IMG/VR virus record: IMGVR_UViG_3300044617_001156
Length of the DNA: 64,000 nt
Direction: 5' to 3' (one strand)
Source of the DNA: a virus
Shown: one piece after another, positions 1 through 64,000 of the stretch
How the letters are laid out: every line of letters starts with the position of its first letter
Position numbering within the stretch: the first letter of the stretch is position 1
Notes under the pieces: generated by a model
What the model was told of the DNA's origin: nothing
The model's database searches: none
What the model saw: only the letters and a program-made list of their open reading frames with translations
Made by a program: the position numbers and the translations under genes

Positions 1-111
1 AAAGGAAGAATAATATTCTTTCCATCATACACATTACATGAAGTTAAACCAGTTACTCAAGGTACACGATATACCTTAGTTGGTTGGACACATGGACCAG
101 CATTTAAGTGA
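1..111 (+). CDS. 2OG-Fe(II) oxygenase, C-terminal fragment (truncated by window)
   Basis: Frame 1 reads KGRIIFFPSYTLHEVKPVTQGTRYTLVGWTHGPAFK*; FPS...H.V.PV..G.R is the distal His/Arg motif of prolyl-hydroxylase-like 2OG oxygenases. Confidence 0.85.
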   Translation, partial: KGRIIFFPSYTLHEVKPVTQGTRYTLVGWTHGPAFK

Positions 112-115
112 GGTT

Positions 116-688
116 ATGATGAGTTTTAAGAAAAAAGGATATCAAGTTATCAGAAACTTTCTAGAACCAGAGTTTGTAAGTTTTATTCAAGAGTATTTCT
201 TCGTAAGAATTAATGCAGCACAAGCAACTGTTGACCCTCAAGCACCCTTCAGTTACTCATTTTATGCTGACCCATTGATTGAAACAGTTCTTGGAAAGTC
301 ATGTAAACCTTTAGGTGAACTTGTAGGTCTAAGACTATTACCACAATACACTTATACTAGACTTTATCAAGAAAAGGATGAGTTAGTGATTCATCGTGAC
401 CGTCCTTCATGTGAAATCTCAGCAACTCTTTCATTAGGTTTCCCTGAAGGTGAAGAGATTAATCCAATCTACTTCAGTAAGAATGAGGATAAATCAGATG
501 CAACTGAAATTAAATTAAATCCAGGAGACCTTTGCTTATATCGTGGATGTGATTTATATCACTGGAGAGAACCTTTTAAGAACCAATGGTATCTTCAAGC
601 ATTTCTGCATTATGTGGATGGTAATGGACCTTATAAAGACCAACTTTATGATGGAAGACCATTCCTAGCAATGCAGAAGCAATCTTAA
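116..688 (+). CDS. 2OG-Fe(II) oxygenase-like protein
   Basis: HRDRPSCEIS (HxD) and distal HWRE motifs; ATG at 116 preferred over the track start at 80. Confidence 0.8.
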   Translation: MMSFKKKGYQVIRNFLEPEFVSFIQEYFFVRINAAQATVDPQAPFSYSFYADPLIETVLGKSCKPLGELVGLRLLPQYTYTRLYQEKDELVIHRDRPSCEISATLSLGFPEGEEINPIYFSKNEDKSDATEIKLNPGDLCLYRGCDLYHWREPFKNQWYLQAFLHYVDGNGPYKDQLYDGRPFLAMQKQS

Positions 689-712
689 TAAATACCTAAA
701 AAGTATAAAGAG

Positions 713-2068
713 ATGTCGGTTACTAAAGCTCAACTTATAGGTAATGTATCGGCAGGAGCAAGTTTTTCTGGTATTGTAACTGCTACTAGTTTCAGAGGAG
801 ATGGTAGTGATCTTACTGGTGTTGGTATTGGAACCACTGGGTCTGTTAATACTATAGGTATTGGTACTTTTGGTACTGTAGTTGCTTCGAATATTAATGT
901 TTCTGGTGTAATCACTGCTACAAGTTTCAGTGGAGATGGCTCTGGATTAACTGGTGTTGGTGTTGGTTCTAGTGATAGCATTAACACTACAGGTATTGGT
1001 ACTTTTGGTACTGTTGTTGCTACTGCAGACCTCGATATACCTAGTGGAACTACGTCACAAAGGCCTTCTGTTCCAACTGCAGGTTCCTTTAGGTACAATA
1101 ATGAATTTGGATTTTTAGAATTTTACGATGGATCCAATTGGAGACAAATATTATTAGGTTCTCAATTAGTTCCAGCTGGTGCTGGTATCTTCGCTGGTGG
1201 TTCTCCTAGCACTTACGATGCGCCCTCATTAAACATAATAGACTATATCACCATAGCAAACACAGGAAACGCAACTGACTGGGGTGACCTTAGTGTATCA
1301 CGTTTTTCTCTTGGTGCATGTTCTTCAAGTAGTAGAGGTGTCTTTGGTTCAGGATATGTAGCTCCATCCCAGATTCAAGTAAATGTAATAGACTACATTA
1401 CCATATCAACCATTGGTAACGCCATAGATTTTGGTGACCTTACTGTAGTACGTAATGGTGCGGAGGGTTGCTCTTCAAGCACTCGCGGTGTCTTTGGTGG
1501 TGGTTTTCTTTCTCCAGGATTTTTGCAAAATGTAATAGACTACATCACCATAGCAACTACAGGTAATGCTACTGACTTTGGAGACTTAACTGTAGCACGT
1601 CAATCTGACGGTGCCTGTTCCTCAAGCACTCGGGGTGTCTTTGGTGGTGGTACTACTCCATCAAATACAAACACAATAGACTATATCACCATAGCATCTA
1701 CAGGAAACGCAGTTGACTTTGGTGACCTTACGGTAGCACGCGGAGTATCGGCTTGCTCTTCAAGTACCAGAGGTGTCTTTGGTGGTGGTAACACTACACC
1801 AGTATTATCTAACACAATAGACTTCATCACCATAGCATCCAACGGAAATGCAACTGACTTTGGAGACCTTACAGTACGACGTTTTGCTCTTGCAGCATGT
1901 TCTTCAAGTACCAGAGGTGTCTTTGGTGGTGGTTATGCCCCAACAGCATCTAACATAATAGACTACATCACCATAGCAACTACAGGTAACGCAACTGACT
2001 TTGGAGACCTAACTGTAGCACGTACTGGTTTAGTAGCGTGCTCTAACTCACACGGTGGTCTCTCATAA
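713..2068 (+). CDS. Virion fibre-like protein with six Kelch-like beta-propeller repeats
   Basis: N-terminal GIVTATSF.GDGS.LTG repeats typical of cyanophage fibres; six IDYITIA.TGNA.DFGDLTV.R repeats; AATAAATA late promoter at 687-694. Confidence 0.7.
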   Translation: MSVTKAQLIGNVSAGASFSGIVTATSFRGDGSDLTGVGIGTTGSVNTIGIGTFGTVVASNINVSGVITATSFSGDGSGLTGVGVGSSDSINTTGIGTFGTVVATADLDIPSGTTSQRPSVPTAGSFRYNNEFGFLEFYDGSNWRQILLGSQLVPAGAGIFAGGSPSTYDAPSLNIIDYITIANTGNATDWGDLSVSRFSLGACSSSSRGVFGSGYVAPSQIQVNVIDYITISTIGNAIDFGDLTVVRNGAEGCSSSTRGVFGGGFLSPGFLQNVIDYITIATTGNATDFGDLTVARQSDGACSSSTRGVFGGGTTPSNTNTIDYITIASTGNAVDFGDLTVARGVSACSSSTRGVFGGGNTTPVLSNTIDFITIASNGNATDFGDLTVRRFALAACSSSTRGVFGGGYAPTASNIIDYITIATTGNATDFGDLTVARTGLVACSNSHGGLS

Positions 2069-2148
2069 GACCACTTCAAAAACCGTCACACTAAGACCCC
2101 AAAAGACCCTCAAGACGCTCTATAGTATCTAAAGTTCACCAGAGACCG

Positions 2149-2253
2149 ATGAGGTACTCCAGTCTAGACCGATTGCTTTTTGTCGGCAGTTTCATCTGGG
2201 TTGCACACTGGGCAACGAAAGTATCCGAAGTAATCATTAAATCTTTATTCTGA
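2149..2253 (+). CDS. small hydrophobic hypothetical protein (34 aa)
   Basis: MRYSSLDRLLFVGSFIWVAHWATKVSEVIIKSLF*; follows a TATAGT -10 box and its TGA overlaps the next ATG. Confidence 0.5.
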   Translation: MRYSSLDRLLFVGSFIWVAHWATKVSEVIIKSLF

Positions 2254-2681
2254 TGCACTCCCTTGATATAACGGGATATGGGGCACGTAAGAGGCGTGTA
2301 GAAGACACTGTAAGGTGGTTTCTCCAGAAGTACCTACCACGACACCATATTCACATTGAAATGCTTCACAGGGGTCTTCGTAGGGAACAATCATATGGAT
2401 ATTGCTCTGTGTCTGGAGAAGTCTATCGTCCCCGTGAGTTTCTGATTGAAATTGACCCGAAACTTGACCTTGAACTTTATACAAAGACCATCATACATGA
2501 GTTAATTCATCTTCGTCAATGGGTTCAAGGAACACTCAAAGAACGGAGAGGAAAGATGTACTACAAGAACATCAAGTGTGAGGACTTGGACTACTGGGAA
2601 CAACCCCATGAAGTTGAAGCACACTCACTTGAACAAATGTATTACGAAGACTACTTGACGGATACCCATCAGACTGTGTAG
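2253..2681 (+). CDS. zincin-like metallopeptidase-fold protein
   Basis: TIIHELIH (HExxH) plus downstream PHEVEA. Confidence 0.7.
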   Translation: MHSLDITGYGARKRRVEDTVRWFLQKYLPRHHIHIEMLHRGLRREQSYGYCSVSGEVYRPREFLIEIDPKLDLELYTKTIIHELIHLRQWVQGTLKERRGKMYYKNIKCEDLDYWEQPHEVEAHSLEQMYYEDYLTDTHQTV

Positions 2682-2725
2682 AATACCTTTGTCGAGGTTG
2701 AAAAGAATTATAAAGCTCAGAGCTC

Positions 2726-3205
2726 ATGAAAACAGTAGAGAGACACAGATATAAGGATAAGACAATCTATGAGACCCGTAAGATAACCTTTGAACCTTAT
2801 CGGTATTCAGAACATAATATGGTTTTAGTAATGGGTCTTATCAGAAGACAACTAACACCAGACTTATTAACACCAAAGTACAGAGAAGAGAACATTCAAA
2901 ATCCAACTTACGGACATTGTTATCACTCTACTCAAGCATTATTTTATCTTATGGATACTGATGAGTTAGTACCAATGAGTGGGAAAGATTATCGTGGAGA
3001 TTATCATTGGTGGTTACAAGATGGTGAGAAGATTTATGATCTTACTGCAGAACAATATTACTCAGTAGGACAATTACCACCTTATGAGAATGGAAAACCA
3101 AGTAAATGGTATGGGTGGGGACAAAGACCCCATCAAAGGTCATTGAACCTAATCGTTAGAGTATTAGGAAAAGAGAATGTGACTGATGAGCTCCTGACGT
3201 ATTGA
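2726..3205 (+). CDS. hypothetical phage protein (possible transglutaminase/papain-like fold)
   Basis: GHCY...HWWL...YDLT arrangement of Cys/His/Asp. Confidence 0.55.
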   Translation: MKTVERHRYKDKTIYETRKITFEPYRYSEHNMVLVMGLIRRQLTPDLLTPKYREENIQNPTYGHCYHSTQALFYLMDTDELVPMSGKDYRGDYHWWLQDGEKIYDLTAEQYYSVGQLPPYENGKPSKWYGWGQRPHQRSLNLIVRVLGKENVTDELLTY

Positions 3206-3207
3206 AT

Positions 3208-3236
3208 TGGGCCCTGTAAAGTGTCCTAGTAATGTG
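3208..3236 (+). repeat. 29-bp GGGCCC boundary element, copy 1
   Basis: tgggccctgtaaagtgtcctagtaatgtg, 2 nt after the stop of 2726..3205. Confidence 0.95.
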
Positions 3237-3275
3237 AGAGACAGACTATCAAGGTCACTTCTTTCACTGGTACAC

Positions 3276-3304
3276 TTGACGGCAGTTCTCTGATCCGTTA
3301 AAAT
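3276..3304 (+). promoter_or_regulatory. sigma70-type promoter
   Basis: TTGACG-17 bp-TAAAAT upstream of the DUF262-like gene. Confidence 0.7.
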
Positions 3305-3391
3305 AAACAAATCAAACGACACACTGTTTGATCCCGCAATCTTCTTCTAACATACTGAAGAGGCAAGCAAAAACACATTTTTAATTTTCTT

Positions 3392-4558
3392 ATGCAAAGC
3401 AATCAAAATTTCTGTGTTCCCCTGAAGGAACGAATTTCACTTCTTGACTATTCGCTGATGCTTCAGAAGTTTAGAGCATTCAACGCACCACGTCAGTTTC
3501 AACGTCCTATCGCATGGGCTCCCGCAGATAGGAAAAAATTCTTCAACTCTATGTTGATGAACCGAGTAGAAGGCACTTTTGTCTTTGTTGATGTTACTCG
3601 TAGTATTAAAAGACTAGAAGATCTTGGAGAATATTCAGGAAAAACATATTCCTTCTTCAAGAAATTTCTTGATAGTGGATATAAGTACGTTGTTCTTGAT
3701 GGGAACAATCGTATGTCCTTTATGCAATCTCTATTCTCTGATGAATATACAATTCCCGAAGGAACGTATGAATTCATGAATGATGAACTTGGAGGAACCA
3801 TCTCTTCCTTTACTGTAAGGAAAGATAAACAAAAGTTTTCAGACCTTCCCGAAAGGGTTAGTTCGGTTCTCAAAGAACGACAAGCTTCCATTAGTCTCTA
3901 CACTCAAATTTCATTTGATGGAATGTCTGAAGTGTTCCAGAATGTGAATAGTGGTGTTCCACTGAACGCACAGGAACTTCGCAATGCTTATTCTACGGAG
4001 TGGGCTGATTACGTTCGCGAAATTTCTGATGAAATCAGCAGTCTTCTTGCAAAACTCTTCAAAGACCACCGTTTCCGTCTTAAGGGTGAAGAGTGGGTGG
4101 TAGATTGTCTTGACTTTGTTCTAAATGCAGTTACAACTGACCCAGACACCGAAGAAACAACTTGTAAAGGAATTTCTCAATCAACAAAAAACAAACTTTA
4201 TCTGAGTAATTTCCTCTGTGAGGACGATCAAAGTTTTTATTTCGATAAATTTGTTGAAATGATGGACTTCATTTCTCAGATGATTGATGATAAAATTTTG
4301 GATGTGAAAGTTCTTACACGTTCATCCGCAGTACAAAATCTTTATTGGATGATGTGTAATGGTGTTGATACTTACGAACAAGCAGTTGCTGCAGTTGAAG
4401 CACACGAAAAAGCATACAAAAATAAAGATCTCACCTACACATGCGGTGACGATGAAAAAACATTCAAAGAATGTTGTAATGGTATGAGTAAAGAAAACCT
4501 TGAATTTAGGCACATCATTTTCTCTGAAATTCTAGAAAAACTTCCTGTTGCGGCTTGA
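3392..4558 (+). CDS. DUF262 (GmrS/ParB-Srx superfamily) domain protein
   Basis: QFQRPIAW, VLDGNNR (DGQQR-like) and FQNVNSGVPL motifs. Confidence 0.7.
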   Translation: MQSNQNFCVPLKERISLLDYSLMLQKFRAFNAPRQFQRPIAWAPADRKKFFNSMLMNRVEGTFVFVDVTRSIKRLEDLGEYSGKTYSFFKKFLDSGYKYVVLDGNNRMSFMQSLFSDEYTIPEGTYEFMNDELGGTISSFTVRKDKQKFSDLPERVSSVLKERQASISLYTQISFDGMSEVFQNVNSGVPLNAQELRNAYSTEWADYVREISDEISSLLAKLFKDHRFRLKGEEWVVDCLDFVLNAVTTDPDTEETTCKGISQSTKNKLYLSNFLCEDDQSFYFDKFVEMMDFISQMIDDKILDVKVLTRSSAVQNLYWMMCNGVDTYEQAVAAVEAHEKAYKNKDLTYTCGDDEKTFKECCNGMSKENLEFRHIIFSEILEKLPVAA

Positions 4559-4636
4559 ACCAATTCTAAAACCGTCACACTGGGGTCCTAAACGACCCCT
4601 TTTCTGTTCTATAATAACTCTGTTACAAACCAATCC

Positions 4637-4834
4637 ATGAAATCCAATCAGTTCATCTACGTCAAACCGAAAAACTCTGAAGCAAAAGAAGTTTTTCAAT
4701 ATGATATGCGAGGACTTCATTCCTGCAAAATTCTTCAAAGGAATGGAACTGATATGCTTGTAAAGTCCATTGCTGGTGACTTTTACTTTCAAATTGATAC
4801 TGATAACGACAAAAACTGGGAACTGCTGAAATGA
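4637..4834 (+). CDS. hypothetical protein
   Basis: ORF directly after TATAAT at 4610; overlaps next gene (ATGA). Confidence 0.7.
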   Translation: MKSNQFIYVKPKNSEAKEVFQYDMRGLHSCKILQRNGTDMLVKSIAGDFYFQIDTDNDKNWELLK

Positions 4835-5019
4835 AAAAACTACTTGCTCTTCTTGTTTTCCTTCCGATTTCAGTATCAGCACAAGAAATTTATGCTATCA
4901 ATGTGAATAAGATGTGTGCTGCGATTGTAGGAATTCCTTATGCGTCTGATAACTTTAGTGATAAGGAATGGGAAGAATTTAAGGATTGTATGAGGTTCGT
5001 GGAGCAGTTTAAAGATTGA
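4831..5019 (+). CDS. hypothetical protein with signal-peptide-like N-terminus
   Basis: MKKLLALLVFLPISVSA. Confidence 0.65.
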   Translation: MKKLLALLVFLPISVSAQEIYAINVNKMCAAIVGIPYASDNFSDKEWEEFKDCMRFVEQFKD

Positions 5020-5048
5020 TTAAATAGTGGTAGAATAGAAGAAGACCA

Positions 5049-5234
5049 ATGGTTGCTCTATTACTTACGACAACCATATCCTGCTCTGAGGCCTTGAAAG
5101 TTCTTTCGCGTATTACAAGCGTTGTAGGACTTACAAGACAACAGAAGATTGAACTTATTCAAACAGTTCAACAGTCCATTCCTACGTGTCCCTTAAAAGT
5201 TGTTCCTAATGAAAGACCAAAACCCAGTAACTGA
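5049..5234 (+). CDS. small hypothetical protein
   Basis: ORF preceded by TGGTAGAAT extended -10. Confidence 0.6.
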   Translation: MVALLLTTTISCSEALKVLSRITSVVGLTRQQKIELIQTVQQSIPTCPLKVVPNERPKPSN

Positions 5235-5403
5235 TTTTGAAACTTCTGATGTTAAGTGGAACCGTGGGCTTGACCTGTTTATTGAAAGCGTTCATAAACC
5301 TGATAGTGACCTTAGACAGTGCGCTCATAACCAAAAGTGTTACAATGAACTCTTGGAAGTTCGGGAAACTGTGTTAGAATATCTGAAAACACTAAGAAGA
5401 TGA
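5200..5403 (+). CDS. hypothetical cyanophage protein
   Basis: Tightly packed ORF, WNRGLDLFIESVHKPD. Confidence 0.65.
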   Translation: MFLMKDQNPVTDFETSDVKWNRGLDLFIESVHKPDSDLRQCAHNQKCYNELLEVRETVLEYLKTLRR

Positions 5404-5639
5404 GTTCTTATACAGTATACTTTATTATCTTTGCTTGTATTGGATATTTAATCGCCACAGACCAAAGTGTCGCCAAAGCAGTTGTTTTTCTATCACAACT
5501 TGCACGTTTTGAATATGAGAAATTGAAGTGGTGGTTGATTATGAACCCAAAATCTCCCTGGGGTAGATATTCAATTCACCGTAGGTCTAATCAGTTAGCA
5601 AAAGAACTGATGAAAGAACTTGAAGATAAAACAAAATGA
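5400..5639 (+). CDS. hypothetical membrane protein
   Basis: N-terminal hydrophobic helix; ATGA overlaps at both ends. Confidence 0.65.
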   Translation: MSSYTVYFIIFACIGYLIATDQSVAKAVVFLSQLARFEYEKLKWWLIMNPKSPWGRYSIHRRSNQLAKELMKELEDKTK

Positions 5640-5875
5640 AGTATCTACCCTTACTTTTGGTACTGTTAGCATCTCCCGCAAATGCTATCACTTGGAACCA
5701 ATTCTGGAGACCATTTAACAATGGTTCATACTACCGTAGTCCTGTTTATTACAACTACACTCCAATATGTACTCAACTTGTTTATCACCGTGAGTATGTA
5801 CCTGGCGATGGTTTTAGATATGGATACGTAAGAACTTGGTCTGAAAGAGTAAGAGTTCCCTGTGGTTATCATTAA
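5636..5875 (+). CDS. hypothetical exported protein
   Basis: Signal-peptide-like MKYLPLLLVLLASPANA. Confidence 0.65.
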   Translation: MKYLPLLLVLLASPANAITWNQFWRPFNNGSYYRSPVYYNYTPICTQLVYHREYVPGDGFRYGYVRTWSERVRVPCGYH

Positions 5876-5906
5876 AACCTAGATAATGTGAACCTCTAAT
5901 AAAGGT

Positions 5907-6383
5907 ATGACTGGAATAAAAATCCAACCGAATACAACGGTTTTAGTATTAAACGCAAGTTATGAACCTCTGAATTTCTGTTCTGGGCGTAGAGCAGTTG
6001 TTCTCTTGTTGAAAGAAAAGGCACAGTTTCTTTCTTCAAGAGTTATACGTCTTTTGAATTATATTAGGATACCTTTCTCTGCCCTAACATCTCATAAACC
6101 CTCACGTAGTGCGATATACAAACGTGATGGAAATAAGTGTGCTTATTGTTCTGCTACAAAAAATCTAACGGTAGACCATATAATTCCTAAATCACGTGGT
6201 GGTGAAGATACTTGGGCTAATTTAACGATTGCCTGCTCCAAATGTAACACTAAAAAGGGGAATAGAACCCCAGAAGAATGTGGAATGGTCTTAAGAACTA
6301 AACCCAGAGCACCTTCTAATAAATTAATATTCTATATGGATGTATCTAAAGTTGATGAGTGGAGACAGTATTCTTTTGGTTAA
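5907..6383 (+). CDS. HNH endonuclease (McrA-like)
   Basis: VLVLNASYEPL, RDGNKCAYC, TVDHIIPKSRGG, NLTIACSKCNTKKG. Confidence 0.92.
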   Translation: MTGIKIQPNTTVLVLNASYEPLNFCSGRRAVVLLLKEKAQFLSSRVIRLLNYIRIPFSALTSHKPSRSAIYKRDGNKCAYCSATKNLTVDHIIPKSRGGEDTWANLTIACSKCNTKKGNRTPEECGMVLRTKPRAPSNKLIFYMDVSKVDEWRQYSFG

Positions 6384-6498
6384 GTTATAGTTATGTTAAG
6401 AAACCCACACAAACCTCCTAGATAGTGGTAGAATAATGAGGTCATACAAATGAACTGAAAATTATTTGCGATGATATTCTTTGTGCGTGGAGGTTATT

Positions 6499-6672
6499 AT
6501 GCACAATTTAATTTCTTACAATCAACTTGTATCTTGGAATCATTTGGAAAAAACGATTGATGAATATGTTGAACAAGATGAACTAATTAATGATTATTAC
6601 CAATGTATAATTGAATGTAGCGATAAACAGCAAGAATGTAAACGCATATGTAGGTCTATTCTATCACTATAA
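6499..6672 (+). CDS. small Cys-rich hypothetical protein
   Basis: GGAGG RBS before ATG 6499; C-x3-C-x6-C-x3-C pattern. Confidence 0.65.
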   Translation: MHNLISYNQLVSWNHLEKTIDEYVEQDELINDYYQCIIECSDKQQECKRICRSILSL

Positions 6673-6673
6673 A

Positions 6674-6728
6674 CCAGTTTAACAACCGCCCACCACCTCT
6701 TGACTTCAGCGTCAAGAGGTTTTATAGT
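6674..6728 (+). promoter_or_regulatory. stem-loop early promoter (PeSL-like), copy 1
   Basis: TTGACT(6700)-17-TATAGT(6723) embedded in inverted repeat acctcttgac/gtcaagaggt. Confidence 0.85.
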
Positions 6729-6750
6729 AGGTTCATAGAAATCCAAAGCA

Positions 6751-7215
6751 ATGACCCACAAAGCAACTCTCAAGGTTAAATTTGATACGGAATGGACTTC
6801 TACTGGTGGAGTTTATGACGATGAAACTCTTCCAGAGGAGCATTATACTTTTGAGATTCCTGTTGAGGATATTAACAGTATGCAACTGTTCCGCTTCTTT
6901 GGAACTATTGCCCGCACGATGGGACATAATGATTTTGGTATTATGAAAGGTGCTTGTTCGCTCGCATTTAATGATATGCGTAGTTTTGAGGATATGAAAA
7001 AGGTTGCTGACGAGTATGACTTGTATCTCTCAGAAGAATATGCAAACAAAGTTATTCCTCTGGAAAACAAGATTTATGATTTGGAAAAACAAGTTCGTGA
7101 CCTGAAAGCAAAACTATCACGCTGTGAAAATCCCGATGCTCCCGATTATACAGAGGAGGAAATGAATGCGATGAAGATACACAGAGTTGTAGGCGAATAT
7201 GTAGAAAACTTTTAA
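6751..7215 (+). CDS. hypothetical protein (C-terminal coiled coil)
   Basis: ORF between two duplicated promoter elements. Confidence 0.75.
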   Translation: MTHKATLKVKFDTEWTSTGGVYDDETLPEEHYTFEIPVEDINSMQLFRFFGTIARTMGHNDFGIMKGACSLAFNDMRSFEDMKKVADEYDLYLSEEYANKVIPLENKIYDLEKQVRDLKAKLSRCENPDAPDYTEEEMNAMKIHRVVGEYVENF

Positions 7216-7224
7216 GTACATAAA

Positions 7225-7279
7225 CCAGTTTAAAATCCGTCCATTTGCCCTTGACTTTCGCGGTCAAGGGTTTTATAGT
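7225..7279 (+). promoter_or_regulatory. stem-loop early promoter (PeSL-like), copy 2
   Basis: TTGACT(7251)-17-TATAGT(7274) with inverted repeat cccttgac/gtcaaggg. Confidence 0.85.
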
Positions 7280-7304
7280 AGGTACATACAAATCCAGCAA
7301 ATGA

Positions 7305-7526
7305 ATGTCTGAACGTTCTGAAAACTTTATGAAAGCAGTATGGGAAGCACGAAACACTGGTGCTGATACTGAGGAAAAATTAGTTGCAACTATTCTTCGT
7401 TTAGTTGCTGATAATGTAAAGTTTTACAATGCTCAAAACAATGTCGTTGTCCTAGATAAAAATGATGTACTTGAGCTCTCTAATGAAATTGAACAGACAT
7501 CTCAAGAAAAAAATGAAGAGGTTTAA
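7305..7526 (+). CDS. hypothetical protein
   Basis: ORF immediately downstream of promoter. Confidence 0.7.
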   Translation: MSERSENFMKAVWEARNTGADTEEKLVATILRLVADNVKFYNAQNNVVVLDKNDVLELSNEIEQTSQEKNEEV

Positions 7527-7752
7527 AGTCCTTGAATTTAAACATCGTGAAGACTGGGGACACGATGTATATCTAACGTTTCTTAAAGGAAGACACTTTT
7601 CCTTTATTCAACTTTCACTTGGATGGACTAACTTCCCTGGATATCCACATCTACAAGTATCCTCTGGGTGTGGTAAATTGTTTAGTATTATCTTTTGGTG
7701 CTATAAATTTGCACTTGATTTTGAAATTCTAGGACGTACTTGGAGGATTTAA
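7513..7752 (+). CDS. hypothetical protein
   Basis: ORF; ATG 7513 minimises overlap with the upstream gene. Confidence 0.6.
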   Translation: MKRFKVLEFKHREDWGHDVYLTFLKGRHFSFIQLSLGWTNFPGYPHLQVSSGCGKLFSIIFWCYKFALDFEILGRTWRI

Positions 7753-8307
7753 ATGTCTGACTTAACTCATGAAGAAATGCTTTCTATTGCTGCTCAAAGA
7801 GAACTCATAAACGAAGCACTTGAAGAACTCAACGCAATCGTATTAGGAGGACAAGATACTAGAGAGTTTTATCTCTCAGTGTCTCATATTCGTAATGTAT
7901 TAGAAAGATTGAAATGACTTATAAAGTTAGATATACTGGTTTCGGTCCATACAAAAATGTTCTTGAACCAAATCAAATTCTAACAGTGAAAGAGATGCTA
8001 CCTTATGCTTGGCACGAAAACTTTACTTTTGAGGAAGTGGAAGGTGAGTATCATACAATTTTCTTTGAGGATGTGGTAGAATGAACTACATAAAACAAAA
8101 AGGAGAACAACAATGAAAATCGGAGACGTAATGCTTGCCGCAATCTGTGGTCTGGTTATTATCACATCAGCAGTTTATGTTGATAGACACTATTCAACTT
8201 CTAATGTAGAACAGAAAGCAAAATGAATGTATCACCAGGTATGAGAAACCTATTACAGAATGTATTCACACCCAGAAGAACACTATGGGGTATTTGGAGA
8301 CGCTGAA

Positions 8308-8499
8308 ATGACTGAAACTAACACTGAAACCAAGTACATCGTCCATTGGAATAGTATGCCTCCCTACCGAAAAGAAGCAGAATTCCCTACTCTTGAAGTT
8401 GCTGAATTTTGGTACAATAAGAAACTAGACCAAGACAAAGACCCTGATATGTACGTCAAAGAAACAACCACTTCGGTTACTTCTACAAAACTGCGATGA
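8308..8499 (+). CDS. hypothetical protein
   Basis: GGAG RBS before ATG 8308; ATGA overlap with next gene. Confidence 0.6.
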   Translation: MTETNTETKYIVHWNSMPPYRKEAEFPTLEVAEFWYNKKLDQDKDPDMYVKETTTSVTSTKLR

Positions 8500-8762
8500 C
8501 CCTTGAAGAAATCCTAGAAGAATACGGACAGGAAGTATTAGACAAATACTATGAACTCTTCCCAGATAAGAGTATTGAAAAGTTTCCTTATAGGTTCTGT
8601 GGTCCTGTTGGTGGATATGATGACTTTCTATTAGATGCTTATTATTCAACAGGAAGTGATGAACTTGATGAAACACTTGAAACCTTTGAAAATGGAGTGT
8701 TTCAAGAGTATTACTATTATGATGAATTGACTGCTACGGGTTTCGTATTTTACAATGATTGA
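8496..8762 (+). CDS. highly acidic protein, ArdA-like DNA-mimic candidate
   Basis: 22 Asp/Glu vs 4 Lys/Arg in 88 aa, aromatic-rich, ends GFVFYND. Confidence 0.5.
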   Translation: MTLEEILEEYGQEVLDKYYELFPDKSIEKFPYRFCGPVGGYDDFLLDAYYSTGSDELDETLETFENGVFQEYYYYDELTATGFVFYND

Positions 8763-9210
8763 TACTCTCAAGAAGTATAAAGTCAGAAAGTCTTATTTGA
8801 AAAGAGAAGTCTTTCATCAGGCAATCGCAGTTGCTATGGCGTCTGATGCTCCAAAGAAGATGTCTGCTGTACTTCTAGACAAGAGAAATAAAGTAATCTC
8901 TACGGGTCTTAACTCTTATGAGATTACACATACCCAGCAGTTTTATGCTGCCGTTATGGCTGCAAAGAAGTATAGGCAACCAAGTCTGAAGAAGAAGATA
9001 TACTTGCACTGTGAAATCAACTGTTTGTTAAAGGCACGAAAGCAGGGTAACAAACTGATTATCTGTAGAATTGGAGGACACGGAGGAAACGAACTTAGGG
9101 ACAGTTTCTGTTGTCCTATATGCTACTTGTATATTAAGCAAAACTGCCCTACAATCAAAGAAATTCATTGGAGTACAAACGACCAAGAATTTCTATACAT
9201 TCAAATCTGA
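8755..9210 (+). CDS. cytidine/dCMP deaminase-fold protein
   Basis: AVLLDKRNKVISTGLN, LHCE (HxE) and CCPIC (CxxC) zinc motifs. Confidence 0.75.
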   Translation: MIDTLKKYKVRKSYLKREVFHQAIAVAMASDAPKKMSAVLLDKRNKVISTGLNSYEITHTQQFYAAVMAAKKYRQPSLKKKIYLHCEINCLLKARKQGNKLIICRIGGHGGNELRDSFCCPICYLYIKQNCPTIKEIHWSTNDQEFLYIQI

Positions 9211-9214
9211 TAAA

Positions 9215-9424
9215 ATGATTGATACTTCACTATTCCCACATCCAGGTCATCCAATCAGGTTAGAGTTTGGTGAGAAGAAAAATGGTACAATCTGTTGGTT
9301 CTCGTGTGAGGAACACTTAAAAAGATATCTAACCAGATATGGGTTAGATGAGAAAAAAGTAAAAATTGATTATCGTGATGAAAAACCAAAAAAGCGAACA
9401 AGAAAGGCAAAACCAAAAACTTAA
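9215..9424 (+). CDS. hypothetical cyanophage protein
   Basis: ATG 9215 after upstream stop; CWFSCEEHLKRYL. Confidence 0.65.
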   Translation: MIDTSLFPHPGHPIRLEFGEKKNGTICWFSCEEHLKRYLTRYGLDEKKVKIDYRDEKPKKRTRKAKPKT

Positions 9425-9557
9425 TCTTGTTATTGCCTTGACACAAGTTGAAAGTCTTGTTAAACTATTGGAGGGTAATGAGTATAAAAAGCACTTTTAC
9501 CAACACCTAATCCCCATACAAGTTGAATTGAACCGACAATTAAGTCATTATGGATAA
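9378..9557 (+). CDS. hypothetical protein
   Basis: Packed ORF overlapping next start. Confidence 0.55.
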   Translation: MKNQKSEQERQNQKLNLVIALTQVESLVKLLEGNEYKKHFYQHLIPIQVELNRQLSHYG

Positions 9558-9759
9558 AAAGTTTTACGATGATGATGCGTTCTATGTTGAGCGCAAACGA
9601 TGGGGCACTTGGCAATCTCACTATCCTGATGGTAAGGGTATTATTACTTCACTGACTGAAGAACTTTGTATTTCTGCAACACGATGGTATCTTAAAGGTC
9701 TTCAGGAGGGTTTTGATAAAACGCAATCTTATTCCGGAGAAGTCGGCGGAAAACTCTAA
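9550..9759 (+). CDS. hypothetical cyanophage protein
   Basis: ORF ending YSGEVGGKL. Confidence 0.7.
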   Translation: MDKKFYDDDAFYVERKRWGTWQSHYPDGKGIITSLTEELCISATRWYLKGLQEGFDKTQSYSGEVGGKL

Positions 9760-9783
9760 ATATGTGTGCCTAACACACATCTA

Positions 9784-10014
9784 ATGGAAGATTTTAAGGC
9801 AGGAGATCGTGCAATCTTCATTGGTTGCATTGATGAACAAGTTTCCTGGGGTTCTAATGATGATCCTAGGAAAGTAATGATAGAGGGAGACATCTACACG
9901 ATTGAAAAGGTAGAACCTCACTCATATCACACGAAACTTTATTTTCGTGGAATAAAAGGTAAATTTAATTCTGTTTGTTTTAAAAAGTATGACTTTAAGA
10001 ACTTTTGTAGATAA
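9784..10014 (+). CDS. hypothetical protein
   Basis: ORF track; ATG 9784. Confidence 0.6.
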   Translation: MEDFKAGDRAIFIGCIDEQVSWGSNDDPRKVMIEGDIYTIEKVEPHSYHTKLYFRGIKGKFNSVCFKKYDFKNFCR

Positions 10015-10398
10015 GAATGGTAATTCCTGGGAATGGGAAGAAACGCCTGAGACCATTGAAGCACTGAAACAACTTCATCAAACTGTAAAACAAAATGAAA
10101 ATCCGATTGAACCCAAACCAGCAAATGTGGGCTAATGTATTCTCCTGTGCGGTGAGAAGGTCTAATGAATGTTTTGAAGAAAAAGACCTTGACCGCCACG
10201 CAAGAGAACATACAACAGTCGTATTAGCACTCCAAAAAGGTGAAGAGTTTTGGCGTGAATTATTATGAGTGATACTGACCCCACATCTCCCTGGTATGAA
10301 TTTATTTCATACTGTCGCTGCTGTGAGAGTTTAGGTGTCCCTATTCGCTTACAATCGTTTATGCGCTATCAGCAGTATTTGAAGGAGATTGGTTTGGT

Positions 10399-10617
10399 AT
10401 GATTAGTAAGTTTATTCAATGGTTTATCTCTCCAAATGAAGAACCAATTATTGAAGATATCTATTCCAAACTCATTGAACTACAAGAACGCATTGAAGCA
10501 CTTGAAGTAGAGAATGTAGAGAACAGTAACTGCTTCTATGAACTTTCGAGTTCCATTGATGCTGTTGATGCACGTATAGATATCATTACTGTTGAAGGAT
10601 TTAAGAACGATGTATGA
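10399..10617 (+). CDS. hypothetical coiled-coil protein
   Basis: AAGGAG RBS; heptad pattern. Confidence 0.65.
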   Translation: MISKFIQWFISPNEEPIIEDIYSKLIELQERIEALEVENVENSNCFYELSSSIDAVDARIDIITVEGFKNDV

Positions 10618-10819
10618 AAATTTATCACAATATGAACGAGCACTCGCAAGGTTTGGTGATAAAGTGGGTCTCATTGCAGGACTTGAAATCGCACATAAGA
10701 TGTCACCAGAAGATGCTTATCAACAAATCAAGGAACTTTACAAAGAACTTAAGAAACTCCGTAAGAAAGAAAGGAGAATCTGGGGAAACACTGGAATCGG
10801 GACTACGAAAGTGCTCTAA
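10610..10819 (+). CDS. hypothetical cyanophage protein
   Basis: MYENLSQYERALARFGDKV...SPEDAYQQIKELYKELK. Confidence 0.65.
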   Translation: MYENLSQYERALARFGDKVGLIAGLEIAHKMSPEDAYQQIKELYKELKKLRKKERRIWGNTGIGTTKVL

Positions 10820-10926
10820 CTGTGAGGAAATAAAACCACTTGACGAACAGCACTATCAACGTGTAAAATACTTCCGTGATGGTTTCTCTTACTACTGCCA
10901 CGACTGCTCTAAACCCAAACCAAGAA

Positions 10927-11493
10927 ATGACTGACTTTGATTACAAAAAGTATTCTCTTGAAAATCTAGAGAATTGGCTTCATGATGCGATGTCTTCTGG
11001 TGGAGCAACACCACATGAAATCTATGATGTAATTGTTGGTGTAGTAAAAGAAACCCACGAGCATCATAAACAAGAAGCAGAACAGGCAGAAGAACTTCTT
11101 AATCTTCTGAATAGTGGTTGGACTAAGGAAGAAGTTCTAAAGGATAGAGAGTACTATGAACCTTCAGGTACATTTACTTTCTCATCCTGTAGTGCTGATG
11201 ATACTTCGCCCGAATGTATGACTTCTTGGAATGATTTCTGGAGTGATGATAAGATTACATCCATTCACAATACAGAAGACGGAGACTTATTCGCTCACAA
11301 TGAAGATAAGGTAGTTAAGTGGCGTCTTCCTGTAGAGGTTGATAGTGTGAGTGGTGAGTATTATTTCACTCTACCTGAAGACCTGTTAGAGCAAACTGGA
11401 TGGAAAGAGGATGATGCTCTTCACTGGGTAGATAATGGGGATGGGTCATTTACACTTGAAAGGGTAGAGGAATCCGAAGAGACAGAACTCTAA
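10927..11493 (+). CDS. protein with C-terminal AbrB/MazE/SpoVT-like DNA-binding domain
   Basis: YYFTLPEDLLEQTGWKEDDALHWVDNGDGSFTL resembles the swapped-hairpin LP..L...LGW..GD.L.W motif. Confidence 0.6.
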   Translation: MTDFDYKKYSLENLENWLHDAMSSGGATPHEIYDVIVGVVKETHEHHKQEAEQAEELLNLLNSGWTKEEVLKDREYYEPSGTFTFSSCSADDTSPECMTSWNDFWSDDKITSIHNTEDGDLFAHNEDKVVKWRLPVEVDSVSGEYYFTLPEDLLEQTGWKEDDALHWVDNGDGSFTLERVEESEETEL

Positions 11494-11529
11494 TAATTTG
11501 ATAAAATAATAATAGCAATTTAAAAACTC

Positions 11530-11754
11530 ATGGCTTTATCCGAAAACGTTAAATCAGAACTTCAAGAAGCAAAGGGACATCTTCGCACTGCTCTCCGGAA
11601 CGCAGCTGTAAATGAGAAAAGTTTTGTTGCTAAAAACATTGCTGATATGATTTTCAGTCTTGATAATCTGGAACAAACTGAAGAACTTATGGATAAATTA
11701 GAGAACCGCAAATCAGGCGATAGTGGTATGTTCGGCACATTCTTTGGAGAGTGA
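11530..11754 (+). CDS. hypothetical cyanophage protein
   Basis: ORF track; helical protein. Confidence 0.7.
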   Translation: MALSENVKSELQEAKGHLRTALRNAAVNEKSFVAKNIADMIFSLDNLEQTEELMDKLENRKSGDSGMFGTFFGE

Positions 11755-11854
11755 ATTGTCTTAACACTTTGTAACACTAATCTAAAGTGAATGTTAAGAA
11801 ACGCACATAATTATCTACATAGTGGTAGAATGACTGAGTATCAAGGGATAACTT

Positions 11855-12019
11855 ATGACTATTCAACGAAAGCAATCTGGTAATTTGACTGATGTTGAAT
11901 TTAATGAGATGGTAGCACTGAAGAATGCAATTAACGACAATCCTGCTACTGTAGTTCCATCAAAACTTGAAGCATTCACTGAATATCTTGTTCGCAGTCT
12001 TAGGGAAAAAGGTGGTTGA
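11855..12019 (+). CDS. small hypothetical protein (54 aa, not in ORF track)
   Basis: MTIQRKQSGNLTDVEFNEMVALKNAINDNPATVVPSKLEAFTEYLVRSLREKGG*; has its own promoter and terminator. Confidence 0.65.
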   Translation: MTIQRKQSGNLTDVEFNEMVALKNAINDNPATVVPSKLEAFTEYLVRSLREKGG

Positions 12020-12024
12020 TTGTT

Positions 12025-12049
12025 AGGAGCACTTCGGTGCTCCTTTTTT
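12025..12049 (+). terminator. rho-independent terminator
   Basis: aggagcac-TTCG-gtgctcct followed by T run. Confidence 0.9.
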
Positions 12050-12051
12050 AT

Positions 12052-12080
12052 TGGGCCCTGTAAAGTGTCCTAGTAATGTA
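12052..12080 (+). repeat. 29-bp GGGCCC boundary element, copy 2
   Basis: tgggccctgtaaagtgtcctagtaatgta, directly after terminator. Confidence 0.95.
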
Positions 12081-12094
12081 AGCACAACACTCAA

Positions 12095-12505
12095 ATGGGT
12101 ACCAGAAGCCGTATCGGCCTCCAACTTTCTGATGGTTCTATCCTTTCCATCTACAGCCATTTCGATGGATATCCCGAGTTCAATGGAGTAAAACTTGTAG
12201 AGAACTTCAATACTCTGGATAAGGTCAAAGAGTTGATTGATCTTGGTGATATTAGTTGCCTCTGGACGAATGTAGGTTGGAGTAATGAAACTCTAGAGCA
12301 GACTGGACCCCTTCCTTATAGTGGTCGCGGTGAAGATTGCCCCCCTCGCCTTGATGCTGACCTGTGTGAGTATCTGCTTCCTGATGGAGCAGAAGAGTAT
12401 CACTATATCTTCCGCAATGGTGAGTGGGTGTGCTACGATATGCACCAGTTTGATAACACTAAACTTCCTGAAGTTGTTGAAATCCCTGTGGAGGTAGCAG
12501 CATGA
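12095..12505 (+). CDS. conserved phage hypothetical protein
   Basis: MGTRSRIG...SIYSHFDGYP...GAEEYHYIF. Confidence 0.75.
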   Translation: MGTRSRIGLQLSDGSILSIYSHFDGYPEFNGVKLVENFNTLDKVKELIDLGDISCLWTNVGWSNETLEQTGPLPYSGRGEDCPPRLDADLCEYLLPDGAEEYHYIFRNGEWVCYDMHQFDNTKLPEVVEIPVEVAA

Positions 12506-12902
12506 TTGGACGTTACGTTACTTACACTGTTCTCGGTGCTATGTTTATGATTGGATGGAATGTCTTTCTAATCCAACGCGATGACGCAATGTATAAACAA
12601 TATTATCGTCAGCAAGCAATGGAGAATCTGAAGAAACCACCCTCTACTGAAATCCGATGAGTTTAGCTGTTGGTATCTTTACATACCTGATGTTGATTGC
12701 TTTGGTATCACTGATTATGCTATACTATTTCAAGGTTATTCAACCAAAAGATGAGCGAAAATTTAACACCTGAAGAGAAACGACTTGTATTCAATGCCGT
12801 TCGTTATTATCAAATGCATAAGACATCATTAAATGGTAAGGATTATCAAATCTGCGACGATATTCTCAACCGTTGGTTTGATGAAGTAAAAGTAACGCAG
12901 AG

Positions 12903-13499
12903 TTAGATTATACTGTATCGCTTCAACTCTGTGTAATCAACAGTTCTCATATAGGGCATTTCATATCCACGTATGATGTGTAATTGCCCTGCTACTTCAT
13001 TCCAAGTGTAGTTATGGATTTCTTCTCCTACACTCCTCCAGTGGTAATTGAAACCGCGAAATCCCCACTGATAAACACCTAAAACCTGAATGAGTGGATG
13101 TTGGTCGTAAAACACCTTATTGGTTGATGGTACAACTCTTTCTTTAGATCGATTTCTGATTGTCTTCGCATTGTAAATGAAAGTACAGAACATTCCAACA
13201 TCAGGTATGATTTCAGTATCATCAAAGATATTGATGATTTCCAACATTATTTCCTCTGGGTCTGTAACACCAACTAGGCGTTGCTTCAGCATTTCAACTC
13301 TTGAATTTGATTTGCTGACGACATAATCAGTATCGCTCTTGATGTACTTGATGAGGTTATCTTTGGATAACTTTGTATAATCTGCCGTTAAGTTGCCCTT
13401 TGCACTATCTCTATGATAGACTGTATAACGTCTAGCAATTTGCATCAATTCTGACTTGGAGTATTGCTCTAATGGTTTTTCGTGACCTGTGAGTTCCAT
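12903..13499 (-). CDS. gp2-like (DNA end protector-like) protein
   Basis: FIYNAKT...YDQHPLI...GFRGFNYHW resembles the T4-type gp2 core; late promoter AATAAATA on - strand at 13522-13529. Confidence 0.5.
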   Translation of the reverse strand: MELTGHEKPLEQYSKSELMQIARRYTVYHRDSAKGNLTADYTKLSKDNLIKYIKSDTDYVVSKSNSRVEMLKQRLVGVTDPEEIMLEIINIFDDTEIIPDVGMFCTFIYNAKTIRNRSKERVVPSTNKVFYDQHPLIQVLGVYQWGFRGFNYHWRSVGEEIHNYTWNEVAGQLHIIRGYEMPYMRTVDYTELKRYSII

Positions 13500-13536
13500 T
13501 TTAATCAGAATTTCGTACTGGTATTTATTTTGAACT

Positions 13537-13665
13537 ATGAATGAAAATCAAATGACCGAAGAAGAACTCATGAGTGCAGACCAAGCTTTCTGGGATTTTA
13601 TTGAAGACCAATCAGCAGAACTTGAAGTAACCGCAGATTATTTCATTTACGAATTTCTTATGTGA
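13537..13665 (+). CDS. small acidic hypothetical protein (42 aa)
   Basis: MNENQMTEEELMSADQAFWDFIEDQSAELEVTADYFIYEFLM*. Confidence 0.55.
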   Translation: MNENQMTEEELMSADQAFWDFIEDQSAELEVTADYFIYEFLM

Positions 13666-13669
13666 CCTG

Positions 13670-13698
13670 TTGACGATTTAACTGTTTAGCACTATACT
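13670..13698 (+). promoter_or_regulatory. sigma70-type promoter
   Basis: TTGACG-17-TATACT followed by AAGGAG RBS. Confidence 0.75.
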
Positions 13699-13721
13699 AA
13701 AGGAGTAATTTTCAAATACAA

Positions 13722-13964
13722 ATGGCGCAAAAGTTTCTCTACGTTGTCGATCACTACATTCCTTTTCCCTCTAGTGAATATGGAGGACTTTGGAATGTAA
13801 TTGCTGAAGATGATAATGAATGTTTTGATTTGATTTCATCCGAAGATGATGGAAACTTTTACGAACAACATTATACAGTTCTGAGGGAAAATATCTTAAA
13901 CGCACAAACCTTCGCACTTGCCGAAGATGTAGAGTCCAGTATCGTTGAAAGTTTTACCACCTGA
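13722..13964 (+). CDS. acidic hypothetical cyanophage protein
   Basis: YIPFPSSEYGGLW; promoter and RBS upstream. Confidence 0.75.
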   Translation: MAQKFLYVVDHYIPFPSSEYGGLWNVIAEDDNECFDLISSEDDGNFYEQHYTVLRENILNAQTFALAEDVESSIVESFTT

Positions 13965-14123
13965 TTATGACTCACCACGTCGCTCACACCAATAAAATGG
14001 TGTTTGATTTGAAGCAAATGTATCAATCAAGGATTTCTCAACTACAAAGCAAAATCACAGAGCAAGAGCAAGAGATTACTAAACTTAATACATTGATTTC
14101 TCTTCTAACTATTGACCGTGAGT

Positions 14124-14405
14124 ATGATTGCTGAGTTTCCACATAAAGCACCGAAAGGGTATTCTTATGAGTTCGAAGAGTTTAAGCGCGGAGTTATTGC
14201 TATATGGCTGCATTGCAGTCGTAAGTTTGATTACAATAACGGTGCGCCAACAAGAACCATCTGGGGGTTTTATAAATCCAAGACCAGAGAATACTTTGCC
14301 CCCATTAACAGCAAGACAATCGGTGTTCGTGTAGACATCAGTGAAACAAGAAACTATACTTCAATGCCTATTAAATATCAAGGAGTAGAAAAGTTCTTTG
14401 TATGA
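14124..14405 (+). CDS. hypothetical cyanophage protein
   Basis: FPHKAPKGYSYE...TIWGFY...APINSK. Confidence 0.7.
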   Translation: MIAEFPHKAPKGYSYEFEEFKRGVIAIWLHCSRKFDYNNGAPTRTIWGFYKSKTREYFAPINSKTIGVRVDISETRNYTSMPIKYQGVEKFFV

Positions 14406-14665
14406 GTTACAATCCTCAGGTCAATGACTATGTTGAATGGACCAAAGGTGTTGAAGGATGGGTTTATTTTAGGGACGATGAGTACATTACGATTGAATAC
14501 ATTGTACGTCCTAAAGATAAAGTAAATTATCACGCTTGCCCCATTCACGCAAATGAAAGATTACTTGTAGTTTGTTATAAAGAGGATTGGAAGCAATTAA
14601 AGTATGTTAAATCACGAGGATCAGTCTATGAAGAAGAACAAAACTGCGTGGCGCTGGTGGGCTAA
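14402..14665 (+). CDS. hypothetical protein
   Basis: YNPQVNDYVEW...EGWVYF; ATGA overlap. Confidence 0.7.
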   Translation: MSYNPQVNDYVEWTKGVEGWVYFRDDEYITIEYIVRPKDKVNYHACPIHANERLLVVCYKEDWKQLKYVKSRGSVYEEEQNCVALVG

Positions 14666-14894
14666 AGCACTTGGTGAGAAGGCAAGTAAGTGTGATAAGG
14701 AATCCGATAGAGTTGCAATCATTCGCACCTTTATCTTTGTAACGTATTTGATTACTAATGCCTTCATTGTTGCTGGTGTAATTCGTCATTGGAATGATGA
14801 AACTAAAGTGCAAGTTATAATTGATTCTTCAATACTCCCTGAGTATCAACCACCACCACGAAAAGGTATCAATAAACCATTTGAATTTGAATAA
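14628..14894 (+). CDS. hypothetical membrane protein
   Basis: WRWWAKALGEKA...TNAFIVAGVIRHW with one TM helix. Confidence 0.7.
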   Translation: MKKNKTAWRWWAKALGEKASKCDKESDRVAIIRTFIFVTYLITNAFIVAGVIRHWNDETKVQVIIDSSILPEYQPPPRKGINKPFEFE

Positions 14895-14922
14895 AAATAA
14901 ATAATCAGAAAGTGCTGAAGCA

Positions 14923-15279
14923 ATGAAAAATTTTATTCAATTCTCCGAAGATATCCAACAAAGAAGACAAGAACTTCAACAGCGGAGACTGGACCAAATT
15001 CAGGCACAGAAAAAGAAAATTGCATCTCAACAAGAAGCACAGAAAGAAAAGCAACAAGCATCCGCAGAAAGGGAACAACTTAAGCAAGAAATCAAAAGAG
15101 AATTGCAATCAGAGCAAAGTCCTTCAATGGAACCAAACCTCTACAATCAATTGATTGCTAGAAGTCAAATGACTAGAAAGAGAGCAAGAGAAACTCACGC
15201 TCAGAGAGAAATGGAGCGCGAAGCAGGAGCACAGCAGGCACAGAAGCGTGCAGAGATGAAAGCAATTATGAAACGCTGA
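14923..15279 (+). CDS. late coiled-coil protein with capsid-targeting-like N-terminus
   Basis: MKNFIQFSE; AATAAATA late promoter at 14896-14903. Confidence 0.6.
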   Translation: MKNFIQFSEDIQQRRQELQQRRLDQIQAQKKKIASQQEAQKEKQQASAEREQLKQEIKRELQSEQSPSMEPNLYNQLIARSQMTRKRARETHAQREMEREAGAQQAQKRAEMKAIMKR

Positions 15280-15286
15280 TAAACAC

Positions 15287-15315
15287 TGGGCCCTGTAAAG
15301 TGTCCTAGTAATGTA
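15287..15315 (+). repeat. 29-bp GGGCCC boundary element, copy 3
   Basis: tgggccctgtaaagtgtcctagtaatgta. Confidence 0.95.
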
Positions 15316-15330
15316 ATCACACCACGCATT

Positions 15331-15456
15331 ATGGATTGGTTTGACGACATCCAGGTTGAAGAACTGGAAAACTTTGATTTCATTGAAGAAGATGTGATTG
15401 AAGAGAGTGATAACAAATCATTCAATTCATATCTAAACTCCAACACCGATTATTGA
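15331..15456 (+). CDS. very acidic 41-aa protein (not in ORF track)
   Basis: MDWFDDIQVEELENFDFIEEDVIEESDNKSFNSYLNSNTDY*; 14 D/E, 1 K. Confidence 0.6.
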   Translation: MDWFDDIQVEELENFDFIEEDVIEESDNKSFNSYLNSNTDY

Positions 15457-15530
15457 TTACAACAGTGTGACGCCTGAGAAAGCGTCCACTGAACCCCCCA
15501 CTGACCCTGAAACTCCTGTATTTTAATCTC

Positions 15531-15731
15531 ATGAACGAACAAATTCCTAACGTGCTCCCCCACATCCAAGAACTCAAACTTGCCTGGAGGAAACAGGATT
15601 TCGTATTTACTAAGCAGCAACAAGAAGAATACGATTTGCTTCTTGCTACTCGCCGCGAAAGGGTCAAGCAATTCTATGCTGAAGGACGTGTATTCAAGGG
15701 TTCCTATAAAGCAAAGGAAGTTGAAATCTAA
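15531..15731 (+). CDS. hypothetical protein
   Basis: ORF after -10-like TATTTT at 15519. Confidence 0.7.
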   Translation: MNEQIPNVLPHIQELKLAWRKQDFVFTKQQQEEYDLLLATRRERVKQFYAEGRVFKGSYKAKEVEI

Positions 15732-15760
15732 ATACTAAAAAGTAGTGTTTAGATAGTACA

Positions 15761-16312
15761 ATGCGGACCTTCAATCAATTTATGTCTCTCTGCGAAGCAT
15801 CTGAACCCGATACTGCTAAGAAACTTGGCTGGGGTGGCGGTGCTTCCGTCACTCGCGCAGGTGAAGGTGGGAGAGTAGGTAAAGAACGCAAAAAGACAGC
15901 AGCAGAGTTACGTAGAACGAAAAGAGGTCCTGGTGGTACAACGGTAGCCGCCAAATCATACAAACCACGTTCCGACATTGGAACTCAGCGTCAAGCATCT
16001 ACAAGAGTTCAGCAACCTGAAAAAGAAAGAGGTTCTGCTGCATTATCTGCAAAAGAAGCACAACGCAAAGCATACTTAGAGCGCAAAGCAAGAGAGAGTG
16101 GTGGTGCTACTAAATCTAGAGAACTAGAGAAGCAAGCATCTAAACTTCTTACCAAAAAGAAAGCAGAAGCACCAAAAGGTGAGAAGATTGAAAGAACAAC
16201 CAATCGCGAATATACCCGCGATGAGAAGAAGAAAATGGTAAGAGCTGGTAAGCGTTTGCATAAGGACATTATCAAAGGTAGAGACCTTCCCGCTTCCAAA
16301 TATCAACCCTGA
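15761..16312 (+). CDS. basic late protein, internal-head-protein-like
   Basis: MRTFNQFMSLCE N-terminus, Lys/Arg-rich; CTAAATA late promoter at 15728-15734. Confidence 0.6.
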   Translation: MRTFNQFMSLCEASEPDTAKKLGWGGGASVTRAGEGGRVGKERKKTAAELRRTKRGPGGTTVAAKSYKPRSDIGTQRQASTRVQQPEKERGSAALSAKEAQRKAYLERKARESGGATKSRELEKQASKLLTKKKAEAPKGEKIERTTNREYTRDEKKKMVRAGKRLHKDIIKGRDLPASKYQP

Positions 16313-16402
16313 TTCATCCAATCAACAAACAGTCCACTAGCACTCTCAGATTGACCTCTGGGGGTGCTATTTTAGTCTTTAGATACCAAACCACTGAGAA
16401 CC

Positions 16403-16600
16403 ATGAATTACGTTCAAATCCCTGTTACTACCCTTGAAACTCTGATTGAAGGTCTTCAATCTGCTGTGAATGTGTGCTATAATGTCGATAGCAAAGAACA
16501 GGAAACTGAGAGGTCTTATCCATATGCGGTAGGATATTCTCAGTCCACAATGAAGTGTATCATTGAAGACCTTAAGCGATTGAAACCCCAGAGTGACTGA
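16403..16600 (+). CDS. hypothetical protein
   Basis: SYPYAVGYS motif; follows hairpin promoter. Confidence 0.7.
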   Translation: MNYVQIPVTTLETLIEGLQSAVNVCYNVDSKEQETERSYPYAVGYSQSTMKCIIEDLKRLKPQSD

Positions 16601-16603
16601 TAC

Positions 16604-16632
16604 TGGGCCCTCTAAATTGTCCCTATAGTATA
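16604..16632 (+). repeat. 29-bp GGGCCC boundary element, copy 4
   Basis: tgggccctctaaattgtccctatagtata. Confidence 0.9.
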
Positions 16633-17927
16633 TGATGAACCCGATGAAACTCCAACCACGGCCCCATCAAGAACGCGGCGATGCTGCGATGCAGAAATAT
16701 CCTAAGGGTCAGTTGATTTACCCCACGGGCGGCGGTAAGACCCTGAATATGATTATGGATGCTGTGCGTGAGTTTTCCGAGGAAGTTGTCTTTGAAAAAG
16801 AGTATCATCTCGGAGAGTTTGTTGGTGGAACCACAAATCGTAAATTGATTGTTGTAGTTGCTCCACGTATTTTGCTTACAGAGCAGCTTTCTTCCGAGTT
16901 TCTGGAGTTTATCACTAATGCTGCTGTTCTTCACGTACACAGCGGTGAAACTAGTCACAAATCTACCACAAATCCCGATGAAATCGATGAGTGGGTCTGT
17001 GATAATGTAGACAAGCATTGTCTCATCTTCACCACTTATAACTCTCTGGAGCGTCTTCAGGATGCTGATGTTGCAGTGGATACAATATATTTCGACGAAG
17101 CCCATAATTCAGTCAAGCGTAACTTTTTCCCTGCAACTGAGCACTTCGCTGCTGAGGCACGTCGTTGCTACTTCTTCACTGCTACCCCGAAACATTCCCT
17201 TGCTGTAGGTAAACCAGGCATGAATGATTCGGCAGTTTATGGTCAGGTAATCTGCAAAGTTCCTGCTCCTGAACTGGTTGCTGGTGGGTTCATTGTTCCC
17301 CCCAAAGTTATCGTCAAGCAACTGGAGATGGTTCAGGGTAAGCAGACCAACTTTGACCGCGACGCTGAGAATCTGCTGGAAACCATTGACGACAATGAAG
17401 TCAGCAAGATTCTGATTTGTGCTAAGGCAACCAAGCAGATTGTTTCGCTGGTTTCTGAGACTGACTTCTGTTCTGAGTTGGAGTCTCGCGGTTTCTCTTG
17501 GATGTACATCACGGCAAAGACTGGAGCTGTGATTGACGGCAAGAAAGTGAACCGCGAAGTATTCTTCGACACTCTATCTGCCTGGGGCAAGGACAACGAC
17601 AAGAAGTTTGTTGTTCTTCACCACTCCATCCTCGCAGAAGGTATCAACGTCAGCGGTCTGGAAGCAGTTCTCTTCCTCCGCAACATGGACTTCATTGGTA
17701 TTTCCCAGACCATCGGACGTTGCATCCGACTGCATCACGATGACGCCAAAGGTCTTCGCGATGGTAGCATCAAACCAGGCAACCTTGGTCAATACACCAA
17801 GAGTTTCGGTCTTGTCTGTGTTCCGGTGTACAGCAAGGTTGGTATCACCACCGCCAAGGCAGTTCAATCGGTTGTAGACACCATCTTCCAGAAGGGAGAA
17901 CCCGCCATCAGTGTAGTTCGCAGGTGA
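16632..17927 (+). CDS. SF2 DExH-box helicase (ResIII-like)
   Basis: LQPRPHQ, PTGGGKT (Walker A), FDEAH, TATP, LAEGINV, QTIGRCIR. Confidence 0.9.
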   Translation: MMNPMKLQPRPHQERGDAAMQKYPKGQLIYPTGGGKTLNMIMDAVREFSEEVVFEKEYHLGEFVGGTTNRKLIVVVAPRILLTEQLSSEFLEFITNAAVLHVHSGETSHKSTTNPDEIDEWVCDNVDKHCLIFTTYNSLERLQDADVAVDTIYFDEAHNSVKRNFFPATEHFAAEARRCYFFTATPKHSLAVGKPGMNDSAVYGQVICKVPAPELVAGGFIVPPKVIVKQLEMVQGKQTNFDRDAENLLETIDDNEVSKILICAKATKQIVSLVSETDFCSELESRGFSWMYITAKTGAVIDGKKVNREVFFDTLSAWGKDNDKKFVVLHHSILAEGINVSGLEAVLFLRNMDFIGISQTIGRCIRLHHDDAKGLRDGSIKPGNLGQYTKSFGLVCVPVYSKVGITTAKAVQSVVDTIFQKGEPAISVVRR

Positions 17928-17950
17928 GTCTCACTGAGAATGCAGTGGCC

Positions 17951-17974
17951 ATCAGGGTGAAAACCCTGATTTTT
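17951..17974 (+). terminator. rho-independent terminator
   Basis: atcagggt-gaaa-accctgat-tttt. Confidence 0.75.
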
Positions 17975-18044
17975 CTGCAATTTCACCGCAGACGACCTAG
18001 AACCCATCGACCGCAACCAAATTCACGATTTATTGGAAAGTATA

Positions 18045-18221
18045 ATGAAAGAGGGATTTATTGTCGGCAAAGGTAACTATGCAGCGGTGCCCTATGGACG
18101 ACAACTGATGATTATTCACAATGGAGAGCAACTGAAAGTGTGTAGGACTGAAGCATCAGCAAGAAAATTTATTGACGACCACAAGAAAGGCAAAAGCACT
18201 GCTAAGTTGCCCATTGATTGA
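18045..18221 (+). CDS. hypothetical protein
   Basis: YAAVPYG...IIHNGEQLKVCRTEASARKFI. Confidence 0.7.
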   Translation: MKEGFIVGKGNYAAVPYGRQLMIIHNGEQLKVCRTEASARKFIDDHKKGKSTAKLPID

Positions 18222-18224
18222 AAC

Positions 18225-18253
18225 TGGGCCCTTGAAAGTGTCCCTATAATGTA
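18225..18253 (+). repeat. 29-bp GGGCCC boundary element, copy 5
   Basis: tgggcccttgaaagtgtccctataatgta. Confidence 0.95.
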
Positions 18254-18285
18254 ACCACCATTCCGTGTCGATCACGGCATATTAA

Positions 18286-19032
18286 ATGTTCAAAACTGAC
18301 GGTTCCGTTCATCATGGCGGAGTAAAAAATGAAAATCAAACTATTCAGATTCTCAATGAATTGAAAATCTATTCCAACATTGTTGAAAAACGTGGCGGAA
18401 CTACTCAAAAGGCAGATGCTGTCGCTGGTGATAAGAAAATCAGCATCAAACGGAAAGAAGGTATCGCAAATGGATCATTTGACTGGTTTAACACAAGCAA
18501 GTATAATGATGTCTTAGGTAACACTTTCGATACCTTTCTTTCAAACATGAAAGAGATGCGTTCCATGCCCAAAGATCTCATCAAAGATGATGAGTTCATC
18601 TTGAAAGTGCGGGACAATTTCAATCAACTGTGTGAGTTGTCTTTGGACACTCTGAGTAGCGACCAAATTATTGATATTTTACGTCGCGGTCTGATTGATG
18701 CAAATGATGATTTTGATGTTGTAATTACCGACACTAAAACCAATACTCTGTATGTTTTTGGTGCTGATCAACATCCTGCTGTTGGTTATATCAATCAAGG
18801 ATTTACTGCTGTTCTTCAAGGTAAGGGAAAATCATCCCGAAAAGTGTTGTTTTCTGATGGCATAAATCTTTATGACTGCGGTCTGCGTATTCGTGTTACC
18901 AGTAACAATGGTATCAATGCTTTTCTTGGTTTAAGTAAAGCAAACAAGAACTCTCAGGTTGTAATCAAACTCCAACAAGATAACGTCAAACAACTACTCA
19001 TCTCCACCGAAGCGAAGAACTATGACTATTGA
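18286..19032 (+). CDS. putative Type II restriction endonuclease (PD-(D/E)xK fold)
   Basis: NE...KAD...ISIK catalytic-like pattern; overlaps the downstream methyltransferase by 11 bp. Confidence 0.6.
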   Translation: MFKTDGSVHHGGVKNENQTIQILNELKIYSNIVEKRGGTTQKADAVAGDKKISIKRKEGIANGSFDWFNTSKYNDVLGNTFDTFLSNMKEMRSMPKDLIKDDEFILKVRDNFNQLCELSLDTLSSDQIIDILRRGLIDANDDFDVVITDTKTNTLYVFGADQHPAVGYINQGFTAVLQGKGKSSRKVLFSDGINLYDCGLRIRVTSNNGINAFLGLSKANKNSQVVIKLQQDNVKQLLISTEAKNYDY

Positions 19033-19984
19033 AATCCTACAGCAATCCGCAGAGAAAATGACTGAAATTCAACAGTCATTCGATCTTATCTACATGGATC
19101 CTCCGTTTGGATTGCAAAGGGATTTTAAGATGTTAGAGCAAGATGGTGAAGAAAAAGGATTCTCTGATAACTGGGAGTCCTTTGATGATTATATTTTATG
19201 GTATGCAGATATCATAAACAAGGCATGGGACAAATTGAATAAGGATGGGTGGATTTATCTGCACAACAACTTCATTGGTAACGCACTTGTTTTATCTCAT
19301 GTAGATCGAAAAGTGCGTGATGCCTTTTATACAAACATTTCATGGAAACGTTCTGGTCCAAAGAATAACATCAAGAACGGATGGGGTAACATTGTAGATT
19401 CAATTATGGTTCTCCGTAAGGGTAATCCATACTTTGAAGTTGAATATACAGACCTTGACTCAAAGTATGAGAAGAATAGCTTTAAGAACCAAGATGAAAA
19501 GGGATTCTATGCTCTCGCCAAAACTACAGGAGAAAAGAGTCGCCCTGGACGAATCTTTGACTATAAAGGTTACAAACCAGAGTATGGGTGGCGAGTAAGT
19601 GAAGACATGCTCAAAGAGATGGATGAGCATAACTTACTGCACTTTGGTAAGAATACAATCTACAAAAAGATTTACCTAGAAGATAGCAAAGGCGTCCCAG
19701 TTCAAAATCTATGGGATGATGTGTATTTCATCTCTCGCAGTGAATCGAACAAGCGTAAGTATCCAACACAAAAACCACTCAAACTATTGGAGAGGATTAT
19801 TAAGTCATCTTGCCCTGAAAATGGATGGGTTTTTGATCCTTTTGCTGGGTCTGGAACTACAGCAATCGCATCGCAACTTCTTGGAAGAAACTGTATCACA
19901 TGCGACATCAATCCACAGTCAATACAATTAGTGACTGAAGCAATCAAAGAAACAGAAAATCCTCTCATTTCTGCAATGAATTGA
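19022..19984 (+). CDS. amino (N6-adenine/N4-cytosine) DNA methyltransferase, beta class
   Basis: DLIYMDPPF (motif IV), then YPTQKP and DPFAGSGTT (motif I). Confidence 0.93.
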   Translation: MTIEILQQSAEKMTEIQQSFDLIYMDPPFGLQRDFKMLEQDGEEKGFSDNWESFDDYILWYADIINKAWDKLNKDGWIYLHNNFIGNALVLSHVDRKVRDAFYTNISWKRSGPKNNIKNGWGNIVDSIMVLRKGNPYFEVEYTDLDSKYEKNSFKNQDEKGFYALAKTTGEKSRPGRIFDYKGYKPEYGWRVSEDMLKEMDEHNLLHFGKNTIYKKIYLEDSKGVPVQNLWDDVYFISRSESNKRKYPTQKPLKLLERIIKSSCPENGWVFDPFAGSGTTAIASQLLGRNCITCDINPQSIQLVTEAIKETENPLISAMN

Positions 19985-19986
19985 AC

Positions 19987-20015
19987 TGGGCCCCTGAAAG
20001 TGTACCAGTAGTGTA
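19987..20015 (+). repeat. 29-bp GGGCCC boundary element, copy 6
   Basis: tgggcccctgaaagtgtaccagtagtgta, 2 nt after MTase stop. Confidence 0.95.
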
Positions 20016-20030
20016 GTTCACACGGTCCGC

Positions 20031-20276
20031 ATGACCCGCACCCGTAAGCAAACCGCAAATGTTGCTGCTGAAGTGAAAGTGCCTGAGGTTCTCATCACTC
20101 GTCAGCAATACATTCAAGACATTAAGGTTCGCTGGGAAATCCATCAGTATGAAGTCAACAAACTTCGTGAAGATGTAACCAAGTTCAGTCAAACTGTTTC
20201 TCCTTATGTGAAGCAAATGATTGACTACACGACCGAAAAGTATCAACAACTGTTCGCTCGTCGTCTGACTGCTTGA
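20031..20276 (+). CDS. hypothetical protein
   Basis: Single-gene unit between elements 6 and 7. Confidence 0.7.
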   Translation: MTRTRKQTANVAAEVKVPEVLITRQQYIQDIKVRWEIHQYEVNKLREDVTKFSQTVSPYVKQMIDYTTEKYQQLFARRLTA

Positions 20277-20285
20277 TGATACACC

Positions 20286-20312
20286 AAGGCACCATCACTA
20301 GGTGCCTTTTTT
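20286..20312 (+). terminator. rho-independent terminator
   Basis: aaggcacc...ggtgcctt followed by T run. Confidence 0.85.
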
Positions 20313-20326
20313 ATTGAAAATGTTAG

Positions 20327-20355
20327 TGGGCCCTGTAAAGTGTCCTAGTATTATG
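20327..20355 (+). repeat. 29-bp GGGCCC boundary element, copy 7
   Basis: tgggccctgtaaagtgtcctagtattATG; last 3 nt are the next start codon. Confidence 0.95.
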
Positions 20356-21249
20356 AAGAACACCCATCTCAATCATCCCGAAGATCAGATTCTTACAGGT
20401 GATCTATCTGTGCTGGATTGGATGTATGAATCTGATAGTTTCATCTCCACAAAAATTGATGGTGCTCCGGCTGTAGTGTTTGGAACTGACCCTGAGACTG
20501 GTAAGTTCTTCTGTGGGACAAAATCAGTTTTTAACAAGAAGAAAATCAAGGTAAATTACAGCATTGAAGACATTCTCCGTAATCACGGTAACACTCCTCG
20601 CGTTGCAGAGATTCTTATTGCCTGCTTCAACAATTTCCCCAGGATTGATAACATCATTCAAGGTGATTTCATCGGATACGGTGGAAACAGCACTTATCGC
20701 CCCAACACTATCACCTATCACTTTCCTAGTGTAGTCAAAGAAGCAATCATCTTTGCTCCTCATACGACCTATTCTGGTACAAATCTTCGTGAATGTGTTG
20801 CATCCTTTGGTGCATCAGTTCCTGAGTGTGAGAATGTGAAATGGGTGCAACCTGATGCATCTATCTGTCCTTATCGTGAGGATATTGAAGATGTGTGTAA
20901 GTTTGCAAAGCAAATGAGCACACTGTGTGAGTTCGTGAATGATAAGCAAGCAACAGAACTCAAGAAAATCATCAATTCTTACATCCGTGAGGGTAAGGAG
21001 GTTGACGAACATGAAATTGCAGAAAATTATGATGTTGATATCAACCTGCTGCGACTTCACAAACTCGTTGCATCAATCAAGACCGATTTGTTCTTCTTCA
21101 TCTCTGATGACGATAGCATCTCCTGTGAGATTGATGGTAAAGAGTCTGCGCATGAAGGGTATGTAATGACGAATCGTTTTGGAACATACAAGATTGTTGA
21201 CCGCACTCAATTCAGCCGTGCTAACTTTACACTTCAAAAGAACTGGTAA
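20353..21249 (+). CDS. conserved T4-type protein with ligase-like nucleotidyltransferase motifs (DUF6267-like)
   Basis: MKNTHLNHPED N-terminus; TKIDGAP, IQGDF, HEGYV, YKIVDR. Confidence 0.6.
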   Translation: MKNTHLNHPEDQILTGDLSVLDWMYESDSFISTKIDGAPAVVFGTDPETGKFFCGTKSVFNKKKIKVNYSIEDILRNHGNTPRVAEILIACFNNFPRIDNIIQGDFIGYGGNSTYRPNTITYHFPSVVKEAIIFAPHTTYSGTNLRECVASFGASVPECENVKWVQPDASICPYREDIEDVCKFAKQMSTLCEFVNDKQATELKKIINSYIREGKEVDEHEIAENYDVDINLLRLHKLVASIKTDLFFFISDDDSISCEIDGKESAHEGYVMTNRFGTYKIVDRTQFSRANFTLQKNW

Positions 21250-21256
21250 TGATTAG

Positions 21257-21285
21257 TGGGCCCTTGGAAGTGTCCTAGTAGTATG
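21257..21285 (+). repeat. 29-bp GGGCCC boundary element, copy 8
   Basis: tgggcccttggaagtgtcctagtagtATG. Confidence 0.95.
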
Positions 21286-21441
21286 AGAACCACACACCGA
21301 TTCCAAAGTTTCAAAGAAGCACTCAACTTTCTGATGAGTGAGTTTCAAATGAGCAATCAGCAAGCAACTCACTTCATCTGGGACAATCAGTTCACTATGG
21401 GAACTGACCGTGCTATTTGGATTACTGAACCTACCAACTGA
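21283..21441 (+). CDS. hypothetical protein
   Basis: ATG inside element 8. Confidence 0.6.
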   Translation: MRTTHRFQSFKEALNFLMSEFQMSNQQATHFIWDNQFTMGTDRAIWITEPTN

Positions 21442-21443
21442 TT

Positions 21444-21797
21444 ATGACTACTACCATCACTGAATACGCTGCACAGAAAGATGCACAAAACACAATCTAT
21501 CTTAACATTGTTAAGTATGGTCTGATGCTATGTGATGCTCTCGGTCACGATGCGCCTGATAATTACTTCTATGAACTGGATAGTTCTGGTCGTAAGTATC
21601 ACAGAATCTGGATGTATATTGGAGACCGTCGTGATAGTATTCATGCTTTCATTGATAAGCAAACTGGTTCAGTATTGAAACCTGCAAGTGTAAAAGCGCC
21701 AGCTAAGGGTGAGAGGTACAACCTCCTCTCTATTCCTTCCCGTGAGAAGTGTTTTGAAAGTGCTGATGCTTTTGGTGGTTATCTGTACGCACGATGA
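21444..21797 (+). CDS. conserved phage hypothetical protein
   Basis: GRKYHRI...IHAFIDKQTG.VLKPASVKAPAKGERYNL. Confidence 0.75.
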   Translation: MTTTITEYAAQKDAQNTIYLNIVKYGLMLCDALGHDAPDNYFYELDSSGRKYHRIWMYIGDRRDSIHAFIDKQTGSVLKPASVKAPAKGERYNLLSIPSREKCFESADAFGGYLYAR

Positions 21798-22057
21798 CTT
21801 ACTCTAACCTTTCAAAGATTCGTCCGAAACTGAGAACATCAGGTAATGTAACAGGTAACTTCGGCCGCCCAAAATCAAAAGCAGGTTCATCACTGAATGA
21901 GATTGGAATGAGTACTAAAGAAAGCATTAAATGTGCTACACAGGATGAGTATCTGAATCGTCTTTATTCTGCATTTGATAATACTGATGATGCAAAGTTA
22001 AAAAAGTTTCTGTATCAAGAGATTCGTAAGATTCTTATCACACAAGGAAAGTGGTGA
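21794..22057 (+). CDS. hypothetical protein
   Basis: ATGA overlap; SNLSKIRPKLRTSG. Confidence 0.7.
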   Translation: MTYSNLSKIRPKLRTSGNVTGNFGRPKSKAGSSLNEIGMSTKESIKCATQDEYLNRLYSAFDNTDDAKLKKFLYQEIRKILITQGKW

Positions 22058-22064
22058 GAAATAG

Positions 22065-22093
22065 TGGGCCCTTGAAAGTGTCCTAGTAGTATG
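22065..22093 (+). repeat. 29-bp GGGCCC boundary element, copy 9
   Basis: tgggcccttgaaagtgtcctagtagtATG. Confidence 0.95.
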
Positions 22094-22339
22094 AACAACA
22101 CTACCGACCGCAAGTTTCACAACATTTCCCTTGAAGATCGTGAAATGTTTGCTTACAACAACTATCAAGAGCGTAAGAAACAGCAACTCGCTGCAGTTGC
22201 ACCTGAACTGCGTATCAAATACTGCTTCGAGTTTCTGAAAGGTTACGTCGCTGAAGGTGATACTGAGATGGCAAAGCGTTGCTATGATGGTATTGCTAAG
22301 TACAGCGAAGTTCTTGACTATTCCGAAGCACACTTCTGA
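22091..22339 (+). CDS. hypothetical protein
   Basis: ATG inside element 9. Confidence 0.7.
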   Translation: MNNTTDRKFHNISLEDREMFAYNNYQERKKQQLAAVAPELRIKYCFEFLKGYVAEGDTEMAKRCYDGIAKYSEVLDYSEAHF

Positions 22340-22440
22340 TTCACAATGACTGGTGGCATTATCTTCCTGATCGCTTATGCAATGGGCGCAGGACATGTTT
22401 TTCTGATTCGTTATCTCTCACGTAAAGGTATTATTTGATT

Positions 22441-22584
22441 ATGAAATACGAAGTCACTTTATACGTTTCTGGACGTAACTTCAAGGACATTGTAATTGCT
22501 AATTCACCAACAGATGCAAGAGTTACAGCTGAAGCACGCAATCCTACAGCACGTGTTGTAGCAGTCAACGGAACGTTTAAGTAA
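22441..22584 (+). CDS. small hypothetical cyanophage protein (47 aa)
   Basis: MKYEVTLYVSGRNFKDIVIANSPTDARVTAEARNPTARVVAVNGTFK*. Confidence 0.65.
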   Translation: MKYEVTLYVSGRNFKDIVIANSPTDARVTAEARNPTARVVAVNGTFK

Positions 22585-22585
22585 C

Positions 22586-22614
22586 TGGGCCCCCGAAACT
22601 GTACCAGTAGTAAC
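22586..22614 (+). repeat. 29-bp GGGCCC boundary element, copy 10
   Basis: tgggcccccgaaactgtaccagtagtaac, 1 nt after stop. Confidence 0.9.
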
Positions 22615-22629
22615 ACCACACATCAAACC

Positions 22630-22827
22630 ATGAACTACTACAAAATCACTGAAATTGACTTTGACTTTGGCGGTGAAGATATCACTCAAGAAGAGATTGA
22701 TACTATCGTCACTGAAACAAAAGGTTGTCTCTGGACTTCACCAACTGAAGAAGATCTAGCAGACATCATCTCAAACAACACTGGTTGGTGCATTAACTCT
22801 CTGTCCTATGATGTGATTGCTGCCTGA
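22630..22827 (+). CDS. acidic hypothetical protein
   Basis: ITEIDFDF...EEDLADIISNNTGWCINSLSY. Confidence 0.7.
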   Translation: MNYYKITEIDFDFGGEDITQEEIDTIVTETKGCLWTSPTEEDLADIISNNTGWCINSLSYDVIAA

Positions 22828-22967
22828 TGATTGAAACTGATTTCTTTATTCTCACTCATGATCAATACCATCAATTCAATTCTGAAGCATCAGAACTTGG
22901 TTTAAGTATTGATTATTATCTCAGTGAGTTTATGGACATTGATGGACCATGGGTCATCACTGATTAA
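22827..22967 (+). CDS. small acidic protein (46 aa)
   Basis: MIETDFFILTHDQYHQFNSEASELGLSIDYYLSEFMDIDGPWVITD*; TGATG coupling. Confidence 0.6.
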   Translation: MIETDFFILTHDQYHQFNSEASELGLSIDYYLSEFMDIDGPWVITD

Positions 22968-22970
22968 AAC

Positions 22971-22999
22971 TGGGCCCCTGAAACTGTACCAGTAGTATA
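22971..22999 (+). repeat. 29-bp GGGCCC boundary element, copy 11
   Basis: tgggcccctgaaactgtaccagtagtata. Confidence 0.95.
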
Positions 23000-23020
23000 A
23001 CCACTCACCACTGAAACCAA

Positions 23021-23338
23021 ATGACCCGCCTGATTGAACGCCAAATGAATGAAGCAATCCTGAAAGAAAAGGATTGGAAAAAGGATAACACTGAAGTTAT
23101 CAACTACAGCAACTGTTCTGATGTGTTTCTGTATGGTAATCTGATTGCTCGCATTGGCGAAACCTGGTTAGAGTTGTTCGATGGAGGTTATCAATCAGTA
23201 ACTACAAAGTCTCGGCTAAATGCTATTCTCGCTGCTCATGGTGCAGACAATGAGTATGTGTTTCAGAAGAAAGGTCAGTGGTTTGTTAACTACGAAGGCG
23301 GACCAATCCCCTTCTTCTCCGGTATGCGCCTGAACTGA
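23021..23338 (+). CDS. conserved phage hypothetical protein
   Basis: LYGNLIA...GGYQSVTTKSRLNAIL...VFQKKGQWFV. Confidence 0.75.
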   Translation: MTRLIERQMNEAILKEKDWKKDNTEVINYSNCSDVFLYGNLIARIGETWLELFDGGYQSVTTKSRLNAILAAHGADNEYVFQKKGQWFVNYEGGPIPFFSGMRLN

Positions 23339-23692
23339 ATGTTGTTTAATCTAGTTCTGTTCTCATCCATCATTGTTCGCTATCACTTTCACCACTGATG
23401 ATTGAACTCCTCATTGCATCAACATTCGCTACCGCTCTGTCTTCGACTATCATCGGACAATCACTCATTGGACCTAATCTTCTTCGGACTGATTATCTCA
23501 CTGACCAAAATCAAATCATCACGATTCAAGAGACAATCACAGAACTCCCAGAAGACCAACCGTGTAACCTATGACTAAGTTTCTCATTGGAACAATCACA
23601 GGTATTATACTCTCAACAGTAGGATTCCAAGGGTTAGCAAACCTAGGTAATCGTACTATCACAACCATCGAATCATTCGCTCAATCACAACA

Positions 23693-23881
23693 ATGAACAA
23701 CGATCAAAAGGATTCAATGCTTGCAAACATCCTAGAGCAAGTACAACAACAAATCGTTAATCTAGTAGAGAACGATCTAATCGAAGAGTCTTACTCTCTA
23801 TACAAAGAATGGGAAGAACATTTCAACAATAATATCACTGAACTAGAAATCATTACTATCAATGATCTGACTGCTATTTGA
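23693..23881 (+). CDS. hypothetical protein
   Basis: ORF track. Confidence 0.6.
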   Translation: MNNDQKDSMLANILEQVQQQIVNLVENDLIEESYSLYKEWEEHFNNNITELEIITINDLTAI

Positions 23882-23976
23882 TAGTAACAAGAGGAAGGGA
23901 GTTTGCCTCATCTAAGTAAACAAAGTGACTTCTGTAAAGTAGAGATAATTCCTATTCATTTGGTGATGTGGATTAT

Positions 23977-24007
23977 AGAGAGGGGAGTGGTGTCCTCTCT
24001 CTTTTTT
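23977..24007 (+). terminator. rho-independent terminator
   Basis: agagagggga...tcctctctct plus T run. Confidence 0.75.
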
Positions 24008-24219
24008 ATTGTCTAAAAACCTTGTTTTAATGCTTAAATGTTAGGAAATCAATAAAAAAAGGCTATTTTAAATATATCTGAGTTTTCAACAGCCTTGTGG
24101 AAAAGTGTGTGGAATATGTGGAAAAATACCCTTATGAAGTCTTATAATACCCTTTAAAGCCTCATAGACCTTGTGATCTTACGTTGCGTCAGCCTAACAC
24201 ATAAGTTCTCACACGTCAA
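24001..24219. other. candidate replication origin (AT-rich tract, DnaA-box cluster, leftward promoter)
   Basis: TGTGGAAAA at 24096 and 24117, one-mismatch boxes at 24083 and 24108; AT-rich 24001-24078; - strand TTGACG-17-TAGGCT at 24219-24191. Confidence 0.5.
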
Positions 24220-24316
24220 CCCCCACTTTCCCGGAATATCATAAAATCCCCACACAACTCCCAGAATACTCTGAGACCCCTCTAAAATCGCCTGTAAGGA
24301 CACTAAATACCAACAC

Positions 24317-24345
24317 TTGACGTATGTCTCATTATCCCTTATAAT
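24317..24345 (+). promoter_or_regulatory. sigma70-type promoter
   Basis: TTGACG-17-TATAAT. Confidence 0.85.
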
Positions 24346-24377
24346 TGCCTCATACAACACATTCAAGGAGAACACTT

Positions 24378-24551
24378 ATGTCGGTTGCCTACAGTCAAGC
24401 ACAGAAGCAGCGTTATCGTATTACCCTTGACATTTCAGCATATCCTGATTTCGATCCACACAACATCAACTGGAATAAGTTATTTGAACTCGAAGGATCT
24501 GAGAACTGTGAGGCATATGTAGAAGACCTAAGTCGTCCTGATAAGTGGTGA
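24378..24551 (+). CDS. hypothetical cyanophage protein
   Basis: AAGGAG RBS; YRITLD...DFDPHNINWNKLFEL. Confidence 0.75.
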   Translation: MSVAYSQAQKQRYRITLDISAYPDFDPHNINWNKLFELEGSENCEAYVEDLSRPDKW

Positions 24552-24580
24552 TATAAGAGCATACAATAAGACTCCTTAAG

Positions 24581-24604
24581 AGACTCCTATAAGGGGTCTT
24601 TTTT
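24581..24604 (+). terminator. rho-independent terminator
   Basis: agactcct-ata-aggggtct plus T run. Confidence 0.65.
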
Positions 24605-24610
24605 AATGGC

Positions 24611-24639
24611 TTGACATACCTTACAGATCCTTGTATAAT
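24611..24639 (+). promoter_or_regulatory. perfect sigma70 consensus promoter
   Basis: TTGACA-17-TATAAT. Confidence 0.9.
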
Positions 24640-24723
24640 ATCTTTGTGGAGATTGATAAGTGCATTAAGAGCTTATACAATGAGCCTACCGAAGGTAATC
24701 ACGAACGTAGTGAGTGATTGAAT

Positions 24724-24752
24724 TGGGCCCCGTAAAGTGTACCGGTAGTATG
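24724..24752 (+). repeat. 29-bp GGGCCC boundary element, copy 12
   Basis: tgggccccgtaaagtgtaccggtagtATG. Confidence 0.95.
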
Positions 24753-25019
24753 ACCACCACACTCACACCAATGACTAACACTCTCCAAGCAAAAGTACAG
24801 GACACCACCTATAACGGTTGGACTAACTTCCAGACTTTCAATGTTGCACTCTGGATCAACAATGATGAGGGTCTATATGATATCGCCCGTGAGACAGGTT
24901 CCTATCAGGACTTCGTTGCATATATCAGTGAGTTCATGTTGCAAACTCCTGATGGTGTAAGGTTCAATGACCCCGCTGTGAATGTGATCGAACTGAATAG
25001 CGAAGTGTTCGATTTCTGA
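24750..25019 (+). CDS. conserved phage hypothetical protein
   Basis: TYNGWTNFQTFNVALWINNDEGLY...TPDGV. Confidence 0.75.
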   Translation: MTTTLTPMTNTLQAKVQDTTYNGWTNFQTFNVALWINNDEGLYDIARETGSYQDFVAYISEFMLQTPDGVRFNDPAVNVIELNSEVFDF

Positions 25020-25026
25020 TGATTAG

Positions 25027-25055
25027 TGGGCCACGTAAAGTGTCCTAGTAATGTA
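25027..25055 (+). repeat. 29-bp GGGCCC boundary element, copy 13
   Basis: tgggccacgtaaagtgtcctagtaatgta (GGGCCA variant). Confidence 0.9.
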
Positions 25056-25088
25056 AGCACCCAGTTCACTCCTAACTCACTCTTACTC

Positions 25089-25289
25089 ATGTTCAAAAAC
25101 GTCATCAATCAGGTCCGCACTTTTGGTTACACGATGAAGAATCCGATGCCCCGCAAAATCTTCTTCCTGTACCACTTTGCTCCCAAGCGTTATACTGAGT
25201 TCAAAGACCTGATGAATACTCTGCACGCGGATTATCGCCAAGGTCTTATCACTGAGGAGCAGATTGATAGTGCACTCCTTGCCTTCTGA
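25089..25289 (+). CDS. hypothetical protein
   Basis: ATG 25089 downstream of element 13. Confidence 0.65.
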   Translation: MFKNVINQVRTFGYTMKNPMPRKIFFLYHFAPKRYTEFKDLMNTLHADYRQGLITEEQIDSALLAF

Positions 25290-25341
25290 TTGTAGTCCTT
25301 AAGTCACACTCACTCATTCACCACTAATCAACACTCTCGTC

Positions 25342-25587
25342 ATGAAAACCTCCACTAAGTATACCCTCAAACTCAACGATGAAGAGATGACTATGCTCCG
25401 TGATCTTGTGCGGATCGGTATGCGCTCGAAGTATTATCAGGAGTTTGTGAGTAAAGAATGTGACGACATCGATGAGGAAGATAATCAACTGAATGTGACG
25501 CTTGCTGTTACTCAATTCGTCAATCTTTGCCCACTCAGTCAAACCGAAAAAATGATGGATAAGTACATCTTCGAAGGCGTACAGTAA
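25342..25587 (+). CDS. hypothetical protein
   Basis: ORF track. Confidence 0.65.
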   Translation: MKTSTKYTLKLNDEEMTMLRDLVRIGMRSKYYQEFVSKECDDIDEEDNQLNVTLAVTQFVNLCPLSQTEKMMDKYIFEGVQ

Positions 25588-25664
25588 GGTACACAAAGAG
25601 GAATAAGATGCGCCTCTATAAAGACACTCACCGTTCACACACTCACTAACAACGAACAACACAA

Positions 25665-25805
25665 ATGTCTAAGACCGCAATGCTTTCTCTGCTGGCTCAA
25701 GGTAACAACGGCACTGAGATTCTTTCGATTCTGGATACACTCGTCACTGATGCGATTGCAGAGGAAGGTGATAATGAAGGGACACTGAATGTGATTGATT
25801 TCTGA
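25665..25805 (+). CDS. small hypothetical protein (46 aa)
   Basis: MSKTAMLSLLAQGNNGTEILSILDTLVTDAIAEEGDNEGTLNVIDF*. Confidence 0.6.
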   Translation: MSKTAMLSLLAQGNNGTEILSILDTLVTDAIAEEGDNEGTLNVIDF

Positions 25806-25815
25806 TACTAACTGG

Positions 25816-25855
25816 GTGCCCCTTGGTTGACACTGGGGGGCACTTATGTTAGACT
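25816..25855 (+). promoter_or_regulatory. stem-loop sigma70 promoter
   Basis: TTGACA(25827)-17-TAGACT with extended TG; gtgcccc/ggggcac inverted repeat around the -35. Confidence 0.75.
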
Positions 25856-26267
25856 TGGTGATATCAGTGAAACGGCAGTGATTGCCCGTGGTTTCTTATA
25901 GCGTAGCGGGGGCGTAGCGCGTTTAAGGCGCCCCCCGTTCCAAAAAAGGCAAACTACCCTAACCTACAGAGGTGACAATTCGACCTCTAAATATCAGACC
26001 CATAAAATTTTTCCGGAGTATTAAAAGATGGCAAAATGGATTCATAAGGGTGGATATTCCCGCCCAGACAAACGCACAGTAAAGAAAGGTGGTAAGAAGA
26101 AGTAGACCTTATTGGAACTTCTGGAAGGTTGTCTTTGCGGGGTGGTTGATACGATACCCACGGCAGTGTTTTACGATAATCGGAGTTCCCCTTGGATTTT
26201 TAATTGTTCTGATATATAATGCGGTAACAAAATAAGAGTTACTGAAAAAAATTCCGGAAAATTTTTT

Positions 26268-26462
26268 ATGACTGAAAAGGTTTATCACATATACGCAAAC
26301 GGCAAATGCATCTATCACAGTTTATCAGAGGAAAAATTCGCTGAAACCTGGGAGATGTTGCATCGTATGGTTGAGTTAATTGATGTAAAACTTTCAAAAG
26401 AAGATTTATCTTATGAGGAATTAGCAACAAACAAAGAGGTAGTTCTGAACTCATCTCATTGA
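26268..26462 (+). CDS. hypothetical cyanophage protein
   Basis: YHIYANGKCIYHSLSEEKF. Confidence 0.7.
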   Translation: MTEKVYHIYANGKCIYHSLSEEKFAETWEMLHRMVELIDVKLSKEDLSYEELATNKEVVLNSSH

Positions 26463-26464
26463 TA

Positions 26465-26493
26465 TTGACAAGGCATATATAGACTGATAAAAT
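26465..26493 (+). promoter_or_regulatory. sigma70-type promoter
   Basis: TTGACA-17-TAAAAT with extended TG. Confidence 0.75.
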
Positions 26494-26516
26494 TGATCTG
26501 AAGGTTATTTTCACTT

Positions 26517-27284
26517 ATGGCAAAAGGATTTACAGTAAAAGCAGCATCCCCTAAGGCATCAGAAGCTGATTGGGATTATGATGCTATCAAAGAACGAATG
26601 AGAGGTAAGAGTATTGTCTTCTGTCTACCAGGACGTGGATGTTCTTTTATTTTTCTCAAAGCATTCGTACAACTTTGCTTTGATATGGTACAAAATGGAA
26701 TGAGTATTCAGATTTCTCAGGATTACTCATCAATGGTAAACTTTGCACGTTGTAAAGTATTAGGTGCAAATGTTCTAAGGGGACCGAAGCAAATTCCCTG
26801 GGATGGTAAACTGCAATATGATTATCAACTTTGGATTGACTCGGATATTGTCTTCACCACAGAAAAGTTCTGGCAACTCTGTGATCTTGCTCTGAATGAA
26901 GAAGGAGAGGATAAAGAGGTTGTTGCTGGTTGGTATGCCACAGAAGATGGTCACACGACCTCAGTAGCACACTGGTTGGAAGAAGATGACTTCCGTAAGA
27001 ATGGTGGAGTGATGAATCATGAAACCGTTGATTCTATTTCAAAGCGCAGAAAGCCTTTCACAGTTGACTACACTGGTTTTGGATGGGTACTGATTAAAAA
27101 TGGTGTCTTCGAGAATCTTGAATACCCTTGGTTTGCTCCTAAGATGCAAGTCTTTGAATCTGGTGCAGTTCAGGATATGTGTGGTGAAGATGTTTCATTC
27201 TGTCTTGATGCAATTGAGAAAGGATTTAAGATCTGGTGCGACCCTCGTATTAGAGTTGGTCATGAAAAAACTCGTGTAATCTAA
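26517..27284 (+). CDS. GT-A fold glycosyltransferase-like protein
   Basis: YQLWIDSDI (DxD), YTGFGWVLI, GEDVSFC, RVGHEK. Confidence 0.8.
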   Translation: MAKGFTVKAASPKASEADWDYDAIKERMRGKSIVFCLPGRGCSFIFLKAFVQLCFDMVQNGMSIQISQDYSSMVNFARCKVLGANVLRGPKQIPWDGKLQYDYQLWIDSDIVFTTEKFWQLCDLALNEEGEDKEVVAGWYATEDGHTTSVAHWLEEDDFRKNGGVMNHETVDSISKRRKPFTVDYTGFGWVLIKNGVFENLEYPWFAPKMQVFESGAVQDMCGEDVSFCLDAIEKGFKIWCDPRIRVGHEKTRVI

Positions 27285-27442
27285 TGAAATACTACGATAT
27301 CTTATATAAAGGTCGTAGAATCTATCAGAACCTCACTCTAGACGCTTGTAGTGAGGTTCTACAAGGTCTCTCAGAACGTTATGTCTCGGGAGATGACATT
27401 GATCCTAATTTAATTGAACTGGAGGAAATTTCAAATGTCTAA
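27284..27442 (+). CDS. small hypothetical protein (52 aa)
   Basis: TAATG coupling; MKYYDILYKGRRIYQNLT... Confidence 0.6.
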   Translation: MKYYDILYKGRRIYQNLTLDACSEVLQGLSERYVSGDDIDPNLIELEEISNV

Positions 27443-27575
27443 AGGTGGAGGCAATAAGACTTTATTTGAAGCTGGAGCGCCAAAGAAAACTCGTCAAGGA
27501 CGTTCTGCTCGTACTTTACTATCAGCAACGTCTCGCAATGGACGTAAAAAGAAGTATCGCGGTCAAGGAAAATAA
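27435..27575 (+). CDS. small basic protein (46 aa)
   Basis: GGAGG RBS; PKKTRQG...RKKKYRGQGK*; followed by terminator. Confidence 0.7.
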   Translation: MSKGGGNKTLFEAGAPKKTRQGRSARTLLSATSRNGRKKKYRGQGK

Positions 27576-27585
27576 TATAGATAGG

Positions 27586-27609
27586 GCAGGAAGAAATTCC
27601 TGCTTTTTT
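27586..27609 (+). terminator. rho-independent terminator
   Basis: gcaggaa-gaaa-ttcctgc-tttttt. Confidence 0.85.
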
Positions 27610-27620
27610 AGTATTTTTTT

Positions 27621-28340
27621 ATGGCATACTTAAATCATAATCTTCCGACAATTACTTGCTACATTCGTAATGAATTCCTTTTTAATCATAAAAAAGGTCA
27701 TGGTGAGGTAACTTTATGTGACGTTCACTCTGTAGCATCCCTAGAGAAGCACGTACCGCTCTTTGAGGCGTTTCTTGAGAATGGGGTGAACTGGACTCGT
27801 AGACCAATTCATGCATTTTGTTGGAAACCTGATGCGCCAACACCTAGATTAGAAGAATGTATGTGGTGGGATTGCTTTTCTCCTTATGTTGATGTTCAAG
27901 TTCGTTCAAGACTTGCTAACTTACGCGCTGAATTGATCAATTATCGTGGAGAAAAGAATGAAGGAACTTACATGTTCACTCTTGACTGGTCATGGGAGTC
28001 AAAATCTACACTGAATACTAACTTTAGTGAGACTCCGGAGCATAAATGTGCTCATTTTTTCAAAATGGATAATGGAAATTTCTATGCATACCCTAATAAT
28101 AAGATACTGTGGTATGACGATGCATGGACTAAGAATAGAATTACCAAAAATCCAGGTTATGAAATAGATTTAACCGAATATTCTGTCGAAAATCGTCGCA
28201 AAATAGAGACATCTGATGATTTTATGTACGAAATTACAAATATTCGGGATAGCAACCCCGTAAAAAGTTCTGATTTTAACGAATCAGGAGCAAACAATGA
28301 CCAAGAAAGTAGACAAAGACCAAAATTTCATGAAAAATGA
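27621..28340 (+). CDS. conserved phage hypothetical protein
   Basis: MAYLNHNLP...WWDCFS...EHKCAH...YAYPNN. Confidence 0.8.
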   Translation: MAYLNHNLPTITCYIRNEFLFNHKKGHGEVTLCDVHSVASLEKHVPLFEAFLENGVNWTRRPIHAFCWKPDAPTPRLEECMWWDCFSPYVDVQVRSRLANLRAELINYRGEKNEGTYMFTLDWSWESKSTLNTNFSETPEHKCAHFFKMDNGNFYAYPNNKILWYDDAWTKNRITKNPGYEIDLTEYSVENRRKIETSDDFMYEITNIRDSNPVKSSDFNESGANNDQESRQRPKFHEK

Positions 28341-28551
28341 GTGGGGAACTGAGTATTTGTCAAGTGAATATGGATGGGAGACTCAAATTTACAAACAAAA
28401 AATGCTTCGTGAGATAGCAAATGATGAATTAACTCCAAAAAAACATGATTTTTATCACCAAAATGAAATTCATGAAAGAATTCGTAATGATCAAGATTAT
28501 GATGACTGGGAATATGGAACTGAACCTCTTTATGAGTCAAAACCACTCTAA
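28297..28551 (+). CDS. hypothetical protein
   Basis: ORF upstream of gp25. Confidence 0.65.
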   Translation: MTKKVDKDQNFMKNEWGTEYLSSEYGWETQIYKQKMLREIANDELTPKKHDFYHQNEIHERIRNDQDYDDWEYGTEPLYESKPL

Positions 28552-28575
28552 ATAAGATATACTTGCATATGAAAT

Positions 28576-28977
28576 ATGCCTCTAGAGAGGATAAGTAAAG
28601 GGTTTAAAGATATTAGTATGACTTTCCAATCAAATCCTTTAAATCGGGATTTGATTGGAATTAAAAATGAGACTGCAATTGCAAGATCTGTGAAAAATCT
28701 TGTCCTTTCTTCTCAAGGAGAAAAGTTTTTTAATTCTAGTTTTGGTACGGGAGTATCAAAACTTCTTTTTGAAAATATTGATGAAATGACTGCATCAATC
28801 ATAAAGGATGAAATCACATATGTTCTTAGTACATATGAACCTAGAATTCAAATTATGGAGGTGACAGTAAGCCCAAATTATGATGAGAATGAATTTGCAA
28901 CTACAATACAGTATAAAATTGTTGGAATAGATGTACTTCCTCAGCAATTATCATTTGCATTACAACCAGCAAGATAA
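28576..28977 (+). CDS. gp25: baseplate wedge subunit gp25
   Basis: FKDISMTF...AIARSVKNLV...GEKFF...YEPRI; CTAAATA late promoter at 28548. Confidence 0.92.
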   Translation: MPLERISKGFKDISMTFQSNPLNRDLIGIKNETAIARSVKNLVLSSQGEKFFNSSFGTGVSKLLFENIDEMTASIIKDEITYVLSTYEPRIQIMEVTVSPNYDENEFATTIQYKIVGIDVLPQQLSFALQPAR

Positions 28978-30888
28978 ATGGCACTAGTAAACTTTACAAA
29001 TTTAGATTTTGATCAGATAAAAGTATCTTTAAAGGAATACTTAAGATCAAATTCGAACTTTACGGATTATGATTTTGAAGGATCCAATCTTTCAACTATC
29101 ATAGATCTTTTGGCGTATAATACATATATTTCCTCATATAATGCTAACATGGTTAGTAATGAGGTTTTTATTGATAGTGCAACACTAAGAGAAAATGTTG
29201 TTTCTCTCGCTCGTAATATTGGATATGTTCCTAGATCTAGAACTTCTGCTAGAGCTAATATTTCTTTCTTTGTAGATACTAGTACCTTTAGTACAAATCC
29301 AATTACTTTAACTTTAAAGAGAGGAGTTGTTTGTACGTCAAACTTTGCTTTTGGTGATGTAAATTATACGTTTTCGATACAGAATGATGTCACTGTTCCT
29401 GTAGTAAACAATATTGCACTTTTTGATAATGTGGAGATTTACGAAGGTTCTTTCGTTACTGCAAATTTCACTGTTGATTCTAATAATCCAAATCAAAAAT
29501 ATACTTTAGAAAATGCTAATATTGATACTTCTTCATTATCTGTAGCAGTAAGAAATACAGAATCAAGTTCTGTTATTAGAAATTTTGTTTTTTCTGATAG
29601 TATTCTAAATGTAACTTCTAATTCTAATGTATTCTTCATTCAAGAAGTTGAAGATCAGAGATATGAATTAATTTTTGGTGATGGGGTATTTGGTAAAAAA
29701 TTAGATAATTTAAATTACATTGAAGCATCTTACATAATTACAAATGGAGAATCTGGAAATGGTGTAAGTGACTTTAGATTTGCTGGTAGATTAGTTGATA
29801 ATAATGGCAGAGTTGTTACTGATGGAATATCTTTAGTTACAACAAACGTAATATCGAGAAGTGGTAAAGAAATTGAATCTGTAGAATCTATTAAAAAATA
29901 TGCCCCTAGGATATATGCATCTCAAAATAGAGCAGTAACTGCAAATGATTATGAAAGTATAATTCCAAAAATATATCCAGAAACTGAATCAATATCGGTC
30001 TATGGTGGAGAAGATCTTAATCCACCGAGATATGGTAGAGTCTTTATTAGCATTAAACCTTTTAATGGTCCTTTTGTATCCAGTCAAGTAAAGGATAATA
30101 TAGTAAAACTTTTAAGGAAGTATAGTGTTGCCGGGATTGTTCCGGAGATAGTAGATCTAAAATATCTTTATGTTGAATTTGACACTACAATTTACTATAA
30201 CACTAATCTTGCTTCGTCTGCAGATAACGTAAGAAGCATTGTAAGTCAGAATATAACCAGGTATGCAGACTCCAGTGAACTTAATAGATATGGTGCTAGA
30301 TTTAAATATAGTAAATTTTTGAAAGTAATTGATGAAAGTAATAATGCTATTACATCAAATATTACAAAAATTAAAATGAGAAGAGATTTGTTCCCTCTCA
30401 TAAATCAATTTGCTGACTATGAGATATGTTTCGGGAATGAGTTTCATATAAAAGACCGTAATGGATTTAATATTAAATCATCTGGATTTAAGGTAAATGG
30501 TCTAGCAGATACTTTGTATATGACTGATATACCTGATTCTAATTTAAGAACTGGTAGAATTATTATTTTTAGACCCACATCACAAACTGAATTCGTGACT
30601 GTAGCATCAAATGCAGGAACAATAAATTATCAAAAAGGTGAAATTATTTTGTCTCCTATTGATTTCAGAGAAACTAGTAAAATTACTGGAGAAAATCCAG
30701 TTATAGAAATATCTGCAATTCCTAAGTCTAATGATATCATCGGATTACAGGATCTTTATTTGCAGATAGATATTAATAACAGTACTTTAAATACTGTCTC
30801 TGATGAAATTTCTTCGGGTGCCGATATATCAGGCACATCATATACAGTAACATCAAGCTACGAAAACGGAAATCTTGTAAGATCATAA
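28978..30888 (+). CDS. gp6: baseplate wedge subunit gp6
   Basis: LDFDQIK..LKEYLR..FTDYDFEGSNLS, FGDGVFG, QNRAVTANDY. Confidence 0.95.
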   Translation: MALVNFTNLDFDQIKVSLKEYLRSNSNFTDYDFEGSNLSTIIDLLAYNTYISSYNANMVSNEVFIDSATLRENVVSLARNIGYVPRSRTSARANISFFVDTSTFSTNPITLTLKRGVVCTSNFAFGDVNYTFSIQNDVTVPVVNNIALFDNVEIYEGSFVTANFTVDSNNPNQKYTLENANIDTSSLSVAVRNTESSSVIRNFVFSDSILNVTSNSNVFFIQEVEDQRYELIFGDGVFGKKLDNLNYIEASYIITNGESGNGVSDFRFAGRLVDNNGRVVTDGISLVTTNVISRSGKEIESVESIKKYAPRIYASQNRAVTANDYESIIPKIYPETESISVYGGEDLNPPRYGRVFISIKPFNGPFVSSQVKDNIVKLLRKYSVAGIVPEIVDLKYLYVEFDTTIYYNTNLASSADNVRSIVSQNITRYADSSELNRYGARFKYSKFLKVIDESNNAITSNITKIKMRRDLFPLINQFADYEICFGNEFHIKDRNGFNIKSSGFKVNGLADTLYMTDIPDSNLRTGRIIIFRPTSQTEFVTVASNAGTINYQKGEIILSPIDFRETSKITGENPVIEISAIPKSNDIIGLQDLYLQIDINNSTLNTVSDEISSGADISGTSYTVTSSYENGNLVRS

Positions 30889-30889
30889 A

Positions 30890-33800
30890 ATGACCGAGAG
30901 CAGAATCAAAATTAGTTCCATTGTTGAAAATCAACTTCCTGATTATGTAAAGGAAGAATTTCCGCTAGTTTCGGAATTTCTTTCGCAGTACTATCAAGCA
31001 ATAGAAAATCAAGGAAGCACACTTGATATTCTACAGAATATTGATCGTTATGTAAAAGTTGATAACTTAACTAATCTAACTGATTCTACTCAGACAACAT
31101 CTGATGTTTCGTTGTTTGATACGACAATTAATGTTGAAAGCACCTATGGATTTCCTGATTCATATGGTTTAATTATGATTGACAATGAAATTATTACATA
31201 TAAAGGTAAAACCGCTACATCGTTTACTGAATGTGTAAGAGGATTTGTTGGAATTGAAGAATATTATAATAATGATCAATTAAAGTTTTCTGATACAAAC
31301 GTAGAGACGCATTCAAACGGATCTGTAGTTGAAAATTTAAGTATTCTTTTCCTAAAAGAGTTTTTTAATAAAGTTAAAACTCAGGTCACACCTGGATTTG
31401 AAGATCGATCTTTAAATTCCGAAATTAATCAAGGACTTTTTATTAAACAGTCTAACGATTTTTATTCGTCAAAAGGAACAGCACACTCCTTTGAAATTCT
31501 TTTTAGAGCTTTATATGGTAAGGATGTTGAAGTTATTCTTCCTAGGGATTTTCTCATCCAACCTTCGGATGCTCAATATAGAATTACAAAAGATCTTGTA
31601 GTTGAAGCGATTGAAGGCGATCCATCAGACCTAGTAAACCTGACATTATATCAAGATTCAATCTATAATATTCCCGAGTCTAGGGGTACAATATCAAATG
31701 TAGAGAAAATTATTCGTGGAGATAAGGAATATTACGTAATTAGTTTAGATTTTGGTTACGATAACTTAAATGAAACTGGTCTTACTCTTGGAGATTTTAC
31801 TGTACATCCAAGAACCAGAAACATAGTAGATATTGCTTCTGGTTCTGATACTCTTACTGTAGATTCTACTTTAGGATTTCCATCTTCTGGTGTTTTAGTA
31901 GTAAATTTAGAAAATGGTACGCAGTTATCAGTTAACTATGAATCTAAATCATCGACACAGTTTCATGGTTGCATTGGAATAACACAAGATATTTCAAAAA
32001 ATAGTGAATTAAACTTAGATATTTTTGCTTTTGGATATGCAGATATTGAACAAACACAAATTGTAAAAGTAAGAGTTACTGGTGTTCTTTCTAATGTATT
32101 GTTAGATTCTCCCACCAAATATTATGATAAAGGAGATCTAATCAAGATTAGAACACTTGGCAAAGAGACTGATGATTTTAGAGCAAATAAGTGGTTATTT
32201 AATATTTCATCTACCCATAATATAAAATCAGTTGTTGAATTAGACTCATTAAATTTTAAATATCGTATTGATCTTTTTGATCAACATCTTTTTTATATCG
32301 GCGATTCAGTCACGATTATACCTCCACAAGCACAACCAGTTTCTGAAGTTAAAGGTGTTATCAGTTCAATAAAAAATTCCACTTCCATTATTGTATCTAC
32401 TGAACAAAGGTTAATTTCTTTTGTACCATTTCAAATAAGAAAAAATATAGTTAATGTATTATCATCAAATAATTTAAGTTTAAACAAATATACAGCAAAT
32501 GTTCAGAATACTTATTTGGATGGTATAAATTCTGTATATGTAACATCTCCATCTTTACCATATTATTTAAACAATTCTCTCATTATTAGAGATAAAATAG
32601 TTACTTTCTCCGGAACATTCTTCGGGGATACTCTTTCTATCCCTAATCATAAGTTCTATACTGGTGACAGAATTGTCTATAATCCAGATGATGCTAACAA
32701 TAAATTAGACTTATCTTCCGGGAAATATTTTGTTAGAAGAGTTGATTTGAACACAATAAAACTAAGTAGAAGTCTTAGTGATCTTTTTAATGATAGTTAT
32801 GTAAGTGTATCAGGTACTGTTACCAATAATGTTTTTTATTATGAACCCTTTACTTTTGAAAATTTAAGCGCAAAGACAGTACAGACCCAAAAATTAATTC
32901 GCCAAATTGCAAATCCAGTAACTACAAATACTAGAACTATAACTCCAGCAGGATTTACTGGAATTTTTATTAATGGTGTTGAACTGTTAAACTATAAATC
33001 AAATGATTATATTTACTATGGACCAATAACATCTGTTGATGTATTATCTGGCGGATTCAATTATGATGCCATAAATCCTCCATTAATGCAAGTTAGTGAT
33101 TCAGTGGGTTCTGGTGCTACTGCTTATTGTATTATTAATGGATCATTATCCAGAATTGATGTTATTGATGGTGGAATAAACTATTTGGAAACTCCTAGAG
33201 TCATCATAACTGGCGGAAATGGTTTTGGTGCTAGTGCTGTTGCAAATTTAGAGTCTTATGATTACTCAGTATCATTTAATTCTAATCAATCTGCTGGGTA
33301 TGTAAATTTAGCAAATAATACAATCGGATTTTCATCTTTCCACAAACTTAACAGTGGAGATGAGTTAATATACCAAACAAATCAACAGCAAGGTATTGGT
33401 GGAATTACAACAAACTCATCTTATTTTGCATCAATAGTAGATGCGAGCACTATAAAATTACACACCAAATTAAGTGATGCTGTTACTGGAATCAATACGA
33501 TAAACTTATCTTCCCCATACGGCGAAGGAGTTCATACTTTAAAATCAAAATTTAAAAAGAGAAAAATCAGATCTTTAACTGTAATTAATACAGGATCTAA
33601 TTATAGAAACAGAAGATTGTCTGTTGATTCTGTGGGAATTAGCACTGCAAACAATTCTATCAATATTGCAAATCATAATTTTAATAATAAAGATGTAGTT
33701 GCATATCAAACTACAGGTTCGGCAATAAATGGATTGAATACCTCTAAGTATTATTATGTAAGAAAAATTGATAATGATAATTTTAGATTATTTGATCAGT

Positions 33801-36800
33801 ATACCACTGATGATAAACAGTTAATAGATTTTTATTATGAAACGAATCAACCAGTAAATCTTACCAGTGTTGGTAGTGGACTTCATATTTTTAGAGATAA
33901 ACCAATACAAGTTCAACTGATTGGATCTGTTGGAGTGACTACTTTCACAAACCAAACATTTGATGCTGAACTTCAACTCATTTTCCGTGGACCAGTTGAA
34001 TCAGTATTTGTAGAAGATGGTGGATCTGGTTATGGATCTGAAGAGATATTGAATTATAATAGACAACCTGAATTTATTTTAAAATCCGGAACAGGGGCTG
34101 AAGTAAGACCAGTAATATTAAATGGTTCTATTGCTGAAGTTTTTGTCGTAAGTTCCGGAACTGGATATAATTCTCCTCCGGATTTGTTTGTCGAAAGTCC
34201 TGGTGGATATGGTGCTATTTTAACTCCAGTAGTTGATCAGGGACTTTTAATTGAAGTAAAAGTTATTTCTGGTGGAGTTGGATATGGGCAATCAACAACT
34301 ACAATTGATGTTTTGTCTGCCGGCCAAGAGGCAAAATTCAATGCAAATATAAAATCCTGGAATGTCAATTTAGTAGAAAGAAATATCGATTCCGAAGAGA
34401 TAAGAGATGATGATGGTATTATTGCCGAATCCCTGAAAGAAGATTTTGGTCTTGAATATTCTCATGCATATGCTCCAAGGAATCTAAGAAGATCCGCATT
34501 TAGTGAAAAATTTGTAAGTGGCGAAGCAATTTATGTTCCAGACCTGAATATTCAAAATGGAAGAGAAACATTATCAGATGCTCACTCTCCTATTATTGGA
34601 TGGGCATATGATGGAAATCCAATTTATGGACCTTATGGATACTCAACTCCTTCTGGAGGTTCTCCAAAATTACTAAAATCTGGTTATTCAATTTCATTGC
34701 AAGACAATCGTCCAAGTTTGAATCTTTATCCGGAAGGATTTTTTGTCGAAGACTATGAATATATTGGCGATGGAGATTTAGATCAATCAAACGGAAGATT
34801 CTGCATAACACCAGAATATCCAAATGGTACTTATGCTTATTTTGCAACTGTATCTGATATAATCGAAACTGCGGGAATATTTGCAAATTATAGAAAACCA
34901 ACATTCCCATATGCGATTGGAGATTACTATCATTCAACTGCCAATTCACTTAATTTTTCTCCTCTATCCAATCAAGATGATTTTGATCTTAATACAACTG
35001 GTTTGCTTAGAAATACAACTCCTTATTATTTGACTAGTGATAATAGTTCTTATGAATTTATAAAAAATCCAAATAAAATTAAAGAGCAAAATTCTAAAGT
35101 TACTAATGTAAGTTCAGGTGCAGTAACTTCAATTGATATTATTAACTCCGGAGATGATTATAATGTAGGAGACTCAATTTTATTTAATAGTAGTGGAACT
35201 GGAGGAAGAGGAGCCAAAGCATATGTTTCTAGTATTGAAGGTAAGGAAATTGTAGGTATTTCAATTACAACAACCGAAATAGATAATGTTGAATTAATTG
35301 GAAATATCGGCATCTCTTCTTCTCAGTTGGATTTAAAGAGTGGAGATTTTCTAACTATACAAGGAAAATTCCCGAATGATTTTAGTATATCTCAAAGAAT
35401 TGATGTAATCGGTAATAAATTGATTCTTTCTTCTGGAATTGGATCTGCTTCTTATACCGGAATAGTCACTTACATGAGTGTCTATCCACCAATAAATGCC
35501 TCTGTAAATAATTTATTTTATCTTGGTAATGAAATAATTAAAATATTAGATACTGATTTCGCAAATTCAAGAGTTAGAATACTCAGAAATCAAAATGGAA
35601 CAACAGGTGTATCTTCATATTCTCCTGGATATGCATTAACAGAGTCTTCTACTAAATTCATTTACAATTCTGCCGGTCTTGCAGTAACTTTCTTTGATAA
35701 TAGAGAGTTATATTTTAATCCTGTAGAATCTGTTGGATTAGGAACTACGAGTGGTGTTGGAATTGGATTAACACTTTATTTCACAAATCCTGGCTCTGGT
35801 GGAACATCTATATTTGTTCCAACGAGAACCATTTATATTCCCGGACACGAAATTCCAACTGGTACTATATTACTTTATCGTTCAAATAACGGTAGTCCAT
35901 TATCAATTTCGACAGATGGTATTAGTTCATTCAATTTAACTAATAATTCAATAGTATACTCTGCAAGAATATCTGAAGATTTAATCGGAATTTCTACAGT
36001 TCTCGTTGGACTAGGGACTACTGGAACTTTTGTTGGAGTTGGATCCACTAATGTGGGAACTTTATTATACTTCACAGGAATTGGAACAGGTGTTTATCAT
36101 AGTTTGAAATTAAATCCAACAAAAACAGTTAAGGCAGATCTATCAAAAAATACAGTAAATGTCTCAACTGCAGAAACTCATGGAATGCTCATTGGAGAAA
36201 GTATTTCAATAACAGCATCTCCTCAATTATCCACAAGCGTATCTGTTTATTATAATGATTATAATAGAAGACTTTACATCAATCCACTTTCATTTGGTGC
36301 CGCAGATGTTGATATCGTAAGCAAAACCATTACTTTAGAAAATCATAAGTTGGCAACTGGACAAAGTGTTATATTCAGACAAACTACTCCAGTTGGTGGA
36401 TTAGTTGATAATAAAATTTATTATGTAATATATTACGGCAAAAATTCCATTAAACTTGCAGAATCAATTTATGATGCATCAATTGATAAAGTTTTAAACA
36501 TAACTTCTACCGGATCAGGCACAATTTCTCCAATAAATCCGCAGATTTTTGTAACTAGAAATAATACTATTAATTTTGATTTATCAGATTCTTCTTTATC
36601 ATTTACAAATAATACTGTAGATTATTCTGCTTTTGATTTCAAGATTTATAAGAATCCTAATTTTACTGAAGAATTTAATAAAACATTAAATTCTTCTACA
36701 TTCAATGTAATTAAAACAGGAATAATTGGTATTGATACTAATGCATCAATATCTTTAACTCTCAATGACGAGTTTCCTGATAGACTTTATTATAGACTAG

Positions 36801-39800
36801 AACCAAAAAATGATGATCTTTTACCACAGTCAAAACAAGAAATTATATTTGATAACCAATTAGTTGGTGCAGGAGAAATTGTTTTTGTTAATAGTGAATT
36901 ATCGGGTTCTATTGTAGTTTCTGGTGTAGGAAGTACAACGTTTGTCTATACAATTCCTTTTGCTCCAGATGAAAGTTCATATAACACATCTAATGGACTT
37001 TTTGAATATGAAAGGTTTACTGGTAAAGGAAAAATAAAAACAACCACTATAGAATCTGGCGGATCTAAGTATAAATCATTGCCTTCAATATCTGAAGTAT
37101 TATCAACTCAGGGTGAAGATGGTTTATTATACTCTAATGGTGATAGTATTGGTTCTGTGAGTAATGTTGAAATTCAAGATATTGGATTCTCATATCCTTC
37201 AGATTTCACTCTTCGCCCATCAGCAAAACTTCCTGATATTCTAAAACTTTATACTCTTTCAATATTTGATAGAATTGGTATTTCTTCTCGCGGAGTTAAT
37301 TATGTAATACCACCAGATTTGGTAGTTATTGATGGAAAAACAAATCAACAATTAACAGATATAGATTTATCTTATGAACTCGGAGATAGTGAAGTTAAAA
37401 TTAATAAAAATGTATCCGGAATTTATGATATAAATCCAATTGTTCTACCAGTAAATAATTCAAATGGTATTGGAATTAATTCGATTACTTATAATTCAAC
37501 CACCAAAAATGTTACTGTATACTTAAAACCAAGTTTCAGTGATGTAGAATCTTTCCCATTTGCCGTTGGTGAAAGAATTCTTATTGAAGGTGTTGGCGTA
37601 GCATCATCCATTTCCACAATTAAAGGATATAATTCAGAAAATTATAATTATTCTCTATTCACTATAACATCCACTGATCCTAATATTGGAGGATCTAATG
37701 GTTCCATCACTTATAATTTATCAGAGTACCTTTCAACCGGAGAGTCTCCTGGTATTGTTAGTATCAATGGATTTGTAGTACCAGAGAGATACTTCCCTAT
37801 TTTTAATATCTCTCTGAAAAAATTATCATTTAGAACTAGTGAGATTATTTCTTCAAATTCTGCAAGTGGTATAGTACAACTGTGGGATTTTAGAAATAAC
37901 AATCTAAAGGTTGCAACAAATAATGACTTCGTAGTTGGAGAAGTTATTATTGGCGAGTCTTCTGGGGCAAGTGCAGTAATTGATGCAGTTTATAGTTCTG
38001 ATGCATCTTATAATGTTGGATCTTCTTCCATTGTAAGAAATGGTTGGTTTAAGGAGACTGGTTTCTTAAACACAGATACTCAAAGAATTCAAGATAGCGA
38101 TTATTATCAGTATTTCTCATACTCACTAAAATCTGAAATTTCCTTTGATCAGTGGGAAGATGGTGTTAGCACTTTGAATCACACTGCGGGATTTAAAAAG
38201 TTTAGTGATCTTGTAATTAATTCATCTTCAGGATTTATTGGATTATCAACGACTCAGGATAAATCAGAATTTACTGGAATTGCTGATCTGTATAATGTTA
38301 AGAGCCTTCATTGCTTTGATGATTATGATTTGGTATCTGAAAATAATATTACGATAAGCAATAAGCAGTATTCAGATAGAATAAAATTTAATTCCAAAAT
38401 TATCCAAGACTATATTGAATCTATCGGCAATAGAGTTTTAAAAATTGATGATATAAGTTCCCAGTTTAATAGTAATCCAAGATCAACTAGATTTAGTGAA
38501 GTTGATTCATTTGACATTGATGAATATAGATCTAAAAAATATGTTATTTACATATCAGATAGAAGATTCCCGACTGAAAAAGAAACCCTTTTAGTCACTC
38601 TTCTTCATGATAATAATATTGGTTATTTAAATCAATATGCTAGAGTTGAAACTGGAGAAGATCTAGGATATTTTGATTTCAGTGTTAGTGGAACTGAAGG
38701 AAGTCTATTATTCTATCCAAATAAATTTAGTGTTAATAATTACAGTTTAGAATATACTTCTTTCGGAATTAAAGATTCCATAGCAGGAATAGGAACTCAA
38801 AACTTAGGCAATGTAGTAAAAATTCATTCACACACTTCCAATATTTCTGTTGGAAATACTACTACAACTGTTGTAGGAATTGCATCAACTTATAGATCTT
38901 CTAAAGTTTTAGTTCAAATTGGTGCAACAGACAAGTCTTACTTTGAATTTAATGAAATTACTTTATTGCATAATAATCAAGATGTTTTCTTTATTGATTA
39001 TGGGCAATTGACGACTGGAAACTTTAGTCCTTATTCTTCATCTGGAATAGGAACATATCACGCTTATTTAAGTGGGTCTAACTTAAATCTAGATTTTATA
39101 TTGAACAGTGCTTCATCAGTAGAATATAACATCAATTCAATTGTTGTATCTATAGCAAATACTTCCTCTACGGGAATCGGATCTACTGCAGTTGGCGGAA
39201 GTCTTCTAGATTCTAATTATGTTTCTATTGCTTCTTCAACATCACCAGTATCAACTAACATTGCTCAGCATAGTACAACTTATAATTCATCTTATTATGT
39301 TGTATGTGTAGAAGATACTACAAATAGTAATTACCAAATATCCGAAATTGTAGTTACTAATCATAATACAGATTCTACAATTACAGAATATGGAATTGTA
39401 GAATCTAATGGAATTCTAGGCGATTTTGATTCTAGTATTTCTGGAACAAATGTTTATTTGAACTTTACTCCAATCCCAAATATTCAATGTCAGATTAGAG
39501 TATTCAAGGTTCACTCTGGACTAGATGAGACTGAGGGTGTAATTAACTTCATTAATTCTGATATTGATTCTTCATATGGATTATATCAAGGAACTGATAT
39601 TGATATTAAGAGGGAATTTGATCTTACGCACAATCTTCTTCCTATCTTCCAGAAAGAATTCAATGCCTCTCAGACAAATATTGTTGATGTTACTAATGAT
39701 TTAATTTACGTTCCTGGACATTATTTTGTAACTGGAGAAGAGGTTGAATATTCTTATCAAGGTGGTCCAATTGGAATTGCTACAACAACAATCACTGGAA

Positions 39801-42800
39801 TTGGAACAACAGATAAACTACCAAGTTCTGTTTATATTGTAAAAGTTGATGATCTGAATGTAAAGGTAAGTGCTTCTGCATCTGAAGCTTTACGTGCTGT
39901 TCCAAATGTTTTGAATATTACAAGTGTTGGCATCGGCAGTACTCACTTATTTACTAGTAAAAATCAAAACGCAAAAGCATTAATTTTAATTGATAACGTA
40001 ATTCAGTCACCAATTGTCGCTACTGCAATTACAACAACTCTTGCATCTAACGTTCAAGTGTTTGATGACTCAATATCATTCTCCGGAATTACTTCATTCT
40101 TCGGTGGAGATATGATTAAAATTGGTGACGAAATTATGAAAGTGACAGGTGTAGGCATTGGAAGTACCAATGTAGTATCTGTTGTCCGCCCTTGGATGGG
40201 AACTGGTATTGCAACTCATGCCATTGGAGCATTAATAACTAAAATTCAAGGCAATTATAATATTATTGATAATAGTATTAGTTTTTCGGCACCTCCATAC
40301 GGCAATGTTCCTATTGAAAATCCAGACAAATTTGACGAAACTGACTATACCGGAATTTCCACAAGTTCTACATTTGGTGGTAGAGTATTCTTAAGATCTG
40401 GAGTTGAAAATTCTATCAATGAAACCTACAGTAAAAATTATATTTTTGATGATATATCAGATAGATTTGATGGATTCACTTCTGAGTTTAGATTGACTTC
40501 GCAGAAGAATAATATTGCTGGGTTCTCTACAAGCAATTCGGTTCTGCTAATTAATAGTATCTTCCAACTACCTTCACGTCCAGGGGCTATTAGTGTAATT
40601 GGTGGATACGATCTTTCTGAAACCAGTGGTATCAGTAGTGTTACTTTTGTAGGAACCGCAACTTCAAATACATCAGATATTAATGCATCCAATCTTCCTA
40701 GAGGAGGAATTATAGTTTCTGTTGGATCTACTAAGGGATTTGGATATCAACCATTAGTTTCTGCTGGTGGAACCGCAGTAGTTTCTATTGCAGGTACAAT
40801 TCAATCCATTAGTATTGGAAACAGTGGTTCTGGATATAGAAGTGGTTATCAAGTTGTAAATGTTGGTGTCGGCACTTCAAGTCTATATGATCCAAATATC
40901 CAATTTATTGGTACTGCAGCAGTAAGTGGTGGCCGCATTGTAAGTGTTGCTGTTACAAATCCAGGAACTGGATATACATCCACTAACCCACCATATGTAT
41001 TCTTCGATGCTCCACTTTCTTATAGTAATATTCCATTGATTTACAGTTCAGAGTCAAAATCTGGAGTGGGAACCGAAGCAGTTGTTGATATTGTCGTGGG
41101 ACAAGGATCAAGTGTAATTAGTTTTGAAATTAAGAATTACGGTTATGCATATCAACCAGGAGAAATTCTTACTGTACCAATTACTGGTGTTGTAGGAATT
41201 CCTACTAATTCAACATTAACTTTTGATGAATTCCAGATCAGTATTGAAAGAACTTATAATGATGAGTTTTCTGGATGGACTATTGGAGATCTTCAGGTAT
41301 TAGATCCTATTGACTCTTTATTTGATGGTGAAAGAATAGAGTTTCCTATCAAGATCAATGGAAATCAAACTACTATTAGATCAAAAATTGGATCAAATAT
41401 TGATGTGGAATCAACATTATTGATCTTTATCAATGATGTTCTGCAAGTTCCAGGAGAAAGTTATATTTTCAAAGGAGGAAGTATAATTACATTCACAGAA
41501 CCACCTAAGGAAACTGATACATCAAAACTATTATTTTATAGGGGAACTGGTGATGTTGATACTAGTTTTACTGATATTCTAGAAACAGTTAAACCAGGAG
41601 ATACTCTTCAGATTAATTCTGACGATTCATTATACAAACAAACAAAGAGATCTGTAAATGAAATTGTATCTTCAGACATCGTAAGAACAAATGTATATTC
41701 TGGAACTGGTATTTCTAATGATGTTAATTTACTGAGACCGGTGACTTGGTGTAAGCAAATGACTGATCTTGTAATTGATGAGGTCAGTGTGACTAAAGAT
41801 AGAGTTCAATATGAACCTTATATTTACCCAGTAACCAATATCATACAAAATGTCACATCATCTTCAACTGAAATATTTGTAGAAAGCGTCAAAACTTTCT
41901 TTGATAGTGCTGATGAATATATTCAAAATGGAACTGCAGAAAAACCTCAGAAAAAGGTCTTAATTGTATCTCAGGATGAACTTGTTGGTGCAGCTGCATC
42001 TGCCGTTGTTTCGGTTGGTGGATCAATAACATCAATTAGCATCATTGGTGGTGGTGTTGGATATACTACTGCACCATCAGTTTCTATCTCATCTCCTGTT
42101 GGAATCGGGACAACTTTTGCAACTGCTACTGCATCAATTACTGCAGGTGTAGTTACTAGCATTACCGTATCTTATTCTGGTTATGGATATACTTCAACTA
42201 ATCCACCTCAAGTTCTAATTGAATCACCAATACCAAAATATGAAGAGATAAGAGATGTAAGTTATAGTGGAGATTTTGGAATTATAACAGGTATTTCTAC
42301 AGTTACAACAGGAATTGCTTCAACGGGCATTACATTTGACTTGTTTGTTCCTCGGAATTCTTATCTAAGAGATCTTTCTATTAACCAAGTTGGTGTTGCA
42401 ACTACTGGTATTAGTGGAATTCAAACTGGTTATTATTTTATTATTGATAATTCCAATGTCGGAAACGGAGTAACTTCACTTAACAGTGGTGGATCTGTAG
42501 TTGGTCTTGGATCAACATACCTAGATAACATTTACCAAGCAGTTGCAGTTTCAATTGCCCAGACTAGTGTTCCTGGCGTAGGAGTTACTTATGTGACTCG
42601 AGTCACTGTAAGTGTTAGAAATTACAATGGATTAACTGGAATTGGACGTAGTTCTTATTTTGGAAATTATTCCTGGGGTAGATTATCAAATCTCACTAGA
42701 ACTGAACCAAACTCCTTTGGAATTTATAACAATGGTATTGCTGGTATTTCAACATCACCTACTGTAAGAAGATTCAATAAACTAAAGTATTCAAATTACA

Positions 42801-42808
42801 CCTCATAA
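30890..42808 (+). CDS. gp7: baseplate wedge initiator gp7-like giant structural protein (3972 aa)
   Basis: Position between gp6 and gp8; FYSSKGT..SFEILFRALYG, IQDSDYYQYFSYSLKS, YHYH-like HSPIIGWAYDGNPIYGPYG. Confidence 0.85.
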   Translation: MTESRIKISSIVENQLPDYVKEEFPLVSEFLSQYYQAIENQGSTLDILQNIDRYVKVDNLTNLTDSTQTTSDVSLFDTTINVESTYGFPDSYGLIMIDNEIITYKGKTATSFTECVRGFVGIEEYYNNDQLKFSDTNVETHSNGSVVENLSILFLKEFFNKVKTQVTPGFEDRSLNSEINQGLFIKQSNDFYSSKGTAHSFEILFRALYGKDVEVILPRDFLIQPSDAQYRITKDLVVEAIEGDPSDLVNLTLYQDSIYNIPESRGTISNVEKIIRGDKEYYVISLDFGYDNLNETGLTLGDFTVHPRTRNIVDIASGSDTLTVDSTLGFPSSGVLVVNLENGTQLSVNYESKSSTQFHGCIGITQDISKNSELNLDIFAFGYADIEQTQIVKVRVTGVLSNVLLDSPTKYYDKGDLIKIRTLGKETDDFRANKWLFNISSTHNIKSVVELDSLNFKYRIDLFDQHLFYIGDSVTIIPPQAQPVSEVKGVISSIKNSTSIIVSTEQRLISFVPFQIRKNIVNVLSSNNLSLNKYTANVQNTYLDGINSVYVTSPSLPYYLNNSLIIRDKIVTFSGTFFGDTLSIPNHKFYTGDRIVYNPDDANNKLDLSSGKYFVRRVDLNTIKLSRSLSDLFNDSYVSVSGTVTNNVFYYEPFTFENLSAKTVQTQKLIRQIANPVTTNTRTITPAGFTGIFINGVELLNYKSNDYIYYGPITSVDVLSGGFNYDAINPPLMQVSDSVGSGATAYCIINGSLSRIDVIDGGINYLETPRVIITGGNGFGASAVANLESYDYSVSFNSNQSAGYVNLANNTIGFSSFHKLNSGDELIYQTNQQQGIGGITTNSSYFASIVDASTIKLHTKLSDAVTGINTINLSSPYGEGVHTLKSKFKKRKIRSLTVINTGSNYRNRRLSVDSVGISTANNSINIANHNFNNKDVVAYQTTGSAINGLNTSKYYYVRKIDNDNFRLFDQYTTDDKQLIDFYYETNQPVNLTSVGSGLHIFRDKPIQVQLIGSVGVTTFTNQTFDAELQLIFRGPVESVFVEDGGSGYGSEEILNYNRQPEFILKSGTGAEVRPVILNGSIAEVFVVSSGTGYNSPPDLFVESPGGYGAILTPVVDQGLLIEVKVISGGVGYGQSTTTIDVLSAGQEAKFNANIKSWNVNLVERNIDSEEIRDDDGIIAESLKEDFGLEYSHAYAPRNLRRSAFSEKFVSGEAIYVPDLNIQNGRETLSDAHSPIIGWAYDGNPIYGPYGYSTPSGGSPKLLKSGYSISLQDNRPSLNLYPEGFFVEDYEYIGDGDLDQSNGRFCITPEYPNGTYAYFATVSDIIETAGIFANYRKPTFPYAIGDYYHSTANSLNFSPLSNQDDFDLNTTGLLRNTTPYYLTSDNSSYEFIKNPNKIKEQNSKVTNVSSGAVTSIDIINSGDDYNVGDSILFNSSGTGGRGAKAYVSSIEGKEIVGISITTTEIDNVELIGNIGISSSQLDLKSGDFLTIQGKFPNDFSISQRIDVIGNKLILSSGIGSASYTGIVTYMSVYPPINASVNNLFYLGNEIIKILDTDFANSRVRILRNQNGTTGVSSYSPGYALTESSTKFIYNSAGLAVTFFDNRELYFNPVESVGLGTTSGVGIGLTLYFTNPGSGGTSIFVPTRTIYIPGHEIPTGTILLYRSNNGSPLSISTDGISSFNLTNNSIVYSARISEDLIGISTVLVGLGTTGTFVGVGSTNVGTLLYFTGIGTGVYHSLKLNPTKTVKADLSKNTVNVSTAETHGMLIGESISITASPQLSTSVSVYYNDYNRRLYINPLSFGAADVDIVSKTITLENHKLATGQSVIFRQTTPVGGLVDNKIYYVIYYGKNSIKLAESIYDASIDKVLNITSTGSGTISPINPQIFVTRNNTINFDLSDSSLSFTNNTVDYSAFDFKIYKNPNFTEEFNKTLNSSTFNVIKTGIIGIDTNASISLTLNDEFPDRLYYRLEPKNDDLLPQSKQEIIFDNQLVGAGEIVFVNSELSGSIVVSGVGSTTFVYTIPFAPDESSYNTSNGLFEYERFTGKGKIKTTTIESGGSKYKSLPSISEVLSTQGEDGLLYSNGDSIGSVSNVEIQDIGFSYPSDFTLRPSAKLPDILKLYTLSIFDRIGISSRGVNYVIPPDLVVIDGKTNQQLTDIDLSYELGDSEVKINKNVSGIYDINPIVLPVNNSNGIGINSITYNSTTKNVTVYLKPSFSDVESFPFAVGERILIEGVGVASSISTIKGYNSENYNYSLFTITSTDPNIGGSNGSITYNLSEYLSTGESPGIVSINGFVVPERYFPIFNISLKKLSFRTSEIISSNSASGIVQLWDFRNNNLKVATNNDFVVGEVIIGESSGASAVIDAVYSSDASYNVGSSSIVRNGWFKETGFLNTDTQRIQDSDYYQYFSYSLKSEISFDQWEDGVSTLNHTAGFKKFSDLVINSSSGFIGLSTTQDKSEFTGIADLYNVKSLHCFDDYDLVSENNITISNKQYSDRIKFNSKIIQDYIESIGNRVLKIDDISSQFNSNPRSTRFSEVDSFDIDEYRSKKYVIYISDRRFPTEKETLLVTLLHDNNIGYLNQYARVETGEDLGYFDFSVSGTEGSLLFYPNKFSVNNYSLEYTSFGIKDSIAGIGTQNLGNVVKIHSHTSNISVGNTTTTVVGIASTYRSSKVLVQIGATDKSYFEFNEITLLHNNQDVFFIDYGQLTTGNFSPYSSSGIGTYHAYLSGSNLNLDFILNSASSVEYNINSIVVSIANTSSTGIGSTAVGGSLLDSNYVSIASSTSPVSTNIAQHSTTYNSSYYVVCVEDTTNSNYQISEIVVTNHNTDSTITEYGIVESNGILGDFDSSISGTNVYLNFTPIPNIQCQIRVFKVHSGLDETEGVINFINSDIDSSYGLYQGTDIDIKREFDLTHNLLPIFQKEFNASQTNIVDVTNDLIYVPGHYFVTGEEVEYSYQGGPIGIATTTITGIGTTDKLPSSVYIVKVDDLNVKVSASASEALRAVPNVLNITSVGIGSTHLFTSKNQNAKALILIDNVIQSPIVATAITTTLASNVQVFDDSISFSGITSFFGGDMIKIGDEIMKVTGVGIGSTNVVSVVRPWMGTGIATHAIGALITKIQGNYNIIDNSISFSAPPYGNVPIENPDKFDETDYTGISTSSTFGGRVFLRSGVENSINETYSKNYIFDDISDRFDGFTSEFRLTSQKNNIAGFSTSNSVLLINSIFQLPSRPGAISVIGGYDLSETSGISSVTFVGTATSNTSDINASNLPRGGIIVSVGSTKGFGYQPLVSAGGTAVVSIAGTIQSISIGNSGSGYRSGYQVVNVGVGTSSLYDPNIQFIGTAAVSGGRIVSVAVTNPGTGYTSTNPPYVFFDAPLSYSNIPLIYSSESKSGVGTEAVVDIVVGQGSSVISFEIKNYGYAYQPGEILTVPITGVVGIPTNSTLTFDEFQISIERTYNDEFSGWTIGDLQVLDPIDSLFDGERIEFPIKINGNQTTIRSKIGSNIDVESTLLIFINDVLQVPGESYIFKGGSIITFTEPPKETDTSKLLFYRGTGDVDTSFTDILETVKPGDTLQINSDDSLYKQTKRSVNEIVSSDIVRTNVYSGTGISNDVNLLRPVTWCKQMTDLVIDEVSVTKDRVQYEPYIYPVTNIIQNVTSSSTEIFVESVKTFFDSADEYIQNGTAEKPQKKVLIVSQDELVGAAASAVVSVGGSITSISIIGGGVGYTTAPSVSISSPVGIGTTFATATASITAGVVTSITVSYSGYGYTSTNPPQVLIESPIPKYEEIRDVSYSGDFGIITGISTVTTGIASTGITFDLFVPRNSYLRDLSINQVGVATTGISGIQTGYYFIIDNSNVGNGVTSLNSGGSVVGLGSTYLDNIYQAVAVSIAQTSVPGVGVTYVTRVTVSVRNYNGLTGIGRSSYFGNYSWGRLSNLTRTEPNSFGIYNNGIAGISTSPTVRRFNKLKYSNYTS

Positions 42809-42829
42809 ATAGATAAAAAACTCTGTAAA

Positions 42830-44383
42830 ATGTCTGCAATTATAACTGACCAATTAAGAATACTGAATGCGAAGAGTTTTGTTTCGGGAATAACAACCAC
42901 CGATAATGCTTATTACTCTTTTATAGGATTACCTAACGCAACTGATTATTCTTCAACCTGGGATGTTACTCCTCCTGCACCTATTGATAATTTTGATCAG
43001 GAGAATGACTATTACGATACTATGATTGCTTTGAAGAGAATTAGATCTGATGACGTAAGACAGATGATTAGGAAGGTTACCTGGTCATCTGGAACAACTT
43101 ATGATATGTATCGCCACGATATTAGTCGCAATAATACTTCAAAACCATCTGGAGCTACAAGTCTTTATTACGCAAATTATTACGTATTGAATAGTGATTA
43201 TCGAGTTTATATTTGCCTAGATAATGGAATAAGTCCAGAAACTCCAAGTGGAAGACCTTCACTGGATGAACCAACTTTCACTGATCTAGAACCAAGATCG
43301 GCAGGAAATAGTGGCGATGGATATATTTGGAAATATCTTTATACAATTAGACCTAGTGAAATTGTAAAATTTGATTCTACTGATTACATACCCGTTCCTA
43401 TTGACTGGGAAACGAGTGATAGGGACTCCGCAGTTAGAAATAATGCAACAACAAGCGGACAGTTGAAGGTTATAACAATCACTAATCGTGGTGTTGGTGT
43501 TGGAACTGCAAACAGAGTTTATAGTAGAGTGCCAATTAGAGGTGATGGAACTGGAGCAGAAGCAACTATTCTAGTCAACAGTGAGTCAAAAGTAGAATCT
43601 ATTACTATTTCAAATGGGGGATCTGGATATACTTATGGTTCAGTTGATTTAGAAACTGGTGGTGTACCCACCGGAACAACAAGACCTACTTTTGATGTAA
43701 TCATTCCACCAAAAGGAGGTCACGGAGCAGATATTTACAGAGAACTTGGTGCTTTTAATGTTTTAGTTTATTCTAGAATTGAAAATGATGACCAAAATCC
43801 AGATTTTATAACTGGAAACCAAATCGCGAGAATTGGTTTAGTTGAAAACCCAGAAGCGTTCAATTCAACTAATATACTTGATGTAAATAGGGCAAGTGCA
43901 GTATATGCTATTAAATTATCTGGTATAGCATATAGTACAACCACATTTGATGCAGATTCAAGAATTTTCCAAACAGTTGGAACAGGAATAACTGCAGTAG
44001 GAAGAGTTATCTCTTACAATCAAAATACTGGAGTTCTTAAATATTGGCAAGACAGAACCTTCGTTGGATTCAATACTAATGGAACTCAAAATAATTCTCC
44101 ACAATATGGATTTAACTTGACTAGATTTACTGCTTCTCCATCTACTGGAGGAAGTGTTACGATTACTGGAGGTTCTTCGAATCTGGGAATTGATACTACG
44201 TTTACTGGCGTCACCACCACTATAAATAATAGAAATTATTATCTGGGACAGTCCTTCGCAAATGGAGTGTCCAATCCAGAAGTTAAAAAATACTCTGGAA
44301 ACATTATTTACGTGGACAATAGACCATCAATAACCAGGTCTCAAAACCAAAAAGAAGATATAAAAGTTATTTTGCAATTCTAA
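42830..44383 (+). CDS. gp8: baseplate wedge subunit gp8
   Basis: MSAIITDQLRILNA, VYICLDN, DGYIWKYLYTI, QKEDIKVILQF; CATAAATA upstream. Confidence 0.93.
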   Translation: MSAIITDQLRILNAKSFVSGITTTDNAYYSFIGLPNATDYSSTWDVTPPAPIDNFDQENDYYDTMIALKRIRSDDVRQMIRKVTWSSGTTYDMYRHDISRNNTSKPSGATSLYYANYYVLNSDYRVYICLDNGISPETPSGRPSLDEPTFTDLEPRSAGNSGDGYIWKYLYTIRPSEIVKFDSTDYIPVPIDWETSDRDSAVRNNATTSGQLKVITITNRGVGVGTANRVYSRVPIRGDGTGAEATILVNSESKVESITISNGGSGYTYGSVDLETGGVPTGTTRPTFDVIIPPKGGHGADIYRELGAFNVLVYSRIENDDQNPDFITGNQIARIGLVENPEAFNSTNILDVNRASAVYAIKLSGIAYSTTTFDADSRIFQTVGTGITAVGRVISYNQNTGVLKYWQDRTFVGFNTNGTQNNSPQYGFNLTRFTASPSTGGSVTITGGSSNLGIDTTFTGVTTTINNRNYYLGQSFANGVSNPEVKKYSGNIIYVDNRPSITRSQNQKEDIKVILQF

Positions 44384-44389
44384 AAAATT

Positions 44390-47300
44390 ATGCCTCAAGA
44401 AACTAATCTCAATGTATCTCCATATTTTGATGATTTTGATGCGAATAAGAACTTTTATAAGGTTCTTTTTAAACCTGGACAACCAGTACAAGCAAGAGAA
44501 CTAACCACTCTACAATCAATACTCCAAAATCAAATTGAAACCTTCGGAAATCATATTTTCAAAGAGGGTTCATTGGTAATTCCCGGTGGATTGAATTATA
44601 TTCCTAACCTCATAGGAGTGCAAATTCAACCTACTTTTAATGGAGTATCTGTAGATAGTTACATTGATAATTTATTAAATCGGGACATTATAGGAGAAGA
44701 TTCTGGTGCTAGAGCTAGGGTTGTAAGAATACTCAAAGCAGGAGAAGAGGGTAATCCATTTACCCTTTTGTATTGTACATTTAAATCTGATGCAAATTCT
44801 TTCTTAAGTCAGGAAAATTTACTAACCGAGTCTGTAGTATCTCCAGGATTCTCTACATTAACTCAGATAAATTCAGGACAATCTTTCTGTACGACAATTG
44901 TAGAAAATCCAAATGTACTTGGTTCTGCTCTTATTGTAAATGAGGGAGTATATTTTATCCGTGGATATTTCATAAATGTACCAACTCAAAATATTATTTT
45001 AGATTGGAACAATAATTTTCCGTCTTATAGTGTTGGATTTGAAATATTTGAGGAAATTATTACCGCAGATGATGATTCCTCTTTATATGATAATGCAAGA
45101 GGATTTTCTAACTTTGCAGCTCCTGGTTCAGATAGATTCAAGATTACTGCAGTATTAGATAAAAGACAGATTACTGTTAATGAAACCAATTCAGTAACCG
45201 ATAAAAATTATGTTGAAATTTTTAGAGTTCTTGAAGGAGATCTTAAAAAATTAAATCGCAATGCTCAATATGATGAAATTGCAAAGGAATTTGCCAGAAG
45301 AACTTATGATGAATCTGGAGATTATTATGTAAGACCATTTACAATAGAAGTAAAAGAATCTTTAAATGATTTCCTAGGAAACGATGGTGCTTATTTTCCC
45401 GAGGAAATTACTTCTCAGGGACTAACACCAAGTGAAGACTTAGGTGTTTATAAAATATCTGCAGGTAAGGCATATATTCAAGGATATGAAGTAGAAAATT
45501 TAGGAACTCAACTTTTAGATTTTGTAAAACCAAGAACTACAAAAGAACTTAGAAATCAATATATCAATTTTGCCAATGGTTCATCATTTACTTTAAATCG
45601 TGTTTATGGAGCTCCTTCTTTAGAAATAGATGGTTCTTATATCGTAAGCCTCAGAGATTCTAGAGTTGGCGTATCTCAGACTACTGCTCCGGGGAAAGAA
45701 ATTGGATTGGCAAGAGTTTATGATTTTGCTTTAGAATCTGGTCTTTATAATGAAAGTGTGGAGAATCTCAATGAATGGGATATTTCATTGTATGATATTC
45801 AAATGTATAATGAATTTACATTGAATGAACCAACTACACTAACGATTCCAACTCATATTAAAGGAAAAGCAAGTGGAGCAACTGCGTTTTTACGATATGC
45901 AACATCTAACTCTGGAATTATCACTGCATACAATATTGAAGGAAACTTCCAAGTTGGAGAAAAGTTAATATTTGATGATAAAGAAACTAATGCAAGAGTT
46001 TCAATAGCAGTAACTGAGTATGGGGTATCTGATGTAAGTTCTTTATATGGAATTGTTGGTACAGCATATACTTTTACTGGAGATGTTAAACCCATTGTTG
46101 TTGCAGATTTTGGTCCAGTTTCAATTAGTACCGCTTCTGTTGGAATTAGCACTGTACGCACAAGTAATCCAGATTTATTCTTTAATGTAGCACTAAAGAA
46201 AAACGATATAGTAACATATAATGTTCCTGGAATTTCTACTTTTACATACTCACGGGTAGTATCAGTATCAGAAAAATCATTTACTATTGCAGGAATTACC
46301 ACCGTTGCCGGAATATGTGAAGGTGCGTTACCTTCATCTGCGGTTAATTTAAATAATATCTTCTTACTAAAGTCTCCGCTTAAAGAATCATCAAATAACA
46401 CTTTATTTACACCTCTACCCAAAGAAAATGTATCAACGGTAGATTTAACAGATTCATATCTGTTTATTAGAAGAGAGTTTGACGTACAAATTTCGGCAAA
46501 TGCAGTTACAATTTCTCCGACGGCATTAGAATCAACCGAGTTTTTCGTTCCATTTGATGAGGAAGACTATGTGTTAGTTAGGAAAGATGGAGAATTAGAA
46601 CCACTTTCTTCAGATAAGTTCTCATTTACTGATAATAATAGAGGGCTTTCAATATTTGGTCTTGGAACTAATAGTGATGCAAGACTCATAGCAACTATTC
46701 AAAGAGTTAAAATTAAGGCAAAACAAAAGAATAAGATTAAAATTTCAACTCTTACTCTAGATAAATCTTCAAATCCAGGTTCTGGAATTGGCGCTACTAC
46801 ATTAAATGATGGATTAGTTTATGGAAATTATCCTTATGGAACAAGAGTTCAAGACTCTGAAATTTGTTTAAATTATCCGGATGTAAGTAAGATTTATGGG
46901 GTTTTTGAATCAAGTAATACTTCTGATCCTATTTTACCATCACTTTCATTAATTGATATTAATGGTGCAAATGGAACAGTTGATGATTTAATTATTGGTG
47001 AGGAAATTTATGGATCTAATAGTCTTGCTGTGGGAAGATATGTAGGTAAAGTGAATTCAACCACAATAAATTATGTTTTGATTTCTGATAATACATTTTT
47101 GGAGGATGAAATAATTACCTTCAGAGAATCTGGAACAAGTGGAACTATTAATACTATAGAGATAAGTTCTAATGATATTTCGGACAACTATACTTTTTCT
47201 CAAGGAACAAAAAATTACATTTATGATTATTCATCCTTACTATTAAATAAAGATAAACTTCCACCATCCAAAAAAATAACACTTGTTTTTGAAAGAGGAG

Positions 47301-48424
47301 AATATTCAGACTCTGATACCGGAGATCTGACTACTATAGATTCTTATGCTCAGTATGATTGGTGCGAAGTTCCATTTACAGATGGAATCAATAATGGCGA
47401 CACAATTGATTTACGTCCTAGAGTCGCTAATTACATAGTTTTAGAGAATTCTAGGTCACCATTAGAATTCTTAGGTAGATCTTTTGGTGTTACTGGAAAT
47501 TCTGCACGAAATATTATCGCATCAGATACTTCCATAGTATCTAATTATTCTTATTACGTAGGAAGAATTGATAAAATTTATCTATCCAGAGATAATACCC
47601 TTCAAGTGAGACAGGGAGAACCATCAGATAATCCACTACCACCAGAACCAATTGAAAATGCTCTGGAAATTGCTACTGTGATTATTCCACCTTATCAGTG
47701 TAACGCAGAAAGTGCTTTAGTAATTCTTACTGAGCATAAAAGATATCAGATGAAAGATATTGCAAGACTCGAAAATAGAATTAAGAATCTAGAGTATTAC
47801 ACTACATTATCATTACTGGAAAAAGATACTTCAACTCTAACTATTAAAGATGTGAATGGTATTGATAGATTTAAGAGTGGTTTATTTGTAGATAACTTTA
47901 AGACTACGACATTCCAAATTAAAGAAACGGAAGTTAAGAATAGTATTGACATGAAGAGAGGTGAGTTAAGACCAACACCATATACGACTGAAATTGATCT
48001 TTTATTAGGTGATAATACTCTTCTAAATAATGAAGATACATTTTTTACATCTTATGACGCCAAGTACGCTACTGATTTAATTGGTATCGGAGTGACTCGT
48101 AGTGGTATTAATCCCACTAGCGCCGGCAAAGGTGTGATTACGCTAAATTATAGAGAAGTAGTTGAAATATCACAACCATTTGCAACAAGAATTGAAAATG
48201 TGACCCCTTACTTCGTAACAGTTTATGATGGAATTATGGATTTAAATCCATCATCAGACATCTGGGTTGATAGAACTCAACTAAGTCCATTAACAGTAGA
48301 AGGATTTACTGCACAAATGACTACAACTACATTACAACTTACAAAAGAACAAATAGACACTCAAGGCGGATGGAGTCCAATCGTATGGGATTCTTGGTCT
48401 GACCAGTGGGCTGGTAGTTTCTAA
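44390..48424 (+). CDS. DUF4815/VrlC-like structural protein, N-terminal part
   Basis: NLNVSPYFDDFD..KNFYKVLFKPG.PVQARELT, ARRTYDESGDY, RIKNLEYYTTLSLLE, RFKSGLFVDNF. Confidence 0.85.
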   Translation: MPQETNLNVSPYFDDFDANKNFYKVLFKPGQPVQARELTTLQSILQNQIETFGNHIFKEGSLVIPGGLNYIPNLIGVQIQPTFNGVSVDSYIDNLLNRDIIGEDSGARARVVRILKAGEEGNPFTLLYCTFKSDANSFLSQENLLTESVVSPGFSTLTQINSGQSFCTTIVENPNVLGSALIVNEGVYFIRGYFINVPTQNIILDWNNNFPSYSVGFEIFEEIITADDDSSLYDNARGFSNFAAPGSDRFKITAVLDKRQITVNETNSVTDKNYVEIFRVLEGDLKKLNRNAQYDEIAKEFARRTYDESGDYYVRPFTIEVKESLNDFLGNDGAYFPEEITSQGLTPSEDLGVYKISAGKAYIQGYEVENLGTQLLDFVKPRTTKELRNQYINFANGSSFTLNRVYGAPSLEIDGSYIVSLRDSRVGVSQTTAPGKEIGLARVYDFALESGLYNESVENLNEWDISLYDIQMYNEFTLNEPTTLTIPTHIKGKASGATAFLRYATSNSGIITAYNIEGNFQVGEKLIFDDKETNARVSIAVTEYGVSDVSSLYGIVGTAYTFTGDVKPIVVADFGPVSISTASVGISTVRTSNPDLFFNVALKKNDIVTYNVPGISTFTYSRVVSVSEKSFTIAGITTVAGICEGALPSSAVNLNNIFLLKSPLKESSNNTLFTPLPKENVSTVDLTDSYLFIRREFDVQISANAVTISPTALESTEFFVPFDEEDYVLVRKDGELEPLSSDKFSFTDNNRGLSIFGLGTNSDARLIATIQRVKIKAKQKNKIKISTLTLDKSSNPGSGIGATTLNDGLVYGNYPYGTRVQDSEICLNYPDVSKIYGVFESSNTSDPILPSLSLIDINGANGTVDDLIIGEEIYGSNSLAVGRYVGKVNSTTINYVLISDNTFLEDEIITFRESGTSGTINTIEISSNDISDNYTFSQGTKNYIYDYSSLLLNKDKLPPSKKITLVFERGEYSDSDTGDLTTIDSYAQYDWCEVPFTDGINNGDTIDLRPRVANYIVLENSRSPLEFLGRSFGVTGNSARNIIASDTSIVSNYSYYVGRIDKIYLSRDNTLQVRQGEPSDNPLPPEPIENALEIATVIIPPYQCNAESALVILTEHKRYQMKDIARLENRIKNLEYYTTLSLLEKDTSTLTIKDVNGIDRFKSGLFVDNFKTTTFQIKETEVKNSIDMKRGELRPTPYTTEIDLLLGDNTLLNNEDTFFTSYDAKYATDLIGIGVTRSGINPTSAGKGVITLNYREVVEISQPFATRIENVTPYFVTVYDGIMDLNPSSDIWVDRTQLSPLTVEGFTAQMTTTTLQLTKEQIDTQGGWSPIVWDSWSDQWAGSF

Positions 48425-48440
48425 TAAGGAGGAATAAAAA

Positions 48441-51400
48441 ATGGCATCACGTTCAAGCGGAAGTGGAAGAGGCGGTAGCGGCGGCGGCGGCGGTAGCGGC
48501 AGCGGAGGAGGCGGCGGCGGCGGCGGAGGCGGCGGCGGTGGTGGAGGAGGTGGAGGCGGCGGCGGCGGAGGCGGCGGCGGCGGCGGAGGAGGAGGCGGCG
48601 GCGGTGGAGGCGGCGGCCGCGGCGGAAGCAGTGGTGGATCCAGCAGTAGCAGCAGTGGCGGTGCCAGCAGAACATCCTCACCAAGTAGATCGGCTGGCGG
48701 TGGAGCATCATCTTCACCTTCATCTTCACCTTCATCCTCAACTTCAGCTTCAAGATCAGCACCATCCTCACCTAGAGGAGTTGCCACTTCTGCACCCGCA
48801 AGAACATCTTCTATAGGTCCTGGAGGCGTTGTAGCAGGCGTTGGATTCAATAATAGTTTAACAACGAACGCTACCAGAGTTAGCACTCTTACGCAAGCAG
48901 TTAATTCAATTGCCGCAGGAGCGCAGTCTTCATTTATTTCACGACCAACGCTAACCTCTTTTTTTGGTCGTCCAATTGCAGGATTTACTGTTGTCAATAA
49001 TGAGAGTGGTGCCGATAGAGTCAAAGCCGTTCGGGCGCCGATTCAGCGACCGGGGGAACCGACAAAAACACCAACAGGTGATCCGGAGAGAGGAGATCCG
49101 CCCAAACCTTGCCCAGATCCAAATACACTAATTTTATTATCTGATGGATCACAAAAAAGAGCTGGAGATCTTCAAGTCGGAGATACACTAAGAACTCAAC
49201 ATGAGGATACTCTAGAGTGGGGAGAACATAATGTTACTTATGTAGAAATTGTAAGTGCGGAAAAATTAATCCTTACTTTTGATAATGTAGAGTTTGTCTG
49301 TTCTACTTCTCACAAGTTCTATGTGGAAGGTAAAGGGTGGACTGAAGTTAACCAAATGGAAATTGGTGACTCTGTACTTGGTTTGGAACAGTCTCATAAG
49401 TTACTCGAAGTAAAGGAAGGAACTTATGGTGATGTAGTTGTTATTCAAGTTGAAGACGCACATACTTATATTTCTGAAGGACTACTATCTCACAACAAAA
49501 CCATTGGTGATTTTCCTAGTGGTGGTGGTGGCGGAGGTGGCGGCGGTGGCGGTGGCACCTTTATTCCAGGAACTCCAACAATATTTGAAGAAACTACTAC
49601 CGGAACAATATCAAGAACTGGATTTGCTACAAGAATTAACACCACATTTAACAATAAGAGTTTAGGTAATAAACTTTTAAGTCTGGATGTTCTTCCTTAC
49701 ATGAGATCCAGAAACATCGAATTTATTGCAAAAAAACTGAAACCAAACACTCTGTTATATCCATTCTTTGATGGTCGAAATGTTTATGAGTACATAGTAC
49801 CTAAAATTCTTGAAATTGAAATGATTTCGGGAACTTTTGTTACCGGAGAAACTGTTGTCGGAGCTTTTCTTCTCGCCAATCCTTCAAACATAAATACAAC
49901 ATCAACTCAATCATCAATTCAGTTCCGTCTTGCTGCTTATAATCACAAGTATGGACCTTTTAATGCACCAATTGATGTATATTCTTCAAGTCCATATAAT
50001 AGGGCAGAACAACTTCAACCATACTCACCATCATCTACAACACTAAATGTAGATACAACAAGTCTTTCTGATTTATCTCTTGGAACTTATGGTGGTAATG
50101 TTTTTGTTGGAATGATTTTGATTGGCAAACAAAGTGGAGCAGTATCTAGAGTTAGAGAAATAAGACTTGTATCAGATAATGTCGGTACAGTTATTGGTTC
50201 TTTCTTTATTCCTAATCCAAATAGAGCAGGAAATGCAAAATTCTCTACTGGAAATAAAACATTCAGATTAACTGATAATCCAACCAATGGTACAATTGGT
50301 GGTACTTTATATACTTATGCAAATGCTAACTTCTTTGCCGATGGATTAATAACTCAGGCACAAGAGACTATCTTATCCATACGTAATATTGAAACTCAAA
50401 TTGCCGTTGTAAGTGAAATTACGACAACTACAAATACAACAGTAACATCTGTACCAGGAACTCCAGTATTTGTTCCTAATTTACCCCCACCACCACCTCC
50501 CGCACCAGCTCCATCCCCAACGCCTATCCCGACCCCAACTCCAGTACCACCAGTACCAATACCAGTACCAAGACCAGTACCAACAACCCCGACTCAACCA
50601 AAGCAAGTAACTGTTCGATCTGTTGGTGGTGATGGTGGCGGCGATGATCCACTCGCACAAACATTTAAAATTGGTTCCGACGAAGACATAATTGGAAGAT
50701 ATGTTACTTCAGTAGATCTTTTCTTCTACACCAAATCATCAGAACTTCCTGTTTATGTTGAACTAAGACCAGTTGAACTTGGAGTTCCTACAAAAAAAAT
50801 CTACCCATTTAGTAAGGTAGAAATATTACCACAAAATATTAATGTTTCAACTGACGGAACAGTAGCAACAAGAGTTACTTTCCCCGCACCAGTATTCCTT
50901 GAAGGTAATAAAGAACATGCATTAGTTCTTCTTGCAAGTACAAGTGATTATAGTGTCTTTATATCAAGACTTGGTGAAATTGATATTACAACAGCAGCAC
51001 TTCCAGAGTCTCAACAGAGGTTAGTTGCAACTCAACCAACTCTTGGATCTCTCTTTAAATCTCAGAATGCTGCTACTTGGTCACCTTCTCAGTATGAAGA
51101 CCTCAAGTTTAATCTTTATTCTGCTGTTTTTGAACCTAGTGGAACTGTAAGTTTCTTTAATCCAGAACTGAATAGAAGTAATGACCAGATTGCCATTCTT
51201 CGTAATAATGCATTAGACATTGAATCCAGAAGAGTTAGAGTTGGTTTAGGAACTACATTATCAGTATCAACCATTTCAGATCTAACTGAAGGAAGTTTTG
51301 TAAGACAAAGAGATACGAATGCAATTGGCGATTTTGCTTATGTAACAGGTATAACTACCGGTTCCTTAACTATTACTAACTCTGGTATTGGATATACTCC

Positions 51401-53126
51401 ATCTATAGGAGTTCAAACTTACTCTAATGTTTCACTTACATCTATTGATGGATATGGTAGAGGAGCAACAGCAAATATTACAGTTACCAATGGGATTATT
51501 ACTGCTGCCGGAATTTCTTCAGGTGGTACCGGATATCAAGTCGGAGAAATACTAACTGCCGATGCGATTGGTATTACTTCAATTGGTAGAAATTTAAGAC
51601 TCTCTGTTGGTCAACTTTTTGCATTCAATGAATTAGTAGTAGATAATGTACAGGGCGAATTCCAAGTTGGAGTTGCAAAGTCTATTCAATACTTTAGTAC
51701 ACTTCCAGGAATTGGATATACTGACCTTAATGGAGGTTCAGTATTTGCAAATGATATTATTGCAGAAAGAGAAGGACTATATGTTAATGTGAAACATAGA
51801 AATCACGGAATGCACGCTTTAACTAACGTGGTTCGTATTTCTAATGCTTTTTCCGATATTGCTCCCATCAAACTGACCAATGATGTTGAAAGAGACTTCA
51901 CAGGTAACCTTGTAGTTACTGGACTTACCACTTCTTTCAATACTTTTGAAAATGTTGGTATTTCTTCCACAAATCCAGGTTATCTTGTAGTCAACTCAGA
52001 AATTATTTCATATACTGGAGTAGATGGAAATTCCATTACTGGTATTACTAGAGGTGTTGATTCAACACTTCAAATCAGACATCCGTCAAATTCTTTTGTT
52101 TATAAGTATGAACTCGCCGGAGTTTCTCTGAGACGAATTAATACCACGCATACACTACAGGATGTAACTGATATTACTAAAGAAAATACTTTAGATTCTT
52201 ATTATATTAAAATTGACCATTCGACTAATGGTGTGGACAGAAGTAGCAATGTAAGTTTCCCTAAACTTTACTTTAACTCCACAAAGTCAACGGGTGGTTC
52301 AATTATTGAAGCAACTCAAAATATTCCATATGATATTGCTCAACCAATCGTTCAAACTTTCACACCACCACAAACAACTATTACTGCCTCATTGAGGACG
52401 ATTAGTGGAACAAGTATTGATGGTTCAGAAGAATCATTCTTAGATAGAGGAACTCAAGTTATTAAGTTAAATCAAAATAACTTCTTCGAAAATCCAAGAA
52501 TTATAGCATCTAGAGTCAATGAAAGACTTTTCCTGAATAACTTAATTCAGGGAAATAAATCACTACAACTCACTTTAAATTTATCAACAACAAATCAATA
52601 CTTATCTCCAGTTATTGACCTTGATAGAGTGGGAATGATTTTAGCATCAAATAGAGTTAATGCACCAGTAACAGCTTATTCTCTAGATGAAAGAATATCT
52701 CTCATAGAAACTGATCCTAATGCATTTGTATATGTTTCCAAACCAATTGGACTTGAAGTTCCTGCAACGTCTATTAGAGTTATTGTTTCTGCGCATTTGA
52801 ACATTTATAATGATCTAAGAGCATTATTTGCTATTATGAAAGATCCAAATGAAACTCCAGTTTATTATCCCTTCCCAGGAAATGGAAATATAAGTGGTGA
52901 TGGTAGAACTATTAACGTTTCATACAATGATGGAAGACCTGATCTTCCACTTAAAGTTACTTCAAAACTTGGATTCTTAAGTGAAGAACTGAATTTCCTT
53001 GACTATGAATTTACTGTGAACAATCTTGAATCGTTTAAATATTTTAGCATAAAACTCATAGGTGCTTCAACCTCTCAAACATATCCACCAAGATTTAGAG
53101 ATTTAAGAATTATTGCTCTTGCATAA
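48441..53126 (+). CDS. DUF4815/VrlC-like structural protein, C-terminal part, with poly-Gly leader and Hint domain
   Basis: TAAGGAGG RBS; PYMRSRNIEF, DPLAQTF, LGSLFKSQN..TW.PSQYEDLKF, PPRFRDLRIIALA. Confidence 0.85.
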   Translation: MASRSSGSGRGGSGGGGGSGSGGGGGGGGGGGGGGGGGGGGGGGGGGGGGGGGGGGGGGRGGSSGGSSSSSSGGASRTSSPSRSAGGGASSSPSSSPSSSTSASRSAPSSPRGVATSAPARTSSIGPGGVVAGVGFNNSLTTNATRVSTLTQAVNSIAAGAQSSFISRPTLTSFFGRPIAGFTVVNNESGADRVKAVRAPIQRPGEPTKTPTGDPERGDPPKPCPDPNTLILLSDGSQKRAGDLQVGDTLRTQHEDTLEWGEHNVTYVEIVSAEKLILTFDNVEFVCSTSHKFYVEGKGWTEVNQMEIGDSVLGLEQSHKLLEVKEGTYGDVVVIQVEDAHTYISEGLLSHNKTIGDFPSGGGGGGGGGGGGTFIPGTPTIFEETTTGTISRTGFATRINTTFNNKSLGNKLLSLDVLPYMRSRNIEFIAKKLKPNTLLYPFFDGRNVYEYIVPKILEIEMISGTFVTGETVVGAFLLANPSNINTTSTQSSIQFRLAAYNHKYGPFNAPIDVYSSSPYNRAEQLQPYSPSSTTLNVDTTSLSDLSLGTYGGNVFVGMILIGKQSGAVSRVREIRLVSDNVGTVIGSFFIPNPNRAGNAKFSTGNKTFRLTDNPTNGTIGGTLYTYANANFFADGLITQAQETILSIRNIETQIAVVSEITTTTNTTVTSVPGTPVFVPNLPPPPPPAPAPSPTPIPTPTPVPPVPIPVPRPVPTTPTQPKQVTVRSVGGDGGGDDPLAQTFKIGSDEDIIGRYVTSVDLFFYTKSSELPVYVELRPVELGVPTKKIYPFSKVEILPQNINVSTDGTVATRVTFPAPVFLEGNKEHALVLLASTSDYSVFISRLGEIDITTAALPESQQRLVATQPTLGSLFKSQNAATWSPSQYEDLKFNLYSAVFEPSGTVSFFNPELNRSNDQIAILRNNALDIESRRVRVGLGTTLSVSTISDLTEGSFVRQRDTNAIGDFAYVTGITTGSLTITNSGIGYTPSIGVQTYSNVSLTSIDGYGRGATANITVTNGIITAAGISSGGTGYQVGEILTADAIGITSIGRNLRLSVGQLFAFNELVVDNVQGEFQVGVAKSIQYFSTLPGIGYTDLNGGSVFANDIIAEREGLYVNVKHRNHGMHALTNVVRISNAFSDIAPIKLTNDVERDFTGNLVVTGLTTSFNTFENVGISSTNPGYLVVNSEIISYTGVDGNSITGITRGVDSTLQIRHPSNSFVYKYELAGVSLRRINTTHTLQDVTDITKENTLDSYYIKIDHSTNGVDRSSNVSFPKLYFNSTKSTGGSIIEATQNIPYDIAQPIVQTFTPPQTTITASLRTISGTSIDGSEESFLDRGTQVIKLNQNNFFENPRIIASRVNERLFLNNLIQGNKSLQLTLNLSTTNQYLSPVIDLDRVGMILASNRVNAPVTAYSLDERISLIETDPNAFVYVSKPIGLEVPATSIRVIVSAHLNIYNDLRALFAIMKDPNETPVYYPFPGNGNISGDGRTINVSYNDGRPDLPLKVTSKLGFLSEELNFLDYEFTVNNLESFKYFSIKLIGASTSQTYPPRFRDLRIIALA
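48504..48617 (+). repeat. (GGN)38 poly-glycine tract
   Basis: 114 nt of in-frame GGC/GGA/GGT codons; extreme local GC. Confidence 0.95.
49110..49496 (+). other. Hint (intein-like) domain, 129 aa
   Basis: Starts CPDPNTLILLSDGSQKRAGDLQVGD, has block B STSHKF, ends VVIQVEDAHTYISEGLLSHN followed by K. Confidence 0.88.
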
Positions 53127-53128
53127 TT

Positions 53129-53353
53129 ATGGAAAAATTACAAGTCAAAGGACATTCAAATCTTTTTAGAGATACTTCCTCCAACGCAATATTAAATACG
53201 GACATGAATGCATATCAAAACTATATGGAGTCTAAAAAAATAAAAGAAAGGGAGGAAAAAAGAATGTCCGATATTGAAGGTGATTTGAATTCACTCAAAT
53301 CGGATATGGATGAAATTAAAACCATGTTAAGGAGTTTGATTAATGGATCCTGA
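53129..53353 (+). CDS. conserved cyanophage hypothetical protein
   Basis: VKGHSNLFRD..SNAILN...LKSDMDEIK.ML. Confidence 0.8.
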   Translation: MEKLQVKGHSNLFRDTSSNAILNTDMNAYQNYMESKKIKEREEKRMSDIEGDLNSLKSDMDEIKTMLRSLINGS

Positions 53354-53513
53354 TAAAGTTACTCTTGAAAGTCTGAATAAACTTTTTGAATATGAAAAAC
53401 TTGCAAGAGATATAGATAGTATAGATGATATTGAAACTCTAAGGAAGATATCAAAGAGTTATATAAAATTATACTTTAGTCAACAAGAAGTAATCTCAAA
53501 TCTGAATTTCTAA
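53343..53513 (+). CDS. 56-aa helical protein (weak NblA-like pattern; not in ORF track)
   Basis: AAGGAG RBS; MDPDKVTLESLNKLFEYEKLARDIDSIDDIETLRKISKSYIKLYFSQQEVISNLNF*; TAATG coupling to gp13. Confidence 0.65.
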   Translation: MDPDKVTLESLNKLFEYEKLARDIDSIDDIETLRKISKSYIKLYFSQQEVISNLNF

Positions 53514-54358
53514 TGGCTCAACCATCTACCAGACAAGAACTCATAGATTATTGCAAAAGAAAACTGGGAGCACCAGTTTTAGAAATTAACGTTGCCGATG
53601 AACAAATTGAAGATCTGGTAGATGATGCCGTTCAGTTTTTTCAGGAGAGACACTTTGATGGAGTATATCCAACTTTCTACAAGTATAAAGTAACTCCCGA
53701 TGATATTGAAAGAGGTAGAGCGGGATATAGTGGCGGTAGTGTTGGTATAGCAACTACTTCAGCAACGGCAAATATTGTTGGTACAGCAACTACATTTACA
53801 TATCAAGAAAATAGTAATTATCTTCAAGTACCACCAAATGTAATTGGTGTGAATAAGATTTTTACTTTTGATGGTGCTAACACCATTACTCATAATATGT
53901 TTAGTGTAAAGTATCAGTTGTTTTTGAACGATGTTTACTACTGGGGAGCAACAGAACTTCTCAGTTATGCGATGGTTAAGACATATCTAGAAGACTTAGA
54001 TTTCTTACTTAATACACAAAAGCAGATAAGATTCAATAAGAGACAGGATAGGTTATACTTAGATATAGACTGGGGTTCAGTAAGTAAAGATCAATTTTTT
54101 GTTATTGATTGTTATTCAACTTTGGACCCTAATGATTACTCAAGAGTTTGGAATGATTCTTTCCTCAAACCGTACTTGACTTCCTTAATCAAGAGGCAAT
54201 GGGGTCAGAATATGATGAAATTTACTGGTGTTAAACTTCCAGGTGGTGTTGAACTAAATGGCAGACAAATGTATGATGACGCTCAAAGAGAAATTGATAT
54301 TCTAATGGAGAAAATGTCTAGCACTTATGAACTTCCCCCATTAGACATGATTGGATAA
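53513..54358 (+). CDS. gp13: neck protein gp13
   Basis: RQELIDYCKRKLGAPVLEINV, KRQWGQN..KF.GVKLPGGVELNG. Confidence 0.95.
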   Translation: MAQPSTRQELIDYCKRKLGAPVLEINVADEQIEDLVDDAVQFFQERHFDGVYPTFYKYKVTPDDIERGRAGYSGGSVGIATTSATANIVGTATTFTYQENSNYLQVPPNVIGVNKIFTFDGANTITHNMFSVKYQLFLNDVYYWGATELLSYAMVKTYLEDLDFLLNTQKQIRFNKRQDRLYLDIDWGSVSKDQFFVIDCYSTLDPNDYSRVWNDSFLKPYLTSLIKRQWGQNMMKFTGVKLPGGVELNGRQMYDDAQREIDILMEKMSSTYELPPLDMIG

Positions 54359-54363
54359 AATAT

Positions 54364-55791
54364 ATGCTAAATCCATTTTTTCTCCAAGGGTCTAAATCTG
54401 AGCAGGGTCTTATTCAAGACTTGATTAATGAGCAACTCAGAATGTATGGAGTTGAAGTTCATTATTTACCTCGCCAATATGTCACTGAAAAGACCATTAT
54501 AAAAGAAGTTATTGAATCAGAATTCAAAGGTGCTTTTCCAATAGAAGCATATGTGGATACTTATGAAGGTTACGGTGGGCAGGGAACTTTATTATCAAAG
54601 TTTGGTGTTCAAGAGTTGGATGATTTAACCATTATTATATCCAAAGAAAGATGGGAAAATTATATTCAACCACTTATTGAAAATTATCCTGACGTTAAAC
54701 TTTCCAAGAGACCTAAAGAGGGTGATTTAATTTACTTTCCGTTAGGAGACCGTTTGTTTGAAATAAAGTATGTCGAACATGAAAAACCATTTTATCAACT
54801 CCAAGGACTATACACATATGAACTGAGATGTGAACTCTTTCGTTATGAGGATGAAGTTATTGATACTGGTGTTGACTATATTGACGATAACGTTGCTCAA
54901 GACGCAAATATTCAAACCTTACAACTAATCGGCATTGGAACAACTGCTACTGCTATTACTGGTGTTGTAAATGGTGGTGTTCGTTATGTTACAATCACAA
55001 ATAGAGGAAATAATTATACCTCAGCACCAAACGTAGCATTCTCCACAGCACCATCTGGAGGAGTTACTGCAGTTGGTATTGCTACGTTATTAAGTGGTAT
55101 CGTAGATATCTGTGGCCCTGACGAAACAAAATATAGAGTTCAGGGTGTTGAACTTACAAATCCAGGATCTGGATACACTGTAGCACCAAAGGTAGCATTT
55201 ATTGGTGGCGGTGGATCTGGTGCGACTGGAATAACTTCAATAGGAAATGGACTTGTAGGAATAGTCACACTTACAAATGGCGGTGGAGGATACACAAGTT
55301 CACCTACAGTGACTTTCGTAGGCATATCATCAGAAACTGCAGTTGGATATGCAGAAATTAATTCTTCAGGTGAAGTAACGCAGATAAGAATAAGAAATGC
55401 TGGTCTTGGATATACTGTAGCGCCAACGATTACAATTGCATCTCCAAATATCTACGTTGGTTTTGGAACTTATACATATAACGAAGTAGTGGTTGGAAGT
55501 GCATCTAGCACTAAAGCAAGAGTTAAGAGTTGGAATGCTATTACCAAAATTCTTGAAGTATCTAATATAACAGGAGCATTTAACGCCGGAGAGACAATCA
55601 TTGGACAGAGTTCAGGCGCTCAATACTCATTAAGAAAACCATACACAGATAATTTAGGATCTACTAAGAATTTAGATGAAGCTTATTCTGGAGGAGATAC
55701 TAAGGATAGGTTTGCCGATAATCTGCAAATAGAGACCGAAGGTGATTTAATTGTAGACTTTAGTGAGGAAAATCCTTTTGGAATTCCTTAA
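54364..55791 (+). CDS. gp14: neck protein gp14 (with repeat insertion)
   Basis: EQGLIQDLINEQLRMYG, PKEGDLIYFP, FEIKYVEHEKPFYQL, DFSEENPFG. Confidence 0.93.
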   Translation: MLNPFFLQGSKSEQGLIQDLINEQLRMYGVEVHYLPRQYVTEKTIIKEVIESEFKGAFPIEAYVDTYEGYGGQGTLLSKFGVQELDDLTIIISKERWENYIQPLIENYPDVKLSKRPKEGDLIYFPLGDRLFEIKYVEHEKPFYQLQGLYTYELRCELFRYEDEVIDTGVDYIDDNVAQDANIQTLQLIGIGTTATAITGVVNGGVRYVTITNRGNNYTSAPNVAFSTAPSGGVTAVGIATLLSGIVDICGPDETKYRVQGVELTNPGSGYTVAPKVAFIGGGGSGATGITSIGNGLVGIVTLTNGGGGYTSSPTVTFVGISSETAVGYAEINSSGEVTQIRIRNAGLGYTVAPTITIASPNIYVGFGTYTYNEVVVGSASSTKARVKSWNAITKILEVSNITGAFNAGETIIGQSSGAQYSLRKPYTDNLGSTKNLDEAYSGGDTKDRFADNLQIETEGDLIVDFSEENPFGIP

Positions 55792-55824
55792 ATAGTTAAA
55801 TAATACTAATAAGAAACTATAGAT

Positions 55825-56823
55825 ATGTTTGAATATTTTTATCACGAAATTTTAAGAAAAACCATTATTGGATTTGGAACTCTTTTCAATAATATAACCA
55901 TTAAGCATAAGAAAGATACTGGTGAAGTTGTTTCTTTGATAAAGGTTCCTATTGCATATGGACCTATTCAAAAGTTTCTTGCTCGTATAGAACAACAACC
56001 AAATCTGAACAAACCAGTTCAGATAACTTTACCCAGGATGTCTTTTGAATTTGTTGGATTAAGTTATGATCCAACTAGAAAAGTAACATCCACTCAAACT
56101 TTTGTAAGTCCTTCAGTAACTGATGGAACTGATATTCGAAAGTCATATATGCCTGTCCCATATAATATGGACTTTGAACTGAGCATTATGACTAAACTAG
56201 ATGATGATATGCTTCAAATTATAGAACAAATACTTCCTTACTTTGGCCCATCATATACACTGTCCCTTAATTTATTAAGTAGTATTGGTGAAAAGAGAGA
56301 TGTTCCCGTAACTTTAAATAACATCTCAATGTCGGATAATTATGAGGGAGACTATACCAACAGAAGAGCACTGATTTATACTTTAAGATTTACAGTCAAG
56401 AATTACTTCTTTGGACCTATTTCTTCTGCATCCGACGATATCATTAAAAAGGTTTCTCTTGGATTTATCTCTGGGGATACAAAATCTACCACAAGAGATC
56501 TTACTTATAGTGCAGAGCCAGTTGCAACCCAGAGTTATACTAATAATGCAGTTGGAACAATTACTGATGATATTGAATTGCATGATAATACCATTACTGT
56601 AGATAACGCATCTTCAATTACGTTAAATAGTTACATCACCATTGATAATGAAACATTGCAAGTAACTAAGAAAACTGGTAATGTTTTAACTGTGAATAGA
56701 GGATCTTATGGAACACCTATTTCTATTCACGTTTCCGGAACCCAGGTTAAACTAATTACCGAAAGTGATAATGATCTGATTGAATTTGGAGACGATTTTG
56801 GTTTTGGAATTTCTTTTAGTTAA
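55825..56823 (+). CDS. gp15: tail sheath stabilizer / tail terminator gp15
   Basis: YFYHEILRKTIIGFGTLFN, VPIAYGP, LPRMSFE, PVPYN. Confidence 0.95.
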   Translation: MFEYFYHEILRKTIIGFGTLFNNITIKHKKDTGEVVSLIKVPIAYGPIQKFLARIEQQPNLNKPVQITLPRMSFEFVGLSYDPTRKVTSTQTFVSPSVTDGTDIRKSYMPVPYNMDFELSIMTKLDDDMLQIIEQILPYFGPSYTLSLNLLSSIGEKRDVPVTLNNISMSDNYEGDYTNRRALIYTLRFTVKNYFFGPISSASDDIIKKVSLGFISGDTKSTTRDLTYSAEPVATQSYTNNAVGTITDDIELHDNTITVDNASSITLNSYITIDNETLQVTKKTGNVLTVNRGSYGTPISIHVSGTQVKLITESDNDLIEFGDDFGFGISFS

Positions 56824-56828
56824 AATAT

Positions 56829-57266
56829 ATGCCTAAAAAATTTGAAAAGTTAAATGAAGTCTTTAATGTTCAAAGTGAAACGATTTCTTCCGAATTGTCC
56901 AAAATAGAGACTGATTTGGAAAAGATTGAAGAAACTAAAAAAGATCAAAAAACAGACGTTGAAAAAGACTATGAGTATGCAAGGGGAAATTTGTATTCTC
57001 TAATGGAGAAAAGTCAAGAAGCACTTAACGGAATTCTTGAACTTGCCCAGGAAAGTGATATGCCTCGCGCATATGAAGTGGCAGGACAATTAATTAAAAG
57101 TACAGGTGAAATTGCCGATAAAATACTTTTAGTTCATAAGATATTAAAAGACGTTGAAGAAGATAAACCAAAAGGTCCAACAACAGTCAACAATGCACTA
57201 TTTGTTGGATCTACATCAGATCTTGCAAAATTTTTAAAACAGCAAACGGAAAATGAAAACGTTTAA
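56829..57266 (+). CDS. gp16: terminase small subunit gp16
   Basis: DYEYARGNL, PRAYEVAGQLIK, NNALFVGSTSDL. Confidence 0.93.
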   Translation: MPKKFEKLNEVFNVQSETISSELSKIETDLEKIEETKKDQKTDVEKDYEYARGNLYSLMEKSQEALNGILELAQESDMPRAYEVAGQLIKSTGEIADKILLVHKILKDVEEDKPKGPTTVNNALFVGSTSDLAKFLKQQTENENV

Positions 57267-57408
57267 GCAGTTTCAAGAAGATTGGACTAATAAATATAAA
57301 AAGAGTATTGATTGCTCAAACCCAAAAGGATTTTCTCAAAAAGCACACTGTGCAGGTAGGAGAAAGAGAGCAAAAGGTGAAGAGACTAAATCAAAACCGA
57401 TTGAATGA
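57253..57408 (+). CDS. 51-aa basic protein with capsid-targeting-like N-terminus
   Basis: MKTFKQFQEDWTNKYKKSIDCSNPKGFSQKAHCAGRRKRAKGEETKSKPIE*. Confidence 0.65.
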   Translation: MKTFKQFQEDWTNKYKKSIDCSNPKGFSQKAHCAGRRKRAKGEETKSKPIE

Positions 57409-59138
57409 TGCCTAAACTTAAGTCGCACAAAACAGTTGAACAGATAGCAAAGAAGCATCGTCTTGATGTTTCTTTTATACAGAAGCAACTTGATATGGGC
57501 GAACCAATTGAACATGAACATACTCAAGACCATAATCTGGCTAGAGACATTGCTCTTCAGCATTTAGATGAAATTCCAGATTATTATACCCGTCTTAAAA
57601 AAATGGAAGCGGATGCTAAGAAGCATCACAAAAAATTTAAAGATGTTACTGAAGAGGGTCTTCGTGATTGGTTTGGTAAATCAAAATCAAAGGATGGTAA
57701 ATCTGGGTGGGTAAATGTAGTGACTGGTGGTACATGTGCAAGTGATGAACCTGGAGAGGGAACACCTAAGTGCGTCTCTTCAGCAAAAAGAGAAAGTATG
57801 ACGAAGGCAGAGAGACTTTCGGCATCCAGAAGAAAAAAAGAAGCAGATCCTGGACAGCAACAGAAAACAGGAGCTGCTAAACCAACATATGTTTCTACCG
57901 ATTCACCTAAAAAGAAAATGAAAGAAGAAATGAACATACAAGAAGCAAAAGATAAACCAGGTAAAGGTAGCGGTAAAAAAGATGCATGTTATAATAAAGT
58001 AAAGTCTCGTTATAGTGTTTGGCCAAGTGCATATGCTTCTGGTGCTTTGGTTAAGTGCCGCAAAGTTGGTGCTGATAACTGGGGAAATAAATCAGAAGCA
58101 GTTGAAGAGCAAAGATACTGTCCATTATGTGATAAAAGAGAAACTAGATCTGAGTGCTCTTATGGAGAAAAAACATGGGATAAAGTCTCCATCAAAGACG
58201 AAGAGTACTCAATGGCAAGGTCTGAGTTAGAAACCATTGCATCTGCAGTAAAACGCCTCAAATCAAAAGTTAAAACTGGTGAGGGTGATCTTGAAGCATG
58301 GGTACAGTCAAAAATTACTAAGGCAGCAGATTATATTGACACTGCTGCAGATTATATTGATAGTGGAGAGATGAAGGAAGAAAAGATAGTTGATAAGATT
58401 ATGGATGAAATGAAGTGCTGGCCTGGTTATAAGAAGAAAGGTACTCAAAAATTATTTGGTAAGAAATATAATAGATGTGTAAAAGCAGAAGATGTGACTA
58501 TCGAAGATGCTGATGGCAATACTTTCGTAGAGATAGTAGATCTAATTAAACCTGATCCAATTCAAGGAACTAAAATAGAAGAGGCAACAAGAATTCAGTC
58601 TCAAACTGGAAATGTGGTTATGGTAACTCTTCAGTGGAGAGGAAAATATTATTCACTTAAGATGTTCTTCCCTCAGATTAAGTTACCAAGTAGAACGGAA
58701 ATAAATGATGAGATCCAGAAAGTTTATCCAGGATCTAGAGTTGTTTATCATTCAGTATCAGAACTAAGTCCAGGACAACCTCTTATTCAATCTTTTGGTC
58801 CTCAGGGAGGAAGTTCAGCAAAACCAGGACCAAGCAAAGCATATGTAAAACCAATGGGAGAGGAGGTTGAGATAGATGAAGACTGGCAAAAAGTAAATCG
58901 TCAGGATAAAACTGCAGGATTAAGTCAAAAAGCAGTTGATGCATATCGCAGAGAAAATCCAGGTTCAAAACTTAAAACTGCAGTAACTGAAAAGAATCCA
59001 GAGGGAAAAAGAGCAAAGCGTCGTGCTTCATTTTGCCAGAGGATGAAAGGGATGAAGTCTAAACTTACTTCATCAGAAACTGCTAGAGATCCTGATAGCA
59101 ACATTAACAAAGCACTTCGTCGTTGGAATTGTAACTAA
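57405..59138 (+). CDS. multi-module basic protein, probable processed internal-head polyprotein
   Basis: Concatenated small modules (EHEHT..IALQHL.E.PDYY; DACY.KVK.RY.VWPSAYAS; WVQSKITKA; CWPGY; RR.SFC.RM.G) joined by Glu-rich linkers. Confidence 0.6.
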   Translation: MMPKLKSHKTVEQIAKKHRLDVSFIQKQLDMGEPIEHEHTQDHNLARDIALQHLDEIPDYYTRLKKMEADAKKHHKKFKDVTEEGLRDWFGKSKSKDGKSGWVNVVTGGTCASDEPGEGTPKCVSSAKRESMTKAERLSASRRKKEADPGQQQKTGAAKPTYVSTDSPKKKMKEEMNIQEAKDKPGKGSGKKDACYNKVKSRYSVWPSAYASGALVKCRKVGADNWGNKSEAVEEQRYCPLCDKRETRSECSYGEKTWDKVSIKDEEYSMARSELETIASAVKRLKSKVKTGEGDLEAWVQSKITKAADYIDTAADYIDSGEMKEEKIVDKIMDEMKCWPGYKKKGTQKLFGKKYNRCVKAEDVTIEDADGNTFVEIVDLIKPDPIQGTKIEEATRIQSQTGNVVMVTLQWRGKYYSLKMFFPQIKLPSRTEINDEIQKVYPGSRVVYHSVSELSPGQPLIQSFGPQGGSSAKPGPSKAYVKPMGEEVEIDEDWQKVNRQDKTAGLSQKAVDAYRRENPGSKLKTAVTEKNPEGKRAKRRASFCQRMKGMKSKLTSSETARDPDSNINKALRRWNCN

Positions 59139-59154
59139 TAAGTAGGTTTTTATT

Positions 59155-60801
59155 ATGCCAAATGATGTTTATCTGGGTAATCCTTTACTGAAGAAGGCGA
59201 ATACTCCGATTGAATTTACACAGGATCAAATTTTAGAATTTGTTAAGTGTAAAGATGATCCGGTTTATTTTGCCAAAAATTATGTAAAAATTGTTACTCT
59301 AGATCATGGATTACAATCCTTTCAGATGTATCCTTTTCAGGAAAAACTTGTAAGGCGATTTCATGAGAATAGATTTAATATTTGTAAGATGCCTCGTCAG
59401 ACTGGAAAGTCTACGACTGTGGTATCTTTTTTGCTTCATTATGCAGTGTTCAATGACAATGTAAATATTGGTATTCTTGCAAACAAGGCTGCTACCGCTA
59501 GGGAACTATTAGACCGTCTTCAAACTGCATATGAAAACTTACCAAAGTGGATGCAACAAGGAATTATTTCTTGGAACAAAGGTTCCTTGGAATTGGAAAA
59601 CGGAAGTAAAATCTTGGCTGCTTCTACTTCTGCTTCTGCAGTTCGTGGTATGTCATTCAATATCTTATTTTTGGACGAATTTGCTTTCGTTCCGAACCAC
59701 ATTGCAGACTCATTCTTTGCATCAGTTTATCCGACGATTACTTCAGGTAAACAAACTAAGGTAATTATTGTATCCACGCCCCACGGTATGAATCATTTCT
59801 ACCGAATGTGGCATGATGCAGAAAAAGGTAAAAACGAATATATTTTCACTGATGTTCACTGGAGTGAAGTTCCCGGAAGAGATGAAGATTGGAAAAAGCA
59901 AACTATTGCTAACACTTCAGAGCAACAGTTTAAGGTAGAATTTGAATGTGAATTTTTAGGTTCTGTAGATACACTGATTGCACCAAGTAAACTTAGAAAC
60001 TTAGTTTATGATCACCCAAAGACTCGAAGTGCTGGATTAGATGTTTATGCAGAGCCCGAAGAAAATCATGATTATCTAATAACAGTGGATGTTGCTAGGG
60101 GTGTAGGAAACGATTATTCTGCATTTGCTATCGTTGATATAACTCAGTTTCCTCATAGAGTTGTTGCAAAGTATAGAAATAATGAAATAAAACCAATGCT
60201 TTTCCCAAGCATTATTCATGAAGCTGCTACTGCATATAATAGTGCATATATTTTATGTGAAGTAAACGATGTTGGAGATCAAGTTGCTAGCATCCTCCAG
60301 TATGACTTAGAATATAATAATTTATTGATGTGCTCAATGAGAGGTAGAGCAGGTCAAATAGTTGGACAAGGATTTTCTGGGAAGAAAACTCAACTTGGAG
60401 TTAAGATGTCCAAAACGGTAAAGAAAATTGGTTGTCTTAATTTAAAGACAATGATTGAAGAGGACAAGTTATATTTAAATGATTATGAAATAATCTCCGA
60501 GTTAACCACCTTTATTCAAAAGCATAACTCATTTGAAGCAGAAGAAGGTTGTAATGATGACTTGGCAATGTGCTTGGTCATTTATGCTTGGTTAGTCGCA
60601 CAAGACTATTTCAAAGAACTCACTGATCAGGATGTTAGGAAAAGACTATATGAAGAACAAAAAAATCAAATCGAACAAGATATGTCTCCATTTGGATTTA
60701 TTTCAGATGGATTAGATGAGAGTAGTTTTGTTGATCCGGAAGGTGATAGGTGGTATTTAGATGAATATGGTGATCGGGCATATATGTGGGAATACATGTA
60801 A
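59155..60801 (+). CDS. gp17: terminase large subunit gp17
   Basis: PRQTGKST Walker A, LFLDEFAF Walker B, VDVARG, DDLAMCL. Confidence 0.97.
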   Translation: MPNDVYLGNPLLKKANTPIEFTQDQILEFVKCKDDPVYFAKNYVKIVTLDHGLQSFQMYPFQEKLVRRFHENRFNICKMPRQTGKSTTVVSFLLHYAVFNDNVNIGILANKAATARELLDRLQTAYENLPKWMQQGIISWNKGSLELENGSKILAASTSASAVRGMSFNILFLDEFAFVPNHIADSFFASVYPTITSGKQTKVIIVSTPHGMNHFYRMWHDAEKGKNEYIFTDVHWSEVPGRDEDWKKQTIANTSEQQFKVEFECEFLGSVDTLIAPSKLRNLVYDHPKTRSAGLDVYAEPEENHDYLITVDVARGVGNDYSAFAIVDITQFPHRVVAKYRNNEIKPMLFPSIIHEAATAYNSAYILCEVNDVGDQVASILQYDLEYNNLLMCSMRGRAGQIVGQGFSGKKTQLGVKMSKTVKKIGCLNLKTMIEEDKLYLNDYEIISELTTFIQKHNSFEAEEGCNDDLAMCLVIYAWLVAQDYFKELTDQDVRKRLYEEQKNQIEQDMSPFGFISDGLDESSFVDPEGDRWYLDEYGDRAYMWEYM

Positions 60802-60809
60802 TTTAATAG

Positions 60810-61040
60810 ATGGAAATAGATAAGCAAATAGGATTAAGTCATTTATTTCTTACCGATAGAAAATGTCGGGTGTGCGGAGACGTTAAAAATTTAATTGGTG
60901 ATTTTTATAGAACTCGTAAAGACCGTGGAGCAGTAGCATCTTCTTATTCTTACGAGTGCAAAGAATGTACTATACAAAGAATTAAAGATTCCAAAAAAAT
61001 GAACCTACCCTACCTTATGTGGGAATATCCTGACTGGTGA
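60810..61040 (+). CDS. small zinc-finger-like protein
   Basis: CRVC...YECKEC. Confidence 0.7.
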   Translation: MEIDKQIGLSHLFLTDRKCRVCGDVKNLIGDFYRTRKDRGAVASSYSYECKECTIQRIKDSKKMNLPYLMWEYPDW

Positions 61041-61076
61041 TTCGCGTCATGTTTCCCCTACGTAAATATAGTTTTT

Positions 61077-61084
61077 AATAAATA
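61077..61084 (+). promoter_or_regulatory. T4-type late promoter
   Basis: AATAAATA upstream of gp18; similar TAAATA boxes at 687, 14896, 15728, 28548, 42805, 55788, 63323 and 63972. Confidence 0.7.
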
Positions 61085-61119
61085 TTTTTTAGATAAACTG
61101 AGACTTTACGGAGAAAAAC

Positions 61120-63318
61120 ATGGCGACTCCTCAATTATCTCCTGGTGTACTAGTCAGAGAGGTTGATTTAACTGTAGGAAGAGCTGATAATGTATTAGAC
61201 AATATTGGTGCAATTGCTGGACCTTTTGCAATTGGACCTGTAGATGATCCTATTGACATCACTACAGAAAACGAACTAATCAATGTGTTTGGTAAGCCAA
61301 TCTCAACTGATGCTCAGTATGAGTATTGGATGAGTGCGTCTTCATTCCTTTCATATGGCGGAGTTCTTAAAGTAGTAAGAACCGATGGAAGCAACCTGGT
61401 AAATGCCAATGCAATTAGAAACTCTGCTGGAGTATCTACTGCAGGCGAACCAACACTCAAGATCAAGAATTTTGATGATTATGAGGCAAATTATGCCGAT
61501 GATATTGCAAATTACATTTTTGCCGCTAAGAGTCCAGGTTCCTGGGCAAACAACTTAAAAGTATGTGTTATTGACGATAAAGCAGACCAAACTCTTTATG
61601 TTGGATCTGCTGCCACTAGCATGGCTCAAGTAGGTTATGCAGTAACCACTACTCTCACCAATGTTCCTTCTGCAGGTGTAGGAACAACTTCTGTATTCAA
61701 TGGATACCTGAAAGGTATCGTAACTGGAGTTGGTGCAAGCACTTTAGATGTTAAAGTTACTTCTGTTGTAAGCACTGCAGGAGTTGAAACTAAAGTAGAT
61801 TATGCACAAATGACCCAGTTAAGATCCTTTAAGGCATCTACATCTGGCGGAAACTTATTAGTCAATTTAATAACCAATGCTGGTATTGCTAGTACTTCAG
61901 TAACTATTAACACTGGTACAAATCCAATTCTTGATTGGTATGATCAGCAAACTTTAAATCTTACCAACACAAGTATTTTCTGGAGATCAATTGCACCAAA
62001 ACCAGGAACTTCTCAGTATGTTAATGATAGAAATGGAAGAAGTGATGAAATTCACGTTGTAGTGGTAGATGACACTGGTTCTGTAACTGGAATTCAAGGA
62101 AATCTGCTAGAGAAATGGATTGGTTTATCTAAAGCAACTGATGCTATTTCTGCAGTCAATTCACCACAAAAGATTTGGTGGAAAAATGCTGTCGCAATAT
62201 TCTCCAAGTATGTTTATGTTGGAGATAATCCATCGGACGACTTAAATGCAAATGAAGATGTAGTTCCAACTGGATTTAGTTCTGGATTTACTGCAAATAC
62301 AACTGCACAGGGTTTATGGAACCTAGACGCACAAGATAGAACTTATAGTGCTTTAGGTAACGTAACTTATAATCTAAGCGGTGGTAAAGATTATTCCAAT
62401 TCTGGTGGAATGACTGCTACTTTAGGTGATTTATTCACCTCATATAACTTATTCTCAAATAGAGATGAAATTGCTGTTGATTACTTAATCATGGGTCCTG
62501 GATTAGGAAACAAATTTGAATCTCAAGCAAAAGCAAATCAACTGATTTCAATAGCAAATTCAAGAAAAGACTGTGTTGCCGTAATTTCACCTCATCGCGC
62601 AGATGTTGTTGATATTACAAATACAGATACTCAAACTGATAATATTTTAGAGTTCTTCTCACCACTTGCATCCACATCATATGCAATCTTTGATACTGGA
62701 TATAAGTACACCTTCGATCGCTTCAATAATAGATTCCGTTATATTCCATGTAACGCTGATGTTGCTGGTCTCTGCGTAAGAACTTCTATCTTTGCATATC
62801 CTTGGTTCTCACCTGCAGGACAGCAAAGAGGTGTACTAAACAATGCTATTAAACTAGCATATAATCCAAATAAGGCCCAGAGAGATCAACTGTATCCTCA
62901 GAGAATTAACTCAATTATCAATCAACCTGGTATTGGTATTATCCTCTTCGGAGACAAGACTGCTCTCGGTTTTGCTTCTGCATTTGATAGAATCAACGTT
63001 CGTAGACTGTTCCTCACTGTTGAACAAGCACTTGAAAGAACTGCCCAGGCACAACTCTTCGAACTCAATGATGAGATCACAAGAGCAAACTTCATTAATA
63101 TTGTTGAACCATATTTACGCGATGTTCAAGCAAAGAGAGGTTTGTATGGATTCTTCGTTAGATGCGACGAAACAAACAACACTCCTGATGTGATCGATAA
63201 TAATGAATTTAGAGCTGATATCTTCCTGAAACCAGCTAAGTCAATTAATTATGTAACTCTAACATTCGTTGCAACCAGAACTGGCGTAAGCTTTGAAGAA
63301 GTTGCTGGATCTGTTTGA
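61120..63318 (+). CDS. gp18: tail sheath protein gp18
   Basis: LSPGVLVREVDLT, PWFSPAG..RG, AFDRINVRRLF, KPAKSINYVTLTFVATRTG. Confidence 0.97.
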   Translation: MATPQLSPGVLVREVDLTVGRADNVLDNIGAIAGPFAIGPVDDPIDITTENELINVFGKPISTDAQYEYWMSASSFLSYGGVLKVVRTDGSNLVNANAIRNSAGVSTAGEPTLKIKNFDDYEANYADDIANYIFAAKSPGSWANNLKVCVIDDKADQTLYVGSAATSMAQVGYAVTTTLTNVPSAGVGTTSVFNGYLKGIVTGVGASTLDVKVTSVVSTAGVETKVDYAQMTQLRSFKASTSGGNLLVNLITNAGIASTSVTINTGTNPILDWYDQQTLNLTNTSIFWRSIAPKPGTSQYVNDRNGRSDEIHVVVVDDTGSVTGIQGNLLEKWIGLSKATDAISAVNSPQKIWWKNAVAIFSKYVYVGDNPSDDLNANEDVVPTGFSSGFTANTTAQGLWNLDAQDRTYSALGNVTYNLSGGKDYSNSGGMTATLGDLFTSYNLFSNRDEIAVDYLIMGPGLGNKFESQAKANQLISIANSRKDCVAVISPHRADVVDITNTDTQTDNILEFFSPLASTSYAIFDTGYKYTFDRFNNRFRYIPCNADVAGLCVRTSIFAYPWFSPAGQQRGVLNNAIKLAYNPNKAQRDQLYPQRINSIINQPGIGIILFGDKTALGFASAFDRINVRRLFLTVEQALERTAQAQLFELNDEITRANFINIVEPYLRDVQAKRGLYGFFVRCDETNNTPDVIDNNEFRADIFLKPAKSINYVTLTFVATRTGVSFEEVAGSV

Positions 63319-63355
63319 TCATTTAAATAAATTAATTACAGAGGAGGATTAAAAA

Positions 63356-63976
63356 ATGGCTACTATCAAAGGTCTCTCACAATTTAAGACAAAACTATCA
63401 GGTGGTGGTGCTCGCCCCAATCTATTTGAAGTCACACTTCCAAGTTTCCCACCTGGAGTAAATCTTGGAGTTCAAGGTGACGGCGGCGGACAATTTGATG
63501 CAGAAAAGTTTTCCTTTTTATGTAAGGCAGCTGCCTTACCTGCTTCAAACATTTCACCAATCGAAGTTCCTTTCCGTGGTAGAACCATGAAGGTTGCTGG
63601 TGATAGAACATTTGATACTTGGACTATCACCGTTATTAATGATGAAGACTTCCAGTATAGAAGAGCATTTGAAGCATGGATGCAAAACATAGGTCAGTAT
63701 TCAGATCACAGTGGTCTCACTACTCCTAATGACTACATGACTGATGCTACTGTTGTTCAACTTGGAAGAGCAATTGTCGGAAAAGAAACTGGAACTGGAA
63801 CTGGCGGAAATGCTAATGTTCTAGCACAGTATAAGTTTAAGGATATTTTCCCAACTAATGTTTCTGCTATTGATCTATCCTACGATACAACAGATACCAT
63901 TGAAGAATTCACTGTAGAATTCCAAATCAACTTCTGGTATCCTGAAGCTCCAGGTAGCAATACTGCACAAGGATAA
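63356..63976 (+). CDS. gp19: tail tube protein gp19
   Basis: GGARPNLFEV, VPFRGR.MKVAGDRTFDTW, IDLSYD..DTIEEFTVEF. Confidence 0.97.
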   Translation: MATIKGLSQFKTKLSGGGARPNLFEVTLPSFPPGVNLGVQGDGGGQFDAEKFSFLCKAAALPASNISPIEVPFRGRTMKVAGDRTFDTWTITVINDEDFQYRRAFEAWMQNIGQYSDHSGLTTPNDYMTDATVVQLGRAIVGKETGTGTGGNANVLAQYKFKDIFPTNVSAIDLSYDTTDTIEEFTVEFQINFWYPEAPGSNTAQG

Positions 63977-64000
63977 ATAATACAAGTATATACCTTTAAA

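Follow-up and report, generated by a model that had tools for sequence, protein, structure and literature searches.

A 29-bp element is repeated thirteen times in one orientation at gene borders of an uncultured, lytic, T4-like phage. About half of its copies within the wider family carry a start codon, and homology between relatives ends preferentially where it stands. We propose, with roughly even confidence, that the element is a phage-specific promoter or leaderless-start signal which doubles as a linker for homologous recombination; a phage-specific promoter is most likely its primary function. The window, a stretch of 64,000 nucleotides (IMG/VR record IMGVR_UViG_3300044617_001156), comes from a T4-like cyanomyovirus in lake-water metagenomes, and the element array lies in the hyperplastic early-gene region.

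The repeated element

The first-pass annotation of the window had listed thirteen co-oriented copies without indels. A pattern search recovered all of them on the plus strand with 0-1 mismatch (Table 1), where 0.01 copies are expected by chance and no shuffled sequence attains 13. A relaxed 25-nt pattern with three mismatches allowed returned the identical 13 sites. Scores of a position weight matrix (PWM) on both strands were bimodal. The 13 copies reached 35-45 bits and no other site in the 64 kb had 12 bits or more; the structural half of the window is thus free of the element, as had been claimed.

Ten copies begin 1-7 nt past a stop codon (3208, 15287, 16604, 18225, 19987, 21257, 22065, 22586, 22971 and 25027), and two are preceded by terminators, with hairpins and T-runs at 12025-12044 and 20286-20308. 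Both observations of the annotation were reproduced. The layout of self-contained units between adjacent copies is also as described: a DEAD/ResIII helicase with a small ORF, a 248-aa ORF with an N6_N4 methyltransferase, a DUF6267 gene, and groups of small ORFs. The endonuclease identity given to the 248-aa ORF, however, was not confirmed.

The core of the 29-bp element held up, but the conserved unit is longer. It is extended by 'AC' immediately 5' of the element, and the 5' flank is rich in stop codons (T-G/A-A at -10 to -8). On the other side, a conserved A at position 30 is followed by an A/C-rich, G-poor tract as far as about position 47; positions 30-47 contain 7-8% G in coding and leader copies alike. 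The core includes a GGGCCC palindrome, and roughly one helical turn separates each of three conserved blocks from the next. T23, A24 and T28 are conserved at 94-98%, G25 and T26 at 87-99%.

Table 1. Element copies and associated features in the window
Feature	Position	Strand	Context
Copy 1	3208..3236	+	2 nt past stop of ORF 2726-3205
First gene 3' of copy 1	3392-4558		GmrSD_N-like; long leader between
Terminator-like hairpin and T-run	12025..12050	+	Immediately adjoins copy 2
Copy 2	12052..12080	+	Start codon of ORF 12095-12505 is 14 nt beyond element
Copy 3	15287..15315	+	7 nt past stop codon; followed by ORF 15331-15456
'Long' promoter, second architecture	15482..15533	+	GTCCAC box, 29 nt, TATTTT, 6 nt, ATG
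Copy 4	16604..16632	+	Helicase ORF 16632-17927 begins at last base of element (ATGATG)
Copy 5	18225..18253	+	Left border of cassette 18286-19984 (248-aa ORF and N6_N4 methyltransferase)
Copy 6	19987..20015	+	Right border of methyltransferase cassette; followed by ORF 20031-20276
Terminator-like hairpin and T-run	20286..20314	+	14 nt 5' of copy 7
Copy 7	20327..20355	+	ATG at 27-29 is start codon of DUF6267 gene (20353-21249)
Copy 8	21257..21285	+	ATG at 27-29 in frame with ORF 21283-21441
Copy 9	22065..22093	+	ATG at 27-29 opens ORF 22091-22339
Copy 10	22586..22614	+	Followed by ORF 22630-22827 after 15-nt A/C-rich leader
Copy 11	22971..22999	+	Followed by ORF 23021-23338
Copy 12	24724..24752	+	ATG at 27-29; another in-frame ATG at 24771
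Copy 13	25027..25055	+	GGGCCA variant; followed by ORF 25089-25289

Distribution among relatives

The element forms a family among uncultured relatives in IMG/VR, where 174 loci contain no fewer than 834 copies. Each locus has one dominant strand, the five opposite-strand matches resembling chance, and the copies are clustered in arrays of 14-24 kb (14-19 kb in large contigs). A CheckV-complete close relative of 219 kb, with a TerL 92% identical, has 12 copies. The element was absent from the four cultured cyanomyoviruses Syn9, S-SZBM1, S-CRM01 and S-SCSM1 and was not found by BLAST of GenBank phages; among 185,579 prokaryote genomes it was met on one 2.5-kb MAG contig only. Copies are more alike within a genome than between genomes (0.78 vs 0.56 identity at variable positions). 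Lineage variants differ at positions 12, 14 and 17-22, while A11, A13, T15 and G16 are never altered.

Start codons in and behind the element

ATG occupies positions 27-29 in 182 of 356 unique copies. It opens an ORF of at least 40 codons in 96% of these ATG-type copies, compared with 31-44% for other codons at the same positions. More than 20 divergent DUF6267 orthologues begin at ATG27 despite differing N-termini, and several of these genes sit 3' of a terminator, so they need a promoter of their own. Start codons are found at position 27 or past position 38 with the interval between nearly empty, and those of non-ATG copies lie at 42-48. A second in-frame ATG at position 42 is present in 72 of 175 ATG-type copies, and 64 of the 175 have no alternative start codon within 12 codons. 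Since ATG27 opens real genes, the transcript must include position 27. More than 80% of copies lie 0-7 nt past an upstream stop codon; a terminator precedes 13 of 353 copies, leaving 96% without one.

The same phages have a second, 'long' architecture: a GTCCAC box, 29 nt, TAnnnT, 6 nt and ATG. Judged from sequence, this geometry implies a leaderless mRNA; it is the canonical one, and leaderless starts therefore recur in this phage group. The box, (A)AG(T/C)GTCCAC, is located 5' of small genes in Syn9, S-SZBM1 and the present phages, and overlaps the AAAGTGTCC core of the element. In the long architecture it stands 29 nt 5' of a normal TAnnnT -10, whereas in the compact element TGGGCCC precedes it and the start codon region follows directly. 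Doron et al., in the ISME J in 2016, reportedly described an early-gene regulatory element of marine T4-like cyanophages, which is said to be a non-host-like motif 5' of early genes in cyanomyoviruses; the box is a candidate counterpart of that motif. To our knowledge, cyanomyoviruses are without MotA and AsiA.

Proposed promoter function and alternative explanations

The element would be a compact promoter for the host RNA polymerase, different from the sigma70 consensus and probably assisted by a putative specificity factor. Transcription would start within the 3' part of the element, at about positions 22-27, so that half of the downstream genes would begin at ATG27-29 on leaderless or nearly leaderless mRNAs. 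The remaining genes would start 12-20 nt past the element, after a short A/C-rich leader without a Shine-Dalgarno sequence, such as the leader between copy 2 and ORF 12095-12505. The sole sigma70-like -10 candidate compatible with such a start is kAAAGT at positions 10-15, which would place the start at the invariant purine of position 22. Its equivalents of A-11, A-9 and T-7 are retained in every lineage variant, and the only consensus-scan match inside an element used TAAAGT at these positions as -10.

Several observations weaken this reading. In most copies kAAAGT is without the usual T at -12, it has neither a -35 partner nor an in-register TG extension, and a start at position 22 does not account for the strong conservation of TAGTAT (positions 23-28). 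With so few terminators upstream, read-through transcription also covers most copies, and the in-frame constraint on ATG27 could originate on such transcripts. Furthermore, several terminator-linked copies have a TAnTnT hexamer 8-9 nt 5' of the element which, by its sequence, could supply the start and make the element a 5' UTR. The complete relative yielded a gp55-like sigma only and no candidate recognition factor; MotA and AsiA gave no match there in searches that both lacked a positive control.

A promoter was also one of the models of the first-pass annotation, and this class is the most likely one, but the proposed geometry (nTGGGC-17-TAnTrT with a start 6-8 nt downstream) is contradicted by the 182 copies in which ATG27-29 lies inside the proposed '-10'. 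In this geometry, which we consider unlikely, an early promoter for a host sigma70-type holoenzyme would use (C)TGGGC as -35, 17 bp, TAGTAT as -10 and a start at about position 35. An activator may bind TGGGCCC/AAAGTG, by analogy with T4 middle promoters, and genes starting at ATG27-29 would be translated from read-through transcripts only. The conserved T23, A24 and T28 do fit the key positions T-12, A-11 and T-7 of a -10, the helical spacing of the three blocks suits such a promoter, and TAGTAT/TAnTnT after the terminator T-runs 5' of some copies resembles a genuine -10. A transcript from about position 35 also agrees with the second ATG42 and the starts at 42-48, and read-through mRNAs with ATG27 would exist, most copies having no upstream terminator. 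However, the 64 copies without another nearby start codon include terminator-linked DUF6267 genes with a conserved N-terminus from ATG27, and the own promoter of such genes would give mRNAs without a start codon. Why a start codon should keep a fixed register with a -10 hexamer of no use to it is left unexplained, and the leaders would be merely 7-10 nt long and without a Shine-Dalgarno sequence. In addition, the conservation of G25 and T26 is unlike that of -10 and -9 in sigma70 promoters, the -35 surrogate agrees with TTGACA at 2-3 positions only, and the consensus scan called this geometry at no copy. A promoter of a phage-encoded single-subunit T7/SP6-like RNA polymerase, starting at G25, would account for about 29 bp of contiguous conservation with the start inside and for lineage-specific variants in the would-be -14 to -3 region; positions 11-25 (AAAGTGTCCCTATAG) agree at 11 of 14 positions with AGGTGACACTATAG, which we take to be the SP6 promoter. 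This is largely refuted, and extremely improbable, as PF00940 matched neither the complete 219-kb relative nor any of 26 related contigs, about 1.3 Mb in all, and the same search recovered the Syn5 polymerase at E = 4e-77.

An explanation at the RNA level appears improbable. The element would then be an intercistronic translation-initiation, re-initiation or processing signal in polycistronic early mRNAs. It would put AUG27 about 36 nt past the stop codon of the preceding gene, block both other frames (TAG at 23-25, TGA/TAA at 28-30) and offer an A/C-rich tract free of structure; alternatively, a RegA-like translational repressor could use it as its operator. The near-constant distance from the upstream stop codon and the scarcity of upstream terminators speak for it, as do the in-frame ATG27 with stop codons conserved in both other frames, the independence of the A/C-rich tract from coding status, and the possible -10 upstream of some terminator-linked copies. 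Martin-Farmer and Janssen reportedly found in 1999 that CA-rich sequence 3' of the start codon boosts E. coli translation from leadered and leaderless mRNAs, which fits this tract. The imperfect dyad of the earlier annotation does have ACTGG/CCAGT arms in copies 6, 10 and 11, but it folds no better than shuffled sequence (z-scores -2.1 to +1.5), compensatory covariation was not found, about 40% of copies fail to form the outer stem pairs, and no Rfam family matches the element. Complementarity to the anti-Shine-Dalgarno sequence is limited to AAAG, copy 2 adjoins the terminator T-run with no space for an upstream promoter, and it is hard to see what the invariant GC-rich 5' block would do in an RNA signal that lacks structure. 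The RNA model of the annotation is thus unsupported in its structural part, whereas a translation-level role of the 3' end and the A/C-rich tract is plausible. It is very improbable that cassettes are captured and excised by dedicated site-specific recombination, with the element as an attC-like site or as the substrate of a specialised recombinase. Fixed-length, co-oriented copies at cassette borders, replacements with exact borders and the GGGCCC palindrome would suit such a site. On the other hand, no tyrosine or serine recombinase was found in the complete 219-kb relative, where both positive controls worked, and the window has no recombinase, in agreement with the annotation. Integron cassettes are promoterless, whereas every cassette here comes with a start signal, and in some indels the element disappears along with the gene. 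Moreover, homologies shorter than 50 bp are enough for efficient recombination in T4-type phages, according to the discussion in PMC2839356.

A phage-specific promoter with leaderless starts has parallels in known systems. T4 middle promoters (a MotA box at -30 with a -10, using sigma appropriation by AsiA/MotA) are likewise a phage-specific class with a conserved upstream box in place of the -35, implying a phage factor. Their box sequence is different, the embedded start codon is incompatible with their geometry, and a MotA/AsiA homologue was not detected in the complete relative. In leaderless mRNAs, such as lambda cI and many actinobacterial ones, the start codon is also within a few nt of the inferred 5' end, a Shine-Dalgarno sequence is missing and the downstream sequence is A/C-rich. 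In contrast to these, the leaderless state proposed for the element genes is read from the geometry of the sequence and belongs to one repeated 29-bp promoter module, not to ordinary -10 boxes.

Cassette exchange and proposed homologous recombination

Homology between relatives ends preferentially at the element, as the cassette model of the annotation had predicted. Out of 848 internal homology ends, 27% are no more than 25 nt away from one of the 13 elements. This corresponds to 17.6 ends per element junction and 2.6 per other gene junction, an enrichment of about 7x that is partly an edge effect, as the conserved 30-mer extends alignments, and is drawn from related loci that are not independent. 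Counted from the start of the element, homology blocks begin at -10 to +9 and finish at +20 to +39. Gene-order conservation is 0.17-0.26 across element junctions; the values are 0.27-0.37 for other gaps and 0.32-0.55 for tight junctions.

The two elements that border the N6_N4 methyltransferase pair of the window enclose, in locus L092, a D12-class methyltransferase and an unrelated ORF instead, and the two cassettes share no homology. Relative L027 has one additional unit of element and ORF at the position of copy 12 and, like variant lake contigs, lacks copy 9 jointly with its ORF. In some indels the gene is lost with its element and no copy remains (e.g. 22065-22385/22440); hence not every event is a recombination between two elements. 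The 5' flank follows the upstream gene family and positions 18-29 follow the downstream family.

The elements are thus cassette boundaries as suggested, but an integron-like site-specific system is unsupported. Integron attC arrays are also co-oriented repeats that delimit exchangeable gene cassettes. The present array differs from them in having no integrase and no supported attC-type fold, in providing its cassettes with an expression signal, and in belonging to a lytic phage genome.

Closer to the element are the promoter-early stem-loops (PeSLs) of T4-type phages (Arbiol et al. 2010, PMC2839356; Comeau et al. 2014, PMC4122927). Both are short, conserved motifs in one orientation that crowd hyperplastic regions next to small or accessory genes; in both, insertions, deletions and replacements among relatives break at the motif, and homologous recombination between copies by the phage machinery is proposed without a dedicated recombinase. 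PeSLs consist of a near-consensus sigma70 promoter (TTGACA-N17-TATAAT or a near variant) and a terminator stem-loop, whereas the element has no consensus -35/-10 pair and 96% of its copies have no stem-loop. It is shorter and far more uniform, and half of its copies have a start codon inside. PeSL mini-circles were shown experimentally.

The mechanism put forward for PeSLs, homologous recombination between short repeats, fits better than an integron-like system. A dozen or more near-identical, co-oriented copies of 30-40 bp at gene borders would serve as linkers for the phage's own recombination system. Such a role would explain the homogenised copies within one genome, and the gain, loss and replacement of cassettes exactly at the elements.

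Occurrence and anatomy of the element

A search of the whole window with the pattern TGGGCCCNNNAAANTGTNC, allowing 1 mismatch, found 13 copies of the 29-bp element, all on the plus strand, against a chance expectation of 0.01 estimated from shuffles. These are exactly the sites reported by the first-pass annotation, and a looser 25-nt pattern with 3 mismatches recovered the same 13 in the window. The copies score 35-45 bits with a position weight matrix built from them. Since the matrix found no further site of at least 12 bits on either strand of the 64 kb, the structural half is indeed free of copies, as had been claimed. We also reproduced the counts of ten copies starting 1-7 nt past the stop codon of the ORF upstream and of two lying downstream of a terminator-like hairpin. 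In the family, such a hairpin is found within 25 nt upstream of only 13/353 unique copies. The gene units between adjacent copies stand as described, apart from the endonuclease identity of a 248-aa ORF, which was not confirmed.

The window belongs to a T4-like cyanomyovirus, with gp6-, gp8-, gp13/14/15- and gp17-like genes, tail-sheath genes and a gp7-like ORF of 3972 aa. The nearest isolates are S-SCSM1, Bellamy, S-SM2 and P-SSM2, with 75-78% nucleotide identity in the terminase to tail-sheath region, and DNA of the window is present in about 20 lake-water metagenome runs. Its host is probably a Synechococcus or Cyanobium of fresh water. The base composition changes stepwise, from 36-46% G+C in the early/accessory half (1-27000) to 30-33% in the baseplate/structural region (28000-48000). 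The 3972-aa ORF is unusually large and is flanked by the gp6-like and the gp8-like baseplate gene; the matching position in S-CRM01 is taken by a gp7-like virion protein. An N4-like virion polymerase was considered for this ORF and rejected, as its PHROG matches indicate the T4-type baseplate/tail module and a gp7-like giant protein.

Pattern scans of IMG/VR gave at least 834 copies in at least 174 loci, with almost every copy of a locus on the same strand, and in large contigs the copies are held in a single array of 14-19 kb. In the window and its relatives they are dense and co-oriented, in the hyperplastic region, beside small or accessory ORFs. A relative judged 100% complete by CheckV (IMGVR_UViG_3300044701_003160, 219 kb, terminase 92% identical to that of the window) carries 12 copies, 11 of them within 14 kb and the twelfth near the opposite end of the contig. 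The compact element was not found in Syn9, S-SZBM1, S-CRM01 or S-SCSM1, and has no BLAST match in the GenBank phage collection. Its sole occurrence among 185,579 prokaryote species genomes is on a 2.5-kb contig with four copies (CAYVBV010000194.1), binned into an uncultured Polynucleobacter MAG, and mimicry of a host sequence was therefore rejected. This contig is most likely mis-binned phage DNA; in principle it could bear on host range.

The family consensus is (T-G/A-A) t w r w w A C / TGGGCCC y T G AAAGTGT c c y w r TAGTAT r / A g C A C C A. TGGGCCC, A11, A13, T15, G16 and T23-A24-(G)-T26-(A)-T28 are kept across all lineages, whereas positions 8-10, 12, 14 and 17-22 vary. The variable positions are homogeneous inside one genome and differ from genome to genome (identity 0.78 within loci vs 0.56 between loci), giving lineage variants such as AAAGTGT-CCTAG, AAAGTGT-ACCAG, AAAGTGT-CCCTA, AAAGTGC-ATCAG, AAAGTGC-GTCTA and AGATTGT-CCCTA. 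Two reading frames are closed by the element, one by TAG/TAA at 23-25 and one by TGA/TAA at 28-30, and the third is open. Downstream, positions 30-47 are A/C-rich with 7-8% G, which is the same in coding and in leader sequence.

Start codon and proposed transcription start

Positions 27-29 read ATG in 182/356 unique copies, and in 96% of these it begins an ORF of 40 or more codons (median 84), compared with just 31-44% when ATA, GTA or ATC is found there. More than 20 divergent DUF6267 orthologues begin at this ATG (ATG27) despite differing N-terminal lengths; in the protein of the window, whose gene starts inside copy 7 (20327), the Pfam domain is aligned from residue 3. The remaining start codons are located 38-60 nt from the element start, and the gap between is nearly empty. 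Exactly five codons on, a second in-frame ATG is present in 72/175 ATG-type copies, and 64/175 have none within 12 codons.

The mRNA must accordingly include position 27. The DUF6267 gene is preceded by a terminator in the window and in several relatives, and the transcripts of such genes would most simply start inside the element. We infer a start at about positions 22-27, which would make the mRNAs leaderless or leave them a leader of 3-5 nt. The promoter proposed in the first-pass annotation, nTGGGC-17-TAnTrT, uses TAGTAT as the -10 with transcription starting downstream of it. A promoter reading is partly right, but this geometry conflicts with the embedded start codon: TAGTAT, at positions 23-28, lies across the ATG with which half of the genes begin. 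A consensus scan called the proposed geometry at 0/13 copies, and the family consensus holds no -35/-10 pair.

The only sigma70-like -10 that would fit a start in this interval is kAAAGT at positions 10-15, though it is weak. The invariant A11, A13 and T15 stand at its -11, -9 and -7 equivalents, and the lineage variants alter only the -12, -10 and -8 equivalents. The start predicted from it is position 22, a purine in 95% of the copies. The sole hit of the consensus promoter scan inside an element was TTGAAA-16-TAAAGT at copy 7. TAGTAT is conserved too strongly for kAAAGT to be the whole explanation, and there may be a second, tandem start near position 35.

Candidate recognition factors

By inspection, the element fits no sigma54, ECF sigma, SigF, NtcA, LexA-box or T4 late-promoter consensus known to us. 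Positions 11-25 match the SP6 promoter at 11/14 positions; a T7/SP6-type promoter was rejected, as a search that recovered the Syn5 polymerase as positive control detected no PF00940 in the complete relative or in 26 related contigs totalling about 1.3 Mb. T4-like cyanophages, to our knowledge, lack the MotA/AsiA system that times transcription in T4, and we know of only a partial account of how their early genes are started. T4 middle promoters carry a MotA box with a TGCTT core at -30. TGCTT is not in the element, and searches of the complete relative, both run without a positive control, gave no MotCF match above cut-off and no AsiA match.

The only sigma-like gene of the complete relative is a 181-aa gp55-like ORF. 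Within the element array of the same genome (locus L184), an 85-aa ORF has a helix-turn-helix that weakly resembles sigma70 region 4 (E = 0.006, below cut-off); it was rejected as a general factor since it is absent from the window and almost all other loci. Tentatively, and with more doubt than confidence, we suggest that the element could be the target of a phage-encoded specificity factor, virion-delivered or very early, which would be a MotA/AsiA analogue or a sigma-like protein without detectable homology. Such a factor would redirect the cyanobacterial RNA polymerase to a non-consensus promoter with a start 0-5 nt before the built-in ATG, and would co-evolve with the lineage variants (AAAGTGT-CCTAG, AAAGTGC-ATCAG, AGATTGT-CCCTA and others). 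If true, this would be a new promoter class and a leaderless mode of expression for early genes of T4-like cyanophages.

Cassette exchange at the elements

Homology ends were defined as the internal ends of blocks of at least 200 nt shared between the window and all related loci. From a total of 848 ends, 27% are within 25 nt of the 13 elements. This corresponds to an average of 17.6 ends at each element junction and 2.6 at each other gene junction, with 1.9 predicted for a uniform distribution, so that breakpoints between relatives coincide with the elements. The enrichment is real but its size is uncertain, as the conserved 30-mer lengthens alignments, the loci are interrelated and contigs break at repeats. 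Counted from the element start, blocks begin between -10 and +9 and terminate between +20 and +39. Gene order is conserved at 0.17-0.26 for element junctions, 0.27-0.37 for other gaps of 40 nt or more and 0.32-0.55 for tight junctions. Furthermore, the 5' flank of an element tracks the upstream gene family and positions 18-29 track the downstream family, a pattern that crossovers within the invariant core would produce.

The related locus L092 is 80% and 87% identical to the window on the two sides of the cassette between copies 5 and 6 (18225 and 19987), but the cassette itself is replaced by another methyltransferase cassette (see table) without homology to it. The swap may represent an exchange of restriction-modification or anti-restriction modules. 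A further locus, L027, has one added unit of element and ORF at copy 12 (24724). Copy 9 (22065) is missing together with its ORF in L027 and in variant contigs of two lake metagenomes, and no element is left behind.

Four lake metagenomes were compared as contigs, whose ends lie at the repeats. The joints found, among them 12022>19984, 15270>19984, 23000>25086 and 23005>16334, have an ambiguous short side of 25-38 nt. They were rejected as proven deletions or circles and are best read as strain variants with a different element subtype. Short-read assemblies of these phages are broken by the 30-mers at every copy.

Two further readings put forward in the first-pass annotation were a cassette recombination site and an RNA-processing or translation element. 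The elements do form cassette borders, but an integron-like mechanism was not upheld: tyrosine and serine recombinases (PF00589 and PF00239) are absent from the complete relative in searches whose controls worked, which led us to reject a site-specific system. The fold energies and the missing covariation also speak against a conserved imperfect hairpin of the integron type. Folds of eight copies were no better than those of shuffles (z-scores -2.1 to +1.5), about 40% of the copies have broken outer stem pairs without compensation, and the strongest column couplings are between adjacent positions. With no stable fold, no covariation and no match to an Rfam family, an RNA structure is not supported.

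Other promoter designs

A second promoter architecture consists of an (A/C)(T/C)GTC(C/T)AC box, exactly 29 nt, TAnnnT, 6 nt and ATG. Its textbook spacing means that leaderless starts recur in this group. A similar box is found upstream of small genes in Syn9 and S-SZBM1. A preferred 17-nt leader was rejected: TAnnnT peaks at -29 from start codons, but the peak comes from few orthologous gene families. In Syn9 and S-SZBM1, aAGAGTCAAAgg is conserved after the -10 of long promoters, which suggests that the early mRNAs of marine and estuarine relatives share a conserved 5' end.

A third motif, GTTAAGAAAC(C/G)CACA...TAGTGGTAGAAT, may be a further promoter class. Host-type promoters (TTGACA/G-17-TATAAT-like) are also present, some followed by leaders bearing a Shine-Dalgarno sequence. 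Together with the element, the phage has at least three promoter designs.

Coordinates of features in the window and in related sequences
Feature	Sequence	Position	Description
Second promoter architecture	window	15482-15533	canonical leaderless spacing
Second promoter architecture	loci L006, L014, L015, L029, L031, L100		canonical leaderless spacing
Third motif	window	6400-6498	intergenic, upstream of ORF 6499
Third motif	window	11770-11854	intergenic, upstream of ORF 11855
Host-type promoters	window	13670-13698; 24317-24345; 24611-24639; 26465-26493	
Methyltransferase cassette	window	18286-19984	248-aa ORF and N6_N4 (beta-class) methyltransferase
Methyltransferase cassette	L092	807-2319 (-)	unrelated 201-aa ORF and Dam-like D12-class methyltransferase
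3972-aa ORF	window	30890-42808	gp7-like
85-aa helix-turn-helix ORF	L184	1408-1665 (-)	about 200.6-200.9 kb of the complete relative
aAGAGTCAAAgg	Syn9 (L116)	46340-46370; 47260-47290	after -10 of long promoters
aAGAGTCAAAgg	S-SZBM1 (L115)	about 2385	after -10 of long promoters

Relation to known systems

The PeSLs of T4-type phages are regulatory repeats in hyperplastic regions that act as linkers for homologous recombination (PMC2839356, PMC4122927). Mini-circles that arise when neighbouring PeSLs recombine have been shown experimentally. The element resembles them in its dense, co-oriented copies beside accessory ORFs and in having indel and replacement breakpoints at the motif. Unlike PeSLs, it has no strong sigma70-like promoter (TTGACA-N17-TATAAT or a close variant), and most copies are not adjacent to a terminator stem-loop. 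The motif is thus of a different design. Judged from sequence comparison, the primary function of the element in this uncultured freshwater clade would be that of a compact, start-codon-bearing, non-consensus promoter module, serving also as a recombination linker.

The element shares the AAGTGTCC box (GTGTCC(AC)) with a longer upstream motif of Syn9 and S-SZBM1, where the architecture differs. Doron et al. reportedly described, in 2016, a novel early regulatory element in marine T4-like cyanophages, and the longer motif may be that element. We found nothing usable in the literature on the motif or on leaderless mRNAs in cyanophages.

The family offers hundreds of naturally occurring copies of a compact non-consensus start signal that can be aligned, and these show clear invariant positions, lineage variants and an embedded start codon. 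The element also widens the PeSL idea, of regulatory repeats acting as linkers through which recombination shuffles accessory genes, to include uncultured freshwater cyanophages. The methyltransferase swap illustrates that anti-defence and accessory genes can be exchanged while the neighbouring genes are left undisturbed.

Follow-up and report, generated by a model that had tools for sequence, protein, structure and literature searches.

A BIL-like Hint domain in the split VrlC-like baseplate gene of an uncultured freshwater T4-like myophage

Introduction

The VrlC-like baseplate protein of the cultured cyanomyophages S-SSM7 and SynMITS9220M01 is encoded by one gene of 2505 and 2542 aa, respectively, located 3' of gp8. 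In the virus studied here, the corresponding gene is split and its second half carries a Hint domain embedded in glycine-rich sequence. So far, work on BIL-type Hint domains has covered a handful of proteins from bacteria and ciliates. The locus raises two questions: what such a domain does inside a predicted baseplate protein, and whether its presence is tied to the splitting of the gene. The window, that is, the whole stretch of 64,000 nucleotides that was analysed, belongs to an uncultured T4-like myophage of fresh water.

Organization of the split gene

The features of the locus, all on the + strand, are as follows:

42830..44383, +, gp8-like baseplate wedge gene, directly 5' of ORF1 (Pfam Phage-Gp8, 1.6e-12; PHROG 438 baseplate wedge subunit, 7e-167)
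44390..48424, +, ORF1, N-terminal half (module A) of a VrlC-like/DUF4815 giant baseplate protein (Pfam DUF4815, 2.2e-57)
48422..48443, +, split junction: two stops, AAGGAGG ribosome-binding site, in-frame TAA and ATG of ORF2
48441..53126, +, ORF2 precursor, 1561 aa: leader, Hint, linker, module B, Pro-rich linker 2 and module C
48441..49109, +, leader, residues 1–223, low-complexity Gly/Ser/Pro/Ala/Arg; the upstream part of hypervariable linker 1
48504..48617, +, 38 consecutive Gly codons, residues 22–59, mixed GGC/GGA/GGT; local GC up to 0.77
49110..49496, +, Hint domain, residues 224–352, type-A BIL-like/PT-HINT-like (HMM, PDB, AlphaFold, Foldseek, dN/dS)
49110..49112, +, Cys224, predicted Cys1 nucleophile, preceded by Pro223 (−1)
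49311..49313, +, His291, predicted block-B histidine, motif S-T-S-H
49491..49499, +, His351-Asn352 (block G), then Lys353 (+1)
49497..49697, +, post-Hint part of linker 1, residues 353–419, aligned with the last part of the low-complexity linker in single-gene homologs
49698..50540, +, module B, from YMRSRN (residues 420–425) to ~residue 700
50541..50645, +, linker 2, Pro-rich by translation (GC peak at 50400–50700), without a Hint in this window
50646..53126, +, module C, from DPLAQTF (~residue 736) to the end

The VrlC-like protein consists of modules A, B and C, which are joined by two hypervariable, low-complexity linkers, and in the window the gene is split directly after module A. ORF1 comprises 1344 aa, ends in WAGSF and is followed by TAA TAA (48422–48427). 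It is 40–44% identical to residues 1 to ~1340 of the S-SSM7 and SynMITS9220M01 proteins, while identity to the single-gene homologs is 43–44% for module B and 41–46% for module C. The PHROG 358 profile (2056 positions) is divided between the two reading frames: ORF1 covers positions 1–1149 (E-value 0) and ORF2 residues 383–1561 cover positions 1167–2055 (1.5e-248), for a combined span of positions 1–2055. This full-length match, together with the position 3' of gp8, identifies the pair as a VrlC-like/DUF4815/PHROG 358 protein. Gene order and the papers on VrlC homologs would place the product of ORF1 and ORF2 in the virion.

A preliminary description of the locus had reported the double stop, the 16-nt gap, the upstream in-frame TAA and the change of frame, followed by a 223-aa leader with 38 Gly, a 129-aa Hint domain, 12 Gly and a conserved body; re-reading of the sequence agrees with it in every residue and position. 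The strong ribosome-binding site AAGGAGG occupies 48427–48433, the TAA in the frame of ORF2 lies at 48435–48437, and the ORF2 ATG is at 48441. ORF2 is read in another frame than ORF1, so the two could not be fused by any single frameshift. The same description had stated that in cyanomyophages the homolog is usually one polypeptide with a variable segment near this point; the cultured cyanomyophage homologs are indeed encoded by one gene, and their alignment places the variable low-complexity linker exactly at the split.

The same arrangement of stop, ribosome-binding site and ATG is found in L006, L007/L008, L009 and the contig of P0006, where the gap is also 16 nt. The stretch is present in 20 runs from 17 studies, and positions 48000–48446 show zero differences in contigs from four other runs belonging to different studies. 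As the junction recurs in independent metagenome assemblies, the split is real, which speaks against the mis-assembly that the preliminary description had allowed for. A possible source of an assembly artefact is the GGN repeat at 48447–48631, within which short-read contigs break. This repeat was masked in the cross-run contig comparison, so that the exact length of 38 Gly comes from this one assembly. The junction itself lies 5' of the repeat and is conserved in relatives that do not have the repeat. The ORF2 N-terminus, M-A-x-R, is also shared with relatives. That the split or its reading frame arose as an artefact of the repeat is thus so improbable as to be nearly negligible.

In the leader that follows the junction, 70 residues are Gly, 45 Ser and 17 Pro, and a Pfam search matched it to no family. 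It is poorly constrained, with 33–38% identity to relatives and a dN/dS of ~0.6, and the leaders of relatives are ~50–140 aa in length and do not contain poly-Gly. Downstream of the Hint, a 12-Gly run spans residues 361–372 (49521–49556); in run X13 (one strain), the Gly tract after the Hint is longer by 12 bases.

Identity of the Hint domain

The 129-residue segment was matched by several Hint-family models. The best Pfam match of the isolated fragment is PT-HINT (PF07591; 7e-5, 23.5 bits), which stays below the curated cut-off of 27.7; relatives at 50–57% identity (P0013, P0014, P0036, P0070 and P0086) exceed the cut-off at 29.7–45.3 bits. With TIGR01443, the intein C-terminal motif, the score of the fragment is 17.5 bits against a cut-off of 15.6, and Pfam Intein_splicing reaches 15.1 bits, far under its cut-off of 35.8. 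The proposal that Hint-family HMMs would recognise the segment thus held for several models, but the PT-HINT score of the window's own copy fell short.

Sequence matches in the PDB include the BIL domain 2lwy and BIL2 (6y75/6tmm) at ~3e-5, and phage terminase inteins are matched at 2e-9. The AlphaFold model (pLDDT 87.6, pTM 0.81) is most similar in Foldseek to BIL2 (E 3e-11, TM 0.82, 24% identity), with further matches to the Ssp DnaB mini-intein, gp41-1 and 2lwy. There are 66 PDB structure matches at E<=0.001, and each of the ~45 listed (TM <=0.85) is an intein, a BIL or a Hedgehog autoprocessing domain. Together, the HMM, PDB and Foldseek matches confirm the predicted Hint fold, identify BIL and PT-HINT type domains as the closest relatives, and uphold the earlier assignment to a Hint of this kind lacking a +1 nucleophile. 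By tblastn, no second Hint-like segment was found in the window.

The catalytic positions are preserved. Cys224 is invariant in alignment A1 and aligns with Cys1 of inteins and BILs; Cys1 is kept in 151 of 152 family domains, as is the terminal His-Asn. His291 occupies the invariant column H77 of A1, and its place in the fold is predicted from alignment to inteins and BILs; it corresponds to the histidine of the block-B TxxH motif, with Ser rather than Thr as the third residue before it. The flanking positions are more unusual. Lys is at +1 in 123/152 domains (81%) and at +1 or +2 in 145/152 (95%), and it is retained even where only 2–10 residues follow the His-Asn (L015–L021, L022–L025). Cys, Ser or Thr is present at +1 in just 3 domains, always as Ser, and Pro at −1 is uncommon (7/152).

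Further features of the subfamily are a start of the form C-[PV]-x-P, the invariant motif T-x-H-E-D-T-x-E, and S-H-N with the Lys at +1 or +2. It includes 1525 cluster representatives at E<=0.001 and 383 at E<=1e-10, and some of its proteins contain tandem Hint copies. On its sequence features, the window's Hint belongs to a large, undescribed phage subfamily that nearly always has Lys directly after the predicted cleavage site. The Hint is under purifying selection as strong as that on the structural modules, with dN/dS of 0.12–0.15 for the Hint, 0.17–0.24 for module B and ~0.10–0.11 for module C. The low dN/dS and the retention of Cys1, the block-B His and His-Asn indicate that the domain is likely active.

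Distribution among relatives

The preliminary description had implied that the split, the poly-Gly and the Hint belong together, a connection which the relatives do not support: some have the split without a Hint, and others a Hint without poly-Gly. The split alleles P0021 and P0022 lack the Hint and have an “empty site”, where the N-flank and C-flank motifs are contiguous. As these alleles nest inside the Hint-bearing clade, the split is independent of the Hint and the phage does not need the Hint.

The linker-1 Hints form one clade, whose earliest-branching member, P0012, has Ser at +1. Linker-2 Hints (P0016–P0020, P0177–P0180) belong to two or more further clades, where they sit with Hints from unrelated proteins. 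In P0177–P0180, the gene is unsplit and the Hint is in linker 2; in L004, the gene is split at linker 2, where a Hint is followed by an S74 chaperone fragment. The clades indicate that Hints entered the two hypervariable linkers on no fewer than three separate occasions, and breakage of the gene at either linker, as in the window and L004, is evidently tolerated. The Hint has the appearance of an insertion that is dispensable and was acquired repeatedly, and no homing endonuclease or other mobility mechanism for it is visible.

This one baseplate protein therefore provides a natural series: unsplit without a Hint, unsplit with a linker-2 Hint, split at linker 2 with a Hint, and split at linker 1 with or without a Hint. 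With this series it can be asked directly whether such domains cut or join virion proteins, why a Lys is nearly always kept beside the predicted cleavage site, and by what means Hint domains that lack an endonuclease move from one low-complexity linker to another. At 129 aa, a self-processing domain whose outcome depends on a Lys could also serve as a compact tool for protein engineering.

Proposed function of the Hint domain

The Hint in linker 1 is probably a type-A BIL-like insertion that is active but dispensable and cuts itself out of the precursor. The analysis shows the split, fold, catalytic residues, purifying selection, presence/absence polymorphism between alleles and recurrent acquisition of the Hint; its chemistry, products and virion location are inferred, and the steps would be as follows. 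Cys224 would form a thioester with Pro223 by an N-S acyl shift assisted by His291, and cyclisation of Asn352, assisted by His351, would cut the bond to Lys353. As there is no Cys, Ser or Thr at +1, the classical branched ester could not form. The main products would be the leader and the Hint, each released on its own, and a body beginning at Lys353. By a minor route, part of the leader may be ligated back to the body through aminolysis, a reaction reported for type-A BILs. In intein expression work, Pro at −1 slows the N-S acyl shift, so that N-terminal cleavage could be poor in the window's copy. Also against self-removal, simple cleavage does not account for the near-universal Lys at +1/+2, the PT-HINT score of the window's copy is sub-threshold although relatives pass, and no mobility mechanism is visible.

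That Lys would be explained if its side chain were a built-in nucleophile, with the epsilon-amine of Lys353 (+1, or the +2 Lys of other members) attacking the Cys224 thioester. After cyclisation of Asn352, the leader would stay on the body by an isopeptide bond to Lys353, and the Hint would be freed without hydrolysis. This would be an undescribed cis reaction, a lysine version of protein splicing in virion proteins, and is conceivable though unlikely. In Hint folds, the +1 side chain adjoins the scissile N-junction, and both the frequency of Lys over Cys/Ser/Thr and its persistence next to very short C-terminal extensions fit such a role, as does the joining of leader to body in Hint-less alleles. 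The Tetrahymena BIL2, the closest solved structure, is reported to resolve its thioester with a Lys amine, forming an epsilon-amine isopeptide (PMC8616854), but there the nucleophilic Lys is in another domain and +1 is Met. The case is purely inferential, the Lys might have a part in folding, solubility or Asn cyclisation instead, and the +1 Ser of P0012 does not fit. Alternatively, the Hint might be a domesticated maturation device, in which the leader holds the second half inactive or guides assembly until its Hint-catalysed removal, a required and timed step. Conservation equal to that of the structural modules and retention through diversification of the linker-1 clade are in its favour, and self-cleaving modules at the C-terminus are a frequent feature of phage fibres; the S74 chaperone fragment of L004 is in line with this. 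Nevertheless, the two nested Hint-less alleles, the variable length and sequence of the leader, and the fact that most cultured relatives have neither split nor Hint make this quite doubtful; the autocatalytic maturation put forward in the preliminary description is not supported as a required step, given a Hint that looks dispensable.

A Hint that has lost catalysis and persists in the mature baseplate protein as a structural part or spacer would be consistent with the sub-threshold HMM scores and with a −1 Pro that may hinder the acyl shift. A structural role needs neither Cys1 nor His-Asn at the exact domain ends, yet all catalytic positions are kept in the window's copy and in 151/152 relatives, so a dead domain is very unlikely. 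Canonical class-1 intein splicing of leader to body via a +1 nucleophile is highly improbable, being already contradicted by Lys353. The TIGR01443 score, the mini-inteins among the best fold matches and the “empty-site” alleles, which resemble intein presence/absence, are suggestive of an intein, but the rarity of Ser at +1 among relatives, insertion into a hypervariable linker rather than a conserved site, the lack of an endonuclease domain and the low Intein_splicing score all oppose it.

Comparison with known systems

The proposed self-removing domain is most like the type-A BILs (Amitai et al. 2003; Dassa et al. 2004; 2lwy, Clostridium thermocellum), with which it shares the fold, Cys1, block-B His and His-Asn. 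Both are small, have no endonuclease and lack Cys/Ser/Thr at +1 (PMC4031507). BIL domains are located in hypervariable regions (PMC7765530), and linker 1 likewise varies in length and sequence in every homolog. Type-A BILs are found in bacterial secreted proteins, whereas the Hint here, predicted to be active, is in a phage baseplate protein. Unlike type-A BILs, its subfamily also has the near-universal Lys, the T-x-H-E-D-T-x-E motif and the C-[PV]-x-P start.

BIL2, from the Tetrahymena thermophila BUBL1 polyubiquitin-like locus (6y75, 6tmm), resembles the window's Hint in Cys1, the terminal Asn and the absence of a +1 nucleophile. Its flanks are ubiquitin-like domains, one of which is conjugated to substrates, whereas those of the window's Hint are low-complexity baseplate linkers. 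PT-HINT domains (PF07591; Zhang et al. 2012, PMC3482391) are predicted to release the part downstream, as would be the case here. Placement among polymorphic toxins was rejected: the Hint is followed by a ~1200-aa VrlC-like structural body instead of a toxin domain, and there is no secretion-system context.

The mini-inteins from cyanophage and metagenomic genes (gp41-1, NrdJ-1; Dassa et al. 2009, PMC2677866) and phage terminase inteins are similar in fold and size and are phage-borne. Presence/absence polymorphism between close relatives is common to them and this Hint, and a split gene beside a Hint matches the “fractured gene” idea. These are, however, true inteins with a +1 nucleophile in conserved sites, and fractured genes split the intein itself. 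A split intein was also rejected for this locus, as the Hint is undivided and follows residue 223 of ORF2, and ORF1 ends in conserved module A; carrying no intein fragment, ORF1 cannot re-join the two halves. Other VrlC-like/DUF4815/PHROG 358 proteins, from T4-like cyanophages, pelagimyophages and A511-like phages, are encoded at the same position, between gp8 and the neck genes. Compared with them, the gene in the window is split, carries an inserted Hint and has a greatly expanded Gly/Ser linker.

Organization of the split gene

The giant, VrlC-like baseplate protein is encoded here by two consecutive genes, ORF1 and ORF2, which differ in reading frame and are arranged as follows:

44390-48424 (+), ORF1, 1344 aa, ending in ...WAGSF and then TAA TAA
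48427-48433 (+), AAGGAGG ribosome-binding site between ORF1 and ORF2
48435 (+), TAA in the ORF2 frame, upstream of its ATG
48441 (+), ORF2 start ATG, in a frame different from that of ORF1

ORF2 is 1561 aa long and opens with a 223-aa leader containing 70 Gly, 45 Ser and 17 Pro. Residues 22-59 are 38 Gly in a row, a count taken from this assembly alone, the GGN repeat at 48447-48631 being masked in the comparison with contigs of other runs. The leader is followed by a 129-aa segment that begins with Cys224 and ends with His351-Asn352, with Lys353 next. A second tract of 12 Gly (residues 361-372) separates Lys353 from the conserved body, in which YMRSRN is at 420 and DPLAQTF at about 736. The sequence details listed in the preliminary description, including the stops, the change of frame, the runs of 38 and 12 Gly and the Cys224, His-Asn and Lys353 residues, are all present in the sequence. 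In one metagenome run, X13, the second Gly tract of the strain (window 49506-49518) is longer by 1+5+6 = 12 bases and has substitutions nearby, so Gly tracts differ in length within populations. Two further ORFs, a 230-aa poly-Pro ORF at 48332-49024 (-) and a 117-aa Ala/Glu-rich ORF at 48463-48816 (+), come from reading the GGN repeat in other frames and are not genes.

Fusion of ORF1 and ORF2 by recoding or frameshift is ruled out because both frames hold stops. Re-joining by a split intein is likewise rejected, since ORF1 has no intein fragment. The split itself is real and its junction recurs in independent assemblies. The stop/ribosome-binding site/ATG junction is matched in contigs of four other runs from different studies, with 0-2 differences over 48000-48446 and 48632-49800 (the GGN repeat at 48447-48631 masked). 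Among related loci, L007/L008 have two TAA stops, GGAG and ATG, L009 and L006 have one TAA, GGAG and ATG, and the 38-kb contig of metagenome relative P0006 has the same 16-nt gap as the window.

Cyanomyophage homologs had been described as usually single polypeptides with a variable low-complexity segment at about the split point, and S-SSM7 and SynMITS9220M01 agree, with a single 2505/2542-aa gene after gp8. In a marine single-virus contig, the frame also runs uninterrupted across the split point. In these homologs, the ORF1-end motif is continued directly by a linker of 60-80 aa, rich in Thr/Arg/Gly/Ser, after which comes the sequence found here 3' of the Hint domain. The split is independent of that domain: in L006 (P0021) and P0022, the gene is split and a leader is present, but there is no Hint, and the proposed functional link between split, poly-Gly run and Hint is not supported.

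Genomic neighborhood and protein family

The gene order is that of a T4-like structural module: gp7-like, gp8, ORF1, ORF2, a 281-aa gene, gp14 (neck protein), gp15 and the small terminase subunit. The gp7-like baseplate gene upstream of gp8 (30890-42808, 3972 aa) has a YHYH domain. The 281-aa gene 3' of ORF2 has no Pfam match; in related contigs, the syntenic gene is of the gp13 family (PF26809). Together, ORF1 and ORF2 cover positions 1-1149 and 1167-2055 of the 2056 in PHROG 358, and DUF4815 is carried by ORF1. The PHROG 358/DUF4815 family is known in the literature as VrlC; immunolocalisation placed one homolog in the baseplate of phage A511, and in cyanomyophages and pelagimyophages the family is considered part of double-layered baseplates (PMC4621102; PMC7029224). 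A literature search on DUF4815 found nothing relevant. The window DNA is only 66-72% identical to that of cultured cyanomyophages, and the stretch is present in 20 lake/freshwater metagenome runs from 17 studies.

Identity of the Hint domain

The Hint identification in the preliminary description was right.

Table. Sequence matches of the Hint domain
Search; match; score
Pfam; PT-HINT; 7e-5 and 23.5 bits, against a cut-off of 27.7
Pfam; Hom_end_hint, Intein_splicing, Hint; weaker than PT-HINT
NCBIfam; intein_Cterm, searched with the fragment; 17.5 bits, above the cut-off of 15.6
PDB sequences; 2lwy, a bacterial intein-like domain (BIL); 2.6e-5
PDB sequences; BIL2 6y75/6tmm; about 3e-5
tblastn against phages; Corynebacterium-phage terminase inteins; 2e-9

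Modelled with AlphaFold from ten sequences, residues 215-361 are all-beta (pLDDT 87.6, pTM 0.81). Foldseek returned 66 PDB matches at E<=0.001, and each of the roughly 45 matches listed is an intein, a BIL or a Hedgehog autoprocessing domain. Tetrahymena BIL2 ranks first (E 3e-11, TM 0.82), ahead of the Ssp DnaB mini-intein, gp41-1 and 2lwy. With whole ORF2, the sole Pfam match is a sub-threshold AXH (19 bits, cut-off 33), which we take to be spurious, given that this stretch is matched by several Hint models and has a Hint fold. By tblastn, there is no second Hint copy in the window. A search of cultured phages with the Hint gave no counterpart in any VrlC-like gene, the matches there being the terminase inteins and three unrelated proteins.

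An exhaustive search for the family gave 1525 cluster representatives with E<=0.001, of which 383 reach E<=1e-10, and the statistics below refer to 152 full-length domains taken from the best matches.

Table. Catalytic and flanking residues in the Hint family
Feature; domains
Cys at position 1; 151/152
Terminal His-Asn; 151/152
Lys at +1; 123/152
Lys at +1 or +2; 145/152
Cys/Ser/Thr at +1; 3/152, all Ser
Pro at -1; 7/152

Across these domains, the -1 residue is chiefly Ser, Gly or Thr. The domains start with C-[PV]-x-P, and alignment A1 has an invariant motif, T-x-H-E-D-T-x-E. Each protein has one to four copies, and the domain is followed by a tail of between 1 and about 1960 residues (median 112), with 15 domains lying <=10 residues from the C-terminus. 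IMG/VR holds 15 family loci. One of these arrangements, a 1925-aa protein at L015:619-6393 (also L016-L021; viral contigs up to 168 kb), has only T-K after the Hint; it is terminal, as in Hedgehog, yet His-Asn and Lys are still kept.

Four bacterial genome contigs (L022-L025; Sphingomonadaceae, Aequorivita, Pseudomonadota MAG) have family Hints at protein C-termini, with poly-Gly or poly-Pro before the Hint and [IV]-K and 3-9 more residues after it; the proteins may be fibres of prophages. Metagenome proteins P0013-P0015 and P0031-P0039 have two to four tandem Hints with short Gly-/Pro-rich spacers between them, and P0014 and P0015 resemble internal virion proteins or fibres from other phages.

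The window Hint has every sequence-level feature of the type-A BILs. It falls outside PT-HINT (the pre-toxin Hint family, PF07591) on score and, because no toxin follows it, on context, and outside canonical inteins and split inteins on the tested features. We class it among the BIL-like Hints, as a phage virion subfamily that has conserved motifs of its own. The inteins in the phiCbK paper are ordinary and lie in terminase and RNR, and a literature search of incomplete coverage found no paper on Hint/intein-like domains in VrlC-like proteins or in structural proteins of cyanophages.

Occurrence and evolution of the domain

The conserved modules A (ORF1), B and C (ORF2) are joined by two hypervariable linkers, linker 1 (A/B) and linker 2 (B/C).

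Table. Arrangements of the VrlC-like protein
i; unsplit, without Hint
ii; unsplit, Hint in linker 2 (P0177-P0180)
iii; split in linker 2, first gene ending in Hint, basic tail and S74-chaperone fragment, next gene starting from DPLAQTF (L004/L005)
iv; split in linker 1, Hint in leader (window and 13 relatives)
v; split in linker 1, without Hint

In the Hint tree, linker-1 Hints form one supported clade (100/92) and linker-2 Hints fall in at least two others, mixed with Hints of unrelated proteins, which implies at least three acquisitions. The earliest branch of the linker-1 clade, P0012 (a metagenome protein of 1501 aa), has Ser in place of Lys at +1, so canonical-intein-like splicing could occur there. 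In the tree of modules B and C, rooted on unsplit homologs, two Hint-less alleles lie deep within the Hint-bearing clade (starred branches). In these alleles the pre-Hint motif R-P-Q-E-P-T abuts the post-Hint motif P-Q-P-P-T-x-S-P-T-P-D-P-G-F, and these contiguous flanks are an empty site. Compared with L007 or L009, the window's Hint has a dN/dS of 0.12-0.15, its modules B and C have 0.10-0.24, and its leader and post-Hint linker about 0.5-0.6.

In the linker-2-split lineage (L004:14640-14962, L005:7790-8112), the last residues of the first gene are the motif with which an S74 intramolecular-chaperone domain opens. The next ORF, overlapping or adjacent, is 83-87 aa long and matches Peptidase_S74 weakly; in these two independent samples, two ORFs seem to share the chaperone domain.

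Proposed chemistry

The Hint fold has all its catalytic positions intact and under selection, there is no +1 nucleophile in the window copy, and the domain sits in a linker that tolerates physical breakage. The steps proposed here follow established intein and BIL chemistry (PMC4031507, PMC7664689). Cys224 would form a thioester with Pro223, and cyclisation of Asn352 would free Lys353. The thioester might then be hydrolysed, resulting in cleavage, or be attacked by the new alpha-amine, resulting in ligation without a nucleophilic side chain. With Pro at -1, the first step may be slower.

Simple cleavage is no explanation for the near-universal Lys. As a Lys isopeptide has been reported for Tetrahymena BIL2, the closest structure (PMC8616854), the most interesting alternative is that the conserved Lys side chain acts as a built-in nucleophile, which we consider unlikely. 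The overall pattern is explained by classical selfish-intein logic, in which the host gains nothing and can lose the domain; the domain, in turn, has to retain its chemistry, since the baseplate protein would be harmed by an insertion that is not excised.
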